This document shows positions 1 through 64,000 of a stretch of 64,000 nt of DNA, piece after piece. The stretch is taken from positions 3,721-67,720 of the forward strand of contig JAFTOB010000025.1 of NCBI GenBank assembly GCA_017451545.1, given 5' to 3'. How positions within the stretch are numbered: position 1 is the first letter of the stretch; each line of letters opens with the position of its first letter. The notes under the pieces are model-generated. The model was not told the DNA's origin. It made no database searches and saw only the letters and a list, made by a program, of their open reading frames with translations. This stretch comes from Clostridia bacterium. GTDB taxonomy: Bacteria; Bacillota; Clostridia; Oscillospirales; CAG-272. The position numbers and the translations under genes are program-made.

Positions 1-1950
<1,950 letters not shown>

Positions 1951-1955
1951 TTATG

Positions 1956-2025
1956 ATATAATTATATTACATCAAAAGGCATTTTTCAATATAATTATGT
2001 TGCAATTAATATAATTATATTGCAA
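1956..2025. promoter_or_regulatory. three ~17-bp direct repeats in the divergent GH2/AraC intergenic region (candidate AraC-type operator half-sites)
   Basis: ATATAATTATATTACAT (1956-1972), ATATAATTATGTTGCAA (1989-2005) and ATATAATTATATTGCAA (2009-2025). The last two are spaced 20 bp start to start. Confidence 0.4.
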
Positions 2026-2036
2026 GAAAGGATCTT

Positions 2037-2816
2037 ATGAAAACAAAGATATATACCGAAGATCAATTATCGTTTTTTCCTCTCTACCTCACCACCGTGG
2101 GCGTTGAATACAAGCAATATCATCTGAAAAGGCCGGACGGTTACATGAGGCATCAGATATTTCTTGTAAATTCGGGCAACGGCTTTCTGAAGATCGGCGG
2201 CGAGTCCTTCGAAATATCGGCCAACGATCTGTTTTATATCGCATCCGACGTGCCGCACGAATATTACGGCGAGGACGAAAGCTTCAAAACCACGTATATT
2301 TCTTTTTTCGGCAGCGGCTTTGAGAGCATCAAAAGATATTACGGCCTCGGAGACTTCGGGGTCTATAAAAACAAAAGCATCGGGGCCTTTAAAATGTCTG
2401 CCGAAAAGCTCTATGACATTGTGGATAAGGTGCACGAGCTGTCCACTCTCTGCTCTCTGACCTTTTCCATCGTTATTTCATATTTTGACGAGGCCTGCAA
2501 AAAAGAGTATTCGTCTATGGAAAAAGTCCGCAACTATCTGGAGGAAAACTATTCAAAGCCCATAACCCTTGACGACGTCCTGACGGTTTACGGCCACTCA
2601 AAAACAAAGCTGTGCCGCGATTTTAAGGAAAAATATAATATGACCGTATTCGAAATGCTGACGGGTATACGCCTCCGCCACGCACATAATATGATAAATA
2701 TAAATCCGAATATTGCGCTAAAAAACGTCGCAACCTACTGCGGCTTCACCGACGTAAGCTATTTTTGTAAAATGTACAAGCGGTTTTTCGGATACAGCCC
2801 CAAATCACACGGTTAA
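2037..2816 (+). CDS. AraC family transcriptional regulator (cupin sensor plus C-terminal HTH)
   Basis: 259 aa. The C-terminus is a typical AraC HTH (ITLDDVLTVYGHSKTKLCRDFKEKYNMTVFEML...VATYCGFTDVSYFCKMYKRFFGYSP). It is divergent from the GH2 gene. Confidence 0.85.
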   Translation: MKTKIYTEDQLSFFPLYLTTVGVEYKQYHLKRPDGYMRHQIFLVNSGNGFLKIGGESFEISANDLFYIASDVPHEYYGEDESFKTTYISFFGSGFESIKRYYGLGDFGVYKNKSIGAFKMSAEKLYDIVDKVHELSTLCSLTFSIVISYFDEACKKEYSSMEKVRNYLEENYSKPITLDDVLTVYGHSKTKLCRDFKEKYNMTVFEMLTGIRLRHAHNMININPNIALKNVATYCGFTDVSYFCKMYKRFFGYSPKSHG

Positions 2817-2849
2817 AAATACGGAGCGGAAATTCCGCTCCGTATTTTT
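2815..2849. terminator. bidirectional rho-independent terminator between convergent AraC and spoVT
   Basis: AAAAATACGGAGCGG-aaatt-CCGCTCCGTATTTTT: a perfect 15-bp stem flanked by A and T runs. Confidence 0.7.
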
Positions 2850-3402
2850 AACTTTCAAGCTGCTTTCCGAGGAAGGATGCGGCGGTCTGCACCAGCTTGG
2901 TTTCAAGCTCGGTGGCAGGCTCGGCGGTGTGACTGCCCGAGGCATCAACCACGGAGGCCACGCAGCCTATAATATCGCCCTCTGTGAGTATGGGCATGGC
3001 ACAGCTCAGAAAATGGGATCTTCCGTCGGCTATGACGGGCAGTCTTTCGCTCGCGTCGCGGCGCACGTAAAGATTGCGCGAGGCGATGATCTGCTCAAGC
3101 TCGTCGGACAGAGTCTTGTCGTTGTACTCCTTCCTCGGCACGCCCGAGCAGGCAATGACCGCATCGCGGTCGCAGATCACCACGGCCATATTGCAGGTCT
3201 TGTGCAGGGTCTCTGCGTACTGCGAGGCGAATGACGCAAGCTCGCCGATAGGCGAATATTTCTTGAAAATGACCTCACCCTCGCGGTCGGTGTAGATCTC
3301 CAGCGGGTCTCCCTCGCGGATACGCATGGTTCTTCTTATTTCTTTCGGGATCACGACACGTCCGAGGTCGTCGATCCGTCTTACAATTCCGGTTGCTTTC
3401 AT
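2848..3402 (-). CDS. spoVT: stage V sporulation protein T (AbrB-type SpoVT regulator)
   Basis: 184 aa. The N-terminus MKATGIVRRIDDLGRVVIPKEIRRTMRIREGDPLEIY is the SpoVT/AbrB swapped-hairpin motif, followed by a GAF-like C-terminal domain of SpoVT length. Confidence 0.85.
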   Translation of the reverse strand: MKATGIVRRIDDLGRVVIPKEIRRTMRIREGDPLEIYTDREGEVIFKKYSPIGELASFASQYAETLHKTCNMAVVICDRDAVIACSGVPRKEYNDKTLSDELEQIIASRNLYVRRDASERLPVIADGRSHFLSCAMPILTEGDIIGCVASVVDASGSHTAEPATELETKLVQTAASFLGKQLES

Positions 3403-3489
3403 ATATAAAATCTCCTTGATTTACAGATTGGTGATGTTAGTATCTGCAAAAGAGGGAGATTTATACTTTTATATTTATTTTTTAAAATG

Positions 3490-3702
3490 TCAACTCGGTT
3501 TTCTTCCGATCAGCATACCGACGGCGTTGCCGCGGGCGATGATCCTGCCGTAAAAATCCGTGGTCACGTCACGGCTCTTGCGGTAGTAGCCGACGATAAA
3601 GCGGCTCTGCCAATCCTGAACCTTAATATCCCCGTTATCCTCGTAGGTTAAAATCGAAATAGGGCGGTATGCCGCATCCTTGATAGTCTCTGTTCTTGCC
3701 AC
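3490..3702 (-). CDS. hypothetical small protein (70 aa)
   Basis: GTG start 5 nt after AAGGAGAAGG. Composition looks coding. No family recognised. Confidence 0.45.
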   Translation of the reverse strand: MARTETIKDAAYRPISILTYEDNGDIKVQDWQSRFIVGYYRKSRDVTTDFYGRIIARGNAVGMLIGRKPS

Positions 3703-3826
3703 GATCCTTCTCCTTACGGTTTGATGTTTTCATTATATCATACGCATACGAATTTTGCAAGTTTTTTATTAAAATGCGTGCTAAAGGCATATTTTCGGTA
3801 ACTCGCAGGCTTTTCACACAAAAATA

Positions 3827-3855
3827 TTGAAAAATGCGCGAAATTGTGGTATCAT
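3827..3855 (+). promoter_or_regulatory. sigma-A type promoter
   Basis: TTGAAA-N17-TATCAT with a TG at -15/-14, about 30 nt upstream of ATG 3886. Confidence 0.5.
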
Positions 3856-3885
3856 ATTATTGAAAAATACTATGGGGAGGCTTAT

Positions 3886-4977
3886 ATGGGTTCTTGGGGC
3901 GTTGGGCTTTATTCCAATGACATAGGGTGTGACATTCGGGATGACTGTGCCGAAATATATCCTTTACTGGGCGAGGAACGCGGCACGGCTGCCGTCCTTG
4001 AAGAATACCGCGACATCCTTTGCGGCGAGCCGGATAACGAAAGTGCAAATTTTTGGTTTGCGCTTGCCGATTGGCAGTGGAAGCACGGCATACTCTCCCC
4101 TTTGGTAAAGGAAACGGCGCTTTCGCTTATTGACGCGCGTGTGGGTTTGGACGAATGGATCGAATCGGGCACGCCTACCGACGTAAAGAAACGAATTGAA
4201 GTTACAGAAAAGCTCCGTGCTCAATTACTATCTCCGCAACCGCAAAAAAAGATCCCAAAGCCTAAAATAGCGAAGCCCAAGCACAAACGCGGCGATATTA
4301 TAATCTTCCGCACCTGCGGCAAGGATTTTGAGTATGCCGAAACGGTTTGGAATATAGAGCATTGCACGGATCGCCTTACCTTCGCGCCGGATATATCCGA
4401 CAAAGTCAGCTCCGTTCTCTCTCCCCCATATGAAGCATACGGTAAATATTTAGCCATAATTTGCGTTGGAACAGAGAAAGAGCTACACTCCAAATACGCG
4501 CCCGACATATTCGACGAACGAAGCATTTATGCGTTTTACGATTTTATATCCGACGAAAAGCCGACTCTTGACGATCTCGGGCGTTGCGGCTTTTTGCCCA
4601 TGCATTTCAGATATTCACCCGACTCGCCCGACAGTCTGAGCTACGGTTGGAAATACACGTTCTCTCTATATACATACGGCTTCAGGATATCAAACCGTTC
4701 ATCCGAGAAAGCTATTGAAAAGATTTTTTGCGCCGATGAGGCCGAAAGATTCTACGGTTTGTTTAGCAAAAAGGATTATTGCAGCGAAAGCACGTCTTGT
4801 ATGGAGCTTTTTGATGCCTTCTCCGATTTTTTCGAAGAAAAGGCAAGACTTGGCGCGGCCGGTGTGGCATACGATAATCTTCTTGATCCGCGCATAAAGA
4901 ACCCTCCGCTTCGCTCCGACAAGGAGTTCGCTCGGGCTTGGCGCGAAGAAGTAAAGCGCGAGGAGGAAATGATCTGA
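3886..4977 (+). CDS. hypothetical protein with DUF4259-like N-terminus
   Basis: Track ORF 3844 trimmed to the ATG at 3886 (GGGGAGG RBS). The N-terminus MGSWGVGLYSNDIGCDIRDD resembles the DUF4259 signature. The stop overlaps the dinB start (TGATGA). Confidence 0.6.
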   Translation: MGSWGVGLYSNDIGCDIRDDCAEIYPLLGEERGTAAVLEEYRDILCGEPDNESANFWFALADWQWKHGILSPLVKETALSLIDARVGLDEWIESGTPTDVKKRIEVTEKLRAQLLSPQPQKKIPKPKIAKPKHKRGDIIIFRTCGKDFEYAETVWNIEHCTDRLTFAPDISDKVSSVLSPPYEAYGKYLAIICVGTEKELHSKYAPDIFDERSIYAFYDFISDEKPTLDDLGRCGFLPMHFRYSPDSPDSLSYGWKYTFSLYTYGFRISNRSSEKAIEKIFCADEAERFYGLFSKKDYCSESTSCMELFDAFSDFFEEKARLGAAGVAYDNLLDPRIKNPPLRSDKEFARAWREEVKREEEMI

Positions 4978-6233
4978 TGAGCAGGCTGATATTTCATATT
5001 GACGTCAACAGCGCATTTCTTTCCTGGGAGGCGGCGCGGAGAGTGGCTCGGGGAGAGGATGATATCCGTCTGATACCGTCGGCCATAGGCGGCGACCGCG
5101 ACAAGCGGCGCGGGGTCATTCTGGCAAAGTCCATCCCCGCGAAGAAATACGGCATCAAGACGGGCGAGCCCGTGGGCATGGCGCTGAGCAAATGCCCTTC
5201 CCTTTTCCTCGCCAAGCCCGACTTTCGGCTTTATCAGAAATGCTCGTCGGCCTTTATCGCCGTTTGCAAAAAGTACGCGCCCGTGGTAGAGCAGTTCTCC
5301 ATCGACGAGTGCTTTCTCGATATGAGCGGCACCCGCAGGCTCTATCCCGACCCCGTGGCCATCGCCCATAAGATCAAGGACGAGATCCGTGACACCCTCG
5401 GCTTTACGGTGAACGTGGGCATCGGCCCCAACAAGCTGCTGGCCAAAATGGCAAGCGACTTTGAAAAGCCCGACCGCGTTCACACTCTTTTCCCCGAGGA
5501 GCTGGCCGAAAAATTCCATCCCCTGCCCGTCCGCGACCTTTTTGCCGTGGGCGCATCCACGGCAGACAAGCTGCAAGGGCTGGGTATCAAGACCATCGGC
5601 GAGCTTGCGCATCTTGATCTGCCCTCGCTTCAGGCCATCGTGGGCAACAAGTTCGGCATTCAGCTTTACAATTTTTCCCGCGGCATCGACGACTCGCCCG
5701 TTGAAAGCGAGCCCCACGAGGCCAAGGGCTACAGCAATTCCGTGACCCTTGAAAAGGACGTGGTCAGCATTGAGCAGGCAAACCCCATTCTGCTGGCACT
5801 CTGCGACAGCGTCAGCACCCGTATGCGCGCCGACGGCGTTAAGACCACCTGCGTGGCCGTTACCATTCGCTCGGACAAGTTCAAGAACAGCTCGCGCCAA
5901 CGAACGCTTGACAGCCCCACCGACATTACGGGCGACATCTACGCCATAGCAAAGAGCATCTTTGCCTCCCTTTGGGATCGCCGCACGCCCTTGCGGCTTC
6001 TCGGCGTGGGGCTGACGGGCATCACCGACGGTGAGGACGTTCAGCTCTCACTCTTCTCCGAGGTCGATGACGGCAAGAAGGAAAAGGACCGCCGCGTTGA
6101 CCGCGCGGTGGACGAGATACGCAGCCGCTTCGGCGCCGACAAGCTCATGCGCGGCACCACCTACGGCGCGCACATAACCGTGGGCAAAAAGCACAGCGCG
6201 CAAATTGAGGAAATTAAGGGCAAAAAGGAATAA
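4977..6233 (+). CDS. dinB: DNA polymerase IV (Y-family)
   Basis: MSRLIFHIDVNSAFLSWE..., SIDECFLDMSG and LLAKMASDFEKPD are classic DinB/ImpB motifs. The ATG at 4977 is preferred over the TTG at 4938. Confidence 0.9.
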   Translation: MSRLIFHIDVNSAFLSWEAARRVARGEDDIRLIPSAIGGDRDKRRGVILAKSIPAKKYGIKTGEPVGMALSKCPSLFLAKPDFRLYQKCSSAFIAVCKKYAPVVEQFSIDECFLDMSGTRRLYPDPVAIAHKIKDEIRDTLGFTVNVGIGPNKLLAKMASDFEKPDRVHTLFPEELAEKFHPLPVRDLFAVGASTADKLQGLGIKTIGELAHLDLPSLQAIVGNKFGIQLYNFSRGIDDSPVESEPHEAKGYSNSVTLEKDVVSIEQANPILLALCDSVSTRMRADGVKTTCVAVTIRSDKFKNSSRQRTLDSPTDITGDIYAIAKSIFASLWDRRTPLRLLGVGLTGITDGEDVQLSLFSEVDDGKKEKDRRVDRAVDEIRSRFGADKLMRGTTYGAHITVGKKHSAQIEEIKGKKE

Positions 6234-6328
6234 TCAACACCCGAGTGATACAATATCCGCAAAGAGTGCTTGATTATTCCTTTTTTATCTGCTATAATAA
6301 ATTAACGAAATGCATTTTGGAGGTAAAA

Positions 6329-7075
6329 ATGGAAGCCGGATTTATACGCGAGATCATTTTTGACTCTTCCCTGCCGCAGGGCTCTTATCTTCTCGGTCTG
6401 CCCGCAATAAAGCATCTCTCGGATGCGGGGAGGCTGACCTTTTCGTCTGCCGTCACCTTTTTCGTGGGCGAGAACGGCACGGGAAAGTCAACCCTGCTTG
6501 AGGCCATAGCCGTGGCCTTCGGCTTTAATGCGGAGGGCGGCTCGCGCAATTTCAATTTTGCCACCGCGAGCACACATTCCGAGCTTTTTGAGCATATCAC
6601 TCTCGTAAAGAGCCTTCAGCGGCCGCGCGACGGTTTTTTCCTGCGCGCCGAGAGCCTTTACAACGTGGCGACCAATATCGAAGATCTGGACAATGCGCCC
6701 GGCTTTTCGCGAAAAATAGTCGAAAGCTTCGGCGGAGTTTCGCTTCACAAGCAATCTCACGGCGAGAGCTTTTTGTCCATTGTTCAGAACCGTTTTAAGG
6801 GTAACGGACTTTATATTATTGACGAGCCCGAGGCCGCGCTCTCTCCCATGAGGCTTATGACTTTGATGGCCGAGATCAATTCACTTGTGAAAAAGGGCTC
6901 GCAGTTCATAATCGCCACCCACTCGCCCATACTTATGACCCTTCCGGGTGCCGAGATAATGGAGTTCTCGCAGAACGGAATCAGAAATGTCGACTACCGT
7001 GAGACCGAGCACTATCAGATCACCAAGCGTTTTCTCGACGATCCCGATCGGATGCTGAAATATCTTCTGGAGTAA
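6329..7075 (+). CDS. stand-alone ABC/AAA-type ATPase (COG3910-like)
   Basis: The ATG at 6329 follows a GGAGG RBS. Walker A is GENGTGKSTLLEAI, Walker B is LYIIDEPEAALSP, and the H-loop is ATHSPIL. Confidence 0.75.
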   Translation: MEAGFIREIIFDSSLPQGSYLLGLPAIKHLSDAGRLTFSSAVTFFVGENGTGKSTLLEAIAVAFGFNAEGGSRNFNFATASTHSELFEHITLVKSLQRPRDGFFLRAESLYNVATNIEDLDNAPGFSRKIVESFGGVSLHKQSHGESFLSIVQNRFKGNGLYIIDEPEAALSPMRLMTLMAEINSLVKKGSQFIIATHSPILMTLPGAEIMEFSQNGIRNVDYRETEHYQITKRFLDDPDRMLKYLLE

Positions 7076-7126
7076 AAATTTCAAAATAAAGGACGGCTTT
7101 CCGAAACAAAGGCCACATACTTAAAT

Positions 7127-8665
7127 ATGAAGCTTAAAATTTCCGAAAACATCAAAAATCTCAGAATATCAAAGGGGCTCACGCAGAGCGAGCTTGCTCT
7201 GCTCCTATCGGTCACGCCTCAATCGGTCAGCCGCTGGGAAAACGGTCAGGCCTACCCCGATATGGAGACTTTGCCGCTTTTATCGAACATCTTCGGCGTC
7301 AGCTACGACGAGCTTATGGGTGCCACCCATTACGACACCGAGAAGCTGAGAAGATCCTTTTTCAGGCTGAAATATGAGGCCTCCCTCTCTCCGAGCTACG
7401 AGACCGAGCTTCGTGCACTTCAGATCGGTGAAGAGCTCACAAAAAGAGACCCCAAGTTTCTTGTCACCTATTTCCCCTTCCTTGTCTCCTTCAAAGAAAA
7501 ATACGGTGAGATCACCGAAACTCAAATACGCGACGCAAGAGCTCGGATGCGCCAATGTTTAAGAGAAAGCGATTTTTCAACTAAAATTTATTCGCTTTAC
7601 GATATAGTGGCCTATGAAAATGACGCCGAGCTTGAGGTCTGGAAGGATGAATATGCTCTGCCCTATTATTATCGACATCTTGATTTTTGGGATGAGCTGC
7701 TTCTTTTCAGATATTATTCGAAGCACGATGCGGAAAACCACGAAAAAACAAGCGAGAAGATAATATTTGAAAAGCTCGGCAGGGCCATAAGCCTGCTTTC
7801 CTGCTATGAGCTTTGCGCTCCCGATGAAAGATGGGCAGATCTGAAGCCGCTGCAAAATCACAAGGCCGCGCTCGACATGATAAACCTTTATTCAAGCCGA
7901 TTTGATGATATTTTTTGCATGATCCGCACCGTCACCGAATTCCGCTATGCCCTTTCGCTTTTTGAAAACGGGCTTGACGAGGAGGGCTTTTCGATGCTCG
8001 AAACCGTGAAGGAGCACGTCAGCACCCTTTGCGATATGCCCGACGGCAAGCTTTTGTACGGCTCTGTTCCGCCTCTTGAAAAAGCTTTTATCAAGCTGGA
8101 GAAATCGAAGTTTTACACCGACCAATGTCTTATGAATATAATGGGAACAGACAAAAATCCAAGGTACGGCAGGCTCTCGGAGAATCGCAGATTCGTTGAA
8201 TTTTTTGAATACGTCAACTCGTTGGGACCCAAAAAGGGCGGGAGCATCTGCAATGACGAACATACCGACCTCATCGACGAAAGCGAGTGGGAGCCCCTGC
8301 TTTCCCTCGCACGGAAGAAATGCCCCGATAAAAAGGATGGGTCGGCCGTGATCGCCAAGAGCTGCGGCGGCAATTATTATTCGTTTGTTTATGACAATAT
8401 TTCGGATGCGTCCGAGGCTGATGGCTTTCTCAAAACGCTCGTTGGGCAGCTTGAGAGTCCGCAAGACACAAAGATCGAAAAGCTCGTCTGTATGTGGCAC
8501 GGCGGGGCTGTCGATCTGCCGTCTTTTGCTCTGCGCGATATGCTTTGCAGATTGAATCCCGATAACCTTGATGCGGATATTCTTGTTTTAACTCGTCGGG
8601 GCTTATCGACCAAAAAGCTTTGGCAGACCATGCGCCGGGGCTATAAAGAAAAATTCGGGGACTGA
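7127..8665 (+). CDS. XRE-family HTH transcriptional regulator with a large (~440 aa) uncharacterised C-terminal domain
   Basis: The N-terminus IKNLRISKGLTQSELALLLSVTPQSVSRWENGQAYPD is an HTH_3 motif. The remainder has no recognisable motif. Confidence 0.75.
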   Translation: MKLKISENIKNLRISKGLTQSELALLLSVTPQSVSRWENGQAYPDMETLPLLSNIFGVSYDELMGATHYDTEKLRRSFFRLKYEASLSPSYETELRALQIGEELTKRDPKFLVTYFPFLVSFKEKYGEITETQIRDARARMRQCLRESDFSTKIYSLYDIVAYENDAELEVWKDEYALPYYYRHLDFWDELLLFRYYSKHDAENHEKTSEKIIFEKLGRAISLLSCYELCAPDERWADLKPLQNHKAALDMINLYSSRFDDIFCMIRTVTEFRYALSLFENGLDEEGFSMLETVKEHVSTLCDMPDGKLLYGSVPPLEKAFIKLEKSKFYTDQCLMNIMGTDKNPRYGRLSENRRFVEFFEYVNSLGPKKGGSICNDEHTDLIDESEWEPLLSLARKKCPDKKDGSAVIAKSCGGNYYSFVYDNISDASEADGFLKTLVGQLESPQDTKIEKLVCMWHGGAVDLPSFALRDMLCRLNPDNLDADILVLTRRGLSTKKLWQTMRRGYKEKFGD

Positions 8666-8669
8666 TCAT

Positions 8670-9431
8670 TCAGTCCCCATTTCTTTTGCGGTATTCCGAG
8701 GGACGGTATCCCACGGATTTCAGAAAGGCATTGGAAAAATAGTATGCGTTGGCATAGCCGCAGGCCTCGCCAACCTGCGCCACGGGCATATCCGACTCGC
8801 AAAGCAATCTTTTGGCGAGCTTGATCCGATGCATCATAATATATTCGGTCGGGGTCATGCCAAGCTCGTTGCGGAATTTAAATATAAGCCCCGTATAGCT
8901 GAGCCCCACGCGCCTTGCAACCGCCTCCACGTCTATCTTTTCCGCCAGATTTTCGTTTATATACTCGAGGGCCTCCTCAAGCGCGCGGCTCATCCTCGGC
9001 GCGGGTGGATTTTCGGGAGCCGTAAAAATATAATTTTCAGTGATCATCCGCTCAAGCATATGGAGAAAAAGACCGTTCTTTCCCAAGGCGGCAATGCGAT
9101 CCGCGCTTTTGAGCCAAGCCCTCACCTGCTCGTGGGGAATATCCACCGCACCGGGTCGCAGAGCGAGGCAGGCGGCGTCACCCGGGTCTGCGTGAAATGA
9201 GAGCTGGTGAAAATCTATCGGCTCCAGCACGCGTCTGAAAAATTCCGTGTACGGCGGTACGTAGGCGACCTCGCCCGACCCAAAGATACGTTTTATACCG
9301 AGCGAGGGAAACTCAAGCTCAAAGCTCCCTTTTGAGAGAGCAAGAAGAATGCCCCACGGGCGTTTTCCCGAGGACAGCTCAAAGAAGCGCTTGTCCCTTC
9401 CTCCGTTATATTTTATAAGCGTCAGTTTCAT
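8670..9431 (-). CDS. AraC family transcriptional regulator
   Basis: Trimmed to the ATG at 9431 (MKLTLIKY..., GAGGGCGG RBS). The C-terminal AraC HTH is VARRVGLSYTGLIFKFRNELGMTPTEY...ACGYANAYYFSNAFLKSVGYRPSEY. Confidence 0.8.
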   Translation of the reverse strand: MKLTLIKYNGGRDKRFFELSSGKRPWGILLALSKGSFELEFPSLGIKRIFGSGEVAYVPPYTEFFRRVLEPIDFHQLSFHADPGDAACLALRPGAVDIPHEQVRAWLKSADRIAALGKNGLFLHMLERMITENYIFTAPENPPAPRMSRALEEALEYINENLAEKIDVEAVARRVGLSYTGLIFKFRNELGMTPTEYIMMHRIKLAKRLLCESDMPVAQVGEACGYANAYYFSNAFLKSVGYRPSEYRKRNGD

Positions 9432-9537
9432 AACCGCCCTCACTGTCAAATGTTATATTTTTATTATACTTTTTTACATTGAAATTGTCAATAGAAGCTG
9501 ATAAAATAAATAAAGATCTCAATTCCCGGAGGATTTT

Positions 9538-11334
9538 ATGAACTGTTCGCTTGATAAAAAAATTATAAATTGCGATGTCTGCGTTATAGGCGGCGGGCTT
9601 TCCGGCTCATTTGCCGCACTTGAGGCGGCGAGGCACGGAGCATCGGTCGTGCTGATGCAGGATCGCCCGATGCTCGGCGGAAACGCGTCATCCGAAATAC
9701 GGATGTGGGTGCGCGGCGCCAAGGGCAAATTTGACCGTGAAAGCGGTCTGATCTCCGAGCTTGAGGAGCGGAATATTCACGGCAACCCGACCCTTGTTCA
9801 CTCGCTTTTCGACGCAACTCTTTACGGGATGCTTGCCGAGAACGAAAACATCACCCTTTATCTGAACACGTCCTGCCTTGACGCCGAGTGTGACGGCGGC
9901 AGAATAACCTCGGTCACCGGCTGGCAGCTTACCACCTACACCTACGTGACCGTCAAAGCACAAATATTTATTGATTGCTCGGGCGACAGTATTCTCGCGC
10001 CGCTGGTCGGCGCAGAATACCGCCACGGCCGTGAGGCCCGTGAGGAATACGGCGAGTCGCTGGGCTGCGACAGGGCTGACACGCGAACTATGGGAATGTC
10101 GGTCCTCCTGGCGGCGCGCGAGACCGATCACCCCGTCAGCTTTACTCCCCCGCCCTTTGCCAACGTGTACCCCGACGATTCCTGCTTTGCGAGCGACGTG
10201 AGGGAGCGGGCTCACGCCCTTGTTCGTGACCACAAGATCGGCACCAGCGGCACAAATCTTTGGTGGATCGAGCTTGGCGGCGAGGGCAACAGCATCCGCG
10301 ACGTGGAACGGATTCGCGGTGAGCTACTTGCCGCCGTTTACGGCGTATGGGATCACATCAAAAATCGCGGCGATCACGGAATGGAAAATTGGGAGCTTGA
10401 ATGGGTGGGCTTTCTGCCCGGCAAGCGCGAATCCCGGCGCTACGTGGGCGACTACGTTCTGACTGAGAACGATATCAGAAGCGGCGGCCGATTTGAGGAC
10501 GAGGTTGCCTACGGCGGCTGGCCTATGGATGACCACAATCCTTACGGTATGCGAAAAAATGACGAGCTCAGCATTCCTTCGGTAGTGGTTCCCGTTACCG
10601 AGCCCTACGGTATTCCGCTTCGCTGTCTCTACTCTAAAAATATTGATAATCTTATGTTCGCGGGACGAAATATCAGCGCGACACACATCGCCCTCTCCTC
10701 CACGCGTGTAATGGCCACCTGCTCCTTGCTCGGTCAGGCGGTGGGAGCCGCGGCGACTCTCGCGGTCAGCTATAGAGTCGATCCCCGTAATATCGCAGAA
10801 GATCACACGGGCGAGGTTCAGAAAATACTTATGGATGACGGCGTTTTTCTGCCCCATATCAAGCGCGAGGTCACGCCGCTGACAAAGTCTGCGCGGCTGA
10901 ATATAAGCGACTCCGAGCGCGAGGTGCTGCTCAACGGCATTGAACGTCCTCGAAGCGAATCGGGCGAAAACGGTATTTTGCAATCGGTAGGCGACTCGCT
11001 CTGCTTTGAATTTGACTCGCCGAAGAAGATATCGGCTCTGCGCCTGCGCTTCGATCCCGATTTCGAGCGATTTTCCATCTCGGACAACAAAAAGATGCGG
11101 GTATTCGCAATGAAGCTCCACGAGGGCAAGGATTTTTCCCCCGTTCGTGTGGCCGCCACCATAGTCCGTGACTTCACGGTAATCGCCGACGGCGTTGAGG
11201 TTGCAAGCATCAAGGGCAACTTCCTCAGCCTTGTGCGCCTGCCCCTCAATGTTGAGGCACGACGTATCTGCATCCGCTGGGACGCCACCAACGGTGCAGA
11301 AAGGGTTCGTATTTTCTCTGCGGAGCTTATATAA
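9538..11334 (+). CDS. FAD-dependent oxidoreductase (FAD_oxidored family)
   Basis: The N-terminal dinucleotide fold is CDVCVIGGGLSGSFAALEAARHGASVVLMQDRPMLGGNASSE. 598 aa, divergent from the AraC gene. Confidence 0.75.
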   Translation: MNCSLDKKIINCDVCVIGGGLSGSFAALEAARHGASVVLMQDRPMLGGNASSEIRMWVRGAKGKFDRESGLISELEERNIHGNPTLVHSLFDATLYGMLAENENITLYLNTSCLDAECDGGRITSVTGWQLTTYTYVTVKAQIFIDCSGDSILAPLVGAEYRHGREAREEYGESLGCDRADTRTMGMSVLLAARETDHPVSFTPPPFANVYPDDSCFASDVRERAHALVRDHKIGTSGTNLWWIELGGEGNSIRDVERIRGELLAAVYGVWDHIKNRGDHGMENWELEWVGFLPGKRESRRYVGDYVLTENDIRSGGRFEDEVAYGGWPMDDHNPYGMRKNDELSIPSVVVPVTEPYGIPLRCLYSKNIDNLMFAGRNISATHIALSSTRVMATCSLLGQAVGAAATLAVSYRVDPRNIAEDHTGEVQKILMDDGVFLPHIKREVTPLTKSARLNISDSEREVLLNGIERPRSESGENGILQSVGDSLCFEFDSPKKISALRLRFDPDFERFSISDNKKMRVFAMKLHEGKDFSPVRVAATIVRDFTVIADGVEVASIKGNFLSLVRLPLNVEARRICIRWDATNGAERVRIFSAELI

Positions 11335-11341
11335 AAAGATT

Positions 11342-11363
11342 AAGGATGACCGACGTCATCCTT
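11342..11363. terminator. hairpin between convergent genes (probable bidirectional terminator)
   Basis: AAGGATGAC-cgac-GTCATCCTT, flanked by A-rich and T-rich sequence. Confidence 0.5.
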
Positions 11364-11369
11364 GATCTT

Positions 11370-12266
11370 TTATGTATTATCTTTTTGGGTTCTGATCAGC
11401 TTCGCCGAGTGCGTAGGTCTTCTCTGATCCTCGGGCGGGAGCTGCATATAATCCTTATAGAGCTTTGTCAGCACGTTGTGGCAATCGCTCGGCACGTAGA
11501 AGCTTCCGTTTTCGAACTTTTCTTCGCCGGGTGTGCCAAACCACTCCACGGGGAAAAAGCACTTCTCGGGCGTGTAAATGTAAACCGCCGCATAGGTGAA
11601 ATATTCCTTACTTTCACAGCCCTGATATTTGGTTATTGTCTTTATGACCTTTTTCAGGCTTCTCTTTTCGCTGAGAAAGAAGAAAAGCTTCAGCTTTTGG
11701 TGAAGCGTGTACATGATCTTGTTCACCTTGCCGTAGAAGGAATCGGTTTTTACAACAAAATTTTTGCAACGGGCAACCTTATAGAAAAACAGTGCTCTTT
11801 TGAATTTTCTGAAATATCTCTTTTTCTTTTTTTCGGGAAAGCTGTCAAGGGCAAAAATATCTATCCAAGGATGAACGGTAACCTGATTGCCCGCATATTG
11901 ACGCTCGATATCCGCATCAAGGTCGAGCACTCGCATCTGAAGCTCGGGCTCGCGGTCGCCCTTGATCTTGTAATCACCGTCATTGAGCACAAATCTTTCA
12001 TCCTTGTTCTCTGTGCGGAGATATTCCAAAAGCTTCATATAGTCATCTCTCGGCATCCAAACGTCCACGTCATCATCCCACGGGATGAATCCGTTATGTC
12101 GCACCGCGCCGAGCAACGTGCCGTATGCGAGGTAATAGGTAAATCCGTTCTCTCTGCACACCTTATCTAAAAAGGCAAGTATCTCGTGTGTGCATTCCTG
12201 AAGCTCACGAATACCGTATTCGTCCTTTTGTGCTATTGTCTGCGCATCTAAAGTTTTCTCGTCCAT
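11370..12266 (-). CDS. LicD-family phosphotransferase (phosphocholine/polyol-phosphate transfer to glycans)
   Basis: YYLAYGTLLGAVRHNGFIPWDDDVDVWMPRDDY is the LicD signature. Confidence 0.8.
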   Translation of the reverse strand: MDEKTLDAQTIAQKDEYGIRELQECTHEILAFLDKVCRENGFTYYLAYGTLLGAVRHNGFIPWDDDVDVWMPRDDYMKLLEYLRTENKDERFVLNDGDYKIKGDREPELQMRVLDLDADIERQYAGNQVTVHPWIDIFALDSFPEKKKKRYFRKFKRALFFYKVARCKNFVVKTDSFYGKVNKIMYTLHQKLKLFFFLSEKRSLKKVIKTITKYQGCESKEYFTYAAVYIYTPEKCFFPVEWFGTPGEEKFENGSFYVPSDCHNVLTKLYKDYMQLPPEDQRRPTHSAKLIRTQKDNT

Positions 12267-12328
12267 GTCAATTCACTGCTCCGTTTTTTTATTACGGGCG
12301 GGATCCGATCCCGCCCGTAAGCTTTAAA

Positions 12329-12868
12329 TCAATAGTTCTCTGCCTTGATCTGGAAGTAAGCCTGAGGATGTGCGCAAACGGGGCACATCTGGGGAGCCTT
12401 CTTACCGATCATAAGATGACCGCAGTTAGAGCACTGCCAGATAACGTCGTGATCCTTGGAGAAAACGACCTCATCGTTGACGTTAGCGAGGAGCTTTCTG
12501 TATCTCTCCTCGTGCTCCTTCTCAATGGCGGCAACCATACGGAAGAGCGCGGCTATCTTGGTGAAGCCCTCTTCCTCGGCCTCCTTTGCAAAGCCTGCGT
12601 ACATATCGGTCCACTCGTAGTACTCTCCTGCGGCGGCATCTGCAAGGTTTACGTCGGTTGCGGGGATCTCGCCGTCGTGGAGGAGCTTGAACCAGATCTT
12701 TGCGTGCTCCTTCTCGTTTTCTGCGGTCTCCTCAAAGATCTTTGCGATCTGAACGAACCCGTCTTTCTTTGCCTTAGAGGCATAATAGGTATACTTATTT
12801 CTCGCCTGCGATTCACCGGCGAATGCGGCCATCAGATTGGCCTCAGTTCTTGAGCCCTTGAATTCCAT
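12329..12868 (-). CDS. rbr: rubrerythrin
   Basis: The ferritin-like di-iron domain is [23 protein letters not shown]...[10 protein letters not shown]. The C-terminal rubredoxin motif is CSNCG...CPVC. Confidence 0.9.
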
Positions 12869-12892
12869 CTCAAAATTCTCCTTTTGTTTATT

Positions 12893-14374
12893 TTAGTTTT
12901 TTATTTTTACCCTTTCGGGTTCTTTTTCAATAATTGCGAACAGCATAACCACCATCATTTCATACGGCAACGGGCAGAATTCGCCGGGGTTGACCTGCGT
13001 CATCAAAAACACGCCGAGGTAGGAAAGCCCCAATATCATAACGAAGGGATTGAAGCGTCTGATCACCTCGCGCACGCGGGTAAAGATCTGATATCCGTAG
13101 CCCGCGATACCTACGATTCCCATGCTTCCGATGACCTGAGGGATCATCATATGGTACCATCCCATGGTTCCTGTCTTGCCCGAATAGAATTGATTAACGG
13201 CGGGGTTGGCGATTCCCTTTCCGAATATGGGCGACTCGATGAATTCACGGATCGACAGCGAGAACAGCTTACCTCGCACCTCGTCCTCCGCGTGCATCAC
13301 CATTGAAACAAGCTTTGTTATCAGGCCGAATTCGAAAGCCACAAACGTCGCCGCGCATAGGGCGACTGCCGAAATGCCCCATCCGACCCATCTTGACAGC
13401 TTGTTGCGGGTCATTACCGAGAAGGCGATGAGACAAATGAAGAATTCAACGCCTCCCATAAGGAGTCCGCCTCTCGAGCCCGACAGGAATATTATTCCCA
13501 TCATAAAGAAGGGGGTAACAAGATGCCAGAGCTTGCGGTTGCTCTGCATGGCCTTGTAAAACGGGAAAGGCATGAACAGCATCAGGAAGGTCGATATATT
13601 GTTGCCGCACTGGAGCATTATGGTGTTCGGTGCTATGGTGCTGGGATAATACTCGGTCATGCCCAGCTTTTGCTCGCCTATGATCTCTCGCTTTTCGAGG
13701 AACTCGAGCAGAGTGAGACGGTCGGACAGGCTGATATAGTTCTCAACGTATACGGCAATAAGCTGGAAGCAGGTAAAGAGACCCGCCATATACATTATAT
13801 CCACAAATTTCTCGTGCCAATCATAATCACGCTCTATCTCAAGCTGAGATTTGATCAGTATGTAGCAGATCATCATTCCCACGCCGAGACCGGCCACGTA
13901 GTACATTGACTTGAGGTAATTCTCAATGCTGATAAAGCCAAAGCCTCCGATGGAAACGGCAACGGTTACGGCAACGATACCGTAAAAAGTTCTGCCGATT
14001 ACTATGGGACGGCGGTAAAAAACGAAGTGGAAAACCACGGCGGCGACCACGGGAAAGGCCAGCCACCAGAGCTTTATGAAGGTATCGAAGGAATTATAGC
14101 ATTGCAGTACAGAGATGCAGATTACGAGGAATGGGAAGGTGGTCGGGAGAATATCGTCGCTGACCGTGAGAATAAGCGAGATCAGCAAAACGAAGAATAC
14201 AACGCCCGCAACCTCCGCGCCAAAGGATATAAACAGCGCACCCGCCGCAAAGCAGAGCCACATAAAGAGCCGCGTCAAAAAGAAGTTGCGCAATTTAAGA
14301 AAGATTTGCGCCAACTTCGCATTTTTTGGCAGAGGAGAAATATATTTCTCTTTCATTTCGGATATACCTTTCAA
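12893..14374 (-). CDS. polytopic membrane protein, O-antigen ligase/polymerase (Wzy_C-like)
   Basis: 493 aa with at least 10 hydrophobic segments and an SGSRGGLLMGG loop typical of the O-antigen ligase family. Confidence 0.65.
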   Translation of the reverse strand: MKGISEMKEKYISPLPKNAKLAQIFLKLRNFFLTRLFMWLCFAAGALFISFGAEVAGVVFFVLLISLILTVSDDILPTTFPFLVICISVLQCYNSFDTFIKLWWLAFPVVAAVVFHFVFYRRPIVIGRTFYGIVAVTVAVSIGGFGFISIENYLKSMYYVAGLGVGMMICYILIKSQLEIERDYDWHEKFVDIMYMAGLFTCFQLIAVYVENYISLSDRLTLLEFLEKREIIGEQKLGMTEYYPSTIAPNTIMLQCGNNISTFLMLFMPFPFYKAMQSNRKLWHLVTPFFMMGIIFLSGSRGGLLMGGVEFFICLIAFSVMTRNKLSRWVGWGISAVALCAATFVAFEFGLITKLVSMVMHAEDEVRGKLFSLSIREFIESPIFGKGIANPAVNQFYSGKTGTMGWYHMMIPQVIGSMGIVGIAGYGYQIFTRVREVIRRFNPFVMILGLSYLGVFLMTQVNPGEFCPLPYEMMVVMLFAIIEKEPERVKIKN

Positions 14375-14377
14375 ATT

Positions 14378-15148
14378 TTATTTGTTATCTTCAACATCAA
14401 CGATGACTATTTCTCTCGGATTGAAGAACCGCGGAACGAAGGCCGTGTTTGCAAGTCCGCGCCCGACGGCCAAGCGACCGTCGTAAAGTCCTCCTGCCCG
14501 TGGCGGCAGGATCCCCTGCCCCGGCGCATACAGGCCACGGCCGAAAAGTCTTATCTGACCGCCGTGGGCGTGTCCCGAAAGGATCACGTCGATATTTCGC
14601 GATTTCAGATATTTTTCGTAATATTCGGGATGGTGACAAAGCAAGATCGACAGCCCCTCACCTTTTTCGAACCCGTCAAGCATCGAAAGCTCGGGGACGA
14701 GGTCGGTGTTTGTCATTCCGCTGGTCAGGCCGCCGATGCGCAGGCCGTTTTCACAGACGAAGCTGTTATCGAGAAGCACTGCCCCGCTCTCTTTGATGAG
14801 CCCGAGGTTTTCCGGGTGTATCGAAAGCCCTACGTTCTTTTTGTAATAATGACCGCAAAGCTCGTGATTGCCGAGGGAGTAATAAGTCGGCGCGATTGCA
14901 GAAAGCCTTTTTAAGAGCGAGAAAGCAAATTCGTGGGTCACGTCAACCTTATCGGTCGCCGCGTATTCCCCCTCAAGAAGATCAAGCCTTGAGGTAAGAT
15001 CCCCGGGGATCGCAATCAGGTCGGGGTGAAGCTCGGCCACCGCGTCAGCCAGATCCCCGTACACGTTATCGTGCAGATCGGACAGGAGAACGATTCGAAG
15101 CCTCCTCGGAGCCTTGCCGTTTTTTATTTTATAATATATTTTTTTCAT
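14378..15148 (-). CDS. metallophosphoesterase (YkuE/YaeI-like)
   Basis: Motifs LLSDLHD, IPGDL, GNHE and GHAHGGQ are present. Confidence 0.8.
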   Translation of the reverse strand: MKKIYYKIKNGKAPRRLRIVLLSDLHDNVYGDLADAVAELHPDLIAIPGDLTSRLDLLEGEYAATDKVDVTHEFAFSLLKRLSAIAPTYYSLGNHELCGHYYKKNVGLSIHPENLGLIKESGAVLLDNSFVCENGLRIGGLTSGMTNTDLVPELSMLDGFEKGEGLSILLCHHPEYYEKYLKSRNIDVILSGHAHGGQIRLFGRGLYAPGQGILPPRAGGLYDGRLAVGRGLANTAFVPRFFNPREIVIVDVEDNK

Positions 15149-15286
15149 ACCTTTCCACCGTACAGGTCAGTTATATACATTTTATCATAATATTCGACTT
15201 TTTGCAAGAGCCTGCGACACAAAATAATCGCAAAAAACACATTATTCGATTTATTTTTTAATTTTTTTCATATCTTCATATTTCTA

Positions 15287-15315
15287 TTGTAAAAAACGCG
15301 CTTTTGTGGTAAAAT
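15287..15315 (+). promoter_or_regulatory. sigma-A type promoter for mtaB
   Basis: TTGTAA-N17-TAAAAT with an upstream TG. Confidence 0.5.
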
Positions 15316-15363
15316 AATATCAGTAAGCTCAATTTCACGCCCATCGGCAAAACGGAGAAGATC

Positions 15364-16665
15364 ATGCCCTACACATTCGGAATCCACACACTCGGCTGCA
15401 AGGTAAATCAATATGAAAGCGAAGCACTGGCGGAGCTTGCGGTAAAGGCAGGCTTTTCTCTCTGCGAGGGCGGCGAGGCGTGCGACGTTTGCGTTATCAA
15501 CACCTGCACGGTTACGGGTGAGAGCGACAGGAAGTCCCGTCAGCTCATTCGACGCGTAAGGTCGCAGAACCCGGGTGCCGTCATAATCGTCACGGGCTGT
15601 CTGTCCCAGGTAGCCCCCGAAACGGTTGCCGCCATCGACGGCGTATCTTATATTTGCGGCAACAGCCGCAAGGCAGACGTTATTGATGCGGCACTTTCAC
15701 TTGTGGGTAAGCCGAAGGCCGAGCCTATCGTTGACGTGTCCCCCGTTGATGTCGCACCCTTTGAGCGGATGAGCATAGAGCATTTTCCGCGCACACGCGC
15801 ATACATAAAGATCGAGGACGGCTGTGAGTCCCACTGCACCTACTGTATCATTCCCTCGGCGCGAGGAAAAATACGTTCAAAGCCCCGCGAGGACGTGCTG
15901 AACGAGCTCTGCGCTCTTGCCCGCGGCGGTTGCCGTGAGGTGGTGCTGACCGGTATCGAAACGGCCTCCTACGGCATTGATCTCGGCTCTTACCGACTTG
16001 CCGACCTTCTGTGCGATGCCGACCGTCTTCTCGGCGGCGAGGTAAGAATACGTCTCGGCTCACTTGATCCCTCGCTGATCAAGCCTGCGTTCGTGGAAAA
16101 GATAGCACCGTTGTCCTCGGTAGCCCCCCATTTTCATCTTTCCATGCAAAGCGGAAGCGACAGCGTGCTTGCCGCAATGAAGCGCAAATATAACACGAAA
16201 ATGGCGCTGGCCGGAATGGAGCTTCTCCGCTCGGCTATGCCCGACGTGCAGTTCACCACCGATCTGATCGTCGGATTTCCCGGCGAGACCGATGATAATT
16301 TTGCCGAAACGCTTGAGTTCGTAGAGCGCGCCGGATTCCTTTCTGCGCACGTTTTCGCTTACTCAAAGCGAAAAGGAACTCCCGCCGCCGAGCGGCGCGA
16401 TCAGGTTCCCGAAAACGTGAAGAAGGAGCGCTCCGCGGCCCTTATTGCCGCCTGCAAGAGGATCGGCGACGGGATCCTTGAAGGTCAGGTCGGGCGCAGC
16501 TACCCCGTGCTTTTCGAAACCGATTCAAACGGTGTCTCGGTCGGCCATACGCCGTCGTTCATCGAGGTTCACGTAAATTCCGACGCGCCGCTGCACTCTA
16601 CCGTGAGAAACGTAAGGCTGACGCAGGCCTGCGAAGGATTTTGCCTCGGCGAGCTTGAAGACTGA
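15364..16665 (+). CDS. mtaB: tRNA (N6-threonylcarbamoyladenosine) methylthiotransferase MtaB (radical SAM MiaB-like)
   Basis: The UPF0004 N-terminus is HTLGCKVNQYESEAL, the radical-SAM motif is CESHCTYCIIP, and a C-terminal TRAM-like region is present. Confidence 0.85.
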   Translation: MPYTFGIHTLGCKVNQYESEALAELAVKAGFSLCEGGEACDVCVINTCTVTGESDRKSRQLIRRVRSQNPGAVIIVTGCLSQVAPETVAAIDGVSYICGNSRKADVIDAALSLVGKPKAEPIVDVSPVDVAPFERMSIEHFPRTRAYIKIEDGCESHCTYCIIPSARGKIRSKPREDVLNELCALARGGCREVVLTGIETASYGIDLGSYRLADLLCDADRLLGGEVRIRLGSLDPSLIKPAFVEKIAPLSSVAPHFHLSMQSGSDSVLAAMKRKYNTKMALAGMELLRSAMPDVQFTTDLIVGFPGETDDNFAETLEFVERAGFLSAHVFAYSKRKGTPAAERRDQVPENVKKERSAALIAACKRIGDGILEGQVGRSYPVLFETDSNGVSVGHTPSFIEVHVNSDAPLHSTVRNVRLTQACEGFCLGELED

Positions 16666-16710
16666 ACTCAAAAATTTGCTTTTGCCGCACCGCGGCGGAA
16701 TGGATATTTT

Positions 16711-18390
16711 ATGAATTACAATTATTTTGTGCCCTACGGGATGCCGCTGATCGTTCAGAATTTCGGCTTTTTCACCCCCGAAGCATTGCAAAATTTCAAA
16801 AACGACCAAGGCCTTGAATGCGACCTGCGCGAGCTCGTCTATATTCAAAGCTACTACCGCGCCCGAGCGCACCGTGACCCTTCCCTTGACGAGCTGAAAT
16901 TTCTTGACGCCGTCATAAGCCACCGCAAGACCCCGCTCTCGCGATTCGTTATCGAAAAGCTGGATTCGGATTCTGTGGCGGCAGGCGAAAGCTTTGACGA
17001 TGCCGCGAAAAAGCTCTCGGAGCTCGGACACGTCGCCCCCTTTTCCTTGGCCGATATTGCCTCTGTCGCCGACGAGTATCTTGACCGCGCAGGCAAGCGC
17101 ACTGCGACTCCCGGTATTTTCGGCAAGTGCGCCGATCAGGCCGAGCTTGAATTTTACTTCAAGGGCTGTGCTCCCGTGGCAATGCCCGAGACCGACCTCT
17201 CGCGCTGTGTCATCGGCAAGCCCGTCAGACCGCCGAGAAAAATATTTCCCGTTTCGGCCAATGACGTTTTTGTAATTATATTCGGCAGGAACGATGCTGA
17301 TTCCGCCGACGTGGGCGAACGCCTCGCCAGACTTTTATATCATCCTGAAATAACCGACCACATCCGCAAGGTCAGCTCCGTCGGTGAGGGTGCGATATTT
17401 GATTATCTGACCTCCGCCGCAGAGGGATTTTATGCAGATGCCGTATCGTTGCCTCCCGTGACCTATGAATACGATCCACTTGCGGGGCTCTTCGCCGGCC
17501 GCGAGAACTGCGTTGTCACGGCAGTCAGCGGACATATGCTCCCGTATGTTTCGGAAATCGCGAGCGGTCTGGAGCTCACCGTTGCGCCATTCGGTCATCC
17601 TCTCAAGGAAAAGCGCATATCGGTCAGATACGGCGGCGCGTTTCCCCTTGAATTTGAGCCTGCGTTTATATCCGATCTGCCGCCGAGCTGTCCCGTTTCC
17701 GCCGAGATCCTCGTCGGCGAGGCGGAAAAGACCGCGCACAGCAGCGGATCTCGATACACGGATGAGCTCGTTTTTGCTTCTTCGAGCTGTGTCGGAAGCT
17801 CTGTCCGCGAGGTTACGGACAGCATCGTCGCCGCCGTCTCACCCCTTGTGGCTGCGGGCGTTCGATTTACCGATATTTCGGTGTCCTTTGATTGCAAGCT
17901 TCCCTTGGGCTCAACCGACCGAGCCGTTCAAGGCAATGCGCTGTCCCTTCTGCTTGGCAAATACCGCGCCCAGGCCGAGCTTTGCCTGCGCTCCGAAGGC
18001 AACAGATACACTTGCTCATCGGGCGATCCGTCGATCTGCACCTTTGCCAGAGCTGCAAGACCGAAAAAGAAGGGAGATTCTGCAACCGATCATATCGGCT
18101 CTCTTTATCTCGTTGCCGCCAGGCGCCGCTCCGACGGACTTCTTGATTTTGAAAGCCTGCGCGAGCTTTACGGATACGTCGCCTCCCTGATCGAAAAGGA
18201 TCAGGCCACATCCGTCACCGCCTTGGGCTGTGATGCTCTCGATACGCAGCTCGAAGGGCTTACGATCGAGCTTCCGAGCCCCGATAACGTGCCGAATGAA
18301 CTGAAAAAGTGTGCCGTTGGCGCGTTTATTATCGAATCCGAGGCCGAAATTCACGGACTTTTGCTGAAAAGAAAAGATTTTTCGATTTAA
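16711..18390 (+). CDS. hypothetical protein with a PurL (FGAM synthase) N-terminal-linker-like region; probable non-catalytic paralogue
   Basis: 559 aa. GLECDLRELVYIQSYYRARAHRDPSLDELKFLDAVISH resembles the PurL linker region but lacks the SEHC motif. Confidence 0.5.
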   Translation: MNYNYFVPYGMPLIVQNFGFFTPEALQNFKNDQGLECDLRELVYIQSYYRARAHRDPSLDELKFLDAVISHRKTPLSRFVIEKLDSDSVAAGESFDDAAKKLSELGHVAPFSLADIASVADEYLDRAGKRTATPGIFGKCADQAELEFYFKGCAPVAMPETDLSRCVIGKPVRPPRKIFPVSANDVFVIIFGRNDADSADVGERLARLLYHPEITDHIRKVSSVGEGAIFDYLTSAAEGFYADAVSLPPVTYEYDPLAGLFAGRENCVVTAVSGHMLPYVSEIASGLELTVAPFGHPLKEKRISVRYGGAFPLEFEPAFISDLPPSCPVSAEILVGEAEKTAHSSGSRYTDELVFASSSCVGSSVREVTDSIVAAVSPLVAAGVRFTDISVSFDCKLPLGSTDRAVQGNALSLLLGKYRAQAELCLRSEGNRYTCSSGDPSICTFARAARPKKKGDSATDHIGSLYLVAARRRSDGLLDFESLRELYGYVASLIEKDQATSVTALGCDALDTQLEGLTIELPSPDNVPNELKKCAVGAFIIESEAEIHGLLLKRKDFSI

Positions 18391-18414
18391 TTAATAAAAA
18401 ATTTCAAAAAACAC

Positions 18415-18443
18415 TTGCAATTTGAAAAAGAATGTGTTATAAT
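18415..18443 (+). promoter_or_regulatory. sigma-A promoter for rpmB
   Basis: TTGCAA-N17-TATAAT with an extended -10 TG. Confidence 0.6.
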
Positions 18444-18508
18444 ATGGATTGCTTGTGAAAAATAATAATTTATATATTTCTTATCGCTGACATAGGAGGT
18501 GTCTTAGA

Positions 18509-18694
18509 ATGGCAAAATGTGATATTTGCGGAAAGGGCGTTGTCTTCGGACAGAACGTCTCTCACTCCCACCGTAAGACTAACAGAATGTGGAAGCCTAA
18601 CGTTCGCAAGGTAAAGGCCGTTGTTAACGGAACTCATACCACTGTGCACGTATGCTCCAGATGTCTGCGTTCGGGCAAAGTTACCCGCGTTTGA
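18509..18694 (+). CDS. rpmB: 50S ribosomal protein L28
   Basis: MAKCDICGKGVVFGQNVSHSHRKTNRMWKPNVRKVK... is a canonical L28 sequence. Confidence 0.95.
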   Translation: MAKCDICGKGVVFGQNVSHSHRKTNRMWKPNVRKVKAVVNGTHTTVHVCSRCLRSGKVTRV

Positions 18695-18707
18695 GTCTTG
18701 ATAACAC

Positions 18708-18738
18708 AAAAAGCCGGTTTTTCCGGCTTTTTTGTTTT
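18708..18738 (+). terminator. rho-independent terminator after rpmB
   Basis: AAAAAGCCGG-ttttt-CCGGCTTTTTTGTTTT. Confidence 0.75.
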
Positions 18739-18749
18739 GAAAGGAAGCT

Positions 18750-19445
18750 ATGAAACACGTAATTCTTGATATACGCACGCCCACGGCGGCCATCACACGG
18801 CTGACCTCACTTGGCTTTGAGCCCATCCTTCTGCCGCCCTTCCTCACCCTTGCCGAGCCCGTGGCGGCTCACCCCGATATGCTGATCTTCTTCGGGCAGA
18901 AGCTCTATTGCCACGCGGACTACTTACCCCTCGCGCGGCGCGAGCTTGAGCTGATCGCCGAGGCGGCGGAGCTTGAGCTTGAGACAACCGACGAGCCCAT
19001 AGGTGACGAATACCCGCGCGACGTGCTCTTTAACGCCTTTTCGGCGGGCGAGAGCCTTGTAGGAAGGATCGACAGCATCTCGGCAAAGCTGAAGGCTGAT
19101 TTTGAAAGCCTTATCAACGTGCGGCAGGGCTATGCAAAATGCTCGACCTGCGCGGTCTCCGAGCGCGCCTTCATAACCGCCGACGAAGCGATCAAAAAAG
19201 CCCTGCTTGCGCAAGGCTTTGAGGTTTTGAAGATATCTCCCGACGGCGTTGAGCTGACGGGCTACGATTGCGGCTTTATCGGCGGCGCATCGGGCACCGA
19301 CGGCGAGCACGTGTACTTTTGCGGCTCACTTGACCGTCACCCCGACGGCGAGGCCATAAAGGCCTTTTGCGCGTGTCACGGAAGGCCTGCGGTAAGTCTC
19401 TCGGACGAGCCCCTTTACGACGTGGGAACTATGTTCTTTATTTGA
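18750..19445 (+). CDS. hypothetical protein (conserved clostridial family, possibly DUF6873-like)
   Basis: 231 aa with coding-like composition. It follows rpmB. No catalytic motif recognised. Confidence 0.55.
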   Translation: MKHVILDIRTPTAAITRLTSLGFEPILLPPFLTLAEPVAAHPDMLIFFGQKLYCHADYLPLARRELELIAEAAELELETTDEPIGDEYPRDVLFNAFSAGESLVGRIDSISAKLKADFESLINVRQGYAKCSTCAVSERAFITADEAIKKALLAQGFEVLKISPDGVELTGYDCGFIGGASGTDGEHVYFCGSLDRHPDGEAIKAFCACHGRPAVSLSDEPLYDVGTMFFI

Positions 19446-20430
19446 CGTAATCGGCACCGGGAGTGGTCAGAGTCTTGCCGTCCGACATGAAGAACACCGC
19501 TTCGAAGTCCCACTCGCCCGACTCGTACACGGCCATTGTGGCCTCATATCCCATAAGGAAGAAGGCGGTGGAAAGAGCGTCCGCCCTCGCACCGTTGCGG
19601 CAGATAACTGCCACGGCACGGACACCGTTATCCCCGGGATAAGCGGTGCGAGGATCGATGATATGGTGATATTTTTTGCCGTCAACGGTCACAAATCTCT
19701 CATAATCCCCCGAAACCGACACATACCCCGACGAAAGACGTACAGCCCCGCGGCTGTTCTCCGAGTCGGGGTCTTTCAGTCCCACGCGGTAGGGCGAGCC
19801 GTCGGATTTCTTGCCGAAAACGCCGACCATACCGCCGAAATCCAGCATATAACCTACGATCCCGTATTTTTCGGCATTGGCCGCAATGTGCTCGGCTACG
19901 GCCTGCTCGGCATAGCCCTTGCCAATGCCGCCGAGATCGATCATCGTACCGACGGCAAGTGTCACCGACGTGCCGTTGACCTTGATCTTATCCGCTCCGA
20001 TGCTTGCACGGCAGGCGGCAAGCTCGTCCTCGGTGGGAAGTCTGTTTTCCTTGCCGCAGCGATTCCAGAGCTCGACGGCCGAGGCCACGGTCGGGTCGAA
20101 AAGCCCTCCGGACACAGTCCGCACGTCCCCGGCCACGCGCAAAAGCTCCAGCGTTATGGGGTCGCAATCCACCGTCTCGCCGTGATTTAAGCGATAAATA
20201 TCGCTGTCGGGCAGAGTTTTGGATATGACGCGCTCGATGGAATAGATCAGATCCTCGCACTCGTCGAGCAGAGCCGTCACGTCCTCACGGGCGTTGATCT
20301 GCAGGGTCACGTCGGTATTCATAGCGTAAATATATCGGGTCTGGTAGCTCCCCTCCATGGAACAGCCGAAAAGCGGCAGGACGAAAAGCAGGGCGAGCAA
20401 CAGAGCCACGGCTTTATTTGGCTTTAACAT
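19438..20430 (-). CDS. apbE: FAD:protein FMN transferase (ApbE family lipoprotein)
   Basis: The lipobox is LPLFGCS. ApbE-like motifs include AMNTDVTL and DLGGIGKGYA. Confidence 0.85.
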   Translation of the reverse strand: MLKPNKAVALLLALLFVLPLFGCSMEGSYQTRYIYAMNTDVTLQINAREDVTALLDECEDLIYSIERVISKTLPDSDIYRLNHGETVDCDPITLELLRVAGDVRTVSGGLFDPTVASAVELWNRCGKENRLPTEDELAACRASIGADKIKVNGTSVTLAVGTMIDLGGIGKGYAEQAVAEHIAANAEKYGIVGYMLDFGGMVGVFGKKSDGSPYRVGLKDPDSENSRGAVRLSSGYVSVSGDYERFVTVDGKKYHHIIDPRTAYPGDNGVRAVAVICRNGARADALSTAFFLMGYEATMAVYESGEWDFEAVFFMSDGKTLTTPGADYVK

Positions 20431-20968
20431 TTATAATTTTCTCCGTTCTTATATACAAAACGTTAAGGATCGCGCCGATGGCCGCACCGGTGAAGATGCC
20501 GCAAATCAGCAAAACGGGCAGGTAGAAGGTAGCTCCGACGCCGTAAAGGACTGCGGCGGCAAGTATCTGACCGCAACCGTGGGCGGCCGAGGAAATGACC
20601 GACGCGCCGATAAAGCTCAGCTTGCCCCGTCGCACGGCAAGGCGCGAAATAAAGAGCGTGCCGTATGCAAGAGCACCGCCGAGAAAGGCGAAAACGAAGG
20701 ACACGGGCGAGCCGAAAAGCAGAGCCGACAAAAGCACGCGCACGAAGGAAACGAGGGCGGCATCGACGGGCGAGCAAATGAAAAAGGCCAGCATTACGGC
20801 AAGGTTGGCAAGACCGAGCTTGACGCCCGGGAGCGGGATCAGCAAGGATACAGGCAGGATCGCCTCAAGATATGAAAAAGCCAGCGCGGCGCAGATGAGG
20901 GCGGCATCGGCGCAAAGGCGGCGGGTGGTAAAACGCTTACTGCGCGAGGATATCGTCATCCGAGCCAC
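20414..20968 (-). CDS. Gx transporter family membrane protein (heptaprenyl diphosphate synthase component I-like)
   Basis: 184 aa with 5-6 TM segments. It overlaps both neighbours in the typical NusG-II/Gx/ApbE operon order. Confidence 0.7.
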   Translation of the reverse strand: MARMTISSRSKRFTTRRLCADAALICAALAFSYLEAILPVSLLIPLPGVKLGLANLAVMLAFFICSPVDAALVSFVRVLLSALLFGSPVSFVFAFLGGALAYGTLFISRLAVRRGKLSFIGASVISSAAHGCGQILAAAVLYGVGATFYLPVLLICGIFTGAAIGAILNVLYIRTEKIINVKAK

Positions 20969-21317
20969 CTCCTCCCACCGAGATCACAACCCCTGCGGGG
21001 GCGCAGATAATGCTCTGCCCCGAGCGGGATATACGGCCGCTGTTGACGCAAACGCCGTCGGCGCATCCGCTTTCTTCGACCCAAGCCTCGCCGTTGTCTA
21101 TGACCACCGTAAGCTTAATGCCGTTGTTTTCCAGCTCAAAGCGATGATCACGGGAAAGCTCTCCCTCGTAGACCACCTCGGTGCCCTCCTCCGTACGCAG
21201 ACTGACCGTGACCGTCTGCCCCGACGGGAGCAAAAAAGGAACGAATATAAGTGCGATCGCCACAACCAAAACAACGCCTATAACGGCGAGATCCCAAAAA
21301 GTCGGCTTTGTGCGCAT
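20937..21317 (-). CDS. NusG domain II-containing membrane-anchored protein
   Basis: Trimmed to the ATG at 21317 (AGGAGGGG RBS; MRTKPTFWDLAVIGVVLVV is a TM anchor). The family call rests on operon context with Gx and ApbE. Confidence 0.6.
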   Translation of the reverse strand: MRTKPTFWDLAVIGVVLVVAIALIFVPFLLPSGQTVTVSLRTEEGTEVVYEGELSRDHRFELENNGIKLTVVIDNGEAWVEESGCADGVCVNSGRISRSGQSIICAPAGVVISVGGGGSDDDILAQ

Positions 21318-21481
21318 TATATCCCCTCCTGTCAAAATCTTTTGTTCAAGTATACCACAGCCGCGATTTTTTGTCAATAGGCGGCATTCGGGTCAAAGCG
21401 ACCTCAAAAAGGCACAAAATGCTCCTTTTTTCGCCCCTAAAAATTTTTTTGAAATTTTTCAAACTTTTTTTCAAAAAGGTA

Positions 21482-21510
21482 TTGCATTTTTCAAAAAGTT
21501 GTGGTATAAT
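21482..21510 (+). promoter_or_regulatory. sigma-A promoter for tRNA-Val
   Basis: TTGCAT-N17-TATAAT (TTGCATTTTTCAAAAAGTTGTGGTATAAT). It is nearly identical to the tRNA-Ser promoter at 54290. Confidence 0.65.
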
Positions 21511-21526
21511 ATCACACGTTGGTCAC

Positions 21527-21603
21527 GGAGGCATAGCTCAGCTGGTTAGAGTACTTGCTTGACATGCAAGGGGTCATTGGTTCGATTCCAATTGTCTCCA
21601 CCA
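21527..21603 (+). tRNA. tRNA-Val (anticodon GAC), CCA encoded
   Basis: Hand-folded cloverleaf: acceptor GGAGGCA/TGTCTCC, anticodon stem CTTGC/GCAAG with loop TTGACAT, T arm ATTGG-TTCGATT-CCAAT, discriminator A plus CCA. Confidence 0.9.
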
Positions 21604-21608
21604 AAAAA

Positions 21609-21637
21609 GAACGAAGCAGTCGCTTCGTTCTTTTTTT
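21609..21637 (+). terminator. rho-independent terminator after tRNA-Val
   Basis: GAACGAAGC-agtc-GCTTCGTTC followed by T7. Confidence 0.8.
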
Positions 21638-21639
21638 AT

Positions 21640-21725
21640 CCAAGCCGCAGGCGACAGGCCTGCGGCTTGGTATATCATCACGCGAAGCGTGTATATCATC
21701 ACGCACCGGCGTGTATATCATCATC
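21640..21725. repeat. 13-bp perfect hairpin followed by three tandem 21-22-bp repeats
   Basis: The hairpin is CCAAGCCGCAGGC-gacag-GCCTGCGGCTTGG. GTATATCATCA then recurs at 21670, 21691 and 21713, and each unit carries a CACGC...GCGTG mini-hairpin. Confidence 0.6.
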
Positions 21726-21737
21726 TTCAAAAGCTCG

Positions 21738-21773
21738 AAGCCGACCGCTTTGCGGTCGGCTTCTCTTTTTATT
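21738..21773. terminator. bidirectional terminator (also ends the minus-strand 21769 gene)
   Basis: GAAGCCGACCGC-ttt-GCGGTCGGCTTC followed by TCTTTTTATTT. Confidence 0.7.
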
Positions 21774-23931
21774 TGTGTATGATCTCTTCAAACTTAACGT
21801 ATGGAGTATAATAAGAAGGAACGTAGTACTGTGTGTTCACGGAACCGGGATCGCAGGTGTATGTATGCTCCGTGTTCACCTGATAGGAGCGAACGGTTTC
21901 GTCCGTGACCTCAAGGATATGGAAGCCCCAAAGGTTGTTCAGGCGCAGGTTGTCGAAATTGTACTTTCCTAATACGTCATCTTTGATACAATCGTACGAA
22001 TATGCACCGTCATTGACAATATATCTGCCGCTTGACAGCTTATGTACATCATAGGTGTGGCTGTGGGCGTCAAACATAGCTCTGACGTTAGGATACTTTT
22101 CGATGAGAGAATTGAGCTGTACGATCTCAGGCTCATCCGTGCCTCGACCGAACCAATGCGTTGCAAGAAAAATATTTTCCCTGTCCTTATACTTCTCAAG
22201 CTGTTCCTCGATCCAGACCTCGTCGATACCCGTCCAATTGCTACCGCCTCCGCCGTGGGCCGTATTACCGTTTGCGGTGTTATAGGAGTCGAGCATCAGA
22301 AAGACATCGCCGTTCTTCGGGTTCTCCCAAACGAACTGTCTGTCTCTTCCGGCGAAGGCCACCCACATATCGTTGGGGTAGCTGTCGTGGTTGCCCGCCA
22401 CCATAAGCACGGGAATATTCAGCTCCTCGGACAGCGGCTTCAGATAATAAAGGTAAAGCAATTTGCAGAAGTTTGTGTTGGGATGACGGAGCGGGTAATC
22501 ATCGGTCGAAAGATCGCCCAGCACAAGGATAGCATCGAGACCGCGGCGGTAATACTCTGTCCTTATCTCGTCGCACATCATCTCCATTCGCTGCTTGTTG
22601 GAATATCCCCGATAAGTCACACGGTTTGCGTATCCGCTCTGCTCAAGAGTGGTAAAGTGAACGTCCGAAACCATCAGATATCTTCCCGTAAGCTCGGCGC
22701 GGTTTATGGAGTAATCGACCGCATCCAGCTCGTTGTCCGCAAAGCCGTCGCCCTTGAAGGTGAAGCCCTCAAGGTCAACATACTTCTGCTCTCCGTCCTT
22801 TTCGGTATAAAGCTCAACGGTCAGATAGGTCTCGCTCTCGCGCACGTCGAGGCCGCCTATGACAACGGGAGCCATATAATAGCCGTCGAGGCTCATGTGT
22901 CCGGTTATTCCCTGCCCGTCCTTATATTTCAAGCTTTCGTAAACCGTTTGCAGGTTATAGGTGTTTTCAAAATAAACGGTGTTGCCGTATGCGGCGGTGA
23001 CCTTGACCAGCAGGCGGTCGTAGGCTCCAAGCTCGTCTGCTTTAAGAGCCGCGACTATGCGGATATCGGTCTTGCCGCCCGCCGCGGGAGTGCTCTGTAC
23101 GGCGTAAATTCGGGTGGAATCCTGCGAATGCACTATGACGTTTTGGGAGCCCTCAATGAGTCGGCTGTCATTATCATAGTATCCGCTCTGCGTGCTTCTC
23201 AGCAGGCAATCGGTAAGCTCGACCGCTTGTCCGTTAGCCTTTATCGCCATGCCTCCCGTGGTGATTACCGTGTTTTTGAGATCAAGGTGTGCCGCAGTAT
23301 TACCCGTCACAAGGAGACCACAGGCACCCGCCGCCGCGGACACGTCTATCTCACAACCGACGAGACTGATATCCACGTCACCGCCGCCGTTACCCGTGCG
23401 GACAGCAGAGAGCGCCCCCGACTTTGCGGGATCGCAGGACATCTTTATATCCACGTTCTGCAGAGTCAGAGCCGTTTTTGCGCCCGTTCCGAGAGCATTG
23501 ATCAAGGTGTAATTTCGCTGAACCTGCGCGGTGGCATCAATGATCACGTTCTCAAGGCGCACGTCCGAGCAAGTGTAGATCTGGAAAGCACTTCCTTGAT
23601 TGTTATGCACTACCGTGAGATCCTTGAAGGTCATATCGCTGTTGATCATCAAGGCGTTGTTACCGCCTGCGGAAGCAACCGTGTGACCGTTACCGTTCAC
23701 GGTGATACGCTTGCCGTTTGCGTTTTTGAAGGATATTTCCCTGACCGAAACATCTTGCAAAAGCTCGATAATTACATCGGTATTCGCGGCGTTGGCGGCA
23801 GAAACGGCGGCATCAAACGTGGAATATTCGGTGCTCCCTATTTTGCATACCGCATTTGCCGCCACCGAGACGGTGGGCAAAGCTGCCATTATCATTACGG
23901 CCACCAAAATTATTAAGATGATTCTTTTCAT
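21769..23931 (-). CDS. secreted beta-helix-like repeat protein with C-terminal calcineurin-type metallophosphoesterase domain (720 aa)
   Basis: Track ORF trimmed to the ATG at 23931 (MKRIILIILVAVMIMAALPTVSVAANA is a Sec signal). The N-terminal half is repetitive (TVNGNGHTV, NVDIKMS, VGCEIDV). The C-terminus carries VSDVH, VLGDLSTDD, GNHDS, ATHW and DAHSHT. Confidence 0.75.
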   Translation of the reverse strand: MKRIILIILVAVMIMAALPTVSVAANAVCKIGSTEYSTFDAAVSAANAANTDVIIELLQDVSVREISFKNANGKRITVNGNGHTVASAGGNNALMINSDMTFKDLTVVHNNQGSAFQIYTCSDVRLENVIIDATAQVQRNYTLINALGTGAKTALTLQNVDIKMSCDPAKSGALSAVRTGNGGGDVDISLVGCEIDVSAAAGACGLLVTGNTAAHLDLKNTVITTGGMAIKANGQAVELTDCLLRSTQSGYYDNDSRLIEGSQNVIVHSQDSTRIYAVQSTPAAGGKTDIRIVAALKADELGAYDRLLVKVTAAYGNTVYFENTYNLQTVYESLKYKDGQGITGHMSLDGYYMAPVVIGGLDVRESETYLTVELYTEKDGEQKYVDLEGFTFKGDGFADNELDAVDYSINRAELTGRYLMVSDVHFTTLEQSGYANRVTYRGYSNKQRMEMMCDEIRTEYYRRGLDAILVLGDLSTDDYPLRHPNTNFCKLLYLYYLKPLSEELNIPVLMVAGNHDSYPNDMWVAFAGRDRQFVWENPKNGDVFLMLDSYNTANGNTAHGGGGSNWTGIDEVWIEEQLEKYKDRENIFLATHWFGRGTDEPEIVQLNSLIEKYPNVRAMFDAHSHTYDVHKLSSGRYIVNDGAYSYDCIKDDVLGKYNFDNLRLNNLWGFHILEVTDETVRSYQVNTEHTYTCDPGSVNTQYYVPSYYTPYVKFEEIIHK

Positions 23932-23932
23932 T

Positions 23933-24853
23933 TTAATTTCCAAGCTTTCTGAAAAATTCGGTGAAAAGCTGATCGCGCTTGATGTGGTAAACGTAGCAAA
24001 TGGGGTGGCGCGCAGGATCGAAGGAATAGTGATTATCGTACTGCACGATGGGTGAGGTGGCAAGGTAGCTCTTCATAAAGCGGTTGTCCTCGTTGAGCAG
24101 CCATCCGACGGCCGTAACGTCCCATATGCAACGGGACCAAGCCAGATCCGGCACGTGTTTGTCCATTTCATCGGTGACGAAGCGATAAAGATAATCGGCG
24201 ATAGGATTTTTGCCCTTGAGCCAATGCTCCATCTCGTGCTTTGTGGTAACGAATGCGCTGACCACGCCCATACAGGGCAGCTGGACCACGGGCGCACCGC
24301 AGCCGAAGATAACACGGGCGGCGGCTATATCCTGCCTCATATTGAATTCTGCGGTATCGGGCCACTCGCGTGCGTGACCCGAGAGCCAGACGATGACCGT
24401 GTTCTCGCGCATAGCCTCGGGAGCCTTCAGAATGGCCGAGGCCACGTTGGTGCCGGCACCGATTGCCACCACGTAAAGGGGCTTTTCGGGGGAATATCTC
24501 TTTGCCGTTTCGGCTATGAAGTTAGCGGCGTCCGACTCCACGGGAGTCTTTTCATCGGGCAGATAGGTGCGCGAGCCTCGGTAGACGTTTTTCTTCATAT
24601 CCTCCCTGCCGTCGAGGGTAAGCAGGCGCATCATCTCGTCGTAGCTTTTCAGCATACCGTCCTCGGGCGAGGTGCTGTTGCTGTTGAAAAAGGGTGCGAC
24701 GGTGAAGCCCAGCATATTTATCTTTTCGGGCGAGCGGAGGGCAAGCGCCACGGCGAACTGATCGTCCGCTTCGTTGAAGGTGTCGGTGTCAAGAATGACG
24801 TCGACCACGCCCTTCGGGGGCTGAAGATTCTTTAGATATTGCTCGTGTGTCAT
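23933..24853 (-). CDS. nucleoside hydrolase family protein (IUNH-like)
   Basis: Trimmed to the ATG at 24853 (GAGGAG RBS). VILDTDTFNEADDQFAVALAL is the N-terminal Asp cluster of nucleoside hydrolases. Confidence 0.8.
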   Translation of the reverse strand: MTHEQYLKNLQPPKGVVDVILDTDTFNEADDQFAVALALRSPEKINMLGFTVAPFFNSNSTSPEDGMLKSYDEMMRLLTLDGREDMKKNVYRGSRTYLPDEKTPVESDAANFIAETAKRYSPEKPLYVVAIGAGTNVASAILKAPEAMRENTVIVWLSGHAREWPDTAEFNMRQDIAAARVIFGCGAPVVQLPCMGVVSAFVTTKHEMEHWLKGKNPIADYLYRFVTDEMDKHVPDLAWSRCIWDVTAVGWLLNEDNRFMKSYLATSPIVQYDNHYSFDPARHPICYVYHIKRDQLFTEFFRKLGN

Positions 24854-24863
24854 TTTTATCTCC

Positions 24864-26804
24864 TCATTTGCCGAAAAATTCGGGTCTGACGGCGCCGAAG
24901 CAGACGTGATTTCTCGCACAACGGACGTCCTCGGCGAAAATCAGGCTGTACTTCGCATCGGAATTTGCCCGTGTGAGCCTCCAAAGAATGCGGTTGACAC
25001 CCTTTTTAAGCTTGATGCCGCGGATGTGAACGTTTTCGTTATCAAAGGTATCGCAGTTGTCGCGGCGGGCGATGAGCTCACCGTTGATCCACAGTGAGAA
25101 TGGCGAGGTGTGACCGATCTGCAGGCAGACCTCCATATCCTCGGGGGAGACCAGCTCGCGGGCAAGATATGCCACGCAGGGGCCGCGGAAGCCGAAGAGA
25201 TCGTCCATAGTAAGGCTGTCCTCGGGCTGATAGAACACGCTCTCCTCATACTTGGTCGCGCTCTCGGGATCATAGGGAGTGAAGCAACCGTCCTCGGTCA
25301 TATACTCGCTGTCGGTGTCAACGGCGAAGTTCAGGTGGAAGCGACGGGTAACGTCGGCACGCTCGCCTTTATAACCGGTCTCGGCAATGGTATCGGTAAT
25401 AATATCTCTGTACTTCAGATCGTGTGCCTGAAGGATCTCGGTGGTGCAGATGGGGTCGGTGCGCCAGATGGGGCCTATGACCTTCCAGGGCATCGCGCCC
25501 GCCACTCCGAAGGTGTAGCTCTTCTTCTCGCCATCGGTCTCGTACTCGAGAGTGTAAAGGTTGCGATCGTAGACCACCTCGCCCTCGGTTACGGCATCCA
25601 TACCGTAAAGGGCGCACTCGCCGGGCATAAGGGTCAGAGGCAGACTGTCCTCCGCGCCTGCGCCCTTGAGGCTGACGATGGTGCAAAGGGTCTTGTCCGA
25701 CACGTTCTTGATCTTGACCTTGACGCGTCTCGGAGCGCCGGGCTGCATTACAGGATAGTTGTCGCCGTAGATCACCGAGAACTCAAGCGTATACTGCGAG
25801 GGGGCAAAATCATAGTGGGTCTCGGGGGCGTTTTCGATGGTGCCGTTCTTATCGAGAGCACAAGCCAGAAGGGCGATATCCTCCGACAGATCCTTGACGC
25901 TGTCGCTTCTGCGGTTCGAGCGGACGGTGAGGACGAACTTCACGTCACCGAAGCCATACTCGCGCTCGACAGCCTCGGCGCCCTTGATAATTCCGATGAC
26001 AGAGCCTGCGGAGGCGCAGGTGCAGTCGGTATCAAAGCCGCAGTTGAGGGCGTCCATTCCAACCTTGACCATATCGCCGCCGCAGGTCAGGAGAGCCGCA
26101 ATGGTGATGGCCATATTCTGGAACATATTTGTGCAGTCGGGGTGACCGTATTTGAAAAGGATCTTGCGCAGGATCAGCTTGATGTCATCGTACTTTCGGC
26201 AAAGCTCTACCGTATCGTTGACAAGCTCGCGGAAACGGCAATTTTCGGGGATATACCGAAGTCCCACGTCAATGAGCTTATAAAGGTCGCTCTCCACGAA
26301 GGCCTGCGCCTCAAGAGCGGCGAAGAAACGCTCGGCGTACACGCTCTCGCCCGCGTGGTCGAGGATACCGTCACGGGAGGCGAAATCGGCGGCGCGGGCA
26401 GGATCACCGGGGCAAAGGCAGGCCCAGATCTCCGAACGTATGGGACAGCCCATACCGTCTATATAAAAATCGTTGCAAAACTTTCCCGAAACGGGGGGAT
26501 ATATGCCGCGCTCGTAGTTCTTGCGCATTACGGCGTACTCACCGGGGCTGTAATCGCAGTTCTCACAGAAGGCACGGTGCAGATCGTAGGCAGTAAAGCT
26601 CTCGCCGCACTTCTCCACAACGTCGAGCCAAAGGATCTGCAGATCCAAATCGTCGTTGGGCAGCATCGTATTTATCATTTCGGGCTTAAAGGGCAGCTCC
26701 AGCGGCATTTTGATGCCCTCGAAGGGCGCGCCGAGAGTGCCTATGACAGTCTTTCCGAGAAAGCAACCGTATACCTTGTCCAAATAATCCTTGTAGCTTA
26801 TCAT
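24864..26804 (-). CDS. ADP-ribosylglycohydrolase-family protein with an extra ~300-aa C-terminal domain
   Basis: The N-terminus YGCFLGKTVIGTLGAPFEG...NDDLDLQILW...GILDHAGESVYAERF fits the ARH fold. The C-terminal half is unassigned. Confidence 0.7.
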   Translation of the reverse strand: MISYKDYLDKVYGCFLGKTVIGTLGAPFEGIKMPLELPFKPEMINTMLPNDDLDLQILWLDVVEKCGESFTAYDLHRAFCENCDYSPGEYAVMRKNYERGIYPPVSGKFCNDFYIDGMGCPIRSEIWACLCPGDPARAADFASRDGILDHAGESVYAERFFAALEAQAFVESDLYKLIDVGLRYIPENCRFRELVNDTVELCRKYDDIKLILRKILFKYGHPDCTNMFQNMAITIAALLTCGGDMVKVGMDALNCGFDTDCTCASAGSVIGIIKGAEAVEREYGFGDVKFVLTVRSNRRSDSVKDLSEDIALLACALDKNGTIENAPETHYDFAPSQYTLEFSVIYGDNYPVMQPGAPRRVKVKIKNVSDKTLCTIVSLKGAGAEDSLPLTLMPGECALYGMDAVTEGEVVYDRNLYTLEYETDGEKKSYTFGVAGAMPWKVIGPIWRTDPICTTEILQAHDLKYRDIITDTIAETGYKGERADVTRRFHLNFAVDTDSEYMTEDGCFTPYDPESATKYEESVFYQPEDSLTMDDLFGFRGPCVAYLARELVSPEDMEVCLQIGHTSPFSLWINGELIARRDNCDTFDNENVHIRGIKLKKGVNRILWRLTRANSDAKYSLIFAEDVRCARNHVCFGAVRPEFFGK

Positions 26805-26817
26805 TTTTTATCTCCTT

Positions 26818-27843
26818 TTATTTTGAAAGTGCGGCCATTACCAGCTGCGCGTGGCAACGGGCAAAAAAATCGTTGGGGTGATTGACGTTGTTACCGCTGA
26901 GATCCTCATATCTCTTGGTCTTCATCAGCGCATTTTGCATCTCGCCAAAGCTGATGACGGCAACGCCCTTGCACTCCAAGGTCTTGAGGGCGGCATAGTA
27001 TTTATCCTGATAGGCCATGAAGCCTTCAAGAATGGGATTAGGGAAAGAGGTTGCGCAAAGCAAAAACTCGGTGTGCGGGCAGATGCTTCGTGCATCCTCC
27101 ATAGTCTTTTCTATGTTGGAGCAGAACTCATCCTCGGGGATGCGATCGTTCATACCGAAGGCGATAATGGCAAGGTCGGCATACTGCTCTCCCACAAGCG
27201 CTTTGGCATTTTCAAGCGCCCAACGGGAATTCTGACCGCCGCAGGCCGTATTTTTAAGCTCCACCGCCGCGCCGTATTTCTGCCAGAGCCCCATACAAAG
27301 GAGCTGATCCCACTTAGGAACGTAAGGCGGCACGCCCGAAAAGGAGCTGCTGTTACAGCCGCAGGATATGCTGTCGCCGAAAACGAGAAGCCGCAGGGGC
27401 TTTCCCGCTTCAAGAAGCTCCATCGTCCGAGGCAGTCTGTCACCCACAAATTCGGGTGTGAAGATGGGCTCGGAGGGCTTTTTCTTATAGGTGACGGCTA
27501 TCTGACGGTCGTGGAAGAAATGCCCCTCGCTGAATATGGAATATCTGCCGTCACGCGTTCTGAAGCACTTGCCGTAACGCTTATCGTCAAATATCATTTC
27601 CTCCTCGGTGAAGCGGAAAATTCGGCTGTCGGGAGTGAGGGTCAGAAGATTTCCCGAAACAGTCCAATCCCTTCCCTGCTCGTAGGTCTTGGTCTTGTCC
27701 GCACTCGTCACCGATATGATATATTCGGGCTCAAAAAGCAGGGGCGCCTCGGCCCTGCCGCCCACCTCGTGCATCATAAGAAATTCATCGTATATTATTT
27801 CGCTGCTCCATACGGGAGCCATTATTTTTTCAAATTCGGTCAT
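26818..27843 (-). CDS. SGNH/GDSL hydrolase with N-terminal beta-sandwich-like extension
   Basis: LLVFGDSISCG (block I Ser), ACGGQNS, FGMND and NHPND (block V). Confidence 0.7.
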   Translation of the reverse strand: MTEFEKIMAPVWSSEIIYDEFLMMHEVGGRAEAPLLFEPEYIISVTSADKTKTYEQGRDWTVSGNLLTLTPDSRIFRFTEEEMIFDDKRYGKCFRTRDGRYSIFSEGHFFHDRQIAVTYKKKPSEPIFTPEFVGDRLPRTMELLEAGKPLRLLVFGDSISCGCNSSSFSGVPPYVPKWDQLLCMGLWQKYGAAVELKNTACGGQNSRWALENAKALVGEQYADLAIIAFGMNDRIPEDEFCSNIEKTMEDARSICPHTEFLLCATSFPNPILEGFMAYQDKYYAALKTLECKGVAVISFGEMQNALMKTKRYEDLSGNNVNHPNDFFARCHAQLVMAALSK

Positions 27844-28016
27844 ATTGCACCTCCGTTTAGATATGAGTTAATTATATATTAAATTAAAAATAAAGTCAAC
27901 CTAAAAAGATGTTTTTTCAATCAAAAAAACATTTTTTAAAATTTGTTTATGTCTATTGTGCGTTTGGATTTTTTGTGTTATAATTAGATATAACGAGAAT
28001 TTCACAGGAGATCGGT

Positions 28017-28799
28017 ATGAACAAGATTGTAGACAAGCTCGGTTATATTTGCGACATGGACGGTGTTATCTACCACGGCAACACCCTGCTGCCGGGTGTT
28101 AAGGAATTCGTTGATTGGCTTTACGAAAACGATAAAAAGTTTCTCTTTCTCACCAACAACAGCGGCAAAACGCCCCTTGAGCTCAAGCAAAAGCTGATGC
28201 GCATGGGACTTGAGATCGACGAAAGCCATTTTTACACCAGCGCGCTGGCCACGGCAAGCTTTATTGCAAGCCAGTCGCCAAATACCTCGGCATACGTTAT
28301 CGGCGAGCCCGGACTTTACAACGCCCTCTACTCCAAGGGCATTACCATCAACGATAAAAACCCCGAATACGTTATAGTCGGCGAGGTCTCGAACTACAAT
28401 TACGAGACTATCTGCCGCGCCGTCAGTCTTGTCAACAAGGGCGCAAAGCTCATCGGCACGAACTCCGACCTGACGGGTCCCACCGATGACGGCATCGTTC
28501 CCGCCTGCCGCGCGCTCATCTCCCCCATCGAGATGGCCACGGGCAAGCAGGCCTACTTTGTGGGCAAGCCCAACCCGCTTATGATGCGCACAGGGCTTGA
28601 TATGATCGGCGTTCACTCACGCGACGCGGTTATGATCGGCGACCGAATGGACACCGATATGATCGCGGGCATCGAGAGCGGACTTGACACCGTCCTCGTC
28701 CTCTCGGGCGTTACGGCGAAGGACGACATCTCCATGTTCCCCTACCGCCCTCGCGTGGTGCTGAACGGCGTGGGTGAGATCCCTACCTGTGAGCTTTAA
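28017..28799 (+). CDS. HAD-IIA family hydrolase (NagD-like sugar phosphatase)
   Basis: ICDMDGVIYHG (motif I), LTNNS, GKP and GDRMDTDM. Confidence 0.85.
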   Translation: MNKIVDKLGYICDMDGVIYHGNTLLPGVKEFVDWLYENDKKFLFLTNNSGKTPLELKQKLMRMGLEIDESHFYTSALATASFIASQSPNTSAYVIGEPGLYNALYSKGITINDKNPEYVIVGEVSNYNYETICRAVSLVNKGAKLIGTNSDLTGPTDDGIVPACRALISPIEMATGKQAYFVGKPNPLMMRTGLDMIGVHSRDAVMIGDRMDTDMIAGIESGLDTVLVLSGVTAKDDISMFPYRPRVVLNGVGEIPTCEL

Positions 28800-28855
28800 T
28801 TTTTCACATATCGAAAAAATCCTTCCAAAAGCGGAGGGATTTTTTGTTATGCCTA

Positions 28856-28884
28856 TTGACAAAACCGCGAGTCGGTGATATAAT
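28856..28884 (+). promoter_or_regulatory. consensus sigma-A promoter for the IclR/Fe-S operon
   Basis: Exact TTGACA-N17-TATAAT. Confidence 0.65.
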
Positions 28885-28914
28885 CGTGTTGTAAATTCAT
28901 TATAAATGTATATC

Positions 28915-28931
28915 ATTCAATATTATTGAAT
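28915..28931. promoter_or_regulatory. perfect 17-bp palindrome, candidate IclR operator
   Basis: ATTCAATA-T-TATTGAAT lies between the -10 element and the RBS of the IclR gene. Confidence 0.4.
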
Positions 28932-28950
28932 TTTGAAAGGAGCTGATCCA

Positions 28951-29664
28951 ATGATAAAGGTACTTCACAAGGCCTTTGATATTCTGGAAAATATGTCGGC
29001 GCACAAGGATCGCGCGTTTTCTCTTACCGAGCTTGCCGAAATGATCGGCGAGAAGCCCACAACCTGCGCGAACATCGTCAAGACTCTTTGCGACCGCGGC
29101 TATCTTTGCCGCGCTGAGCCCCGCGGCTATACCCTTGGGCCCGTGGCGCAGGGTCTGAATTACGTGGATCTTGCCGATACAAAGCTGGTTGAAAGCTCCC
29201 GCGAGCTTATGACCGAGCTTGTTCGCAAATACGGTGCCACCGGTGTGCTGGCCGTTCTGCGACGCGGAAAGAAGAAGATACTTGACGATTACAACAGCGA
29301 AAGTGAGTTTATAATCAACAAGACCGTGCGTCAGGCTCACGAGCTCTACACCACCTCCACGGGTCTTGTTCTGACCTCACAGGACAAGACATCCTTTACC
29401 GACAGCGAGGCCGAGATCATCTGCGCGACCTACGGCTCTGTTGAAAAAATGCTTGAAATACGGCGCTTTATTGCCGAAAAAGGCTACGTCGCCATTTCCC
29501 TGCGCCCCCGAATCCTCGAGGTCGCCGCCGCCGTTTACCGCGACGGCAAGGTCTGCGCCTCCGTTGCGGTCTACCTGCCCGAATTCCTCATCAGCGACGC
29601 GGAAAAAGACAGCCTTATAAAAGAAATTTGCGAAATTGCCAATAAAATAAGCGAAAGGATCTAA
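28951..29664 (+). CDS. IclR family transcriptional regulator
   Basis: The ATG at 28951 follows AAGGAG. KAFDILENMSAHKDRAFSLTELAEMIGEKPTTCANIVKTLCDRGYL is an IclR winged HTH. Confidence 0.8.
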   Translation: MIKVLHKAFDILENMSAHKDRAFSLTELAEMIGEKPTTCANIVKTLCDRGYLCRAEPRGYTLGPVAQGLNYVDLADTKLVESSRELMTELVRKYGATGVLAVLRRGKKKILDDYNSESEFIINKTVRQAHELYTTSTGLVLTSQDKTSFTDSEAEIICATYGSVEKMLEIRRFIAEKGYVAISLRPRILEVAAAVYRDGKVCASVAVYLPEFLISDAEKDSLIKEICEIANKISERI

Positions 29665-29668
29665 TAAA

Positions 29669-31981
29669 ATGAACAGAAATCTTACGTCAAAAGTCAAGGC
29701 CTGCGCCCTTGGCATCGGTGCCGATCTTGTCGGCATAGCCCCAATCTCCCGTTTTTCGGGTGCGCCCATTATGATGAGCCCTCAGGGTATTCTGCCCACC
29801 GCCACAAACGTGGTGGTCTGCGCCATCCACCATCTTGACGAAGCCATTGAGCTTGGCGGTGAGGAGCACCCCCAGATCATCGGCCCCTACTCCATTCAGT
29901 ACGTTATGAATCTGAAGCTCGACTACATAGCCTTCAGAGTTGCTAAGTATCTCGACAGCCTCGGCTACGAGGCCGTGCCGATCGCCGCCTCCAACATTTG
30001 GAGATACCGTCCCTTCGGCGATATGACCGCTACCTTTGCCCCCGATATGTCCCATATTTACGCGGCCACCTGCGCGGGTCTCGGTCAACTTGGCTGGCAC
30101 GGTCTGACCATGTCCCCCGAATACGGCCCCCGAAATCGCTTTATCTCGATCATCACCAATGCCCCGCTCTGCCCTACGCCCCTTTATGACGAGCGCAAGC
30201 TCTGCGATATGTGCGGCGAGTGCATCCGTCACTGCCCTACCGACGCATACAGAAAAGAGTGCAACGGCACAAAGAGCATCGTGGTTGAGGGCAAGGAGTT
30301 CAAGTTTGCCAACAAAAATCTCTGGCGTTGCGCTTGGGCCGAGCATTTTGACCTTGACCTTGATCTTGAGATCCCCGAGGTCGTGGACGAGAAGGTCATT
30401 CTTGAAAACATCGACAAATACGGTATGCGCGGCGGCGAAATGGGCTGCTGTGTCAAGTTCTGCCTGCCGAAGCATCTGCGAAGCGACGGCGGCGAGCACA
30501 CCTCCGCGCCCCAGCGCTTGAAGCACAGCGTTGCCAATGCCGATCTGCCCGTTCACAGACGCCTTTATGACGACGTGGTGAGCTTCGTCGGCCGTTACAG
30601 CGTGGACAACGTGGTATTCCTTGACGAGCAGACGGTGGACGCCCTCGGCGGCAAGTCCGCCTACGAATACGCACGCGGCGCCGTGGTAATGACTCTGTCC
30701 TGCAAGAGATCCGCGCAGGCGCAGGGCGACAAGATCAACGCGCGAAACGGCTACGGTAACGAGAGCTTTGGCACCATCAGTGCCGAGCAGACCGCTCTTG
30801 CCCATTTCTCGGGCTTTGCGCGTCTCGACGCCGCAAGGATCATTGATGATTACGGCTACAAGACCCTCAACAGCCCCGAGGTCGACACCGCCGCATACTT
30901 GAAGGCCGCAGGCATTGAGCCTCGCGAGGACGAGATCACTCTCACCGAGGTCCTCCTTTGCACCGCTCCCTTTGCCGCTTGCGAATATTATGACCTCAAC
31001 GAGCCCATCGAGCATCAGAGAAAGTCCCTCACCGAGAATCTTTGCGACCTGATGGAGGGCGAAGGCAGCGATCTTTACGCCATCGTCCCCGCCGAGCGTA
31101 TGGACGAGCTCTCAAGGAAGCTGATCCCCATAAAGGGCGGCGAGACCATTATCGACATGGCCTCAAAGACACCGAGGTTCCACATCTTCGAGCCTAACTC
31201 AAACACCTACAAAAGAAAGATATACAAGACCGCCGACCATCTGGAGGGTGCAAAGAACGTGATCCTGATGGGCATCCACTACCCCGAGATCGTGCAGAAA
31301 ATGACCATCAAGCCCCCGGCATTCGCCGTCGGACCTTATATGTACTCGAAATACGAGACCACCTTTGAGCTTGCCTATTCCTCCTTCAAGGTCGAGAAAT
31401 ACCTGCAGGGCAAGGGCTACCGCGCCGTTGCCACATATAATCTCACGGGAATCGGCGGCGATATGGGAACGCCCCGCGGTGCTCTGCCCGATGCCTTCTG
31501 CAATCAGCTTGAGGCCGTGGAGGCCGGGCTCGGTCAGCTTACCGTGAACGGTATGTGCTACACCGAGGAGCACGGCTTCAGCCAGGATTTTATTGCCATA
31601 GTTACCGATGCGCCCCTTGACGAGATCGTTAAGGCCAAAGGAGCCGTGAGCAACGTGACCTGCGAGGGCTGCGACGCCTGCGTGAAGGCCTGCCCTGCCG
31701 GCGCTCTGCGCGAGAAGAATGCTGTGCACATCAAGCTGAACGGCAAGGAATACAAGTGGATCCCCACCGACGGCCGCGCCTGCGACTGGTCTAAAAAGTA
31801 CGCCCTTTGCGGCGAGGAGGGTCACAAGTACACAGGCTCCGACTCCGACTTTGAAGTCCCCGACGAGATCACCGAAGAAAACCTTGCCGAAGCCATGGGC
31901 AAGGCCGACCGAATCCTCTCCTACCGACCCACCACCGTTCACCGTTGCGTGATCGAGTGCCCGCTGACTCAGAGAAATTAA
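29669..31981 (+). CDS. 4Fe-4S cluster protein made of two tandem QueG/reductive-dehalogenase-like halves (770 aa)
   Basis: The first half has GADLVGIAPISRF...CDMCGECIRHCPTDA. The second half has VILMGIHYPE...CEGCDACVKACPAGA. Both halves share the pattern ...GLGQLG/T...G...F..I(I/V)T(N/D)APL. Confidence 0.6.
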   Translation: MNRNLTSKVKACALGIGADLVGIAPISRFSGAPIMMSPQGILPTATNVVVCAIHHLDEAIELGGEEHPQIIGPYSIQYVMNLKLDYIAFRVAKYLDSLGYEAVPIAASNIWRYRPFGDMTATFAPDMSHIYAATCAGLGQLGWHGLTMSPEYGPRNRFISIITNAPLCPTPLYDERKLCDMCGECIRHCPTDAYRKECNGTKSIVVEGKEFKFANKNLWRCAWAEHFDLDLDLEIPEVVDEKVILENIDKYGMRGGEMGCCVKFCLPKHLRSDGGEHTSAPQRLKHSVANADLPVHRRLYDDVVSFVGRYSVDNVVFLDEQTVDALGGKSAYEYARGAVVMTLSCKRSAQAQGDKINARNGYGNESFGTISAEQTALAHFSGFARLDAARIIDDYGYKTLNSPEVDTAAYLKAAGIEPREDEITLTEVLLCTAPFAACEYYDLNEPIEHQRKSLTENLCDLMEGEGSDLYAIVPAERMDELSRKLIPIKGGETIIDMASKTPRFHIFEPNSNTYKRKIYKTADHLEGAKNVILMGIHYPEIVQKMTIKPPAFAVGPYMYSKYETTFELAYSSFKVEKYLQGKGYRAVATYNLTGIGGDMGTPRGALPDAFCNQLEAVEAGLGQLTVNGMCYTEEHGFSQDFIAIVTDAPLDEIVKAKGAVSNVTCEGCDACVKACPAGALREKNAVHIKLNGKEYKWIPTDGRACDWSKKYALCGEEGHKYTGSDSDFEVPDEITEENLAEAMGKADRILSYRPTTVHRCVIECPLTQRN

Positions 31982-31986
31982 AGAGA

Positions 31987-32024
31987 AACCGCCTTATGCC
32001 GTAGCATAAGGCGGTTATCTTTTT
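31987..32024. terminator. bidirectional terminator between convergent operons
   Basis: AACCGCCTTATGC-cgta-GCATAAGGCGGTT followed by ATCTTTTT. Confidence 0.75.
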
Positions 32025-32781
32025 ACTTGATGTTCTCGCAAATCGCTTTAACCTGCGATATCAGCGGCTGAACCGGGGTTGCGTGCTCGTCGTGCTCGGC
32101 AACGCAAAGCCACATACTTGCACCGAACATCGGGCCAAGTCTGCGGTGGATATTACATTCGCCCCCCGCGAGCAGCAAAAAGGGTGCACCCAGCTCGCGC
32201 TCCAAGACCAGAGAGGTCTTGAGGTTTTCAAGCTGCTCCTCCTCGCTGTTTGCATAGGTGACTATCTTGATTATATCGGCGCCGCGCTCCTTTTGAGCCA
32301 TCGCGATCTCGAGCACGCGGTCTGCCTCCATATATTTCATGGTGTGCGAGGACATCAGAACCTCCGCGCCCTCGGCGTGGATCCTTTCGATCAGTCTCTT
32401 CTGCTTGTCGATGGCCGCGGGATCGGTCGTCAGCTCGTCGGGGTGACGGTCGTAAAGATCGCCCATCACGTCAACGAGAGTGGCACCTGCGCGCGCGATA
32501 TCGATAATATGCTCACCTATCTTTTCATCGTCCAGCGAGGTGTGTCTGTTCTCACCCTTTCTGTAATTCGTTACGTAGGTAGGCTTGCCCTCGGCGGCGG
32601 CGAAAATGCGGCGGTAGGTTTCGATATTTCTGTCTTTTTCCTCTAATTTGCAGGTCTGTATACCAAAGGCATCCGCACCCAGCGCGTCGGATTTCTTTAT
32701 CAGCTCAATTACTCTTTCGGGGGTCGTACCCTGCACCATTGAGGTGATCATCGGGCGGTCGTATCTAAGAAATTTTCCCAT
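32023..32781 (-). CDS. type I 3-dehydroquinase (AroD)-like TIM-barrel protein
   Basis: The AroD-like layout is ITSMVQGTTPERVIELIKKSDALGADAFGIQ, SSHT (His position) and DIIKIVTYANSEEE (Schiff-base Lys position). Assignment is by motif pattern only. Confidence 0.5.
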   Translation of the reverse strand: MGKFLRYDRPMITSMVQGTTPERVIELIKKSDALGADAFGIQTCKLEEKDRNIETYRRIFAAAEGKPTYVTNYRKGENRHTSLDDEKIGEHIIDIARAGATLVDVMGDLYDRHPDELTTDPAAIDKQKRLIERIHAEGAEVLMSSHTMKYMEADRVLEIAMAQKERGADIIKIVTYANSEEEQLENLKTSLVLERELGAPFLLLAGGECNIHRRLGPMFGASMWLCVAEHDEHATPVQPLISQVKAICENIK

Positions 32782-32782
32782 C

Positions 32783-33811
32783 TTAATTTATTCCTTTCGC
32801 TTTTATGTATTCGTCCATTCTGTCGTTCTGGGTGGTAGGCGCGAAAACGTGGTCGCGCGGGAGCTCACTCAGTACCAGCTTGAGTCCGTCGTAGAGGGGC
32901 ATAAGCTCGCTCTGCTTCATTCCCGTTACGTTGAGTATCTTCGAGTTATCTATGATGCGGTCGAAAAGGCGGTCATAGCAAAGCTGCCAGCGCGCACCGA
33001 TAAGACCGTTCTCCCTTGCGGGGTTAGCCATTATTCCGATAAAATCCTCGGTGGGGATGGTTTGATATTTCATCCCTATGAGCTTGCCGTAATACTCGGC
33101 AACAGTTTTCCACTCGTTATGCTCCGCCGTCGAAACAGTATAGGTCTCGCCGTATGCGGCGGGATTGAGTATCATTCTCGCGATCATCCGTGCAATATCG
33201 CCTGCCCAGGACATAGTCGCCTGCACGCCCATGGCCTCCTCGGGGAGAAGTACGGCCTTGCCCGCCATCGCGCGGGTATAGACCACGTTTGCCTCGCAGG
33301 TGACGAGCTGATAACGGCCGACCGAATAGGTAATCGCCGGGCGGATGATCGACCAATTTTTCTTGCCGAGGGCGCGAAGCACGCGCTCTCCCTCCGCCTT
33401 GTAAAGCGAATAGTCCCCGGGGTTTTTGGCGATCTCCTCGGGAGAGAGGACGTCGAGCAACAGCGGCGAGGTCTCCTTTATGGGATGCTCCTCGTTTGCA
33501 TAGGTGCGATATGACGAAAGATAGATATAATGGTCTGTATTATTGAGGAATTTATCTATTCTGCGCGAGAAATTTTCGGTTTTATGGTAGATCAGAAAAT
33601 CAACTATAGCCGAATATTCATTTTTCAGCAGCTCCTCGATGGCATCGTCATTATCCTCGGGCAGGCTCATAGCAAAAGCGCGCAGATTTTTGTGCCCGAG
33701 CGCAAACTTATCCATTGCTACGGCATCCACCGCGTAGCCCATCTCGAGAAGGTATGGGACAAGGTATTTGCCCATAGCGCCCGTGGCGCCGAGGACGAGG
33801 ACCTTATTCAT
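32783..33811 (-). CDS. NAD(P)-dependent epimerase/dehydratase (NmrA/SDR-extended) family protein
   Basis: Trimmed to the ATG at 33811. The Rossmann motif is MNKVLVLGATGAMGKYL. It overlaps the upstream SDR gene by 8 nt. Confidence 0.7.
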   Translation of the reverse strand: MNKVLVLGATGAMGKYLVPYLLEMGYAVDAVAMDKFALGHKNLRAFAMSLPEDNDDAIEELLKNEYSAIVDFLIYHKTENFSRRIDKFLNNTDHYIYLSSYRTYANEEHPIKETSPLLLDVLSPEEIAKNPGDYSLYKAEGERVLRALGKKNWSIIRPAITYSVGRYQLVTCEANVVYTRAMAGKAVLLPEEAMGVQATMSWAGDIARMIARMILNPAAYGETYTVSTAEHNEWKTVAEYYGKLIGMKYQTIPTEDFIGIMANPARENGLIGARWQLCYDRLFDRIIDNSKILNVTGMKQSELMPLYDGLKLVLSELPRDHVFAPTTQNDRMDEYIKAKGIN

Positions 33812-34589
33812 TTTCGTATTCCTTTCTCCATCTCGGCTGCTTCCTGTCAAGCATAAGGTGGCGGCCACCGTCGATGAGGATGCTCTCACCGGTGATAAAG
33901 CTTCCCTTATCCGAGCAGAGATACATAATGAGATCCACTATCTCCTGCGGCTCGGCGGCGCGGCCCATAAGCGTTTTCATATTCGCCATTGCTTCACGGG
34001 TGAGGACGGGGCCGGGGGCAACGGTGTTAACGCGCACACCGATCTCGGCGCCGCACTGTGCGAGAGCCTTCAGAGTTCCGTTCATCAAAGCGCTCTTCGA
34101 GGTGGCGTAAGCAACGGCACCCTTGCCTGCCTCTTCTCCCGTGATCGAGCCGAGCAGAATTATAACGCCGCCGGTTCTCTGCTCCTTCATTACGCGGAGC
34201 GTTGCGTGCGAAAAATAGACGGCTCCCCTGAGGTTCAGGTCAACTCCAAAGTCAAAAACGCTTATCGGCTGATCGTAAAAATGGTCATGCACACCGAGAA
34301 GTCGCGTTTCGGCACCGCCCGCGCAGGGGATGACGATATCGACCGAGCCGAAGGTCTCCTTAGCCTTATTTATACAGGACTCGACCTGCTCGTACTTCGT
34401 CACGTCGGTAACGCAACCGATAACGTTCTCTGTGACGGCTTTGACCTTTTCGGCAGCGGCATTAAGCGCATCGGGATTTATATCGGCAAGGACTACGTTT
34501 GCGCCCTCTTTTGCGAAGCTTTCGCCGCAAAGCAGACCCATCCCGGATGCTCCGCCGCTTATAACAACTGTTTTACTTGCGAATTCCAT
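33804..34589 (-). CDS. SDR family oxidoreductase (classical short-chain dehydrogenase)
   Basis: VISGGASGMG (TGxxxGxG-type), YATSK (YxxxK) and NTVAPG. Confidence 0.85.
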   Translation of the reverse strand: MEFASKTVVISGGASGMGLLCGESFAKEGANVVLADINPDALNAAAEKVKAVTENVIGCVTDVTKYEQVESCINKAKETFGSVDIVIPCAGGAETRLLGVHDHFYDQPISVFDFGVDLNLRGAVYFSHATLRVMKEQRTGGVIILLGSITGEEAGKGAVAYATSKSALMNGTLKALAQCGAEIGVRVNTVAPGPVLTREAMANMKTLMGRAAEPQEIVDLIMYLCSDKGSFITGESILIDGGRHLMLDRKQPRWRKEYENE

Positions 34590-34606
34590 TTTTAATTACC
34601 TCTTTT

Positions 34607-35287
34607 TCAAAATATTTTCAGTACCCCGTTTTGCCCCGGAAGTATATCCGGATCGTGGCAAAGCAGGACCGTGTATTTTTCGTCCCCGTATTTTTCAACG
34701 AAGGCGCGGCTTTTTTCGGGATTGACCGATGAACCCGTGGGGATCCGCTCGGTCAGGCAGCGGCGCGCATAGCACTCGTCGCCGCTTATGACGTAGGGCT
34801 TGCCGTCGAGCTCAAACTCAACGATGCAAGAGCCCTTTGCGTGACCTGCGATACAGCGCACGGTAACGTCACCGATCCTTGCGATCTCATCGAAAAGGTG
34901 CAGGTCAAAGCCCTCGGGAATATATTTGTGCTTCCTCTGAGAGGCCTCGTATTCAAGGCTCTGGATATGTATTGCCGCGTTTTTGAAATAATGCACCGCC
35001 TCGATATGATCGTGGTGGGCGTGGGTCAGAATAACGTCGGTAATATCCTCGGGAGAATACCCTCGACGCTCGAGGATCTCCACGGGCGACACGAAATATT
35101 TCATATCAAAGCCCGGCATGGTGTCACAGCCCGCGTCCACAAGGATGCGGCGCGTTTCGGTCTCAATGAGATAGACGGTAAAGGAGATCGGGATCTTCTC
35201 GTTCGCGTCGCCTCCCTCAAAGGCCCAGCTTCCGGGGACTGTGGACTCTGCATATTTCAGGGCATAAACGCCCAGAATCTTACTCAT
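34607..35287 (-). CDS. MBL-fold metallo-hydrolase (lactonase-like)
   Basis: The HAHHDH zinc motif is present and the size (226 aa) fits. It overlaps the upstream gene by 8 nt. Confidence 0.75.
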   Translation of the reverse strand: MSKILGVYALKYAESTVPGSWAFEGGDANEKIPISFTVYLIETETRRILVDAGCDTMPGFDMKYFVSPVEILERRGYSPEDITDVILTHAHHDHIEAVHYFKNAAIHIQSLEYEASQRKHKYIPEGFDLHLFDEIARIGDVTVRCIAGHAKGSCIVEFELDGKPYVISGDECYARRCLTERIPTGSSVNPEKSRAFVEKYGDEKYTVLLCHDPDILPGQNGVLKIF

Positions 35288-36269
35288 TTACAACGGTAAG
35301 AACGACCTTACCCACGCTCTTGCCCTGCTCGAGCAGATCGTGAGCCGCCTCGGCCTCCTCGATGGGCATGACCTTCCAGACGGTAGGTCTTACCTCGCCC
35401 GACTCGACCTTGGGCCAAATGTCGTTGACGAGATTCGAGAGGATCATTGCCTTGGTCTCCTGGGGCTTGGAGCGCAGAGTGCTACCGATAAGGCGGATAT
35501 TCTTGACGTACATAGTACGCATATTTACGGGAGTTATGTCGCCCGCGAGGGTTGCGATCATGATCCAGCGGCAGCCGTATGCCACGTAGGGGAAGCATTC
35601 GCCGACCTTTTCGCTGCCGAGGCAGTCGATGGCTAGGTTCAGCGGATGACCGTTCTCGGCCTCGCGCTTGAGCACGTCGGCAATATTCTCCTTTGATGTA
35701 TCGACGACCACGTCGGCGTTGAGGTGCTTGATGGACTCGGCTACCTTCTCATTGAGAACGGTGGTTATGACACGGAGACCGAAGGCCTTGGCCATGGGAA
35801 TGACCACGCTGGCAAGTCCCGATGCGCCCGCGTGCATAAGGAAGGTCATTCCTGCCTTGGCACCGCCCTCGATGAAGAGGTTGAGGTATGCGGTAGCAAA
35901 TGCCTCGGGCAATGCGGCGGCCTCAACGAGAGAAAGTCCCTTCGGAACGGGCATCAGCATGGAGTGGTGAACGTTTGCGTATTCGGCGTATCCGCCGCCT
36001 CCGAGAAGGGCGCAAACGCGGTCGCCGACCTTCCACTTGCCGAGCTTCTCCACCTCGGGAGTGATCTCGGTGATAACGCCCGCGATCTCAAGACCGGGCC
36101 AATCGGGGCAGCCGGGAGGGGGCGGATACTGCCCTGCTCTCTGCATAAGGTCGGCGCGGTTAACGGCGGCGGCGTGGATCTTTACCATTACGTCTCCGTC
36201 GGTGAGTACGGGGTTAGGTACGTCCTGCCATATCATATCCTTGTTTTCTGCTATTACTATTGCTTTCAT
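35280..36269 (-). CDS. NAD(P)H:quinone oxidoreductase (zinc-independent MDR, PIG3/Qor type)
   Basis: VKIHAAAVNRADLMQRAGQYPPPPG...GLEIAG and the cofactor loop HAGASGLAS. Confidence 0.8.
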   Translation of the reverse strand: MKAIVIAENKDMIWQDVPNPVLTDGDVMVKIHAAAVNRADLMQRAGQYPPPPGCPDWPGLEIAGVITEITPEVEKLGKWKVGDRVCALLGGGGYAEYANVHHSMLMPVPKGLSLVEAAALPEAFATAYLNLFIEGGAKAGMTFLMHAGASGLASVVIPMAKAFGLRVITTVLNEKVAESIKHLNADVVVDTSKENIADVLKREAENGHPLNLAIDCLGSEKVGECFPYVAYGCRWIMIATLAGDITPVNMRTMYVKNIRLIGSTLRSKPQETKAMILSNLVNDIWPKVESGEVRPTVWKVMPIEEAEAAHDLLEQGKSVGKVVLTVVNE

Positions 36270-36388
36270 TGCTTTCTCCTTAAATTAAATTTATCAATTA
36301 TATTTTAACATATTGACAGGAGTTTTTTATATATGTTATAATATCAAAAAAGAGAACTATTCTATCATTTGCGCAAAGGAGAGTATTC

Positions 36389-37195
36389 GTGAAGAACCTT
36401 ATATCCGCATCAAAGCTGAGTTTTTTGACTATCAACCGATACACACACGATGAGTACAATTTTTTTGATGCCGAGCATTCTCCCCGTCCCCATTTCTGTA
36501 TGGCGATCCTTGAACGGGGGCGCGCCGTCTTTCACGATTTTGAAAGCGGCGAGGATATTGAGCTTCTGCCCGGTGACGTTATTTTTGTAGTTCAAGGCTG
36601 CTGCTACTGCTCACACTGGTGGGGAGATCCCAAAGTATCCTACGTCAGCATCCATTTTTCCTTTGAGCATATGGGCGCATTCCCGAAGGACGGAAGGTTC
36701 TATCTGCAAAAGGTGCGCGGCGAGCTTTTGCCCGACGACATTGGCGAGAGCTATGAGCGGATGCTGCATAGCTATGCCGACGGTGAGCAGGCCTTTAAAA
36801 CTCTCGAGAGCTTTTACAAGATCCTCGGCTCGGTGGTGCCTCACTTAGGCTTCAGATCCGCGCCCCGCGACCTTCGGATAGCATCGGCCATCGAATATAT
36901 CGAGCAGAATTATCAGCGCGCTATCACCGCAGACGAGCTTGCCGCTCACAGCAATATGAGCGTATCCCGATTTTTCCCCCGATTCCGCGCGGAGACGGGT
37001 ATGACACCGGTGGAATACGTCAATTCTTACAGGGTCAACCGAGCAATTCTTTTGCTTATTTCGGGCGGAGGGCTTTCCATTGAGGAGATCGCAGAGCGGA
37101 CGGGCTTTGAGTCGTCGGCCTATTTTCGCCGCGTTTTCAAGGCACAAACGGGAAAAACGCCCCGCGAGTACCGTTCCTCGGCCATCGAAATATAG
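36389..37195 (+). CDS. AraC family transcriptional regulator
   Basis: GTG start. The C-terminal AraC HTH is ITADELAAHSNMSVSRFFPRFRAETGMTPVEY...GFESSAYFRRVFKAQTGKTPREY. It is divergent from the redox operon. Confidence 0.8.
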   Translation: MKNLISASKLSFLTINRYTHDEYNFFDAEHSPRPHFCMAILERGRAVFHDFESGEDIELLPGDVIFVVQGCCYCSHWWGDPKVSYVSIHFSFEHMGAFPKDGRFYLQKVRGELLPDDIGESYERMLHSYADGEQAFKTLESFYKILGSVVPHLGFRSAPRDLRIASAIEYIEQNYQRAITADELAAHSNMSVSRFFPRFRAETGMTPVEYVNSYRVNRAILLLISGGGLSIEEIAERTGFESSAYFRRVFKAQTGKTPREYRSSAIEI

Positions 37196-37282
37196 CAATA
37201 TTGTGGCAAAACTCGGCAATATAATTATTGAAAATTCCTGCCCTTTATAATAAAATGTAATCAAACCAATTCGGAGGTAAAT

Positions 37283-38356
37283 ATGTTAGGCCTTAAAAAG
37301 TTTGCAGACAGTCATCTGCATTTCGAAATAAATGATTACGCTAAGGTTCAGGGGCTGCTCGACTACGTTTCGGGCATAGGCGTAACCGATGCCGCCCTGC
37401 TCTGCCTTGAAAACTATCTCGGATGTGACCGCGCGCAGATGTTCACCGCCCTCTATTTCAAGGAGAATTACAAAAAGATAAATCTTCGGGTTTTCGGCTC
37501 GCTTTACGAGTTCGACGTTTATAAGGAGATCCCCTTTGAGGATCAGCTTCGCCGCATGATGGCTATGGGCTGTGACGGAATCAAGCTGATGAACATGAAG
37601 CCCGACGTGTACAAGGCTCTCGGCCGCGGTATAAATCACCCCGACTACGAGCCTATGTTCGCGCTTCTTGAGGAGACCGGCTTCCCCGTTGTCCTTCACG
37701 CCGCCGACCCCGAGGAGTTTTGGGGCGACCCGTCGAAAATGCTTGCGGGTCAGGTTGCCGCGGGCTGGTGCTACGGCGACGGCACTTACCCATCATACCA
37801 GCAAATCTATGACGAGGTCTACGAGGTGCTTGACCGTCACCCGAAGCTGAATATAACCCTCGCCCACTTCTTCTTTCTCTCAAACGATCTCCCCGAGGCC
37901 GTTCGCGTAATGGAAAAATACGAAAATCTCCGTTTCGATCTGACGCCGGGACACGAAATGTACGTCGGATTTTCCAAGAATATCCCCGCGTGGCGCGAGT
38001 TTTTTAGGAAATATCAGCACCGTATTCTTTTTGGAACCGACTCCACGACCACCCGCCCCCACGATATCACCCAAAAGAAATACGATCTCGTGGCGCAGGC
38101 TCTCAGCTACGATGAAAACGAGTTCCCCGTGCCGAGAAATCCCGAGATCCTTGTTCGCGGACTTCATCTCGACCGCGAGCTGATCGAAAACGTCGCATAC
38201 AACAACTTTATTGACTTCGCGGGCGAAAAGACCGCTCCCGTCAATATGGACTACGTACGCGCCGAGGCCGAAAAACTGCTCGAAGCCTCCAAAGCTTATC
38301 CCGAGCTCGGCCGCACTGTCGCCCTGCTTGAGGAATTCCTCGAAAAAACCAAATAA
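37283..38356 (+). CDS. amidohydrolase-superfamily (TIM-barrel metal-dependent hydrolase) protein
   Basis: DSHLHF (HxH metal site), VVLHAADP and a late FGTDS motif. Confidence 0.7.
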   Translation: MLGLKKFADSHLHFEINDYAKVQGLLDYVSGIGVTDAALLCLENYLGCDRAQMFTALYFKENYKKINLRVFGSLYEFDVYKEIPFEDQLRRMMAMGCDGIKLMNMKPDVYKALGRGINHPDYEPMFALLEETGFPVVLHAADPEEFWGDPSKMLAGQVAAGWCYGDGTYPSYQQIYDEVYEVLDRHPKLNITLAHFFFLSNDLPEAVRVMEKYENLRFDLTPGHEMYVGFSKNIPAWREFFRKYQHRILFGTDSTTTRPHDITQKKYDLVAQALSYDENEFPVPRNPEILVRGLHLDRELIENVAYNNFIDFAGEKTAPVNMDYVRAEAEKLLEASKAYPELGRTVALLEEFLEKTK

Positions 38357-38407
38357 TCATATCAAAACCGATCCCTCCCGAATACAATGTTACTCGGGAG
38401 GGATCTT

Positions 38408-39052
38408 ATGTCGGATATTACTTATGACGCCCGACTGCACGGGCTTTTTTTGCGCTGTATGAACGCGGTCTACACTCATTCGGGAGATTCCGCCGATTAC
38501 GCCATCGAACGTTGGGGCACTCGGCTTTATCTGTTTTTTCAGTGGTCGGACGGCCTCCGTGATTGGCAGAACAATCTTGACTTCCCCTCGCGCGCTTACG
38601 AAAGCCACGGCAAAAGCTGGCGTGTCCATCGCGGATTTTTGCGGGTATGGAAATCGGTTCGGGGTGAGATCGAGGCCGCCGTTTCAAAAAGTGTGTCAAA
38701 CTTTGAAACCACGGGCATTTTTTGTGTCGGATACTCCCACGGTGCGGCCATTGCGGGGCTTGCCACCGAGGATATGGAATTCCTTTTCGGGGCACACGTT
38801 CCCGTTTGCGGCTTTGGCTTCGGCTGTCCCCGCTTTATCTGGGGCTCGCTGCCGCGAGAGGTTAAGGATAGATTTTCCCGCTTTAACGTTATTCGCAATA
38901 TTCCCGATATCGTTACCCATCTGCCGCCGTATCTGCTCGGCTACCGCCACGGCGGACCATTGGTCAAAATAGGCAAAAAAGGTAAGTATTCACCGATCGC
39001 CGCCCATTATCCCGAAGCTTATCTTGAAGAAACGAAGCCGCCAACGGGCTGA
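38408..39052 (+). CDS. class 3 lipase-like alpha/beta hydrolase
   Basis: The ATG at 38408 follows GGGAGGG. VHRGFLRVW and the nucleophile elbow GYSHGAA are present. Confidence 0.7.
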   Translation: MSDITYDARLHGLFLRCMNAVYTHSGDSADYAIERWGTRLYLFFQWSDGLRDWQNNLDFPSRAYESHGKSWRVHRGFLRVWKSVRGEIEAAVSKSVSNFETTGIFCVGYSHGAAIAGLATEDMEFLFGAHVPVCGFGFGCPRFIWGSLPREVKDRFSRFNVIRNIPDIVTHLPPYLLGYRHGGPLVKIGKKGKYSPIAAHYPEAYLEETKPPTG

Positions 39053-39074
39053 TCCGTTGGCGGCAATTTTATTT
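39037..39074. terminator. bidirectional terminator
   Basis: GCCGCCAACGG-gctgat-CCGTTGGCGGC followed by AATTTTATTT. Confidence 0.7.
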
Positions 39075-41124
39075 ACTGTGCTGCTTTGCGCAGAACGATC
39101 TCGGGGTACTTGAGGTAGCAGACGTAATCCACAAATCCCCACTGACCCTTGTAGGTGGAGGGATTCTCGGGGACTGCGGTACCAACGTACCAGTGCTCGG
39201 TATCTACGCGGTAAGAAACAACCTTACCGTCCTTTGCGGTCTCAACGATCTGGAAGCCCCAAACGTCATCCATATCGTGGAAGTCGAAGTTATAGTAAGC
39301 CTTGTATCCTGCAGGGCCGTTCATTGTTGTGTAAACAGTATCGCTGTAGGAGAAGGAACCGGTATTGATGATTCCCGCGCTCATGCCGTCCATACCCTTT
39401 TCAAGGCCTGCATAGTGGTGGTTATGTGCATCAAAGAGGCAACGTACGTTTCCGTATGCCGCAATGGTCTCGGCCATAGTTCCGAGGCCTGCCTCGCCTC
39501 TGCCGAACCAGTGAGAGCCAAGGAAGATATTGGGAGCGCTCTTGTGCTTCTCAAGCTCAGCGGTGAGCCACTCTGCATCAATGTCAGTCCAGGAAATGCC
39601 GGAGCCGCCGGAGTTAGTGCCACGGGCAGGATCGAAGGTGTCGCACATAATGAATACGTCACCGTTTCTGGGGTTGACCCAAGAATACTGTCTCTCTACG
39701 CCGAACCATTTCTTCCAAATGTTGTTGGAGTAGCCGTCGTGGTTTCCGCCGACGGGCATGATCGGAATATTCAGCTCCTTGGAGAGAGGCACGAGGTACT
39801 CGGTCCAAAGCTTATCGGCAAAACGACCGAGGTGGGTATTGTGGGGCGGGTCGTCGGTGGAAAGGTCACCGAGAACGAAGATGGCATCAAGGCCGCGCTG
39901 ATTGTACTCGTCGCGGATATCGTTGCACATCATCTCCAAACGCTCCTTGTTTGTCCAACCGCGGTACTTGTCACGGTTGACAAAGGAGTTGGGAATCTCT
40001 GCGGCGGCATAATGGATATCGGAGATAAGCAGATATCTGCCGGTGAGATCTTCCTTCTCAATGGAATACTCGGTAACGTCCCACTTGGTGGGCTGATACT
40101 CGAGAGCAGACTTATTATTGGTTGCGATGTACTTGGTGAGCTCGGCGATATTACCGGTCACAAGGAAGGTGTAGCGGGCCGAAATGGCCTTTGCCCAACC
40201 CTCTTCGTTGTCGGAAACAGCGGTCCAGCTCTCATCGTAGCCGGAGGAAGCAATATCATCGTGCTTGACTGTGGGATCAAACGGCTGTCTTGCCTCGAAG
40301 TAATTGTCGATCTTGTAGTAGGTCTTCTCAACGGTGTTGGTGATAAAGCTTGCAAGCTCGGTGTTAGCAGCATCGGCCTTGCTCCAAGAGGCGAGCTTAG
40401 CGATACCGGGAGTAACCATCATAGTGGAGTAAGCGTTGTGCTTCTTAACTGCCTCGTAAACGGGGCCGTCGATCATCGCGGGATAGGTCTTCGCGGTGGG
40501 ATCGTTGGTGAAGTAGATAAAGCACTTGCCCTTGCAGAGTGCAACAACGTCCTCAAACTTGGGAATGAGCTTGTCGGAAGTAGTTCCGTCTGCATTCTTC
40601 AGATTGAGCTTGCAGATCTGCTCATAGGTCCAATCGGAGGCTCTGCCGATCGCGGGAAGTCCCTCGTTCTTCTCTCTTGCCTCGTAGAAGTTGGTGCTGT
40701 CGGTAAGGTTGTCCTTGGGCATTGCAATGATAACGCCATCCGATGTTTTTGCAAGATAAACACCGATAGCATCGGCACCAAGCTCGATAGCGGCGCTCAT
40801 AGCCTCAAGGGAGCCTATGGGGTAATTGACGGTGTCGCCACCCCAAGCAACGCTCATGGGTCTGCCGTAGAAGTTACCTACAGCGGCAAGCTTCTCGTCA
40901 AAGTTGGTAAGCCAATCGGGCTGGGTGTAGGTGGGCTCTTCCTGTCCGGGATCGCCGCCGGTGGTTCCGGGGTTTTCGGTGGTTCCGGGTGCTTCGGTCG
41001 TGCCGGGCTTTTCGGTAGTAGCATCCGACGCGCCGTTGTCACCGCACGCGATAAGAGAAACTACGCCGAGAAGCATTACCAGAGACAAAACCATTGAAAT
41101 CAGTCTTGTGAAATTTCTTTTCAT
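39073..41124 (-). CDS. lipoprotein: degenerate GDPD-like domain plus C-terminal metallophosphoesterase (683 aa)
   Basis: The lipobox is LIAC, followed by a T/E/P/G-rich linker. The GDPD-like stretch (VAWGGDTVNYPIGSLEAMSAAIELGADAIGVYLAKTSDGVIIAM, LIPKFEDVVALC) lacks the catalytic His/Glu/Asp. MPE motifs are ISDIH, VLGDLSTDD, GGNHDG, GSHW and DAHNHH. Confidence 0.75.
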   Translation of the reverse strand: MKRNFTRLISMVLSLVMLLGVVSLIACGDNGASDATTEKPGTTEAPGTTENPGTTGGDPGQEEPTYTQPDWLTNFDEKLAAVGNFYGRPMSVAWGGDTVNYPIGSLEAMSAAIELGADAIGVYLAKTSDGVIIAMPKDNLTDSTNFYEAREKNEGLPAIGRASDWTYEQICKLNLKNADGTTSDKLIPKFEDVVALCKGKCFIYFTNDPTAKTYPAMIDGPVYEAVKKHNAYSTMMVTPGIAKLASWSKADAANTELASFITNTVEKTYYKIDNYFEARQPFDPTVKHDDIASSGYDESWTAVSDNEEGWAKAISARYTFLVTGNIAELTKYIATNNKSALEYQPTKWDVTEYSIEKEDLTGRYLLISDIHYAAAEIPNSFVNRDKYRGWTNKERLEMMCNDIRDEYNQRGLDAIFVLGDLSTDDPPHNTHLGRFADKLWTEYLVPLSKELNIPIMPVGGNHDGYSNNIWKKWFGVERQYSWVNPRNGDVFIMCDTFDPARGTNSGGSGISWTDIDAEWLTAELEKHKSAPNIFLGSHWFGRGEAGLGTMAETIAAYGNVRCLFDAHNHHYAGLEKGMDGMSAGIINTGSFSYSDTVYTTMNGPAGYKAYYNFDFHDMDDVWGFQIVETAKDGKVVSYRVDTEHWYVGTAVPENPSTYKGQWGFVDYVCYLKYPEIVLRKAAQ

Positions 41125-41167
41125 TGTAACTGCTTCCTTTCTTTATTTTCCAAAAATTTGGTTCAAA

Positions 41168-43177
41168 TTATTTAATGACGTCGGCCTTCTTGACGTCAAC
41201 GGTGACGGTACCCTCGCAGGCAATCTCTTTGCCGTTTACCGATACGGTGGCTCCCGCCTTACCGATGACGGTGAACTTACCGTCACACTTGGCAACGAGG
41301 CCGTTCTCGGTCACGTCATAGGTTCCGGGGGCGATCATCTTCTCGGATGCGCCGATGACAGCCTTGCCGTTCTCAAGCTTTACAATGGAGTAGAGTCTGA
41401 AAACGTCGGGATTGGGCAGATCAATGGAGATCTTGTCGTCGGCGTTAACAATGACACCTTCCTTAGTGAAGTACTCGTAAACCGCAACCTCGCCGTCAAA
41501 TCCGAAATCTGCGGGGCAGATATCGCCCTTGACCGCGCCATCCTCGGCATCAAGGTTGAAGGCAGCCACAAGAGTTGCACCGTTCTTTACAGAGGTGATC
41601 TTGATGGGCTTCTTCTCGGTGGTGGGATTAACAGTCAGGCAGTCGAGAGTAGGACGTGCAGGTCTTTCGGTACGGATGATAGTTCCGTCATCGAAGATCA
41701 GAGGCCAGAGGATCTCGGGCTTGGTCTGACCGTTCTTATCGCTGACGTAGATAGGACCGCCGCTGATTGCACGGCAAACGCTGTTCTTAAGGCCCTGTCC
41801 GTCGCCTGTCCACCACATATCCCAGTCATTGTAGTAATACTGACCCTGAACGAGGGAGTTAAAGGTGCACTGGAGGATATGATTTGCAAACCACTCGCGG
41901 TTCTCGGGCTGGAAGTCGCCGGAGCAACGTGCGATGGAGCTTATGTTGCGGTTGAACATATTCTCGTTAGCCATGCACATGCAGTTGATGAGGTCGACCT
42001 CACCGTCGTGTCCGAAGTATTCAATGCAGGAGTTCTCAACTGCGCCCTGAACGTTCTTGGCCATCTCGCCAACAGGTTTGCCGCTGTTATGATAATTGGT
42101 GATATAGGAGCTCTGGTTGTCGATCTTGAGGAAGTCGGCGCCGCAGTCCTTGAACCACTTTGCGATACCGTTGAAAGCCTTCTTTGCCTTATCGGCATCG
42201 GTGGAAATGAGCCACTTGCCGTTATGCTTCATAAGGCAATCCTCATATTCCTTGAAGAAATCGCCCTTCTGATCAAAGCCGCTCCAATAGCCGGTGATGG
42301 GATACCACATACCGACCTTCAGGCCCTCTGCGTGGATCTTTTCGATGCACTTTGCAAGTCCGTTCGGGAACTTCTCCTTATCGCCCTCGAAGGAGGCCAG
42401 CTTTGCACGGCCGTGGATGATTCCCCAATGGCGTCTCTCCTCGGAAACACCGACAAACAGCGGAACGTCTGCCCACATATCGTCGATAATTACCCAATCG
42501 ATGGGAAGTCCCTTATCCTTGAATTCCTTGATCTTTTCCTGAATACCGTCGTCATTTACGAAAATGTTGAAGGCATCCCAGGTGCACCAGCCGATCTTCT
42601 CGAAGATGGCGGGATACTTCTTTTCGTCACGCATCATAGTGCCGTTGTCAAGGAGCTTTGCAATATATCTCGCGATCTTCTCGATCAGCTCATAGGGATC
42701 GTTGCCTGTTGCGCAGACGAAGGAGAGCTGATTTTCGCAGGAAGAAAGCTTATCGGTGTAGCTTTCGACTACCAGAGTTACGCCGTTCTCTGCACCGCGG
42801 AGGGTGGACTTATAGGTGTTGTAGCAGACAGGGAAAGCGCAGAACCAGCTGCCGTCCTCAAGCTTTGAGAGAAGGGCCTGGGTCTGATCGGGTATGTCCT
42901 TGGTGTTCTTGGCAAAAGCCGGAGCGCACCAGAAAGCGCATCTTCTGTAGTTGGCCATGCTTTCGACAACACCGCTGAGCTCATAGGTGATCTCAATTGC
43001 GTTATTTGCCGTAAAAGTACCGCTTTCAAGCTTTGCATCAACGTATACGGCGTACATTCCGTCGTTTTCCGTGGCGCTGACCTTAACCTCGGTGTTGCTG
43101 TGTCCAAGCTCGACCTTCAAGCCCGATGTGATGATCTTTGAAGGGGCAGTCAAGCTTATAACGTTCTTAACTTCCAT
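41168..43177 (-). CDS. cytoplasmic GH36-clan enzyme of the raffinose-synthase/Sip1 (alkaline alpha-galactosidase) family
   Basis: No signal peptide. The motifs GWCTWDAF, FLKIDNQS and NDWDMWW are present. Confidence 0.75.
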   Translation of the reverse strand: MEVKNVISLTAPSKIITSGLKVELGHSNTEVKVSATENDGMYAVYVDAKLESGTFTANNAIEITYELSGVVESMANYRRCAFWCAPAFAKNTKDIPDQTQALLSKLEDGSWFCAFPVCYNTYKSTLRGAENGVTLVVESYTDKLSSCENQLSFVCATGNDPYELIEKIARYIAKLLDNGTMMRDEKKYPAIFEKIGWCTWDAFNIFVNDDGIQEKIKEFKDKGLPIDWVIIDDMWADVPLFVGVSEERRHWGIIHGRAKLASFEGDKEKFPNGLAKCIEKIHAEGLKVGMWYPITGYWSGFDQKGDFFKEYEDCLMKHNGKWLISTDADKAKKAFNGIAKWFKDCGADFLKIDNQSSYITNYHNSGKPVGEMAKNVQGAVENSCIEYFGHDGEVDLINCMCMANENMFNRNISSIARCSGDFQPENREWFANHILQCTFNSLVQGQYYYNDWDMWWTGDGQGLKNSVCRAISGGPIYVSDKNGQTKPEILWPLIFDDGTIIRTERPARPTLDCLTVNPTTEKKPIKITSVKNGATLVAAFNLDAEDGAVKGDICPADFGFDGEVAVYEYFTKEGVIVNADDKISIDLPNPDVFRLYSIVKLENGKAVIGASEKMIAPGTYDVTENGLVAKCDGKFTVIGKAGATVSVNGKEIACEGTVTVDVKKADVIK

Positions 43178-43191
43178 TCCGGTTCTTCTCC

Positions 43192-44016
43192 TTACCTTAA
43201 AGTGAAATTTTCAGGCAAGCCCTCGGTGCTTTTTATTCTGCTGACGTCGGACTTGATAATATCTGTAAACTTTTTCCCTACTCCGCTGTATTTCGCGCCT
43301 GCCATTCTGTTGTAAGGCAGAAGCTCAACGGGAGCGCCGTCGGCGATCCTTGCGATGCCTGCGAGATTTTCGTCGGTATCGGTGATGCCGGGGATCAGAG
43401 GCGTTCTGATCTTGAAATTGATTCCGCTCTTTTTGAGCCACTCGAGGTTTTCAAGTATCAGATCGTTATAAACGCCCGTATATTTTTTGTGTTCCTCGCG
43501 GTCTGCGAGCTTTACGTCGAAATAAACGGTATCGCAAAGAGAGGCAACTCTGATAAAGTCCTCCTGCTTTGCGTATCCGCAAGTCTCAATGAGAACGTGG
43601 ATGGGCTTGAGGGCCGTGATGAGCTCAACAGCGAAGTCGGGCTGCATCATCACCTCGCCACCCGAAAGGGTAACTCCGCCGCCCGTGGAACGGAAGAGAT
43701 CCTCTTCCCTCTTTATATCGGCGGCAAGCTCCTCTGCCGAGTAGAGTTTTCCTACGGCCTTGACAAGGCCCTTGGGGCAGATATGTATGCATCGGCCAAG
43801 CCCTCGACAGTCCTCGTGATCGCAGGGCTGCTTGCACAGTCCGCAATGGGTGCACCCGTTATGGGTGATGAAAAGCTCACGTTTTGGGGACAGCCCCTCG
43901 GGGTTATGGCACCAGATGCAACGGAGCGGGCATCCCTTAAAGAACACCGTGGTGCGGATGCCCGGGCCGTCGTTAAGCGAAAATTCTTTTATGTCAAAAA
44001 TGACACCCTTTGTCAT
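43192..44016 (-). CDS. glycyl-radical enzyme activating protein (radical SAM)
   Basis: CPLRCIWCHNPE, GGGVTLSGGE, and an auxiliary Cys-rich insert CTHCGLCKQPC...CIHICP. It overlaps the GRE gene by 4 nt. Confidence 0.9.
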   Translation of the reverse strand: MTKGVIFDIKEFSLNDGPGIRTTVFFKGCPLRCIWCHNPEGLSPKRELFITHNGCTHCGLCKQPCDHEDCRGLGRCIHICPKGLVKAVGKLYSAEELAADIKREEDLFRSTGGGVTLSGGEVMMQPDFAVELITALKPIHVLIETCGYAKQEDFIRVASLCDTVYFDVKLADREEHKKYTGVYNDLILENLEWLKKSGINFKIRTPLIPGITDTDENLAGIARIADGAPVELLPYNRMAGAKYSGVGKKFTDIIKSDVSRIKSTEGLPENFTLR

Positions 44017-45995
44017 ACGTCGTATTCCTGACGGGCGATAACGTGATTCTGATAATCGCGCTCAAGCTCTACAAAGTATGCGCTCCAGCCCCAGATGCGG
44101 ACAACGAGATGACCGTGGTTCTCGGGGTGGATCTGTGCGTCCTTCATAGTCTCAAGGTTGACGGCGTTGAGCTGGAGCTGGTGACCGCCGCGCTGAATGA
44201 AGTAACGTACAAGCTCGGCGACCTTCTTCTTGGACTCGTCGTCGCGGAAGGCGAGGGACGAGAATTCGAGAGTGAGAGGTCCGCCGTTGATGACCTTATC
44301 AAAGTGCTGCTTCGTGAAGGAGCGGATGACCGATACGGGGCCCTTGATCTTGGAGAACAGGTTGCAGGAGAAGTTGGTGCCGAAGGGCTCGCCTCTCAGT
44401 CTGCCGTCTGCGGTGGCGCCGGTCTCGGCGGCCTGCCAGAGGTAGTTCATAGCACTTCCCGTTCCGGCTCTGAAGATACCGCCGTAAACGTTCTTTCTGC
44501 CCTTGAAGGCGGCCGAGAAGGTATCGAGCAGATCGGCCGAAATATCATCGACCCAATCTATATCGTTGCCCATCTTGGGAGCCTCAACGCGGAGGATGTG
44601 GAGCAGCTCGGGATCGTCGTTAAAGTTGGTTCCCAGAGCGTGGAGAAGTCTTTCGGGGGTTACGGTCTTATCGTCGAACACGTACTTCTTGACGGCGGCG
44701 AGAGAATCTGTGCCGCTGGCGATGGCCGTGCCGTGAATACCGTAGTTATTGTACTTGATCTCACCCGAGAGCATATCCATCATCGGGGAGGGTACGAACC
44801 ATCTTGCCGAGTAGCAATGCTCGACCAGGCGGTTAACGTCAAATCTGATGACCTCGCGGACGTAATCCATCAGCTCGTCGAAGGTCTTGGCGGTTTCGAT
44901 CTTTGCGACGATTGCGGAGTTTACGACCTTGGAGAAGTTAAGCGAATCGAGGTTAACGATATCGTGGGAAACGCCGGGAACGATGAACTCCCAGCAAGCA
45001 GCCATGCCGTAGTTTACTGCGTCCTCGTAAGCGTAGCCGAGGTCAAGCAGTGCGGGCAGTGCGATATCGTCATTGGAATACTGAGGGAAGCCGAGGCCTG
45101 CCTCGGTCAGCTCGGTGCAGAGCTCGTAGACCTCAAGAGGAGTGTCCTTGTTTACGCGGACGTTGATCTTGGGATCGATGACCTTCAGGTTGCGGCTGGC
45201 GATAAGGCAGAGTCTGGAGAAATCCGAGAAGCTGTCACCGCCGTCGACGGTCTTACCGCCGAGCACGAGGCTCTGGCCGTTATCACCCTGCTGTACACCG
45301 GGGTAAAGGTCATTGTCGATGTTGAAGGAGAGGAAGAAGTCCTCGATAAGCTCGAGCGCGCTCTCCTTGGTCAGTCTACCGGCCTTGATATCAGCCTCGT
45401 AGTAGGGGTTCATCATAAGGTCGAAGCGACCGACGGTGTTGTGGTATGTACCCTCCATCCACAGAGAGTAGTGGAGGATGCGGAAGAACTGCATAGCCTC
45501 ACGCAGGGTCTCAGCGCCCTTGCGCGGGATCTTCGTAAGGATCTCAACGATATCCTCCCTGCCCTGCTTCTTTGCCTCGGCGCAGTAGCGGTCAGTCAGG
45601 TCAAGAATAGCGGCGATCTCCTTTTTCTGGAACTCGTTTGCAGTCTCAAGCTCCGCCTCAAGGCCGCGGGCGATGGTGCGACCGTACAGAGGGGTGAGGT
45701 TGGAGACGAAGCCCAGCTCGTGGAGCTTGTGCTTTCTGCCGATCTCCTCCCACTCGGCATCGGTATAGATCTTGGGCTGCTTTTTCACGGTTCTCATAAA
45801 GACAATCTGCTGACCCTCAAAAATGGTGGGGACCTCGTCAGCCATCATCTTGACGAATCTGTCTGCAACTCTGTCGGCATCGGATACGCCGCGAGCGCAG
45901 TAATCGGCCGCCAGCTCGCCGTTATCCACGTAATCGTGGCGGAGAGCGCGGTGAGCCTTTTCGTTAACGATAAAATTATAAAGATTCTGATTCAT
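44013..45995 (-). CDS. glycyl-radical enzyme, PFL2/dehydratase-like, unusually short (660 aa)
   Basis: GRFDLMMNPYY, QSLVLGG, GFPQYSNDD, the Cys loop GMAACWEFIVPG (Cys334-x-Glu336), and the C-terminal glycine loop HLVVRIWGWSAYFVEL (Gly636). Confidence 0.85.
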   Translation of the reverse strand: MNQNLYNFIVNEKAHRALRHDYVDNGELAADYCARGVSDADRVADRFVKMMADEVPTIFEGQQIVFMRTVKKQPKIYTDAEWEEIGRKHKLHELGFVSNLTPLYGRTIARGLEAELETANEFQKKEIAAILDLTDRYCAEAKKQGREDIVEILTKIPRKGAETLREAMQFFRILHYSLWMEGTYHNTVGRFDLMMNPYYEADIKAGRLTKESALELIEDFFLSFNIDNDLYPGVQQGDNGQSLVLGGKTVDGGDSFSDFSRLCLIASRNLKVIDPKINVRVNKDTPLEVYELCTELTEAGLGFPQYSNDDIALPALLDLGYAYEDAVNYGMAACWEFIVPGVSHDIVNLDSLNFSKVVNSAIVAKIETAKTFDELMDYVREVIRFDVNRLVEHCYSARWFVPSPMMDMLSGEIKYNNYGIHGTAIASGTDSLAAVKKYVFDDKTVTPERLLHALGTNFNDDPELLHILRVEAPKMGNDIDWVDDISADLLDTFSAAFKGRKNVYGGIFRAGTGSAMNYLWQAAETGATADGRLRGEPFGTNFSCNLFSKIKGPVSVIRSFTKQHFDKVINGGPLTLEFSSLAFRDDESKKKVAELVRYFIQRGGHQLQLNAVNLETMKDAQIHPENHGHLVVRIWGWSAYFVELERDYQNHVIARQEYDV

Positions 45996-46097
45996 AGTTA
46001 GCCTTTCTACGGTCTCATATGCGTGTGACCGTGATCAAATTGTGCAAATATTTAGATTCGAGGGACATTTCAGGCGCATTGATCTGCCCCTCATATC

Positions 46098-46126
46098 ATT
46101 TTACCATAAAGTTCTGTAAAAATCAA
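46098..46126 (-). promoter_or_regulatory. sigma-A promoter ahead of the GRE gene
   Basis: On the minus strand: TTGATT-N17-TAAAAT with a TG extension. It leaves a leader of about 95 nt before ATG 45995. Confidence 0.55.
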
Positions 46127-46154
46127 CTATAAAATAAAGACTTTAACAATTTTT

Positions 46155-48167
46155 TTAATTCTCTTCGGCGGTGTTTTTCAGTAGCATCTCGGCATACTTG
46201 GTATAAGGAGTATAAACCGTGCTTCCGCCCGAAAAATAATATCTTCTCTCGGTGTCGATGCGGTAGCTGATGACCATATCCTCTGTTGTCTCAAGGATCT
46301 GGAAGCCCCAAAGGCAGCCCTTTGAACCGCAGGAGCAAGGTGCACCAAAATCGCCGTTAAAATCACCGTAAGAGTAAGTGCCGGTGTTTATGATGATCTT
46401 GTCCGTACCCGAAAGCTGGCGGGATTCGCTCTGGTGGTGAACGTGACCGTCAAAGAGGCAGACCACGTTATCATAGTCCCTTACAACGCTGGCAACCTCA
46501 CCGCCCGCAAAATAGTGCGAAAGCAGGAAAACGTTCTCTCTGTCCTTATATTTTTCGAGCTGCTCGGTGAGCCACTCGACGTCTATACCCGTATAGTTGT
46601 TGCCATTGGCGTAGTTGCCGTCAAACTTGGCATCGTTGCCGTCGGCGGGATCGTAAACGTCGCAGACTATGAATATATTCTGCCCGTCGTCCACGACGTA
46701 CTGACGGTCAAGGCCCGAGAATTCTTTCCACACCTCGTTTGAGTGGCTGTCGTGGTTGCCTCCCATTACGTAAACGGGGATGCCCAGCTCCTCGGACAGC
46801 GGCACGAAGAACTTTTCGTAGACCGCCTTGCAGGCGTTGACGGTATAGCCCGTCCACTTGTCATCCTCAATTCCCTCGTAGTAATCGTCGGTGGAAAGAT
46901 CACCGAGAATATAAACGGCATCAAGACCGCGAACGCTGTGCTCGTAACGGATATCGTCGCAAAGCTCCTGCATTCGCTGATCATTGGTAAATCCGCGGTA
47001 CTGTACACGGTTTTTCTGACCTGCGCGCTCAGCCATAACGTAGTGGATATCCGAAACCAGCAGGTATCTTCCCGTCAGATCCGAGGCGTTGAGAGAATAA
47101 GTAACGCCTTCCTCGCCTTCGGGGTTGTACTCAAGAGCGGAGCGGAAATTATCCGCGATCCACTGTGTGTATTCCGCAAGGTTATTTGTGATCAAAAAGC
47201 CGATATTCGAGGCTCCCGCAAGCTTCCAGCCAAAGGGATCGTCGGTAGAACCGAGCCACATAATATCCCAATCGGGGACGGTGTGAGTGAACGGCGCTCT
47301 TCCCTCCACGGGCTTTCCGCTGTCAAAGTGAGTTTCACGGATGCTGTCCATAAAGGCTGCAAGCTTCTCGTTTCCGGAGTCCTCCTGAAGCCACTCGTTA
47401 AGTCTTTCGACTCCGGGCGTTATGGCAAAGGACGAATAGGCGTTGTATCTCGCGGCCAGATCGTAAAACTGAGAGTCATAGGTATCGATGCAATTGTCAA
47501 TATTGGCAATGTAGATAAGGCACTTGCCCGCGCAGAGCGCCACCACCTGCTCAAGGGTGGGAATGATCTCGTCCGAGACCGAGCCGTCCGCATTCTTCAA
47601 TCGGAGCTGCTTGATCTGATCGTAGGTCCAATCACGAGGACGCCATATATGAGGCAACCCGTTCTGCCCTGCTTTGTTGAGAATATCCGTTGAGTCGCCG
47701 AGGGAACCCGTTGTCATAGCGACAAGAACGCCGTCGTAGGTCTTATTGACGTTAATGACAATGGCATCCGCTCCGAAAGCGATGGCGTACTTCATTGCCT
47801 TCAGCGAGCCTGCGGGATATACCGAGGCGTCGCCGCCGATCACGGCGCTCATGCTTCTGCCGTAACGGTTTGACTGTGCGGCCAGCTTCTCTTTGATATC
47901 AAACATCCACTCGGGACGGCTGACCTCAGGAAGCTCGATCGGCGTGTCTGACGGACTCGTAGTCACGTCCCCGCCGTCGGGCGCACTTGTGTCGGGAGTA
48001 TTTGCGGACGTGCCCGGAGCGTCGGTGCCCGAGGTACCCTCGGGTCCGACGGTTGTGACAGTTTCCGATCCGTCCCCCTCTCCGCCGCATGAAAGGGCGA
48101 AGGCCGAGTTTATCAGTAATGCGGCAAGCATAAGCCACACTATCAGTCGTTTTGCACTTTTATTCAT
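46155..48167 (-). CDS. lipoprotein: degenerate GDPD-like domain plus C-terminal metallophosphoesterase (670 aa)
   Basis: Trimmed to the ATG at 48167 (GAGGAG RBS; MNKSAKRLIVWLMLAALLINSAFALSC lipobox). The GDPD-like stretch is AVIGGDASVYPAGSLKAMKYAIAFGADAIVINVNKTYDGVLVAM and IPTLEQVVALC. MPE motifs are VSDIH, ILGDLSTDD, GGNHDS, LSHY and DGHVHH. Confidence 0.75.
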   Translation of the reverse strand: MNKSAKRLIVWLMLAALLINSAFALSCGGEGDGSETVTTVGPEGTSGTDAPGTSANTPDTSAPDGGDVTTSPSDTPIELPEVSRPEWMFDIKEKLAAQSNRYGRSMSAVIGGDASVYPAGSLKAMKYAIAFGADAIVINVNKTYDGVLVAMTTGSLGDSTDILNKAGQNGLPHIWRPRDWTYDQIKQLRLKNADGSVSDEIIPTLEQVVALCAGKCLIYIANIDNCIDTYDSQFYDLAARYNAYSSFAITPGVERLNEWLQEDSGNEKLAAFMDSIRETHFDSGKPVEGRAPFTHTVPDWDIMWLGSTDDPFGWKLAGASNIGFLITNNLAEYTQWIADNFRSALEYNPEGEEGVTYSLNASDLTGRYLLVSDIHYVMAERAGQKNRVQYRGFTNDQRMQELCDDIRYEHSVRGLDAVYILGDLSTDDYYEGIEDDKWTGYTVNACKAVYEKFFVPLSEELGIPVYVMGGNHDSHSNEVWKEFSGLDRQYVVDDGQNIFIVCDVYDPADGNDAKFDGNYANGNNYTGIDVEWLTEQLEKYKDRENVFLLSHYFAGGEVASVVRDYDNVVCLFDGHVHHQSESRQLSGTDKIIINTGTYSYGDFNGDFGAPCSCGSKGCLWGFQILETTEDMVISYRIDTERRYYFSGGSTVYTPYTKYAEMLLKNTAEEN

Positions 48168-48177
48168 TGCAAGCTCC

Positions 48178-48303
48178 TCAATCCACAAGATCTTCCCAAT
48201 TATCGGTGACACCCGAGCCCTCGGCCTCGGTGCTCACCGTTATAACGTCTTCCGTAAGAACGGTCAGCAGCTCGACCGTGGGCGTTTCATATTTATTCTT
48301 CAT
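48178..48303 (-). CDS. unannotated 41-aa acidic small ORF (MKNKYETPTVELLTVLTEDVITVSTEAEGSGVTDNWEDLVD)
   Basis: Hand-translated, below the track cutoff. It fills the gap between two genes. An in-frame upstream ATG at 48315 overlaps the stop of the 977-aa gene (ATGA). Its own stop lies inside the RBS region of the next gene. Confidence 0.4.
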   Translation of the reverse strand: MKNKYETPTVELLTVLTEDVITVSTEAEGSGVTDNWEDLVD

Positions 48304-48311
48304 TTTTACTC

Positions 48312-51245
48312 TCATTTCAGTTCTGTTTCTTCGAATTTCTTATACGGTGCATCGATAACAAGGCCGCTCCCGAAGGTGTAGGTTCTATCGCTGTCGATGC
48401 GGTAGGTGGATGCGCTGTCATCGGTGGTCTCGATGATCTGGAAGCCCCAGATGCATCCGTAAGCACCGCAGGTCTTGCAGACTCCGTCAAAATCACTGCC
48501 GTTGAAGCTTCCATAAGAATATGTTCCCGTGTTGACGTAGGTAACGTCCGTCGAGCTGTAAGTGCCTACAAGGTGATGGTGGGTGTGTCCGTCAAGCATA
48601 CAAATTACGTTATCATAATTTTTCACAACGGCCCCAAGCTCGGCACTGCCCCCAAAATAATGAGATCCGATGATGACCCTCTCCATATCTTTATATTTCT
48701 CAAGCTCTGCGGTGATCCATTCAATGTCCACCTTACAGGCGACGCCGTTGGCCATATTTCCGTCATCCTTCGAGCCCTTGCTGGGGTCGGTGTCATAAGT
48801 ATCCATCATTATAATAGCCGTGTCGCCGAAAACCATTGAGAACTGCTTCTCGCGGCCTGCGAATTCAAGCCATACGTCATCGGGATAGCTATCGTGGTTG
48901 CCGCCGATGATGCCGACGGGAATGCCCAGCTCATCCTGAAGAGGCTTCAGGTACTTATCCCAAAGATCCTTGCAGGCGTTTCCTCTGTAGCCGTAAGACG
49001 TTCCGATTCCCGGGTACCAGTCGTCGGTGGACAGGTCGCCGAGAACGAAAACTCCGTCAAGTCCGCGGCGGTAGTATTCCTCGCGGATATCGTTGCAGAG
49101 CTCCTCCATTCTCTGGGCGGTGGTGTAGCCGCGGAAGTCGGTTCTGTGAGTCTGTCCGGGTCTCTCGGCCAGCACGTAGTGCAGGTCGGAGACGAAGAGA
49201 TATCTTCCCGTAAGGTCGGCGCGGTTGAGAGAATAATCCACCGCATCCATCTTTTCGTTGGCGTAAGAGCCCTTCGAGTAGGTAAAGGTCTCGGTATCCA
49301 TCATCTCGGCCTCGCCGTCGGCAACGCCGTAGTATTCAACCGTAAAAATAATATCCTTATCAGCGGGAACGTCATCAATGGTAAGAGCGCAAAGGTATGC
49401 GCCATCAATGCTTATCTCATTGATGTTTCCGTCCTCATCCCTTCCCGTCAGCTTTTCGTAAACGGTGTCCACGTCATAGTACTTGGTGAAATAGACCTCC
49501 CTGCCGTATGCGGCGGTAACGCGCAGACGGAGAAGCTCGTAGTCATTGACCACGTCCTTCTTGATGGCAGAGGCAAATCGGACGGAGAACTTGCCGTTCT
49601 GCGGCTCGGTCTCCTGTACGCAGTAGATGTACGCATCGGTATTCTCTGCGGGGGCATCGGTGTCAATATCAAGGTTGCTTATATTCTTGAACACGCTCAT
49701 TCCGCTTACGATATCAGACGCGAAGGTAGAGCCGCGAACCACAACGCGGTTCGCGTTGAAGGTTCCCGTGGACTGGGTCATAGCATAACCCTTGCCCGCG
49801 ATCATTGCGGTGTTTTCAACGTAGATATCGGCGTTGTTGATGGTGATGTACATACAGTCGCGGCCTGCGGCGTCACTGACGTCGATAACGCAATCGATAA
49901 TGTCGAGATCGACCGACTTTCCGTTGTTACCCGTTCTGACCGCCGCGGCGGGAAGGGTGTTCGACGGAGGAATCAGCTCGGTGTGCATCTCGATGGTACA
50001 GCCGTCGAGCACCATCTTCTGGGATGTACCCGAGGGGCTGAGAGTATTGACGGCACAGTAATTGGTGTTGCCGTAGGTGTAAACGTTCACGTTCTTCAGC
50101 TCGGTTGTAATACCCGCGCCGTCGGCGATGATCGCGCCGCCGTTGCCCGAATGGTAGACAGTCATATCCTTGAGCACGGTATTGGTGCTGAGGAAGATGG
50201 CGCTGTAGCAGTTATAGGAGCAGAAGCCGTATTTGCCCTGACCGTCGATGGTGACGGTGCGGTTCTTGCTTCCCGCAATGGCATCGGCCGTGCCGTCGCC
50301 GCCCTTGTAATTGGGGAGAACGACGCCCGAGTTGAGAGTAACGGTAACGTCGCCGTTCGTGGCGTTGATAGCCTGAACTGCCTGACTCCAATCTGTGTAC
50401 TTAGTAGAGCCCACGGTCACGTCGCAAAGGTAGGTGGGCTTGATAGTTTCAAAGATATCCGCGCCAAGCTCGGTTCCCATACGGACGAAGTTGCCGCCCG
50501 TGGTGGTGATGGTCATAGTCTTGCCGCCGTTCTGAACGATATCGGAATTATTGGCGAAAACGGTAGTGTTTTTGAAGACCACGTTGGAGGTGGTGTTCGC
50601 GGTAGCCGTGATGGCATTACCGTGGCCGTTGCGGAAATCGAAAACGCAATCCTCAGCGGTAAAGTTTACGGTATTTGTGTCGCTGTCATTTCCGGTGCGC
50701 ACGACACCTATGGTATAGGTATTGCCCGTCTTTACCACGTTTACGTTCTTCATATTAATGTTGAACGTTCCGGAGGCAAGGGTGTTGAGCAGGCAGTACT
50801 GAATGGCATCGGTCAGCTCAACGTTGATATTCTCAAGCGTTACGTTGCACGCGGTATGGAGCTGGAAGGTGCTTCCCGTGCCCGGGTTGCCCGTCTTGAT
50901 GTTCATATTTTTAAACACAACGTTCGGGGACTCTACGTTAAATCCGTTATGGCTGTTATTTGTTACAGTGCCGCCGTTGCCGTCAACGGTAACGGTTGCA
51001 CCCTTTGTGTTTTTAATGCGGGTGCTGTTGGTTATAACGTATCCGTCCGCGATCCTGATAGTTACGTTGTTCGAGGACGCGTTGGCCTGCGCCACGGCGT
51101 CGGCCCACGTCTCGCCCGAATAAAGGGTCGAGCCTGTCACGTCGTCAACGACCGTCAGGGATGCCGCGGCCGCCGCCGTTGCGGTGAACGGGATCGCGGT
51201 TGCGAGCATTGCGCAGAGTAAAAGCAATGATATGATGCGTTTCAT
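48312..51245 (-). CDS. secreted protein with duplicated beta-helix-like module and C-terminal metallophosphoesterase (977 aa)
   Basis: The signal peptide is MKRIISLLLLCAMLATAIPFTATAAAAA. Two similar modules are seeded by TVTVDGNGGTV and TVTIDGQGKYG. MPE motifs are VSDLH, VLGDLSTDD, GGNHDS, GSHY and DGHTHHH. Confidence 0.75.
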   Translation of the reverse strand: MKRIISLLLLCAMLATAIPFTATAAAAASLTVVDDVTGSTLYSGETWADAVAQANASSNNVTIRIADGYVITNSTRIKNTKGATVTVDGNGGTVTNNSHNGFNVESPNVVFKNMNIKTGNPGTGSTFQLHTACNVTLENINVELTDAIQYCLLNTLASGTFNINMKNVNVVKTGNTYTIGVVRTGNDSDTNTVNFTAEDCVFDFRNGHGNAITATANTTSNVVFKNTTVFANNSDIVQNGGKTMTITTTGGNFVRMGTELGADIFETIKPTYLCDVTVGSTKYTDWSQAVQAINATNGDVTVTLNSGVVLPNYKGGDGTADAIAGSKNRTVTIDGQGKYGFCSYNCYSAIFLSTNTVLKDMTVYHSGNGGAIIADGAGITTELKNVNVYTYGNTNYCAVNTLSPSGTSQKMVLDGCTIEMHTELIPPSNTLPAAAVRTGNNGKSVDLDIIDCVIDVSDAAGRDCMYITINNADIYVENTAMIAGKGYAMTQSTGTFNANRVVVRGSTFASDIVSGMSVFKNISNLDIDTDAPAENTDAYIYCVQETEPQNGKFSVRFASAIKKDVVNDYELLRLRVTAAYGREVYFTKYYDVDTVYEKLTGRDEDGNINEISIDGAYLCALTIDDVPADKDIIFTVEYYGVADGEAEMMDTETFTYSKGSYANEKMDAVDYSLNRADLTGRYLFVSDLHYVLAERPGQTHRTDFRGYTTAQRMEELCNDIREEYYRRGLDGVFVLGDLSTDDWYPGIGTSYGYRGNACKDLWDKYLKPLQDELGIPVGIIGGNHDSYPDDVWLEFAGREKQFSMVFGDTAIIMMDTYDTDPSKGSKDDGNMANGVACKVDIEWITAELEKYKDMERVIIGSHYFGGSAELGAVVKNYDNVICMLDGHTHHHLVGTYSSTDVTYVNTGTYSYGSFNGSDFDGVCKTCGAYGCIWGFQIIETTDDSASTYRIDSDRTYTFGSGLVIDAPYKKFEETELK

Positions 51246-51278
51246 AGGATGCTCCTTTCAAAAAACAAACATTTACCT

Positions 51279-51321
51279 ATTATCGATAATGTATTATAAA
51301 TCTTATTCCTTGATTTGTCAA
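51279..51321 (-). promoter_or_regulatory. consensus promoter with overlapping palindromic operator (candidate LacI-family site)
   Basis: On the minus strand: TTGACA (51321-51316), N17, TATAAT (51298-51293). The palindrome ATTATCGATAAT (51279-51290) sits at the predicted transcription start. Confidence 0.55.
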
Positions 51322-51442
51322 TATTTTAGCGAAGATTGAAGAATTTTTGTGAAAATTACACAAAAGTCGTCAGCTTGCCTCCCTGCTCCGCCCCCGCGCC
51401 TTGCCGCAAATCGTAGAAAAGCCGATTTTGCCCTGCGGTCGC

Positions 51443-51471
51443 TTGATTTTTTTGCCGATCCGTGATATAAT
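51443..51471 (+). promoter_or_regulatory. sigma-A promoter for the LacI-family gene
   Basis: TTGATT-N17-TATAAT. Confidence 0.5.
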
Positions 51472-51506
51472 GTATTTGAATTTTTTGCAAGGAGGAACGC
51501 GGCTTT

Positions 51507-52529
51507 ATGAAGATAACCCTGCAGGATATTGCGCGGGAAACGGGATATTCGGTGAATACCGTTTCGCACGCCCTGAGCGGTAAGACTGACATTTCGGAAT
51601 CCACACGACAAAAAATAAAAGAGGCGGCAGACCGCCTGGGCTACGTGGGCAACTACGCCGCAAGCTCAATGCGTACCGGAAAGAGCATGACCGTAGCCAT
51701 TATCGTTCCCGATATCAAAAATCCTTTCTTTTCCGTTGTCGTTCACGAAATGGAGCAATATTTTTTCGGCAGAGGCTACACCGTCACGGTTTTCGGCACC
51801 GACGAGAGTGCCGAGCTTGAGCGCGAGGCCATCAAGGCCTGCCGTTTGCGGAATATGGACGGCATTATTATCTGCCCCACACAAAAGAGCCGTACCAATA
51901 TTTCAATGCTCCGTGAGCTGGGCGTTCCCTACCTGCTGGTCAGCCGCCACTTTGACAGCTTCGAGGATCCCTTTGTCGGCACCGACGATCTGAAGGGCGG
52001 ATATATGGCCACCCGCCATCTGATCGAGCTCGGCCACCGCAGGATCGCATTTTTCAATGCAGATCAGCGCATCTCCTGCTCCCGTGACCGCGCTCAGGGC
52101 TACCGCTCGGCACTTGCGGATGCGGATGTGGAATACGATCCGTCACTTATATTCTACCTTTCGACCACTACGCAGATAAACAGCTTTGCGGCGGTGGAGC
52201 AATTCTTTACCGATCACCCCGACTGCACCGCGGTCGTGGCCTTCAACGACATCATTGCCTTCCAGGTCATAAACTTCCTGCACCGCTCGGGACGTCGCGT
52301 GCCCGAGGACATTTCGGTCATCGGCTTTGATAATATCTGTGACGATTTCATCTTTCCTTTGCCCCTGACCTCGGTCAGTACCTCGAAAAAAGCTATGTCG
52401 CGTTGGGCCGCCCGTATGCTCTGCGATATGATGAGAGGCGAGGCCGGCCAGCATCACGCGGTGCTCAATTCCCAGCTTCTCGTGCGTGAAACCACGGCAA
52501 AGCCGCCGAAGAGCTCCGATACTGTCTGA
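51507..52529 (+). CDS. LacI family transcriptional regulator
   Basis: MKITLQDIARETGYSVNTVSHALSGK is the HTH, followed by a periplasmic-binding-protein-like sugar-binding core. Confidence 0.85.
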   Translation: MKITLQDIARETGYSVNTVSHALSGKTDISESTRQKIKEAADRLGYVGNYAASSMRTGKSMTVAIIVPDIKNPFFSVVVHEMEQYFFGRGYTVTVFGTDESAELEREAIKACRLRNMDGIIICPTQKSRTNISMLRELGVPYLLVSRHFDSFEDPFVGTDDLKGGYMATRHLIELGHRRIAFFNADQRISCSRDRAQGYRSALADADVEYDPSLIFYLSTTTQINSFAAVEQFFTDHPDCTAVVAFNDIIAFQVINFLHRSGRRVPEDISVIGFDNICDDFIFPLPLTSVSTSKKAMSRWAARMLCDMMRGEAGQHHAVLNSQLLVRETTAKPPKSSDTV

Positions 52530-52649
52530 TTTCACAAATCGAATGCAATAATTTTTTTCACATTTGATAAAATTTTCTCTTTACAAATCGACCGAGATGG
52601 TGTATAATAAAGAGTGTTCCAAAAGCAATCCATTTTTAAGGAGTTATAT

Positions 52650-53348
52650 ATGAAAAAGCTTTACACCGGAAAAACCAAGGACGTTTATGAGCTTGAGAAC
52701 GGCAACGTTCTTCTCAAGTTCAAGGATGACTGCACCGGCAAGGACGGCGTGTTCGATCCCGGCGAGAATTCCGTCGGACTCACCATTGAGGGCATCGGCA
52801 AGGCCAACCTTGAGACCTCTGTTTACTACTTCGAGCTCTGCAAAAAGGCAGGCATCAAGACCCACTACGTCAGCGCAAATCTCGACGACGCCACCATGGA
52901 GGTTCTCCCCGCAGAGTGCTTCGGCAAGGCTCAGGGCGGTAACGGCCTCGAGGTTATCTGCCGTCTCGTTGCTACCGGATCCTTTATCCGCAGATACGGC
53001 GAGTACATAAAGAACGGTACCGTTCTTGAGGGCGGCTACGTTGAGTGCACCTTCCAGAATGACGAAAAGGGCGATCCGCTGGTCACCGGTGAGGGACTCG
53101 TTGCCCTCGGCATTATGACCCCCAAGATGTTTGAGAGCCTCAAGGCTCAGACCCTCGCTATCACCAAGATCGTTGCAGACGACCTTAAGACCATCGGTCT
53201 CGACCTTTGGGACATCAAGTTTGAGTTCGGCTACAACAACGGCGAGGTCATTCTCATCGACGAGATTGCTTCGGGCAATATGCGCGTCTACAAGGGCGAC
53301 AGCATCGTTGATCCCGTTGAGCTCACCAAGCTTATTCTTAACAGATAA
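52650..53348 (+). CDS. purC: phosphoribosylaminoimidazole-succinocarboxamide synthase (SAICAR synthase)
   Basis: The ATG at 52650 follows [36 protein letters not shown] and DIKFEFG are present. Confidence 0.9.
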
Positions 53349-53355
53349 AATTAAG

Positions 53356-53386
53356 TGAGGCTGCCGTCAGGGCAGCCTCATTTTTT
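53356..53386. terminator. bidirectional terminator
   Basis: TGAGGCTGCC-gtcag-GGCAGCCTCA followed by T6. Confidence 0.8.
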
Positions 53387-54176
53387 ACATTTCAAATTCA
53401 TTTCCCGTTGAAATACGGCGCAGGCGACCGCCCATCAGCGACTCGAGAAATGCGCCTTGAGCGTCACCCGTGCAATGGCAGGTGTAATAATTGCAAGGGT
53501 AGAACAAAAGCTCGGCGGCGATGCGCTCCAGCTCTTCTCTGCCCTCGCACTCGGGATCAAGCTTAGAAAGATGGAAGCCACCGATGAACACATCGGGACG
53601 GACGGCATCCATAATATTCAGGATACCCTTGTGCGAGCAACCGCTGAAGAACACGCGGCGACCTTTTTCCTCAATGAGAAGGTATTGCTCGTGAATAAAA
53701 TCGTCGGGAACAAGCGACCCGTGTGCTTTTTTCGTCAGTCCGAAGGGATTTATAGGGTATTTCAGTTTCCCACCGTTGAGATCAAAAAGCTCAAGCCAGG
53801 GGCCGAGATCGGCGCGGCGGTCAACTGTCACTGCGCGATCATTTGTGGCGAGTGCGGGATCGAGTCCGATATACTTTTCCGATGCGTTGTAATATTCCCC
53901 AAAGGCGTGACGGTTTATATAGAGCGGTGCGGTACTGTTGATCGATAAGAACCGCAGCATACCGCCGCCGTGGTCATAGTGACCGTGGGAAAGGATGGCC
54001 GTGTCGACAGACGAAAGGTCAACGCCCATGGCTGCGGCGTTGTCGACGATCACCCCGCTCTGTCCGCTGTCAAAAAGCAGCCGCCGACCGTTTGCTTCAA
54101 TATACAATCCGAGCCCGTGCTCTGCGACCAGCGCAGGCGAGACCGACGTATTTTCTATCAAAACCTTAACTTTCAT
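53385..54176 (-). CDS. MBL-fold metallo-hydrolase
   Basis: Trimmed to an internal ATG (MKVKVLIENTS..., GGAG RBS; start coordinate +/-1). The motif is SHGHYDHGGG. Confidence 0.7.
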   Translation of the reverse strand: MKVKVLIENTSVSPALVAEHGLGLYIEANGRRLLFDSGQSGVIVDNAAAMGVDLSSVDTAILSHGHYDHGGGMLRFLSINSTAPLYINRHAFGEYYNASEKYIGLDPALATNDRAVTVDRRADLGPWLELFDLNGGKLKYPINPFGLTKKAHGSLVPDDFIHEQYLLIEEKGRRVFFSGCSHKGILNIMDAVRPDVFIGGFHLSKLDPECEGREELERIAAELLFYPCNYYTCHCTGDAQGAFLESLMGGRLRRISTGNEFEM

Positions 54177-54289
54177 AGCAATCTCCATTAATTTTGTAAG
54201 AATATAATACCACAGACCGCAGAAAAAGTCAACGGTTTGCGACCGTGCAAAGATTTTATAAAAAATCGGGACAAATTTCAATTTACCAC

Positions 54290-54318
54290 TTGATTTTTCA
54301 AAAAATGTGTGGTATAAT
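54290..54318 (+). promoter_or_regulatory. sigma-A promoter for tRNA-Ser
   Basis: TTGATT-N17-TATAAT (TTGATTTTTCAAAAAATGTGTGGTATAAT). Confidence 0.65.
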
Positions 54319-54348
54319 ATACGGGCTTTGAAAAAAGCAACTTAATAT

Positions 54349-54414
54349 GGAGCGGTATCGAATGTGTCAATCTGACATCGAAATCAGTCTGATTTCGCAA
54401 GATACACTCCACCC
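54349..54414 (+). pseudogene. tRNA-Ser-derived partial duplicate / structured leader element
   Basis: It shares AACTTAATA(T/C)GGAGCGGTATCGAA and the anticodon-arm-like CTGAC(A)TCGAAATCAGT with the downstream tRNA-Ser. It lacks the variable and T arms. It folds as GGAG..TATC/GATA..CTCC enclosing two hairpins. Confidence 0.4.
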
Positions 54415-54432
54415 AAAAACAAAACTTAATAC

Positions 54433-54521
54433 GGAGCGGTATCGAAGTGGTCATAACGGGGCTGACTCGAAATCAGTTTGGGAGCAATCCCACGTGGGTT
54501 CGAATCCCACCCGCTCCGCCA
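54433..54521 (+). tRNA. tRNA-Ser (anticodon CGA), type II with long variable arm, CCA encoded
   Basis: Acceptor GGAGCGG/CCGCTCC, anticodon loop CTCGAAA, variable arm GGGA-gcaa-TCCC, T arm GTGGG-TTCGAAT-CCCAC, discriminator G. Confidence 0.9.
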
Positions 54522-54526
54522 AAAAA

Positions 54527-54557
54527 AGCACTTGCTGTTGCAAGTGCTTTTTCTTTT
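54527..54557. terminator. bidirectional terminator (tRNA-Ser and the minus-strand 54654 operon)
   Basis: AGCACTTGC-tgtt-GCAAGTGCT, flanked by A7 upstream and a T-run downstream. Confidence 0.75.
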
Positions 54558-54653
54558 CTCCTGTGGCGGGCGAGCCCACCGCAGGGGATGTTTTTATTTT
54601 GTCTGTGTTATCAGACTGTCTGTTTTCAGATTCTTCGTGATTTTTAACGTATA

Positions 54654-57197
54654 TCAATACTCAAAAGTCCAATCCTCGGGATGAGGAACATCAAAGGAGA
54701 AGTCCGCAACGGTTGCCATATGATCGGAGCCTGCACCGGCAAAGGGGTCGATCACTATGTCAAAGGTCTTGAAGATAAGTCCGCTTCCCTTCACCATAAT
54801 GTGGTCGATGGCGTTTGCGTGTGTCTTGCGGTTGACTTCCTTTCTGTATACGCGATCCTCTGCGGAATCGTAGTAAGGATAGCCAAAGCTTGTTGTGCTG
54901 TTTTCCTTCACCGCCGCGAGATCCCAAACCGAGGAAAATCCGAGCTCGATAAATTTATTATATGGCGCGGAATTGACAGCGCAGTTGAAGTCTCCGCCTA
55001 TCATAACGGGGCAACCGTGCTCGGCGATAATTGCATCAACGGTGTCGGTAACGGTCTGTGCCTGGGCAAGTCTCTTGTTGTTGCCAACGTCGCCGCCTTC
55101 ATAGGCCAAATGGAGCGAAACCACACCAAGCTTTGTGCCGTCGGGCTTCTGGAACACTACCCAAGTAACAAACTTATCCTTATTCGTGCTGCTTTCAAGG
55201 TTATAAACACCGTGATCAATGGGAGTTACCTTGTCGGGCTTGTAAAGTATGGGCGTTCCTGTTGCATAGCTTGTGCTAACCACGGGAACCTCGGCATAGC
55301 CTGCCGCCGTCAGTCTGGAGGTTATAGATCCCTCGCAGCCGCGCATAACGTCATATGTGTACTCCTGCAGGCACAGTATGTCGGGATCGTAAGTGAGGTA
55401 CACTTCCTCAAGTATTGCGCTTCTCTGCTCGCTGTGGCTGTCACTTGTAGGATATCCGTTGGCTACGCCCGCATTGTCCCAACCCCATACGTTGTGGTAC
55501 ATAACACGGATCTCGCCGGATTTGTTGAGCACCGAGGAGTTTTCGTCCTCAATTATCTTTTCTGTATAATCCCGCTCATAAAGGGATGTGCATTTCCACG
55601 TCTCCTCGGCGCTCTGCATCACGAAAACAAGATCGCCGAAGGTCTCCTCAACAATATAGCTATATCCCATATAGCTGTCGGCAAGAAATTCAAAGCGAGT
55701 GCCGTTAACGGCAACCGTGTACTCGGTCTCTCCGACCTTCGCCTTGGTTCTTGCGGTGTTTCCGACGAGCATCTCGTATTCGCCGACCGTGCTGTCGTCA
55801 CGGATTGCAAGATCCGCACCGGTTCTTGCGTAAATGAGCGCGTGAAGCTGCTTTGCAAAATCAAGCTCGGAGGCCTTGGGATTTGCCGGATAAACTATGG
55901 AGTAATTCTCGATACCAATATCGGTCAGCATCAGATTGTAGCCTGCATATTTTTCAAGCACAGCTACCTGCGCCGCGCCGTAGCCGTCATCAAGCGCCAT
56001 CAGCGCAACCTGCGCCATGGAGCGGCTGTTATCATCATAACTGTACGCGCCGTAGGTGCGCACAGTGTTGCCGTTGACGGTGTAAGTGATGTACGGAACG
56101 GCGGAAAAGGGGCGGTTGATATTGCTTTCCTTGATATCGGTCAACGCGGCGTTGACAGTCACGCTTCCGTCAGCATTTTCGATAATACCCTTCTCTGCCA
56201 CGATGTCAACGTAGTCAAGTCCCGCCGCGTCAAGAGCCTCGGCGGTAAAGGAGGTCACCTTCGTGAGCTGATCGGTGGGCGTAATAACAGTTCCGTACCC
56301 AATTTCCGCACCCACACCCGGAATGGACTTGACGTAATCAAGTGTTGCCGCAGAAATATCGGTAGTAAAGCGGATACCGTTACTGCCCGCAAGCAGACGA
56401 ACCGACGCGCCATCGCGCATCACGGGGAGTCCGACCGAAGCGGTCTGAATATAAAGCCCGTTGCGGTCGCGATCGGACATACCGCTGACCGATGTGCCCA
56501 CCATTCCCTTGACGAGATAATAATAGCCACCGTGTGCGGTGTAGCTCCCCGCCAAAGCATAGCAGTTGGCGCGGTCTCCGAACGTCAGATTGCTGTAAAT
56601 TCCGCCGTAAATATTCAATGAACCGCCAACGGTATCGGAATTGGTGATACGTACCGCCGCACCGGTGTTGGTGACGGTAAAGGTTCCGCCGTAAATATTG
56701 ACGGTGTTGGATGCTCCGCTCGTTGAATTTACCGCGCGGGAGTTGCCCGAATTCAGGAAAAATCCGCCGTAAATATTGACGGTTGAATTTCCGTTTGCCA
56801 GAACAGCGGGATTTGCGCCCGAGGCGTTGTAATATCCGCCGAGCACGGAAAGCGACGAGCCTCCGCTTGTGGCCAGCGCGGCCGACGAGCCCGAAAGTAT
56901 TTTTATGTTTTTAACGGTAAGCGCCGCGCCGCCGCTGACGGTGACAGAGCCCGAAAGAGTCTTACCGTTTCCGTCTATTGTTGCGCTTTTGCTCACAGTA
57001 ACCTTTTCGGCAGTGTCAGCCAAAAGAATGACCGTCTCGCCGCCCGAAAGTGCGGCAAGAGCCTCGGCAAGGCTTGCATATTCAACTCCGTTGACCGATG
57101 CAACGGCACCTCCCTGCGCCACCGCTGTAAATGAAAAGGCCGGCAGAGCAAGGGAGAATATCATTAAAAATGCGAGAATAAAAGAAATTTTCTTCAT
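54654..57197 (-). CDS. secreted beta-helix-like repeat protein with C-terminal endonuclease/exonuclease/phosphatase (EEP) domain (847 aa)
   Basis: Trimmed to the ATG at 57197 (MKKISFILAFLMIFSLALPAFSFTAVAQG signal). It carries repeated NIYGG motifs. EEP motifs are HNVWGW, LCLQEY, SLHL, GGDFN, IDHI and GSDH. Confidence 0.75.
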   Translation of the reverse strand: MKKISFILAFLMIFSLALPAFSFTAVAQGGAVASVNGVEYASLAEALAALSGGETVILLADTAEKVTVSKSATIDGNGKTLSGSVTVSGGAALTVKNIKILSGSSAALATSGGSSLSVLGGYYNASGANPAVLANGNSTVNIYGGFFLNSGNSRAVNSTSGASNTVNIYGGTFTVTNTGAAVRITNSDTVGGSLNIYGGIYSNLTFGDRANCYALAGSYTAHGGYYYLVKGMVGTSVSGMSDRDRNGLYIQTASVGLPVMRDGASVRLLAGSNGIRFTTDISAATLDYVKSIPGVGAEIGYGTVITPTDQLTKVTSFTAEALDAAGLDYVDIVAEKGIIENADGSVTVNAALTDIKESNINRPFSAVPYITYTVNGNTVRTYGAYSYDDNSRSMAQVALMALDDGYGAAQVAVLEKYAGYNLMLTDIGIENYSIVYPANPKASELDFAKQLHALIYARTGADLAIRDDSTVGEYEMLVGNTARTKAKVGETEYTVAVNGTRFEFLADSYMGYSYIVEETFGDLVFVMQSAEETWKCTSLYERDYTEKIIEDENSSVLNKSGEIRVMYHNVWGWDNAGVANGYPTSDSHSEQRSAILEEVYLTYDPDILCLQEYTYDVMRGCEGSITSRLTAAGYAEVPVVSTSYATGTPILYKPDKVTPIDHGVYNLESSTNKDKFVTWVVFQKPDGTKLGVVSLHLAYEGGDVGNNKRLAQAQTVTDTVDAIIAEHGCPVMIGGDFNCAVNSAPYNKFIELGFSSVWDLAAVKENSTTSFGYPYYDSAEDRVYRKEVNRKTHANAIDHIMVKGSGLIFKTFDIVIDPFAGAGSDHMATVADFSFDVPHPEDWTFEY

Positions 57198-57211
57198 CTT
57201 GTCCTCCAATC

Positions 57212-58789
57212 TCAGAACGGGTCTGCGGTAGAATCCTCGCAAACGTAGGAAAGCAGAATAGCTCTCTGCTCGGGTGAATAGGGGCTATACCCGCCCTCCA
57301 CCGGATATGCATACACGCTTGTGATCTCCGTACTTATATCATTCAGCGCGGCAGTTGCGATCTGCTCCATACTGCGACTGTTGGCCTCGCGGTCATAAAT
57401 ACCGTAAATGTAGACCTCGTGACCGTCCTTTATGTATTTCAGATATCCGACCGCGGAAAACTCGCGGGAGCTCTTCTGAATATCCACCAAAGCGGCGCGG
57501 ATAGTGACACTTCCGTCGGCATTTTCGGTGATACCGTCCTCTGCCACTATGTTTTGATAGGTCCTTCCCTTTCCGTCAAGCCCGTCCATAGTGAAAATCG
57601 CAAGCTCGGAAAGATAATCTGTGGGACAAATAACAGTGCCGTAGGACACCTGCGTGCCGCTGTCAGCCATGGAAGAGGCATAATCAATTATCGCTTTAGG
57701 TATATTCGTGGTAAAGCGCAGTCCGCTGCTGCCCTCCACAAGTCTTGCGGATGCTCCGCGATTTGTTTCGGGCAGATCCAGCGTCGTAGAGGTGTAAAAG
57801 GTCTCGCCGTTTGGCGCAATAACGCTCTCACTTCCCGCCTGCGTACTTCCACCCTCGCTCATATAGAAGGTGTAAAACGGGTTCGCGTTGCTGAAACCGC
57901 CGGTAATGCAGAAAATATTGGTTGCTTTACCGTCGCTTCGGTCGGCCGCCGTCTGCATATTGCTGAAAGCTCCGCCGTAAATGTTACGAGTACCTCCGCT
58001 TCGCAGAACCACGCCCACGTTTCTGACTGCCAATGCGCCACCGTAAACGTTGACCGTCGCCGTTGCCGTATCAGAGCCGGTAATAACGCGGTAAGACCCT
58101 GTATTTTCAAAATATCCGCCGTATACGTTAAGCGTTGATCCGCTGGCAACCGAAAAGACTGCATTGCCACCGGGAGCAACGCCGTACCCTCCGCAGGCGT
58201 TGACTACGCATCCGGAGCTCATGCTGAACAGCGAGCCGTTGGTTGCGGTGTGAACGCCGCCGTCAACGGTGAGAGTTCCGCCGGCGCGCGCCGCAAGCAC
58301 CACTATGTTATATACGTTTGTATTTACGTCCTCGCCGAGGATCAGATGGGTCTGAAAATAAAACTTGAACCCACCGCCCGACGCGGCCGTAATGTTCATA
58401 TTCTTAAATGTAACAGTTCCGACAGGCAGAGATGCGGCGGCTGTTGCGTCACTGCCCGTGTATGCGGCAGCCGTGCCACCCGAAACAGCAAACAGATAGT
58501 CGCTGCCCGTGTAGGTTATGCTCTTTCCGTTGCCGTCCACCGTAATGTTGTTGCCCTTGATCCAGATGTTGGTCTGCGTGACCGTGACATCCGAGAGCAA
58601 AACAAGGGTGTCGCCGTCTGTCAGTGCGGCCGCGGCCGCCGAGAGAGTTGCGTAGTGGGTCTCACTGTTGTCCGTAGAAACGATCTTCGCCTCATAGGTC
58701 TCCTCTGCCACTGCGGCAAAGGGAAGAGCGGGCAGAAGAATCAACAGGAGCATCGTCATTGCGAGCAATAGTGAAATCCTTCTTTTCAT
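57212..58789 (-). CDS. secreted beta-helix-like repeat protein, paralogue of the N-terminal two-thirds of the downstream gene (525 aa)
   Basis: The signal peptide is MKRRISLLLAMTMLLLILLPALPFAAVAEE. It has N(V/I)YGG repeats. It shares the middle domain GASARLVEGSSGLRFTT...ENADGSVT...ANSRSMEQIA with the 54654 protein. Confidence 0.7.
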   Translation of the reverse strand: MKRRISLLLAMTMLLLILLPALPFAAVAEETYEAKIVSTDNSETHYATLSAAAAALTDGDTLVLLSDVTVTQTNIWIKGNNITVDGNGKSITYTGSDYLFAVSGGTAAAYTGSDATAAASLPVGTVTFKNMNITAASGGGFKFYFQTHLILGEDVNTNVYNIVVLAARAGGTLTVDGGVHTATNGSLFSMSSGCVVNACGGYGVAPGGNAVFSVASGSTLNVYGGYFENTGSYRVITGSDTATATVNVYGGALAVRNVGVVLRSGGTRNIYGGAFSNMQTAADRSDGKATNIFCITGGFSNANPFYTFYMSEGGSTQAGSESVIAPNGETFYTSTTLDLPETNRGASARLVEGSSGLRFTTNIPKAIIDYASSMADSGTQVSYGTVICPTDYLSELAIFTMDGLDGKGRTYQNIVAEDGITENADGSVTIRAALVDIQKSSREFSAVGYLKYIKDGHEVYIYGIYDREANSRSMEQIATAALNDISTEITSVYAYPVEGGYSPYSPEQRAILLSYVCEDSTADPF

Positions 58790-59054
58790 TGAGGTCTCCT
58801 TTCTACCGCCTTTGGCGGCATAAAAATATAAAAAAATATGGCAATCCTAAGTTTATACAGGTCGGCGAGCGACGACAGTTTTTGGGTCAGTCTGCAAGCG
58901 GTCGGAAAGAACCGGCTCGTTTGTCGCGATTGGCGGAAAAGCTTCGTTGGTTCGACGGCGGGTATCACTAAAAGATTGCCATCAATCACGGAAATATCCG
59001 TGGTTTTTTATTTTGTTTCAGGCACGCGCAAGATCTGCACTGCCTCTTTTTTGT

Positions 59055-59083
59055 ATAATACCATAAAATGTAAATGGTGTCAA
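59055..59083 (-). promoter_or_regulatory. sigma-A promoter about 260 nt upstream of the 57212 gene
   Basis: On the minus strand: TTGACA-N17-TATTAT. Confidence 0.5.
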
Positions 59084-59139
59084 TAGTGCAAATAAACTTT
59101 TTTGTTTTTTAACATTTTGGAAAAAACTTATTAAAATCA

Positions 59140-59213
59140 CATCGGTTATCGGGGTTGTATTACCGTTGGTATCGTAGGTGAAATTGTACACCGTGGATTC
59201 GGTGTAATGGACT
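59140..59213 (-). pseudogene. short RHS/YD-repeat remnant (third, truncated cassette)
   Basis: It reads ...STVYNFTYDTNGNTTPITD directly after repeat copy B. This is similar to YNYTYDSNGNITQITD in the orphan gene. It then degenerates into AT-rich sequence. Confidence 0.45.
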
Positions 59214-59290
59214 AAAAACTCCGCGCCTGACCGAGCCGCCTTGACGACCCGTGCCAAGCGCGGAGAAATTTAGTTATTTTTTAGTTTTCC
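59214..59290 (-). repeat. conserved ~76-bp cassette-end element, copy B (GC-rich hairpin plus T-run)
   Basis: On the minus strand: GAAAACTAAAAAATAACTAAATTT-CTCCGCGC...GCGCGGAG-TTTTT. It differs from copy A at about 4-5 positions and starts right after the immunity gene stop. Confidence 0.7.
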
Positions 59291-59854
59291 TCACGATAGA
59301 GAATCGTACCATGTCTTTACGTCCTCTATCTTATATTTTTGAGAATCAAAACAAATCGAAAGATCTCCGCTATCATGATAAAAAAGCAACATATCCGCAA
59401 AATGATTAAGAATAATATCCTCAAATTTGTGATTTAGATAATCGAAATGATACTTTTTGAAAACTTCCCAATCTACTTTAGAATTAAACATAATAGTATC
59501 GGGATAATAATCAAAAATATATGGAACAAAATCATAGTCATATTCATTTGAATTGATTCTCGCTACTATTAAATATTTACTCAGTATCTCTATATCTCCG
59601 TTATCTTGGAAAAAGGCTGGAATTTCACTTTCAAGCTTTTTTTGTTGTTTCCTTGTTAAATTCAAGCAATCTACTCTATAAAATCCCCAAAAAACACTAT
59701 CGTCAATAAAAAATTCTCTAATAATTTTTTTGATAATGTATGAAAAGTTTTTTTGATAACGAAAATTATTGATTTTTATGGTACAAATATTAGGAGTGTT
59801 TTTATATTCTTCAACAGTTATATGTCGTCTATTCAATCCAAACGCCTCCATCAT
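59291..59854 (-). CDS. putative immunity protein for the orphan RHS C-terminal toxin (187 aa, AT-rich)
   Basis: The ATG at 59854 overlaps the toxin stop (TGATGATG). Composition is very AT-rich (14 G+C in 59461-59520). There is no signal peptide and no recognised family. Confidence 0.55.
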   Translation of the reverse strand: MMEAFGLNRRHITVEEYKNTPNICTIKINNFRYQKNFSYIIKKIIREFFIDDSVFWGFYRVDCLNLTRKQQKKLESEIPAFFQDNGDIEILSKYLIVARINSNEYDYDFVPYIFDYYPDTIMFNSKVDWEVFKKYHFDYLNHKFEDIILNHFADMLLFYHDSGDLSICFDSQKYKIEDVKTWYDSLS

Positions 59855-61914
59855 CAGTGACCTGGAGGATGAGTATGAAACCCATGTGCTGGGTCCCAAT
59901 CTATCCTGAATCGTCCAAAAAAGCCTTTATAACTAAATATTGTTCCTCCAGTGCCACCTGAAGCATTTGGATTTTGGTAAAACATCTCAATATTTTTACC
60001 AACATTAAAACCATAGCCGTTATTTATAGAAAAAATCTTTGATTCTACTATTTTAGGCATAGCATTGTCCAAATTGATTGGAGCCGCATATAGGTTAGCA
60101 CAAATGACACCTATATCATATACATCTTCAGCTAGCTCTGCTAACTCGTCTCCTCCTATTTCTCGTCCTATTTCCTTAACACCTGTTCGAATAATGTTGT
60201 CTTCTCGCAACAGATTGGAATCTGTTGCATCATTTACAACTTGACCAATTCCTTGCGTAGCTGTCGCAGCTCCATTTACAATCAAAAATCCAGCTACCAC
60301 GGCTCCAACGCCAGTCCAACCTACAGCCGCCGCAAGTGCAAAACCAGCAGTCACTTGTGCAATACCGCTAACAACATTCAACGCCCCAATCAACCACTTT
60401 GGCCATTCGCCACTAGGATCATTCATATTGGCGGGATTATTAGAGCAATATACGTATAGATTATATCCTATTATATTGCCACCTACACCGGACATCTCGC
60501 CATCTGCATTGATAAATCTACCAATACTCGGGTCGTAATATCTTGTTTGCAGATAGTATAGGCCTGTAACGCTATCGTAGTAATAGCTTCGGTATGTAAA
60601 GGGGTTGTTGTTATAGATGTAGGTATCTGCGGTGCTATACGTTACGCCTGTGGGGCGAGTTTTGGTGGTGTTACCCCAAGCATCGTAGGTATACGAAGCA
60701 ATTTTTGTGCCTGCCTCGTTATAGATGGCTACAACGTCGCCCTGGAGATTCTTTTCGAAGAAGAACAGCTCGTATTCGTCGGCAACATCGAGCGCAGAGC
60801 GGTACTTTATACCAATGGGCGATCCGGTTTCATCGTACAGATATATCATTGTATATCTGCTTGATGTTTCGGATATGATCCTCGTGCCGTCAAGGACAAA
60901 GTCTTTTGTGGCCGAGCCGGTCATTCCGGTTCTTATTCCGTCTGCATTGTAGGTGAAGCTGATGAGAATCTCATCATAGCTCAATTCTCCGTCGGTGTAC
61001 CAGCATTGCCAAATTTCGATAAGCTTTCTACCTTCCCAAACGTAGCGATAGCCTTCGGTTCCGGCTGTGTTGGTCTTTGTGATGGGATTTCCTATCTCAT
61101 CATAAGTATACACCCAGCCGTTGGCACTTGTTAGCTGATCGCCCCAATTTGAGTTGGAGTAATCGTACTCATAATAGCCCCAACACTCATAGTTCTCGGA
61201 CGTGGAGAACTCACCGTACTCCATTATGGTTCGGTTGCCCGCGTTATCGTAAGTCCAAACATACGTCTGACCCAACGCCCGGTTATCCTCACGGATGAGC
61301 TGGCCGATGTCATCGTACCAATACTGATTCTGTATTACTCCGTTGGCATCGGTTATCTGAGTTATATTACCGTTAGAATCGTAGGTATAATTGTAGGTGG
61401 TGCTACTGAGGTTGGTGTTGCTCGTTCCCCGCTCTATCTTGTACTGTGATACAAGAGGGGTGCGCATACCGTAACTTTCCCAATACTGGTAGGTTATTTT
61501 TGCATTGAAAACTCCGGTTGAGCCTACGACGTAATCATAGGTTTTCTGCGTGGTCATGCCCAGATTATCGTAGGTCGGACGAATGGTTCCACCAAGGTTG
61601 CCGGTGCTACCCATACCCATTGAGTAGAGCGTACCGTCATTGTTATATACGAAGGTATACGAGGTCTTATCGTAGGTATTAACGTAGCCGGACGAATAGT
61701 AGCGATAGCCGAGGTAATCGATGCGGTTTATCATTTCGCCCTTTTCGTTGTACTTGAACTCTCCCGTGTAGCCGATCTTGTCGGTGTCGGTGGTTGCCGA
61801 GAAGGTCTGCATCAGCTTACCCGACGGGTCGTACTTATAGTACGTTGTATCGCCGGTCTTATAGTCCTTCGAGCTATACAGCCTGCCGCCGTTGTCGTAG
61901 GTGTACTCGGCCAC
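59854..61914 (-). CDS. orphan RHS/YD-repeat protein fragment with distinct C-terminal toxin domain (686 aa as drawn, GTG start)
   Basis: Many YD repeats are present (YTYDNGGRL, YKYDPSGKL, YTYDAWGN) and the core ends at RYYDPSIGRFINADG...NDPSGEW. There is no N-terminal secretion domain. The frame is open upstream to 62043 without a start codon. Residues 317-504 are ~90% identical to the main RHS gene, after which the two diverge. Confidence 0.75.
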   Translation of the reverse strand: MAEYTYDNGGRLYSSKDYKTGDTTYYKYDPSGKLMQTFSATTDTDKIGYTGEFKYNEKGEMINRIDYLGYRYYSSGYVNTYDKTSYTFVYNNDGTLYSMGMGSTGNLGGTIRPTYDNLGMTTQKTYDYVVGSTGVFNAKITYQYWESYGMRTPLVSQYKIERGTSNTNLSSTTYNYTYDSNGNITQITDANGVIQNQYWYDDIGQLIREDNRALGQTYVWTYDNAGNRTIMEYGEFSTSENYECWGYYEYDYSNSNWGDQLTSANGWVYTYDEIGNPITKTNTAGTEGYRYVWEGRKLIEIWQCWYTDGELSYDEILISFTYNADGIRTGMTGSATKDFVLDGTRIISETSSRYTMIYLYDETGSPIGIKYRSALDVADEYELFFFEKNLQGDVVAIYNEAGTKIASYTYDAWGNTTKTRPTGVTYSTADTYIYNNNPFTYRSYYYDSVTGLYYLQTRYYDPSIGRFINADGEMSGVGGNIIGYNLYVYCSNNPANMNDPSGEWPKWLIGALNVVSGIAQVTAGFALAAAVGWTGVGAVVAGFLIVNGAATATQGIGQVVNDATDSNLLREDNIIRTGVKEIGREIGGDELAELAEDVYDIGVICANLYAAPINLDNAMPKIVESKIFSINNGYGFNVGKNIEMFYQNPNASGGTGGTIFSYKGFFGRFRIDWDPAHGFHTHPPGH

Positions 61915-61941
61915 GGTCTCAAACGCTCCGCCGCTACCTGT

Positions 61942-61970
61942 ATTATACAGTATTTCCGACGTTCTGTCAA
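61942..61970 (-). promoter_or_regulatory. exact consensus promoter at the 5' edge of the orphan RHS cassette
   Basis: On the minus strand: TTGACA (61970-61965), N17, TATAAT (61947-61942), about 28 nt upstream of GTG 61914. Confidence 0.5.
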
Positions 61971-61976
61971 GAGTCC

Positions 61977-62052
61977 AAAAAACTCCGCGCCCGACCGAGC
62001 CGCCTTGACGACCCGTGCCAAGCGCGGAGAAATTAGTTGTTTTTTAGTTTTC
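61977..62052 (-). repeat. conserved ~76-bp cassette-end element, copy A
   Basis: The same element as 59214-59290. It lies about 80 nt downstream of the first immunity gene. Confidence 0.7.
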
Positions 62053-62130
62053 GGGAGGACACACAGAACCGTCCATCTGTGTTCTCGACAGGCCAGTTTT
62101 CACGCTAATCATCCCCTGTGTTCAATGTGT

Positions 62131-62517
62131 TCAATATATATCTATTGCAATATCCGCTTTAAGCATATGAATTTTCTCCATGTTTGCTCCATCAAAAATC
62201 AATGCTGGATATTTATCGTAATGCTGAAATGTGATATCAATAACCACTTTTGCATTAAATTGGCTTTGTGCTAATAATAGAATCTCAAAATTGCATTGTG
62301 AAAACAGTTCGGTCAAAAGATCGTTTACTTCCCAACAGCAAATATTCTTTACTTCGACATATGTCATTTCTAACATATTATCATAAATTTGGATGTCTTT
62401 ATTTATTCCGAATAGAGTTACTGCTTGAGAAAAAGACACCATTTGGGGAAACATAAGAACTATATTGCCATCGAAATTAGGCGGTTTACTATTTTTTAAA
62501 TTCACTCTTTCCTCCAT
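62131..62517 (-). CDS. putative immunity protein for the main RHS Hint-toxin (128 aa, AT-rich)
   Basis: It overlaps the toxin gene 3' end by 16 nt. It is AT-rich with no signal peptide and no recognised family. Confidence 0.55.
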   Translation of the reverse strand: MEERVNLKNSKPPNFDGNIVLMFPQMVSFSQAVTLFGINKDIQIYDNMLEMTYVEVKNICCWEVNDLLTELFSQCNFEILLLAQSQFNAKVVIDITFQHYDKYPALIFDGANMEKIHMLKADIAIDIY

Positions 62518-64000
62518 AAATTAGTTAGATCTTTAAAAAAGTAAATGGTTTCTTTCCATATTTTACCTGCTTTGTCACCCACCCACAATTTTCCTTTGTT
62601 TGCGGTATCTTTGTATATATCATACCTCGAAATTTGGTTTTTGGGAATTTTCGCCGCTTCATTCTTAAATGCATGAGCATCTATATTATTACTATTAATA
62701 TAACTATCGCTCACTTTCGAGGGTGATTTGGGTTTACAGTCATTATGAACTAAAATATTTGTCTGTCCAACATGGTATGTATGAAAATCTTCAACCTCAA
62801 AGTTATATACAGTTACAGGTGTTTCAAGGATCTCATGCTGTATCTGCTCAAGAACAACATACTCGCCGTTGACTGTAACAAGTATATCACCGGCTCTCAG
62901 GTCGATTGCAGAAATCCACCCTTTTCGAGGAACATAAAATGGGTGAGTCGGCGTAGCCGTAATAGTTTCTTCTCCGATAGTTAGATGAACAAGTTCATTT
63001 GCTTCATTCACAAAGGTTTGAACTACTTGTTTTAGCTCTGTTTCATCGGTTGCAGGGTTAGTTGCCCATACCATATCTCCGGATTTTATCTGTTCAATAG
63101 GTATCAGCCCATCCGATGATGAGACAAGTGTCCCCTCAACAAAGCAAACCCCTTCCGAAGGTGCTGACTGAACAATAGAAGAACCTAACGAAATACCCGC
63201 AATAGATATATCCTTTAGACCATCATATACCTCTTCGCCTACGGCATCTTTAAGTGGATTTTCATCCGTAATAGATTCGTAAACCTCCGATGCACCTACC
63301 GCAGCAGCCGTTGCACCGGATACCGCCATAACCGCATACCCTACCGCAACCAACGGAGCACACGCTCCACCGGACAGAGCAACCGCAGCTACTGCCATCA
63401 CTCCAACCGTCGCCAACAATACACCCTTAAACAACTTATCCCAATTAGGCCAATCTCCAAAAGGATCAACCATATTAACGGGATTGTTGAAGCAATACGC
63501 ATATAAATTATATCCTATTATATCTCCGCCAACACCAGATATCTGCCCGTCCGCATTGATAAATCTACCAATACTCGGATCGTAGTATCTTGTTTGAAGA
63601 TAATAAAGGCTTGTTTGGCTGTCGTAATAATAGCTACGGTATGTAAAGGGGTTATTGTTATAGATGTAGGTATCTGCGGTGCTATACGTTACACTGGTGG
63701 GGCGGGTTTTTGTGGTGTTACCCCAAGCATCGTAAGTATAGCTTGCAATCTTTGTGCCGGATTCGTTGTAGATAGCAACAACATCGCCTTGGAGATTCTT
63801 TTCGAAGAAGAACAGCTCGTATTCGCTTGCGGCATCCAACATGGAACGGTACTTTATGCCTATGGGAGAACCGGTTTCATCGTACAGATATACCATTGTG
63901 TATCTGCTTGATGTTTCGGATATGATTCTCGTGCCGTCAAGGACAAAATCCTTGGTGGTCGAGCCGGTCATTCCGGTTCTTATTCCGTCGGCATTATAGG
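62502..64000 (-). CDS. RHS/YD-repeat polymorphic toxin, C-terminal part (5' end beyond window): RHS core end, Gly/Ala-rich TM segment, Hint domain, ~79-aa unknown toxin
   Basis: The frame is open to the window edge (...YNADGIRTGMTGSTTKDF...). The core ends at RYYDPSIGRFINADG...VDPFGDW. The Hint domain runs from CFVEGTLV to ILVHN. The tail is DCKPKSPSKVSDSYINSNNIDAHAFKNE... Confidence 0.8.
   Translation of the reverse strand, partial: YNADGIRTGMTGSTTKDFVLDGTRIISETSSRYTMVYLYDETGSPIGIKYRSMLDAASEYELFFFEKNLQGDVVAIYNESGTKIASYTYDAWGNTTKTRPTSVTYSTADTYIYNNNPFTYRSYYYDSQTSLYYLQTRYYDPSIGRFINADGQISGVGGDIIGYNLYAYCFNNPVNMVDPFGDWPNWDKLFKGVLLATVGVMAVAAVALSGGACAPLVAVGYAVMAVSGATAAAVGASEVYESITDENPLKDAVGEEVYDGLKDISIAGISLGSSIVQSAPSEGVCFVEGTLVSSSDGLIPIEQIKSGDMVWATNPATDETELKQVVQTFVNEANELVHLTIGEETITATPTHPFYVPRKGWISAIDLRAGDILVTVNGEYVVLEQIQHEILETPVTVYNFEVEDFHTYHVGQTNILVHNDCKPKSPSKVSDSYINSNNIDAHAFKNEAAKIPKNQISRYDIYKDTANKGKLWVGDKAGKIWKETIYFFKDLTNLWRKE

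Follow-up and report, generated by a model that had tools for sequence, protein, structure and literature searches.

A short glycyl-radical enzyme linked to a GH36 enzyme in a predicted LacI-repressed operon of an uncultured gut Clostridium

Overview

An operon in the 64-kb stretch of DNA analysed here (the window) suggests that sugars are degraded anaerobically in an uncultured gut Clostridium by way of an undescribed radical step. Its conserved core, established by gene content, motifs and the conservation of both the module and its operator, comprises a glycyl-radical enzyme (GRE), its activase (AE) and a GH36 enzyme, and is narrower than the original prediction, in which extracellular phosphoesterases belonged to the same pathway. 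The locus as a whole can be read as a LacI-repressed catabolic operon in which this core is accompanied by a lineage-specific phosphoesterase front end, an explanation that we give about an even chance of being right. The likeliest GRE substrate is a plant-glycan-derived sugar or polyol, and probably neither glycerol nor 1,2-propanediol.

Layout and regulation of the operon

Seven minus-strand ORFs and a divergent lacI gene were all recovered where originally predicted, and the domain assignments are backed by Pfam/NCBIfam. The first encodes a secreted 977-aa protein (48312–51245) with a signal peptide, two N-terminal modules and a C-terminal metallophosphoesterase (MPE) domain (Pfam Metallophos, residues 681–889). 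A small ORF (48178–48315), predicted by source annotation pipelines, is followed by the genes for lipoprotein 1 (670 aa; 46155–48167, within an ORF spanning 46155–48212), the GRE (660 aa; 44013–45995), the AE (274 aa; 43192–44016), the GH36 enzyme (669 aa; 41168–43177) and lipoprotein 2 (683 aa; 39073–41124). The operon is closed by a bidirectional terminator hairpin at 39037–39064, with a stem of 11–12 bp, 9 GC pairs and a T-rich tail on either strand. The small ORF is a doubtful gene: it is present, but its length is 45 aa if translation begins at the first ATG and the predicted 41 aa only if at the second, and it has neither a Pfam/NCBIfam family match nor a homologue at any fetched locus. 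As had been noted, the cluster lacks transporter, microcompartment (BMC) and dehydrogenase genes, and the operon and the remainder of the 64-kb window encode neither a sugar transporter nor an enzyme that would evidently process the GRE product.

The main σ70-type promoter (minus strand, 51321→51293) matches the consensus TTGACA-17-TATAAT at 12/12 positions. Immediately 3′ of its −10 box lies a perfect 12-bp palindrome, ATTATCGATAAT (51279–51290), inside a predicted 16-bp LacI operator (51277–51292) that overlaps the transcription start. The LacI-family repressor gene (340 aa; Pfam LacI HTH and Peripla_BP_1/3) occupies 51507–52529 on the plus strand; its product scores below every NCBIfam equivalog cut-off. 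Promoter, operator and divergent repressor stand as first proposed, and the operator can be extended to a 16-bp site conserved across GRE loci. The motif ACATTAWCGWTAATGT occurs directly 5′ of the GRE operons in L006, L007, L010, L012, L015, L019 and L092; L084 and L001 have variant forms of it. The operator is kept in at least 10 loci, each of which also has a LacI homologue, and in 16 of 95 loci the DNA flanking the GRE encodes LacI homologues (35–62% identity). A second promoter, proposed upstream of the GRE gene (minus strand, 46126→46098), fares less well. This weak candidate has a TG-extended −10 box and 9/12 matches, a type barely commoner in the region than in shuffled sequence (17 versus 11.2 ± 3.4), and it is associated with neither an operator copy nor a conserved leader sequence.

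The glycyl-radical enzyme and its activase

The GRE carries PFL-like and Gly_radical domains and belongs to the Cys-x-Glu (eliminase/isomerase) class. It retains the Gly, Cys and Cys-x-Glu motifs as RIWG636W and C334-W-E336; G636, C334 and E336 are invariant among 84 family members, which show almost no variation at 34 of the 37 positions compared. The protein is ~125 aa shorter than characterised GREs, and its first ~110 residues are unaligned. Its AlphaFold model (pLDDT 87) gives Foldseek TM-scores of 0.83–0.86 to glycerol dehydratase (GD), propanediol dehydratase (PD) and CutC. The prediction that the enzyme lies outside every characterised clade is borne out by scores far under all curated functional-model cut-offs: 178–244 bits or less for NCBIfam equivalogs with cut-offs of ~1000 or more, and 288 bits against 678 for TIGR01774. 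The closest PDB relative, GD, gives 230 bits against a self-score of 1525. It is not a unique enzyme, however, but a member of a large uncharacterised family with thousands of sequences.

Sequence and profile alignments, rather than coordinates, were used to compare the active site with the GD/PD pocket, and they place N186 at GD S282, G240 at Y339/F344, G513 at Y640 and N348 at D447. G240 falls inside an invariant VQQGDNGQS loop. Three of four GD pocket residues checked are replaced; the fourth, His164, can be placed only indirectly, by way of E. coli YbiW, whose H165 aligns with N99 of the GRE. All five residues, N99 included, are invariant within the family, and GD His281 is retained.

The AE, a radical-SAM protein, scores 259 bits with TIGR02494 (cut-off 174) and carries a CX3CX2C motif together with an auxiliary Cys-rich insert. 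Its gene shares 4 bp with the GRE gene, to which it is translationally coupled, and 89 of 95 loci have an AE adjoining the GRE.

The GH36 enzyme and conservation of the module

The third core component is of the plant alkaline α-galactosidase/raffinose-synthase type (Raffinose_syn, PF05691, E = 2.7e-59). It has no signal peptide and aligns with PDB 7EXF over residues 74–530 (170 bits); D353 (KID), the nucleophile, and D421 (RCSGDF), the acid/base, are both conserved. This Asp pair and the sugar-binding signatures CxWD and DDxW are invariant in 20 homologues. The names that source annotations give to such homologues do not go beyond “alpha-galactosidase”, “raffinose synthase” or “hypothetical”.

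Sixteen other loci, with GRE identities of 46–88%, have the GRE-AE-GH36 module, and the gene order is the same in L083, L084, L107, L002, L090–L092 and L098–L100; in L098–L100, the trio is flanked on both sides by housekeeping genes only. Of seven metagenome loci found from the GH36 side with sufficient flanking sequence, three have GRE-AE directly upstream. The predicted co-occurrence of GRE, GH36-like and GDPD-MPE genes holds in part: the core arrangement is recurrent, but most GRE homologues lack these neighbours. A GH36-like gene lies within the fetched locus in 5/6 cases at GRE identities of at least 75% and 11/22 at 52–60% (1/2 and 5/11 in the unbiased GTDB set, several loci having been fetched via a partner gene), falling to 1/61 at 45–52%, where MPE genes number 0/61, and 0/6 below 45%. 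Even at 85% identity, L001 has LacI, GRE and AE only. Because half of the GREs at 52–60% identity and nearly all more distant ones have no GH36 neighbour, the glycosidase is not obligatory for GRE function.

Other partners take its place elsewhere. In a sister clade with the order GH51-GRE-AE, a GH51 arabinofuranosidase replaces GH36, its gene, in 9 of 10 instances, stopping ~85–140 bp short of the GRE. Further carbohydrate enzymes around GREs include GH2, GH3, GH38, GH39, GH78, GH94, melibiase and GDSL esterases, accompanied by class-II aldolase, FGGY kinase and sugar ABC permeases. No microcompartment shell gene occurs in the 108 sequences examined (1.69 Mb), and the annotated loci showed neither aldehyde dehydrogenase nor Fe-ADH genes.

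An AraC-controlled oxidoreductase operon sits 3 kb from the cluster (32023–37195, also given as 32023–36269) and is possibly linked to it; by Pfam, it encodes a QOR-type Zn-ADH, an MBL hydrolase, an SDR, and NAD-epimerase-like and DHquinase-I-like proteins. Orthologues of the QOR, MBL and epimerase-like proteins (60, 47 and 31% identity) are encoded within the GRE operon of L016, and QOR and DHQ-like orthologues (55 and 40%) 3–5 kb from the GRE in L050.

Phosphoesterases and their relation to the core

The two lipoproteins each combine a degenerate GDPD-like domain with an intact MPE domain. Translation of lipoprotein 1 probably begins at the ATG at 48167, a start that yields the lipobox ALSC and agrees with the 670-aa gene call; lipoprotein 2 has the lipobox LIAC. 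The MPE domain of the 977-aa protein is 41–45% identical to theirs. The “double β-helix” initially assigned to this protein could not be confirmed: residues 28–670 have no significant Pfam match and BLAST detects no internal repeat; both N-terminal modules are, however, matched by a fourth MPE paralogue in the window. The GDPD-like/MPE family numbers only 13 proteins, confined to the window's Oscillospiraceae lineage. Five MPE motifs (DxH, GD, GNHD, H, GHxH) are invariant throughout, whereas not one member has the His/Arg pair or the metal ligands in its GDPD-like domain. The MPE domains alone look active; no catalytic residue is left in the GDPD-like domains. GDPD-type phosphodiester cleavage, the trimming activity for which these domains had been proposed, is therefore not expected.

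The module is joined by phosphoesterases only within the lineage of the window itself (three other genomes). Their genes could be passengers that share a promoter with an independent GRE-AE-GH36 module but have no functional tie to it, such as genes for scavenging extracellular phosphate or nucleotides, an explanation we regard as possible though doubtful. Most loci have the module without MPE genes, and the candidate internal promoter lies 5′ of the GRE gene. A role as general scavengers is suggested by one family member that stands alone (L106) and by the fourth secreted paralogue, whose gene shares an operon with those of a nucleoside hydrolase and an ADP-ribosylglycohydrolase; the window also encodes a secreted EEP-domain protein. 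Structural matches to the lipoprotein 2 model (pLDDT 68, low confidence) are likewise generic, with purple acid phosphatase, SMPDL3A, Rv0805 and 5′-nucleotidase appearing beside the GDPD fold. Against this reading, an MPE gene abuts GH36 with gaps of 12–43 bp in at least four genomes. In L083, L084 and L107, the GDPD-like/MPE gene directly follows GH36 even though MPE identity has fallen to 43–47% (GRE, 85–88%). Three more members of the family come from contigs equal in length to that of a GH36 or GRE match. Moreover, MPE proteins again adjoin GRE-AE in a distant Lachnospiraceae MAG (L009), where a 341-aa homologue lies next to the GRE.

Candidate reactions of the GRE

An unlikely reading makes the GRE a ring-opening isomerase like YbiW/PflD, acting on a non-phosphorylated anhydro-sugar or other cyclic sugar ether supplied or accompanied by GH36/GH51, with the resulting deoxy-ketose passing to a kinase and class-II aldolase. 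The GRE isomerase class keeps the CXE motif (PMC13450708), and PflD is the third-best PDB match. L012 and L015 contain LacI, a PF02952 isomerase-like protein, AE, GRE, FGGY kinase and class-II aldolase beside an ABC transporter; class-II aldolase genes occur in five loci, GFO/IDH/MocA genes near L001, L004 and L016 GREs, and xylose-isomerase-like TIM-barrel genes in L004. The cluster in the window has no kinase or aldolase gene, however, and anhydro-sugars are not expected from hydrolytic GH36/GH51. The PflD/YbiW-type model PRK09983 reaches only 235 bits against a cut-off of 1109, and the His and YQN loop of YbiW are both absent from the GRE family.

Distinctly improbable is a compact, microcompartment-free diol dehydratase using glycerol and/or 1,2-propanediol from galactosylglycerol, glycerolipid head groups, fucose or rhamnose, the glycerol being fed by GH36, lipases and phosphoesterases. 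B12-independent GD and PD are indeed the top sequence and structure matches, and the Cys-x-Glu motif and His281 are retained. Lipase_3 or GDSL genes lie beside several clusters, a G3P-dehydrogenase-like gene occurs in L047, a divergent L-fucose isomerase in L098–L100, and GH78 rhamnosidases in seven loci. These associations are countered by the family-invariant exchange of the pocket residues, by the shortfall on TIGR01774, and by the lack of BMC shell genes and, in annotated loci, of aldehyde dehydrogenase or Fe-ADH; in addition, the GH51 arabinofuranosidase of the sister clade releases no diol.

We consider very unlikely the pathway first envisaged, in which extracellular GDPD-MPE proteins trim an α-galactosylated, teichoic-acid-type polyol-phosphate, GH36 removes galactose in the cytoplasm and the polyol passes to the GRE. 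Three phosphoesterases do share the operon with GRE, AE and GH36, an arrangement retained in three other genomes; the GH36 catalytic residues are intact, and the GDPD fold resembles the teichoicase GlpQ. Yet the GDPD-like domains lack their catalytic and metal-binding residues in every member, the MPE association is limited to one lineage plus L009, whereas the GRE pocket, which does not resemble that of GD, is invariant over clades with quite different partners. No link leads from the locus to cell-wall polymers, and none of the evidence examined points specifically to such a substrate.

Hardly credible is a sulfosugar C–S lyase (sulfoquinovose/sulfofructose) paired with the GH36-like enzyme as a new type of sulfoquinovosidase acting on sulfoquinovosyl glycerol from plant sulfolipid: DUF4867, which is SftX/SqvB of sulfoglycolysis clusters (PMC11968277), follows AE in L004, L008 and L047, some loci encode PF02952 isomerase-like and class-II aldolase proteins of families that also serve sulfoglycolysis, known GRE C–S lyases are all of the CXE class and many loci come from herbivore guts, but no sulfite exporter or reductase gene was seen, DUF4867 proteins are mostly in ordinary aldose/ketose clusters, no such GRE is mentioned by recent sulfoquinovose reviews and rumen studies, and C–S lyase models score 196–227 bits against cut-offs of 1000.

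Proposed mechanism

For the LacI-repressed catabolic operon favoured here, we infer the direction of the pathway, the class of its substrate and the role of the phosphoesterases as follows. The repressor would occupy the 16-bp palindrome over the transcription start until released by a sugar-like inducer. The three secreted or lipid-anchored MPEs, a lineage add-on, would probably act extracellularly to strip the substrate of phosphate (mono- or diester), with the catalytically dead GDPD-like domains serving at most as binding modules. After import through a transporter encoded elsewhere, an α-galactoside-like or β-L-arabinopyranoside-like compound may be split in the cytoplasm by the retaining GH36 enzyme. 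In the activated GRE, Gly636 would generate the Cys334 thiyl radical, with Glu336 as base, for radical 1,2-elimination or ring-opening isomerisation of a polyhydroxylated product (sugar, sugar alcohol or cyclitol) other than glycerol or 1,2-propanediol.

Comparison with known systems

GD (C. butyricum DhaB1, 1R8W) and PD (R. inulinivorans, 5I2A/5I2G) are the top sequence matches of the GRE (230 and 221 bits) and share its barrel fold (TM-score 0.83–0.85), Gly-radical motif, Cys-x-Glu loop and His281, as well as an activase with an auxiliary Cys-rich insert. The GRE differs from them in its 23–24% identity (Foldseek alignment), its shorter chain, the predicted replacement of S282, Y339, Y640, D447 and probably His164, and its setting in glycosidase operons without microcompartment genes. 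The YbiW/PflD anhydro-sugar-6-phosphate isomerases of “anhydroglycolysis” (8ID7/8ID0/8YJO) are also CXE-class GREs acting on carbohydrates; their genes lie in operons for sugar uptake that include an aldolase (PMC13450708), and some members of the present family (L012, L015) lie beside a kinase and aldolase. Here, in contrast, the match is 207 bits or less, the SGDAH segment and YQN loop are missing from the family, and the window has neither PTS genes nor phosphosugar logic.

Among the partner proteins, the MPE domains structurally resemble purple acid phosphatase, SMPDL3A and Rv0805 in the predicted model, and no sequence relative was found in the PDB beyond a chance-level SbcD match. The GDPD-like domains have the TIM-barrel fold of B. 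subtilis GlpQ (5T9B) and B. thetaiotaomicron 3I10 and score above the Pfam GDPD cut-off. They depart from these enzymes in the change of HRG to (W/L/A)GG, in the loss of the PENT Glu, the ExD metal ligands and the second His in every family member, and in their fusion to an MPE domain with a lipoprotein anchor. The GH36 enzyme shares the KxD and RxSxDF aspartates, CxWD and DDxW with plant alkaline α-galactosidase/raffinose synthase (Arabidopsis RS6, 7EXF); unlike the RS6 family, it is bacterial, cytoplasmic, 669 aa long and genetically coupled to a radical enzyme.

Operon organisation and predicted LacI control

The cluster comprises seven collinear minus-strand open reading frames (ORFs), running from 51245 down to 39073, and a divergent lacI-family gene (51507-52529), an arrangement predicted originally and confirmed here by the ORF map and by Pfam and NCBIfam scans. 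Its first gene (48312-51245, minus) encodes a 977-aa secreted protein whose sole recognisable domain is a C-terminal metallophosphoesterase (MPE); a search for the double beta-helix once proposed for this protein gave no significant Pfam match outside the MPE domain and no internal repeat by BLAST. Between this gene and the first lipoprotein gene lies a small ORF (48178-48315, minus; MRVKMKNKYETPTVELLTVLTEDVITVSTEAEGSGVTDNWEDLVD) of 45 aa, or of the 41 aa first reported when read from its second ATG, for which no family match in Pfam or NCBIfam and no homologue in any fetched locus was found; the open frame is its only support. For the first lipoprotein, with GDPD-like and MPE domains (46155-48212, minus), the ATG at 48167 is the most likely start, in agreement with the source-pipeline call. 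The 660-aa glycyl-radical enzyme (GRE; 44013-45995, minus) is followed by its activase (AE; 43192-44016, minus), whose start overlaps the end of the GRE gene by 4 bp, by a 669-aa Raffinose_syn protein of family GH36 without signal peptide (PF05691; 41168-43177, minus) and by the second GDPD-like/MPE lipoprotein (39073-41124, minus). A GC-rich hairpin at 39037-39064 forms the end of the operon.

The promoter reported upstream of the first gene proves to be a perfect consensus (TTGACA-17-TATAAT, 12/12 positions, 51321 to 51293), and the palindrome ATTATCGATAAT (51279-51290), with a central CG, lies immediately 3' of its -10 box. At the second promoter proposed, from 46126 to 46098, such a sequence is present, but it matches at 9/12 positions and is statistically no different from background. 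No second copy of the operator was found at this internal promoter. An Rfam scan of the window for riboswitches and leader RNAs returned two tRNAs only, and no conserved leader was found upstream of the GRE gene across five related loci.

The divergent gene encodes a protein with an N-terminal LacI helix-turn-helix and a periplasmic-binding-protein-like effector domain (Pfam). Around the palindrome core a 16-bp operator, CTATTATCGATAATGT (51277-51292), is predicted, which overlaps the start site of the 12/12 promoter and differs by two mismatches, at outer positions, from a motif, ACATTAWCGWTAATGT, located just upstream of the GRE operon in the fetched homologous loci L006, L007, L010, L019 and L092. 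A tandem operator pair, ACATTATCGATAAC ATTATCGATAATGT, occurs in L012 (2003-2026) and L015 (3265-3288), and L084 and L001 have variants of the motif in the spacer that separates the -35 and -10 boxes. Overall, the motif stands upstream of GRE operons in at least nine loci besides the window, all with a LacI homologue (35-62% identical), extending the single palindrome first noticed to a conserved predicted site. This phylogenetic footprint is good evidence for the predicted control of short-GRE operons by LacI-type repressors. The tandem operators of L012 and L015 precede genes for an ABC transporter, LacI, a PF02952 isomerase-like protein, AE, GRE, FGGY kinase and class-II aldolase, an operon that looks like a complete sugar pathway around a short GRE. 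The LacI ligand is consequently an attractive handle on the pathway, as the inducer is expected to be the substrate of the pathway or a compound closely derived from it.

Class and predicted pocket of the GRE

The GRE matches Pfam PF02901 (262 bits), the PFL-like ten-stranded barrel, and PF01228 (60 bits), the C-terminal glycine-radical domain, and contains a radical glycine motif, R633-I-W-G636-W, and a cysteine loop, C334-W335-E336, in which C334 aligns with C433 of glycerol dehydratase (GD). G636, C334 and E336 are invariant among 84 aligned family members. The Cys-x-Glu signature is common to all GRE 1,2-eliminases and isomerases (PMC13450708), and the invariant cysteine loop places the enzyme with these classes. 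Its AE scores 259 bits with TIGR02494, against a cut-off of 174. The GRE had been expected to fall outside characterised clades, and all curated models indeed missed it: the NCBIfam equivalogs for HypD, the PflD/YbiW type, HpfG, HpsG, CutC, IAD, HPAD and PFL give 71-244 bits against cut-offs of 994-1150, and the PFL2/GD subfamily model TIGR01774 gives 288 bits against 678.

An AlphaFold (AF2) model built from 40 homologues (pLDDT 87, pTM 0.88) superimposes on GD, propanediol dehydratase (PD), CutC, HypD, YbiW and PflD with TM-scores of 0.82-0.86 at 20-24% identity, with no discrimination among them. The enzyme is ~125 residues shorter than these six proteins. HMM alignments start at residue 112, equivalent to GD residue 212; the first 110 residues give no HMMER alignment to GD, and sequence searches of the N-terminus against solved GREs returned chance-level P450 matches only. 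In the remainder, four GD substrate-binding residues are predicted to be replaced, by N186 (GD S282), by G240 or a deletion within the invariant loop VQQGDNGQS (GD Y339, PD F344), by G513 (GD Y640) and by N348 (GD D447), a correspondence that is drawn from alignments and not from coordinates. All four replacements are invariant in the family. E. coli YbiW H165, which we assume by inference to be the counterpart of the GD general acid His164 (PD His166), falls opposite the invariant N99 of the GRE, beside a 4-residue deletion (HHalign).

These replacements predict a pocket larger and more polar than that of GD or PD. GD and PD are, with PflD, the best solved-structure matches (230, 221 and 207 bits, respectively, against a self-score of 1525), and a diol dehydratase operating without a microcompartment is retained as an alternative function; the predicted pocket, as read from the alignments, argues against glycerol or propanediol as its substrate. 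Also retained is a ring-opening isomerase resembling YbiW and PflD in logic, a reaction type that the Cys-x-Glu class covers, although the PflD/YbiW-type equivalog is among the models that the enzyme misses.

A word-indexed search finds >5000 GRE homologues, of which the best 120 measure 654-673 aa, apart from one 542-aa fragment, and bear, where a database name is given, that of pyruvate formate-lyase. In an exhaustive search of representatives at 50% identity, ~20 clusters align end to end with the GRE (42-54% identity, 650-700 aa); more distant matches form a continuum of other GREs, 640-730 aa in length, that can be aligned only from residue 125 on. Members of the family are encoded by uncultured Clostridia (Oscillospiraceae, Lachnospiraceae, Christensenellales and others) that inhabit the guts of ruminants, deer, chickens and humans. 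Among 84 members at 40-100% identity, 34 of 37 conserved positions examined, putative pocket residues included, are near-invariant, and only S98, D345 and E536 vary by clade; the short-GRE family, therefore, probably shares one substrate class. An Acetatifactor MAG contig (L008, 876-8274) carries two adjacent GRE-AE pairs, one of the short type (663 aa) and one with a canonical 859-aa GRE.

Association with cytoplasmic glycosidases

The GH36-like enzyme scores 201 bits with PF05691 (cut-off 20) and 170 bits with Arabidopsis RS6 (PDB 7EXF). Its D353, in the sequence KID, corresponds to the nucleophile D383 of 7EXF and its D421, in RCSGDF, to the acid/base D447. Twenty homologues, GRE-linked or not, keep these residues and the CxWD and DDxW motifs without variation, and an active retaining glycosidase or transglycosidase is therefore expected, with an alpha-D-galactopyranoside-like substrate; from what is known of GH27 and GH36, a beta-L-arabinopyranoside-like substrate is also possible. 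No literature was found on bacterial PF05691 members of this type.

Gene neighbourhoods were surveyed in 80 GTDB loci with 10-kb flanks, together with loci fetched via individual homologues and via the GH36 protein. The counts record presence inside the fetched locus, some loci having been retrieved through the partner gene, and are binned by GRE identity to the window. At ≥75% identity, five of six loci contain a GH36-like gene, four an MPE gene and four a LacI homologue; at 52-60% these numbers are 11, one and four of 22, at 45-52% one, none and seven of 61, and at <45% none, none and one of six. The unbiased GTDB subset has GH36-like genes in 1/2 loci at ≥75% and in 5/11 at 52-55%. The originally predicted tie of the GRE to both partners is thus borne out in part, for GH36 at the higher GRE identities but not beyond (1/61 at 45-52%, where no locus has an MPE gene). 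The activase adjoins the GRE in 89/95.

Gene order GRE-AE-GH36 is identical in the window, L083, L084, L107, L002, L090-L092 and L098-L100, and many GRE and GH36 matches share a contig in a large protein database. In L098-L100 these three genes are the entire unit, flanked on one side by a divergently oriented L-fucose isomerase gene and on the other by housekeeping genes. A parallel module, GH51-GRE-AE, is found in the 46-51% clade, where ten loci have a GH51 arabinofuranosidase-like gene in place of GH36. Nine of these (L013, L014, L024, L040, L049, L050, L069, L075 and L079; GH51 at ~8400-9950 or equivalent) have ~85-140 bp between GH51 end and GRE start, and their GH51 genes share 63-71% mutual identity. 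Recurrent neighbours of the GRE further include other glycosidases (GH2, GH3, GH38, GH39, GH43, GH78, GH94, melibiase), GDSL/CE2 esterases, sugar ABC permeases, AraC or LacI regulators, and genes for class-II aldolase, FGGY kinase, PF02952 isomerase-like, DUF4867, GFO/IDH/MocA and polyol dehydrogenase proteins. Microcompartment shell genes, noted as missing from the cluster, were not detected in the GRE loci either: a PduA-like query had no match in 108 sequences (1.69 Mb), and the annotated loci report no PF00936. From this survey, therefore, the conserved association joins a short GRE with its activase and with a cytoplasmic glycosidase, in plant-glycan utilisation loci. A literature search on GREs with glycoside hydrolases or with alpha-galactosidases found nothing relevant.

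Two further neighbours were observed. A DUF4867 cupin gene directly follows the activase in L004 (5870-6493), L008 (3704-4327) and L047 (10358-10978). In the window, a 598-aa PF12831 FAD-dependent oxidoreductase (9538-11334, plus) adjoins an AraC gene, and its 43%-identical orthologue is adjacent to GRE-AE-GH36 in L091 (10048-11847).

Three kb from the cluster, an AraC gene (36389-37195) diverges from an operon (32023-36269) for a QOR-type Zn-dehydrogenase, an MBL hydrolase, an SDR, an NAD-epimerase-like and a DHquinase-I-like protein. The GRE operon of L016 contains orthologues of the QOR, MBL and epimerase-like genes, and in L050 orthologues of the QOR and DHquinase-like genes are located 3-5 kb away from the GRE. 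That no dehydrogenase is encoded in the cluster does not, therefore, mean that downstream enzymes are missing, and the AraC-linked operon may process the GRE product.

At the far end of the window, an RHS-repeat protein and a PT-HINT/Ntox33 polymorphic-toxin gene occupy 59854-63971 (minus), and past 58 kb the GC content falls from ~0.52 to 0.41-0.46, as would fit an acquired toxin cassette beside tRNA-Ser (54433-54521).

Secreted phosphoesterases

The original prediction had phosphodiester-linked glycopolymers trimmed outside the cell; GDPD-type cleavage is not expected from the GDPD-like domains. Compared with 3I10, 4OEC and 2PZ0, they read WGG for HRG, PIGS for PENS, GVY for EID and PKD for HD, and neither the His-Arg pair nor the second His nor the Glu/Asp metal ligands are present, here or in any other GDPD-like family member. 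They are best described as predicted pseudo-enzyme domains, possibly binding modules. The MPE domains match Pfam above cut-off and retain five metal-binding motifs, DxH, GD, GNH(D/E), H and GHxH (D369/H371, G419-D420, G460-N-H-D463, H538 and D565/H567/H569), invariant in 14 sequences. A model of the 683-aa lipoprotein has moderate confidence (pLDDT 68); by Foldseek its MPE part is structurally similar to purple acid phosphatase, SMPDL3A, Rv0805 and 5'-nucleotidase, with generic GDPD and MPE matches only, which supports a putative phosphomono- or diesterase and nothing more specific.

The GDPD-like/MPE family is small, with 13 proteins at E ≤1e-10 among 5.8 billion sequences. An MPE gene directly follows the GH36 gene of the GRE module in L083, L084 and L107. 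In genomes of this type MPE identity is 43-47%, compared with 85-88% for the GRE, so that the gene order has persisted while the MPE sequences diverged considerably. Further family members, the database matches P0242-P0244, lie on contigs equal in length to those of GH36 or GRE matches and may share them. One member, in L106, is solitary. Independently, a Lachnospiraceae locus (L009) has a 341-aa MPE and an 1826-aa protein with related repeat modules adjoining GRE-AE.

A fourth secreted MPE paralogue in the window (21769-24063, ~720 aa from MKRIIL...) shares 35% identity with the 977-aa protein across 730 aa. Its apparent operon (21769-27843, minus) also encodes an IU-nucleoside hydrolase, a 646-aa ADP-ribosylglycohydrolase and a GDSL esterase, suggesting extracellular phosphoester removal coupled to cytoplasmic (ADP-)ribose or nucleoside breakdown. 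Elsewhere, an 862-aa secreted protein ends in an endonuclease/exonuclease/phosphatase (EEP) domain (54654-57242, minus), and the gene after it (region 54654-58789) encodes a 525-aa paralogue, 36% identical to its N-terminal region and without the catalytic domain. With the fourth MPE and the secreted EEP protein, the organism therefore deploys a set of predicted exo-phosphoesterases ahead of different cytoplasmic pathways.

Two alternatives turn on these proteins. The teichoic-acid-type pathway of the original prediction, in which phosphodiester-linked glycopolymers are processed, is retained: its general logic, with phosphate removed outside and the glycoside cut inside, fits the gene content, which also allows general scavenging by the MPE genes. 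The seven-gene form of the pathway is also confined to one lineage, although the GRE module itself is widespread and, for that reason, not a one-off curiosity of the window. The second alternative, that the phosphoesterases are unrelated passengers, is kept as well; it has on its side the few loci with MPE genes and the solitary copy in L106, and against it the order maintained despite divergence.

Proposed function and comparison with known systems

The best-supported reading is of a LacI-repressed operon whose conserved engine is a compact GRE of the Cys-x-Glu class with its activase and a GH36 glycosidase. The GRE would catalyse radical elimination or isomerisation of a carbohydrate-derived polyhydroxylated molecule, and the secreted MPEs would form a lineage-specific front end. 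A more specific proposal, to which we give somewhat less than an even chance, is that the short-GRE family, with its ~20 clusters at 50% identity and near-invariant polar pocket, performs a radical reaction new to GREs, namely the breaking of a C-O (or C-S) bond, by dehydration, ring opening or otherwise, in a sugar, alditol or cyclitol that is free and non-phosphorylated. Dedicated cytoplasmic glycosidases, GH36-like here and GH51 in the sister clade, would supply the substrate, giving gut Clostridia a new, radical-based route by which plant-glycan sugars enter metabolism; in the lineage of the window, the route would be fed by extracellular MPEs acting on a phosphorylated glycoside. The idea that the GRE is instead a sulfosugar lyase, drawn from the DUF4867 neighbours, which belong to the SftX/SqvB family of sulfoglycolysis clusters (PMC11968277), has low probability, as the sulfoquinovose and DUF4867 literature followed up reports no GRE of the short kind.

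Should a common sugar or polyol of plant origin prove to be the substrate, the family would constitute a new radical branch of anaerobic carbohydrate catabolism, and the three-gene module, with its conserved LacI operator and invariant pocket, offers a compact system for substrate discovery. GREs perform chemistry otherwise impossible for anaerobes, and each newly assigned clade has yielded a gut-relevant pathway, as for choline, hydroxyproline, sulfonates and anhydro-sugars. Whole clades are still without assignment, as a 2026 review of GREs stresses, and none of the enzymes characterised as of that review has such a length, pocket or glycosidase partner (PMC13450708). All components of the present system come from known superfamilies; what sets the short-GRE family apart is that it is pared down, widespread in herbivore and human gut Clostridia, and hard-wired to glycosidases, not to microcompartments.

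Follow-up and report, generated by a model that had tools for sequence, protein, structure and literature searches.

The window considered here, a 64,000-nucleotide stretch of DNA from a Clostridia bacterium (GCA_017451545.1 JAFTOB010000025.1:3721-67720), encodes a glycyl radical enzyme (GRE) that is probably a functional member of a large, uncharacterized clade of compact GREs and probably uses a Cys/Glu pair for radical C-O cleavage of a neutral, carbohydrate-derived substrate. Intact catalytic motifs, a predicted fold, clade-wide conservation, linkage to an activase and recurrent carbohydrate gene neighbors were all observed, and it is from these that we infer radical formation, reaction type and substrate class for the window GRE. 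Features of the locus are collected in Table 1.

Gene, reading frame and fold

The open reading frame begins with ATG and carries GRFD..M.PYY at residues 189-199, GFPQYSNDD at 302-310 and AACWEF at 332-337, the last with Cys334 and Glu336; Gly636 follows in VVRIWGWSAYF, at a spacing of 302 from Cys334. Direct reading of the reverse complement gives CGC ATC TGG GGC TGG, or R-I-W-G-W, for the Gly loop. Pfam assigns a PFL-like domain (PF02901, E=1e-77) and a C-terminal Gly_radical domain (PF01228, E=4e-16), both well over cut-off. Together with the PDB alignment and the Foldseek search described below, these results bear out the preliminary description of the protein as a compact PFL2/dehydratase-type GRE with the first two of these motifs and a Cys-x-Glu loop.

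The ATG is the first start codon downstream of an in-frame stop and agrees with the N-termini of homologues 654-673 aa long, among which conservation of Met1 reaches at least 90%. The promoter-like site upstream matches the consensus at 9 of 12 positions, and because the scan returned 4 sites where 3.8 are expected in shuffled sequence, it lends no support by itself. Of the two elements originally cited in favor of this start, the ribosome-binding site stands as GAAAGG, in agreement with the homologue N-termini, whereas the promoter is at chance level. The accompanying view that the short length is no truncation artifact also holds up, since the start is shared with homologues and all 119 full-length close relatives fall within the same 654-673 aa range.

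The AF2 model (pLDDT 87.5, pTM 0.89) predicts the ten-stranded alpha/beta barrel fold of GREs, and its best Foldseek match is propanediol dehydratase 5i2g (TM 0.85). The top 45 Foldseek matches, at TM 0.73-0.85 normalized to the query, are GRE eliminases or isomerases with the exception of 6xs4, which is uncharacterized, and 2f3o, whose function is disputed. By sequence, the best PDB matches are glycerol dehydratase (GDH; 1r8w, E=6e-67) and diol dehydratase (E=3e-64). Every curated NCBIfam cut-off was missed by the protein: it scored 288.1 bits against 678.2 for TIGR01774 (PFL2-3 / glycerol dehydratase subfamily), matching only profile positions 231-784, 243.7 against 1100 for the trans-4-hydroxy-L-proline dehydratase (HypD) equivalog NF043068, and 235 against 1109 for PRK09983, the top-scoring scan model labeled formate C-acetyltransferase. 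A hydrogen bond between the CxE Glu and a substrate hydroxyl is common to all structurally characterized eliminases and isomerases (PMC13450708), and C334-W-E336, invariant in an alignment of 60 homologues (alignment A1), has the Cys-x-Glu pattern of GRE 1,2-eliminases and isomerases.

Table 1. Features of the GRE locus, in window coordinates
Feature	Position	Strand	Basis
Secreted lipoprotein-like GDPD + metallophosphoesterase protein, downstream of the GH36-like gene	39073..41124	-	Pfam
Cytoplasmic GH36-like glycosidase (Raffinose_syn/Sip1 family), 669 aa, 14 nt past the activase	41168..43177	-	Pfam PF05691, E=3e-59
Radical-SAM activating enzyme, 274 aa; start overlaps GRE stop (ATGA)	43192..44016	-	NCBIfam TIGR02494
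Compact GRE, 660 aa	44013..45995	-	ORF; Pfam PFL-like + Gly_radical; PDB sequence match; AF2 model; Foldseek
Gly loop R633-I-W635-G636-W637, predicted glycyl radical site	44085..44099	-	DNA reading; homologue conservation
Strand R509-A-G-T-G-S-A515, at GDH Q636/G638/Y640 positions	44451..44471	-	Ungapped HMMER alignment, query 489-658 to GDH 616-785
Cys loop A-A-C334-W335-E336-F, predicted thiyl-radical Cys and CxE general-base Glu	44985..45002	-	Alignment to GDH G-C433-V-E435-P
Loop Q235-Q-G-D-N-G-Q241, in place of GDH Tyr339 loop; predicted polar pocket wall	45273..45293	-	HMMER alignment to GDH
Asn99, at position of GDH general acid His164	45699..45701	-	MAFFT alignment with canonical GREs, anchored to GDH numbering via P0232
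RBS-like GAAAGG, 6 nt 5' of GRE ATG	46002..46007	-	Sequence reading
Promoter-like TTGATT-17-TAAAAT, TG preceding second hexamer, upstream of GRE	46098..46126	-	Consensus scan, weak
LacI-family regulator, probable locus regulator	51507..52529	+	Pfam; orthologue position in L094

A large clade with a W-G-W signature

Relatives bearing the family signature motifs are encoded in at least 585 GTDB species genomes. Most of these belong to Oscillospiraceae, Acutalibacteraceae and other Clostridia from the guts of ruminants, humans, birds and horses, and the cultured carriers are Ructibacterium gallinarum DSM 107454 (locus L084) and isolate 1xD8-48. Whether homologues with W-G-W loops form a clade had been posed as a check in the preliminary description, and a neighbor-joining tree places them in a single one, with the signature present in 25 of 29 tips and degenerate in the other 4. 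Clade members are about 655-700 aa long and have A-A-C-W-E-F, Q-Q-G-D-N-G-Q and R-[IV]-W-G-W-S as their markers; the first and last of these motifs are kept in 119 of 119 full-length close relatives. Alignment A1 shows W635, G636, W637, R633, C334, W335 and E336 to be invariant, and about 180 positions in all are invariant across its 60 relatives, which are 56-88% identical to the window GRE. The NCBI names of homologues P0070, P0078 and P0118 read “pyruvate formate-lyase,” a name with which the family is consistently mislabeled. No characterized homologue of the same length and loop, a finding that the preliminary description had named as refuting, turned up among PDB sequences, in NCBIfam, in a 2026 GRE review (PMC13450708) or in literature searches aimed at the family or its gene context.

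The published GRE fingerprint around the radical Gly is RVXG[FWY] (PMC11528403), which R-I-W-G-W (residues 633-637) fits with Ile replacing Val, and the Pfam Gly_radical model aligns across the loop. Tryptophans on both sides of the Gly had been described as unusual. For Gly-1 this is so, as Trp occupies that position in none of the characterized GREs compared here; Trp at Gly+1, in contrast, is permitted by the fingerprint (PMC11528403) and is also seen in GREs of canonical length. The Gly loop itself, initially called atypical, is confirmed as read but typifies a very large family rather than being peculiar to this gene.

Trp at Gly-1 is paired with Trp at Cys+1 in 51 representatives, and the canonical Ala/Val pairing is found in 18. 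The co-occurrence extends beyond this Cys+1 Trp to an Asn at the GDH His164 position, where canonical GREs mostly have His and the compact superclade has Asn throughout; as judged from the aligned sequences, the three co-occurring residues define that superclade. Our best reading is that Trp635 (Gly-1) and Trp335 (Cys+1) are a co-evolved packing solution of a trimmed scaffold, in which the two would be in physical contact, and that the pair is not a defect. One superclade relative, P0174, reads R-L-W-S-S, with Ser at the radical Gly position.

The sister clade is an uncharacterized set of compact GREs (S-A-C-W-E-P and R-V-W-G-F-S-A-Y, about 640-745 aa) with about 30-35% identity to the window GRE. 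Both have Asn at the His164 position, Asp238, C-W-E, Asn348, the Gly-1 Trp and reduced length. The sister clade differs in having Leu instead of His185, D-T rather than D-N in a loop without the QQGDNGQ motif, K-L-S at 509/512/513 where the W-G-W clade has R-T-G, and Phe rather than Trp after the Gly.

The trimmed scaffold and predicted pocket

Residues 112-658 of the window GRE align to residues 212-785 of GDH (787 aa), with Cys334 at the position of Cys433. The preliminary description had placed the missing length N-terminal to the Cys loop, with a shortened Cys-to-Gly spacing, and indeed there are 99 residues fewer than in GDH before the Cys and 28 fewer from Cys to Gly. According to the alignment, the deletions fall in several pieces, mainly between residues 67 and 142, with minor ones after residues 231, 364 and 393. 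Median length is 685 aa in the compact superclade versus 771 aa in other representatives, and the W-G-W family has the smallest PFL-like GRE architecture met in our survey.

From the 1R8W and 1R9D structures, we take the substrate contacts of GDH to be Ser282, Tyr339, Asp447 and Tyr640. In our alignments these correspond to Asn186, the QQGDNGQ loop (for the Tyr339 loop), Asn348 and Gly513, and Asn99 stands where GDH has His164, its general acid (PMC13450708). The predicted pocket positions, namely N99, H185, N186, the QQGDNGQ loop, N348, R509, G511 and G513, are polar or small, and any resemblance to the dehydratases appears to end at the catalytic Cys/Glu pair. Within the loop, whose motif is confined to the W-G-W clade and which is the lowest-confidence part of the AF2 model (pLDDT 55), Q235, Q236, G237, D238, G240 and Q241 are invariant in alignment A1; Arg509, Gly511 and Gly513 are invariant in close homologues. 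The want of a counterpart to His164 that would protonate the leaving group counts against the C-O cleavage proposed below.

Activase and gene neighborhood

The activase is translationally coupled to the GRE. It passes the TIGR02494 cut-off for glycyl-radical enzyme activating proteins (258.8 bits against 174), its CX3CX2C motif (C29, C33, C36) and seven more Cys show no variation among 74 family members, and about 74 of 83 loci have it next to the GRE. The best PDB match of the GH36-like protein is Arabidopsis RS6 (7exf, E=6e-49), with the K-x-D and R-x-x-x-D-F motifs readable in the alignment, and 20-23 of about 84 loci have a homologue within 8 kb of their GRE. Homologues of the LacI-family regulator occur in 9 loci; at L094, where the GRE is 88% identical to that of the window, a 62%-identical LacI orthologue is found directly upstream of the GRE and divergent from it. 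The same locus has a 40%-identical homologue of the GDPD/metallophosphoesterase protein in the same position, and other loci have none; this gene is a lineage-specific addition to the locus.

AraC is the commonest family among 134 immediate neighbors (22), which also include GDSL esterases (6), Raffinose_syn (5), DUF4867, GH127, Melibiase and LacI (4 each) and GH51 (3); DUF4867 has been tied to aldose/ketose metabolism (PMC11968277). Within 8 kb, 31 of 84 loci include members of one or more of six GH families. Deeper W-G-W members adjoin genes for an MFS sugar transporter and aldose 1-epimerase, for ROK, for Fe-ADH with NagB/NagA, or for SDR. The neighborhood is heterogeneous: only about one locus in four has the GH36-like gene, and in many the GRE and activase stand by themselves in unrelated surroundings. 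A survey of the neighbors in about 84 loci found no aldehyde dehydrogenase, alcohol dehydrogenase or kinase for a carbonyl product to be regularly linked in the main clade.

Proposed reaction and alternatives

We propose that the co-translated radical-SAM activase would take a hydrogen atom from Gly636 and that the resulting glycyl radical would be handed on to Cys334, whose thiyl radical would then take a hydrogen atom from a hydroxyl-bearing carbon of the substrate. With the hydroxyl deprotonated by Glu336, the ketyl radical would eject the neighboring oxygen substituent, a C-O cleavage that may amount to a dehydration or a ring-opening isomerization and is modeled on the GRE 1,2-eliminases and the YbiW/PflD isomerases, before Cys334 gave the hydrogen atom back. 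From the gene neighborhood alone, we take the substrate most likely to be neutral and derived from carbohydrate, whether a free aldose, a ketose, an alditol or an aglycone. It would be freed in the cytoplasm by co-encoded glycosidases that cut glycosides, here the GH36-like enzyme, and the locus would be controlled by a sugar-responsive LacI or AraC regulator. More tentatively, and against our own odds, the W-G-W enzymes may be the first GREs to act directly on an unphosphorylated free monosaccharide, its alditol or a glycoside aglycone, with radical dehydration or ring-opening isomerization feeding an unrecognized anaerobic route for plant-glycan sugars in Clostridia of the gut and rumen, and the Trp pair and lost His representing a distinct radical-core design on a minimal scaffold.

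The top PDB sequence matches, the top Foldseek match and the CxE motif could also suggest a functional orthologue of B12-independent glycerol or 1,2-propanediol dehydratase. Such an enzyme would dehydrate a short diol or glycerol, the latter perhaps supplied by the neighboring GH36-like and GDPD enzymes through cleavage of galactosylglycerol or glycerophosphodiesters; GDPD-domain lipoprotein genes and a lipase gene do flank the operon in the window, and an Fe-ADH gene adjoins the GRE of one deep relative. We consider this quite unlikely, given that the GDH substrate contacts, His164 included, are all replaced, that the PFL2-3 score is far below its cut-off, and that the GDPD genes are confined to the window lineage. 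Moreover, alcohol and aldehyde dehydrogenase genes show no regular linkage in the main clade, with 2-3 SDR matches only, and microcompartment shell genes are not among the commonest neighbor families. An anionic substrate (a sugar phosphate of the kind that YbiW/PflD use, a sulfonate or sulfonated sugar, or a uronic acid) is rather unlikely in our estimation. Its charge would be anchored by Arg509, which is invariant in the W-G-W clade and Lys or Arg in the sister clade, and which falls at the sulfonate-binding Arg678 of isethionate sulfite-lyase solely by a constant offset from the radical Gly, calculated from residue numbers in PMC13450708 and the ungapped C-terminal GDH alignment. ROK and FGGY kinase genes are present in a few loci, and DUF4867 is also found in sulfoglycolysis gene clusters (PMC11968277). 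Kinase genes are nevertheless rare neighbors, neither the second Arg nor the Gln that complete the sulfonate-binding triad was identified, and the loci examined have no sulfoglycolysis, sulfite reductase or sulfonate exporter genes.

Pyruvate formate-lyase (PFL) activity, suggested by the public names of the three homologues and the Pfam PFL-like domain, is refuted at the level of sequence. PFL requires an adjacent Cys pair (Cys418/Cys419 in E. coli PFL). We rejected this candidate on the loop A-A-C-W-E, in which a single Cys is followed by x-Glu with no Cys-Cys pair; the TIGR01255 score is 70.6 bits against a cut-off of 994.2, and PFL is the weakest full-length PDB match (E=6e-18). Decay of the paralogue was also raised in the preliminary description. 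In such a non-catalytic protein the bulky Trp residues flanking the Gly would block radical storage, and the absence of a Gly-1 Trp from the characterized GREs compared and the loss of the Gly loop or Cys in superclade relatives P0161, P0175 and P0181 could be read that way. Decay is very improbable: the W-G-W loop, the CxE motif and the many other invariant positions persist in relatives with no more than 56-60% overall identity, the dedicated activase is retained alongside with its cluster-binding Cys all conserved, and the uninterrupted frame belongs to a family found across hundreds of species genomes. The window GRE is intact, neither truncated nor decayed.

Relation to known enzymes

To our knowledge, YbiW and PflD are the only characterized GREs with sugar-ring substrates. 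These anhydroglycolysis isomerases act on 1,5-anhydroglucitol-6-phosphate and 1,5-anhydromannitol-6-phosphate (PDB 8ID7, 8ID0, 8YJO), and their CxE Glu deprotonates a ring hydroxyl ahead of C-O cleavage (PMC13450708). PflD is the third PDB sequence match of the window GRE (E=4e-60; Foldseek TM 0.85), and YbiW/PflD and the window family are both linked to carbohydrate catabolism. YbiW and PflD differ from the window GRE in their length of 765-810 aa and in their canonical G-C-V-E and R-V-A-G-Y loops. Their substrates are phosphorylated, whereas PTS and kinase genes have no regular linkage in the window family loci examined.

The closest matches in both sequence and fold are the C-O-cleaving 1,2-eliminases GDH (Clostridium butyricum, 1R8W) and 1,2-propanediol dehydratase (Roseburia inulinivorans, 5I2A/5I2G), with which the window GRE shares the ten-stranded barrel, the Cys-x-Glu loop, the C-terminal Gly radical domain, the GRFD..PYY and G(L/F)P.Y.NDD motifs and a dedicated TIGR02494-type activase. 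It is about 130-180 aa shorter than they are, chiefly through N-terminal deletions, and only about 24% identical; Trp replaces their Cys+1 Val and Gly-1 Ala, and its neighbors are glycosidases and sugar regulators rather than dha/pdu-type or microcompartment genes. The aminoacyl radical enzymes, in which Ala, Ser or Thr replaces the radical Gly (Fu et al. 2024, PMC11528403), resemble the window family as uncharacterized PFL-like, eliminase-like proteins with an adjacent activase, mostly from gut Eubacteriales MAGs (PMC11528403). Unlike them, the window GRE and all its close relatives retain the radical Gly, Gly636 being invariant.

Implications

GREs carry out chemistry otherwise beyond anaerobes, and newly assigned members have each uncovered a gut metabolic route, for choline, hydroxyproline, sulfonates and anhydro-sugars. 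A family of this size that is misnamed and has no assigned function is therefore worth pursuing. Because its architecture is the smallest of those surveyed, the W-G-W family suits the study of which scaffold parts are dispensable, and it likewise suits the study of how radical storage and transfer depend on the residues next to the Gly and the Cys. The existence of cultured carriers makes the hypothesis testable. If the substrate is indeed a free, plant-derived sugar, carbohydrate fermentation by the gut's main fiber-degrading lineages would gain a radical step through the W-G-W enzymes.

A compact enzyme with a barrel predicted to be intact

The gene under study encodes a glycyl radical enzyme (GRE), and every sequence landmark listed for it in the preliminary description is present in its open reading frame. 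Besides the two motifs in the table, the protein carries a Cys loop, A-A-C334-W-E336-F, and a Gly loop, V-V-R-I-W-G636-W-S-A-Y-F, whose central codons read directly from the reverse-complemented DNA as CGC ATC TGG GGC TGG. In Pfam the protein matches PFL-like (E=1e-77) and Gly_radical (E=4e-16).

Features of the locus and its surroundings, with those of related loci (prefix L) in their own coordinates
Feature	Position	Strand	Remark
GRE gene, 660 codons	44013-45995	-	uninterrupted; ORF call
GRFD..M.PYY motif of GRE	residues 189-199		sequence read
GFPQYSNDD motif of GRE	residues 302-310		sequence read
Gly loop codons	44085-44099	-	direct DNA read
RBS-like GAAAGG	6 nt 5' of GRE ATG	-	sequence read
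Promoter-like TTGATT-17-TAAAAT	46126-46098	-	no commoner than in shuffled sequence
Activase gene, 274 aa	43192-44016	-	radical-SAM
Four paralogous secreted lipoprotein-like proteins	21769-24063, 39073-41124, 46155-48212, 48312-51245	-	metallophosphoesterase domains
Class-3 lipase gene	38387-39052	+	adjoins locus
Amidohydro_2 gene	37283-38356	+	adjoins locus
Antisense "mirror" ORFs	44010-46001, 39193-41097, 40931-42868, 48894-51221	+	opposite real genes
646-aa protein	24864-26804	-	N-terminal ADP-ribosylglycohydrolase domain
770-aa protein	29669-31981	+	two separated 4Fe-4S ferredoxin motifs, no other Pfam match
RHS-repeat protein gene	59854-61914	-	
L019 GRE	8001-9977		
L019 DUF4867 cupin gene	9999-10649		between GRE and activase
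L019 activase	10649-11401		
L-fucose isomerase family gene, L001	6665-8431		divergent, upstream of GRE
L-fucose isomerase family gene, L003	7843-9645		divergent, upstream of GRE

The start codon had been defended on the grounds of a ribosome-binding site and a promoter; the former is in place, but the promoter-like match occurs at the frequency seen in shuffled sequence. Stronger support comes from the homologues, whose N-termini and lengths agree with those of the protein. Since the ATG is also the earliest start codon downstream of an in-frame stop, truncation or a wrong start can be ruled out, in keeping with the earlier judgement that mis-annotation was unlikely. The missing length had been assigned mainly to the region before the Cys loop, and so it proves: residues 112-658 align to residues 212-785 of the B12-independent glycerol dehydratase (GDH, PDB 1R8W; 787 aa), relative to which the enzyme is 99 residues shorter before the Cys and 28 shorter from Cys to Gly. 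In a MAFFT alignment with canonical GREs of 770-820 aa, the deletions fall in several pieces across query residues 67-142, and residues 231, 364 and 393 are each followed by a further small one. The enzyme is short through N-terminal trimming, not truncation. Prediction with AlphaFold2 from 60 homologues gave a model (pLDDT 87.5, pTM 0.89) that superposes on GRE crystal structures with query-normalised TM-scores of 0.73-0.85, the top matches being propanediol dehydratase, glycerol dehydratase, CutC and PflD. Because this confident model superposes so, the GRE barrel is predicted to be retained and peripheral N-terminal elements to be gone.

The gene lacks any TTA, CTA or TCA codon, and its antisense frame therefore stays open for 663 codons. 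The long mirror ORFs in the window are codon-usage artefacts, not genes.

Relation to characterised enzymes

All NCBIfam models score the protein far under their cut-offs: PFL2-3 (288 bits against 678), HypD (244 against 1100), PRK09983 (235 against 1109), CutC (205 against 1050) and PFL (71 against 994). With equivalog scores at about 7-22% of the cut-offs, we reject PFL, HypD and CutC as identities, along with the sulfopropanediol dehydratases HpsG and HpfG. The Cys-Cys pair of pyruvate formate-lyase is missing, so that the public name of the homologues, "pyruvate formate-lyase", is contradicted by the protein itself; an aminoacyl radical enzyme is likewise excluded by the presence of the Gly. 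What the enzyme keeps intact is the Cys-x-Glu pair that defines GRE 1,2-eliminases and the newer isomerases (PMC13450708).

The remaining substrate contacts of GDH are replaced in our alignments, in which GDH numbering was anchored through a GRE representative, P0232. The general acid His164 corresponds to Asn99, His281-Ser282 to His185-Asn186, the Tyr339 loop to a QQGDNGQ loop, Asp447 to Asn348, and Gln636, Gly638 and Tyr640 to Arg509, Gly511 and Gly513; besides His164, we take Ser282, Tyr339, Asp447 and Tyr640 to be the GDH substrate contacts. From this mapping the pocket is predicted to be polar, with two Gly where GDH has Gly and Tyr, a pattern that would suit a polyhydroxylated substrate larger than glycerol. 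The invariant Arg509 lies, by residue-offset arithmetic only, at the position of Arg678 in isethionate sulfite-lyase and may leave room for an anionic substituent on the substrate.

Neither a PDB sequence search nor NCBIfam returned a characterised family member, and compact or glycosidase-linked GREs are absent from the 2026 review of the superfamily (PMC13450708). Full-text searches aimed at the family or at its gene context, with subscription journals mostly outside them, yielded no published characterisation. The protein is clearly a GRE of a known, eliminase-like kind, and it is also a distinct and widespread architectural and active-site variant. Many GRE clusters without an assigned function are already familiar to specialists.

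A clade marked by paired tryptophans

A word-indexed search gave 120 close homologues, 119 of them full-length, and each of the 119 is 654-673 aa long with an R-[IV]-W-G-W-S loop. About 180 columns are invariant in an alignment of 60 sequences with 56-88% identity to the query, including A332, A333, C334, W335, E336, R633, W635, G636, W637, S638 and the family-specific Q-Q-G-D-x-G-Q loop. In GTDB, scanned at one genome per species for two family peptides, there were at least 600 matches and at least 585 confirmed relatives. Among the matches listed, nearly every carrier belongs to the Clostridia of gut and rumen (Oscillospiraceae, Acutalibacteraceae, Christensenella, Ruminococcaceae), and two are cultured: Ructibacterium gallinarum DSM 107454 and isolate 1xD8-48.

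Both tryptophans of the Gly loop had been called atypical. The published GRE fingerprint, RVXG[FWY] (PMC11528403), allows Trp after the Gly, however, and only the Trp at position X is unusual. When representatives at 50% identity were searched exhaustively with HMMER and co-aligned, Trp before the radical Gly was paired with Trp after the Cys in 51 representatives, and the canonical Ala/Val pairing was found in 18; both Trp accompany Asn at the GDH His164 position, Asp238 and Asn348. The strict co-occurrence suggests that Trp635 and Trp335 may pack together at the junction of the Gly and Cys loops, offsetting the trimmed scaffold.

Members of this compact superclade have a median of 685 aa, compared with 771 aa in the other representatives, and the alignment divides them into two clades. 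The W-G-W clade is marked by His185, QQGDNGQ and R509-T512-G513, and its sister by S-A-C-W-E-P, R-V-W-G-F-S-A-Y, Leu185 and K-L-S. The preliminary description had raised the question of whether homologues with the WGW loop form a clade, and they do: a neighbour-joining tree, drawn without support values, gathers 25 W-G-W representatives in a single 29-tip clade, the remaining 4 tips being degenerate. The R-I-W-G-W loop is a clade signature. Some of the superclade representatives P0161, P0175, P0181, P0174 and P0123 stop before the Gly loop, without the Cys; in P0174 the loop is R-L-W-S-S, where Ser replaces the Gly as in seryl radical enzymes, and the C-terminus of P0123 looks frameshifted. 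Loss, faulty assembly or a new type of aminoacyl radical might account for these sequences.

Activase, glycosidase and gene neighbourhood

The GRE stop codon overlaps the start of the radical-SAM gene (ATGA), whose product exceeds the cut-off of TIGR02494, the model for glycyl-radical activating enzymes (258.8 bits against 174). This activase is also compact, the family median being 256 aa, whereas the model spans 293 positions. Its ten invariant Cys comprise CX3CX2C, one full CX2CX2CX3C and three others, making seven auxiliary Cys; two ferredoxin-type clusters would be expected to have eight. A 669-aa GH36-like gene begins 14 nt past the activase. Its product has no obvious signal peptide and best matches Arabidopsis RS6 in the PDB (E=6e-49), with K-x-D and R-x-x-x-D-F, presumably the catalytic nucleophile and acid/base of GH27/GH36 enzymes, readable in the alignment. 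The cassette of GRE, activase and Raffinose_syn-type GH36 is found again in distant relatives.

Among the 83-84 main-clade loci listed, and by crude ORF calling, the activase adjoins the GRE at about 74 and a GH36-like gene lies within 8 kb at 20-23. An AraC regulator is present at 19-24, mostly directly upstream and then mostly divergent, and a LacI orthologue at nine; Melibiase-type GH36 (eight loci), GH51 (eight), DUF4867 (six) and GH127 (four) follow, and 31/84 loci contain a member of one or more of six GH families. The 134 immediate neighbours, tallied by Pfam, gave the same ranking, with GDSL esterases (n=6) in addition; microcompartment shell proteins did not figure among the commonest families. 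In deeper W-G-W branches (38-48% identity; P0125 and P0136 omitted for short contigs), other sugar genes adjoin the GRE: an MFS sugar transporter with aldose 1-epimerase, a ROK protein, Fe-ADH with NagB/NagA, an SDR near GHL6 and GH42 genes, or a GT2 glycosyltransferase.

Removal of sugars from plant hydroxyproline-rich glycoproteins is an activity common to GH127, GH51 and alpha-galactosidase. A link to extensin or hydroxyproline would be conjecture; no P5C reductase or other hydroxyproline gene lies nearby.

Other neighbours are specific to the lineage. At the GRE locus, both the window and its 88%-identical relative carry a LacI regulator together with a secreted lipoprotein of the GDPD-metallophosphoesterase type; in the relative, as in the window, a metallophosphoesterase lipoprotein gene comes after the GH36-like gene. 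In the window, two more paralogues separate the LacI gene from the GRE. GDPD domains occur in two of the four paralogues, and the linkers are Thr/Gly/Pro-rich. None of the other approximately 84 GRE loci listed has such lipoproteins, and we reject them as general GRE partners, and with them the glycerol idea as a general feature. The class-3 lipase and Amidohydro_2 genes were not found in related loci.

Proposed reaction and significance

The protein is very probably a working GRE, activated at Gly636 by the neighbouring activase. We somewhat favour a reaction in which the thiyl radical of Cys334, with Glu336 as base, would cleave the C-O bond beside a hydroxyl-bearing carbon of a carbohydrate-derived substrate; the outcome would be dehydration or, in the manner of YbiW/PflD in anhydroglycolysis, isomerisation with ring opening. 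As substrate, a free monosaccharide, an alditol or an aglycone is suggested by three things together: regulators of the sugar type, a glycosidase partner that is cytoplasmic, and neighbouring mutarotase and transporter genes.

A link to sulfoquinovose, drawn through Arg509 and the DUF4867 gene that lies between GRE and activase, or just past the activase, at four loci (L019, L057, L076, L079), has a low probability. No sulfoglycolysis genes were seen in the loci, and the study that solved a DUF4867 structure (9GYY) found no activity, described aldose/ketose neighbourhoods, with FGGY and fucose-isomerase-family genes, for most of the family, and proposed a role in ketose/aldose handling (PMC11968277). 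At our loci, an L-fucose isomerase family gene was seen only in the related L001 and L003.

The compact family is of value for its size, its minimal scaffold and its altered radical-core residues, and for its tie to the metabolism of plant-glycan sugars by leading fibre-degrading bacteria of the gut.
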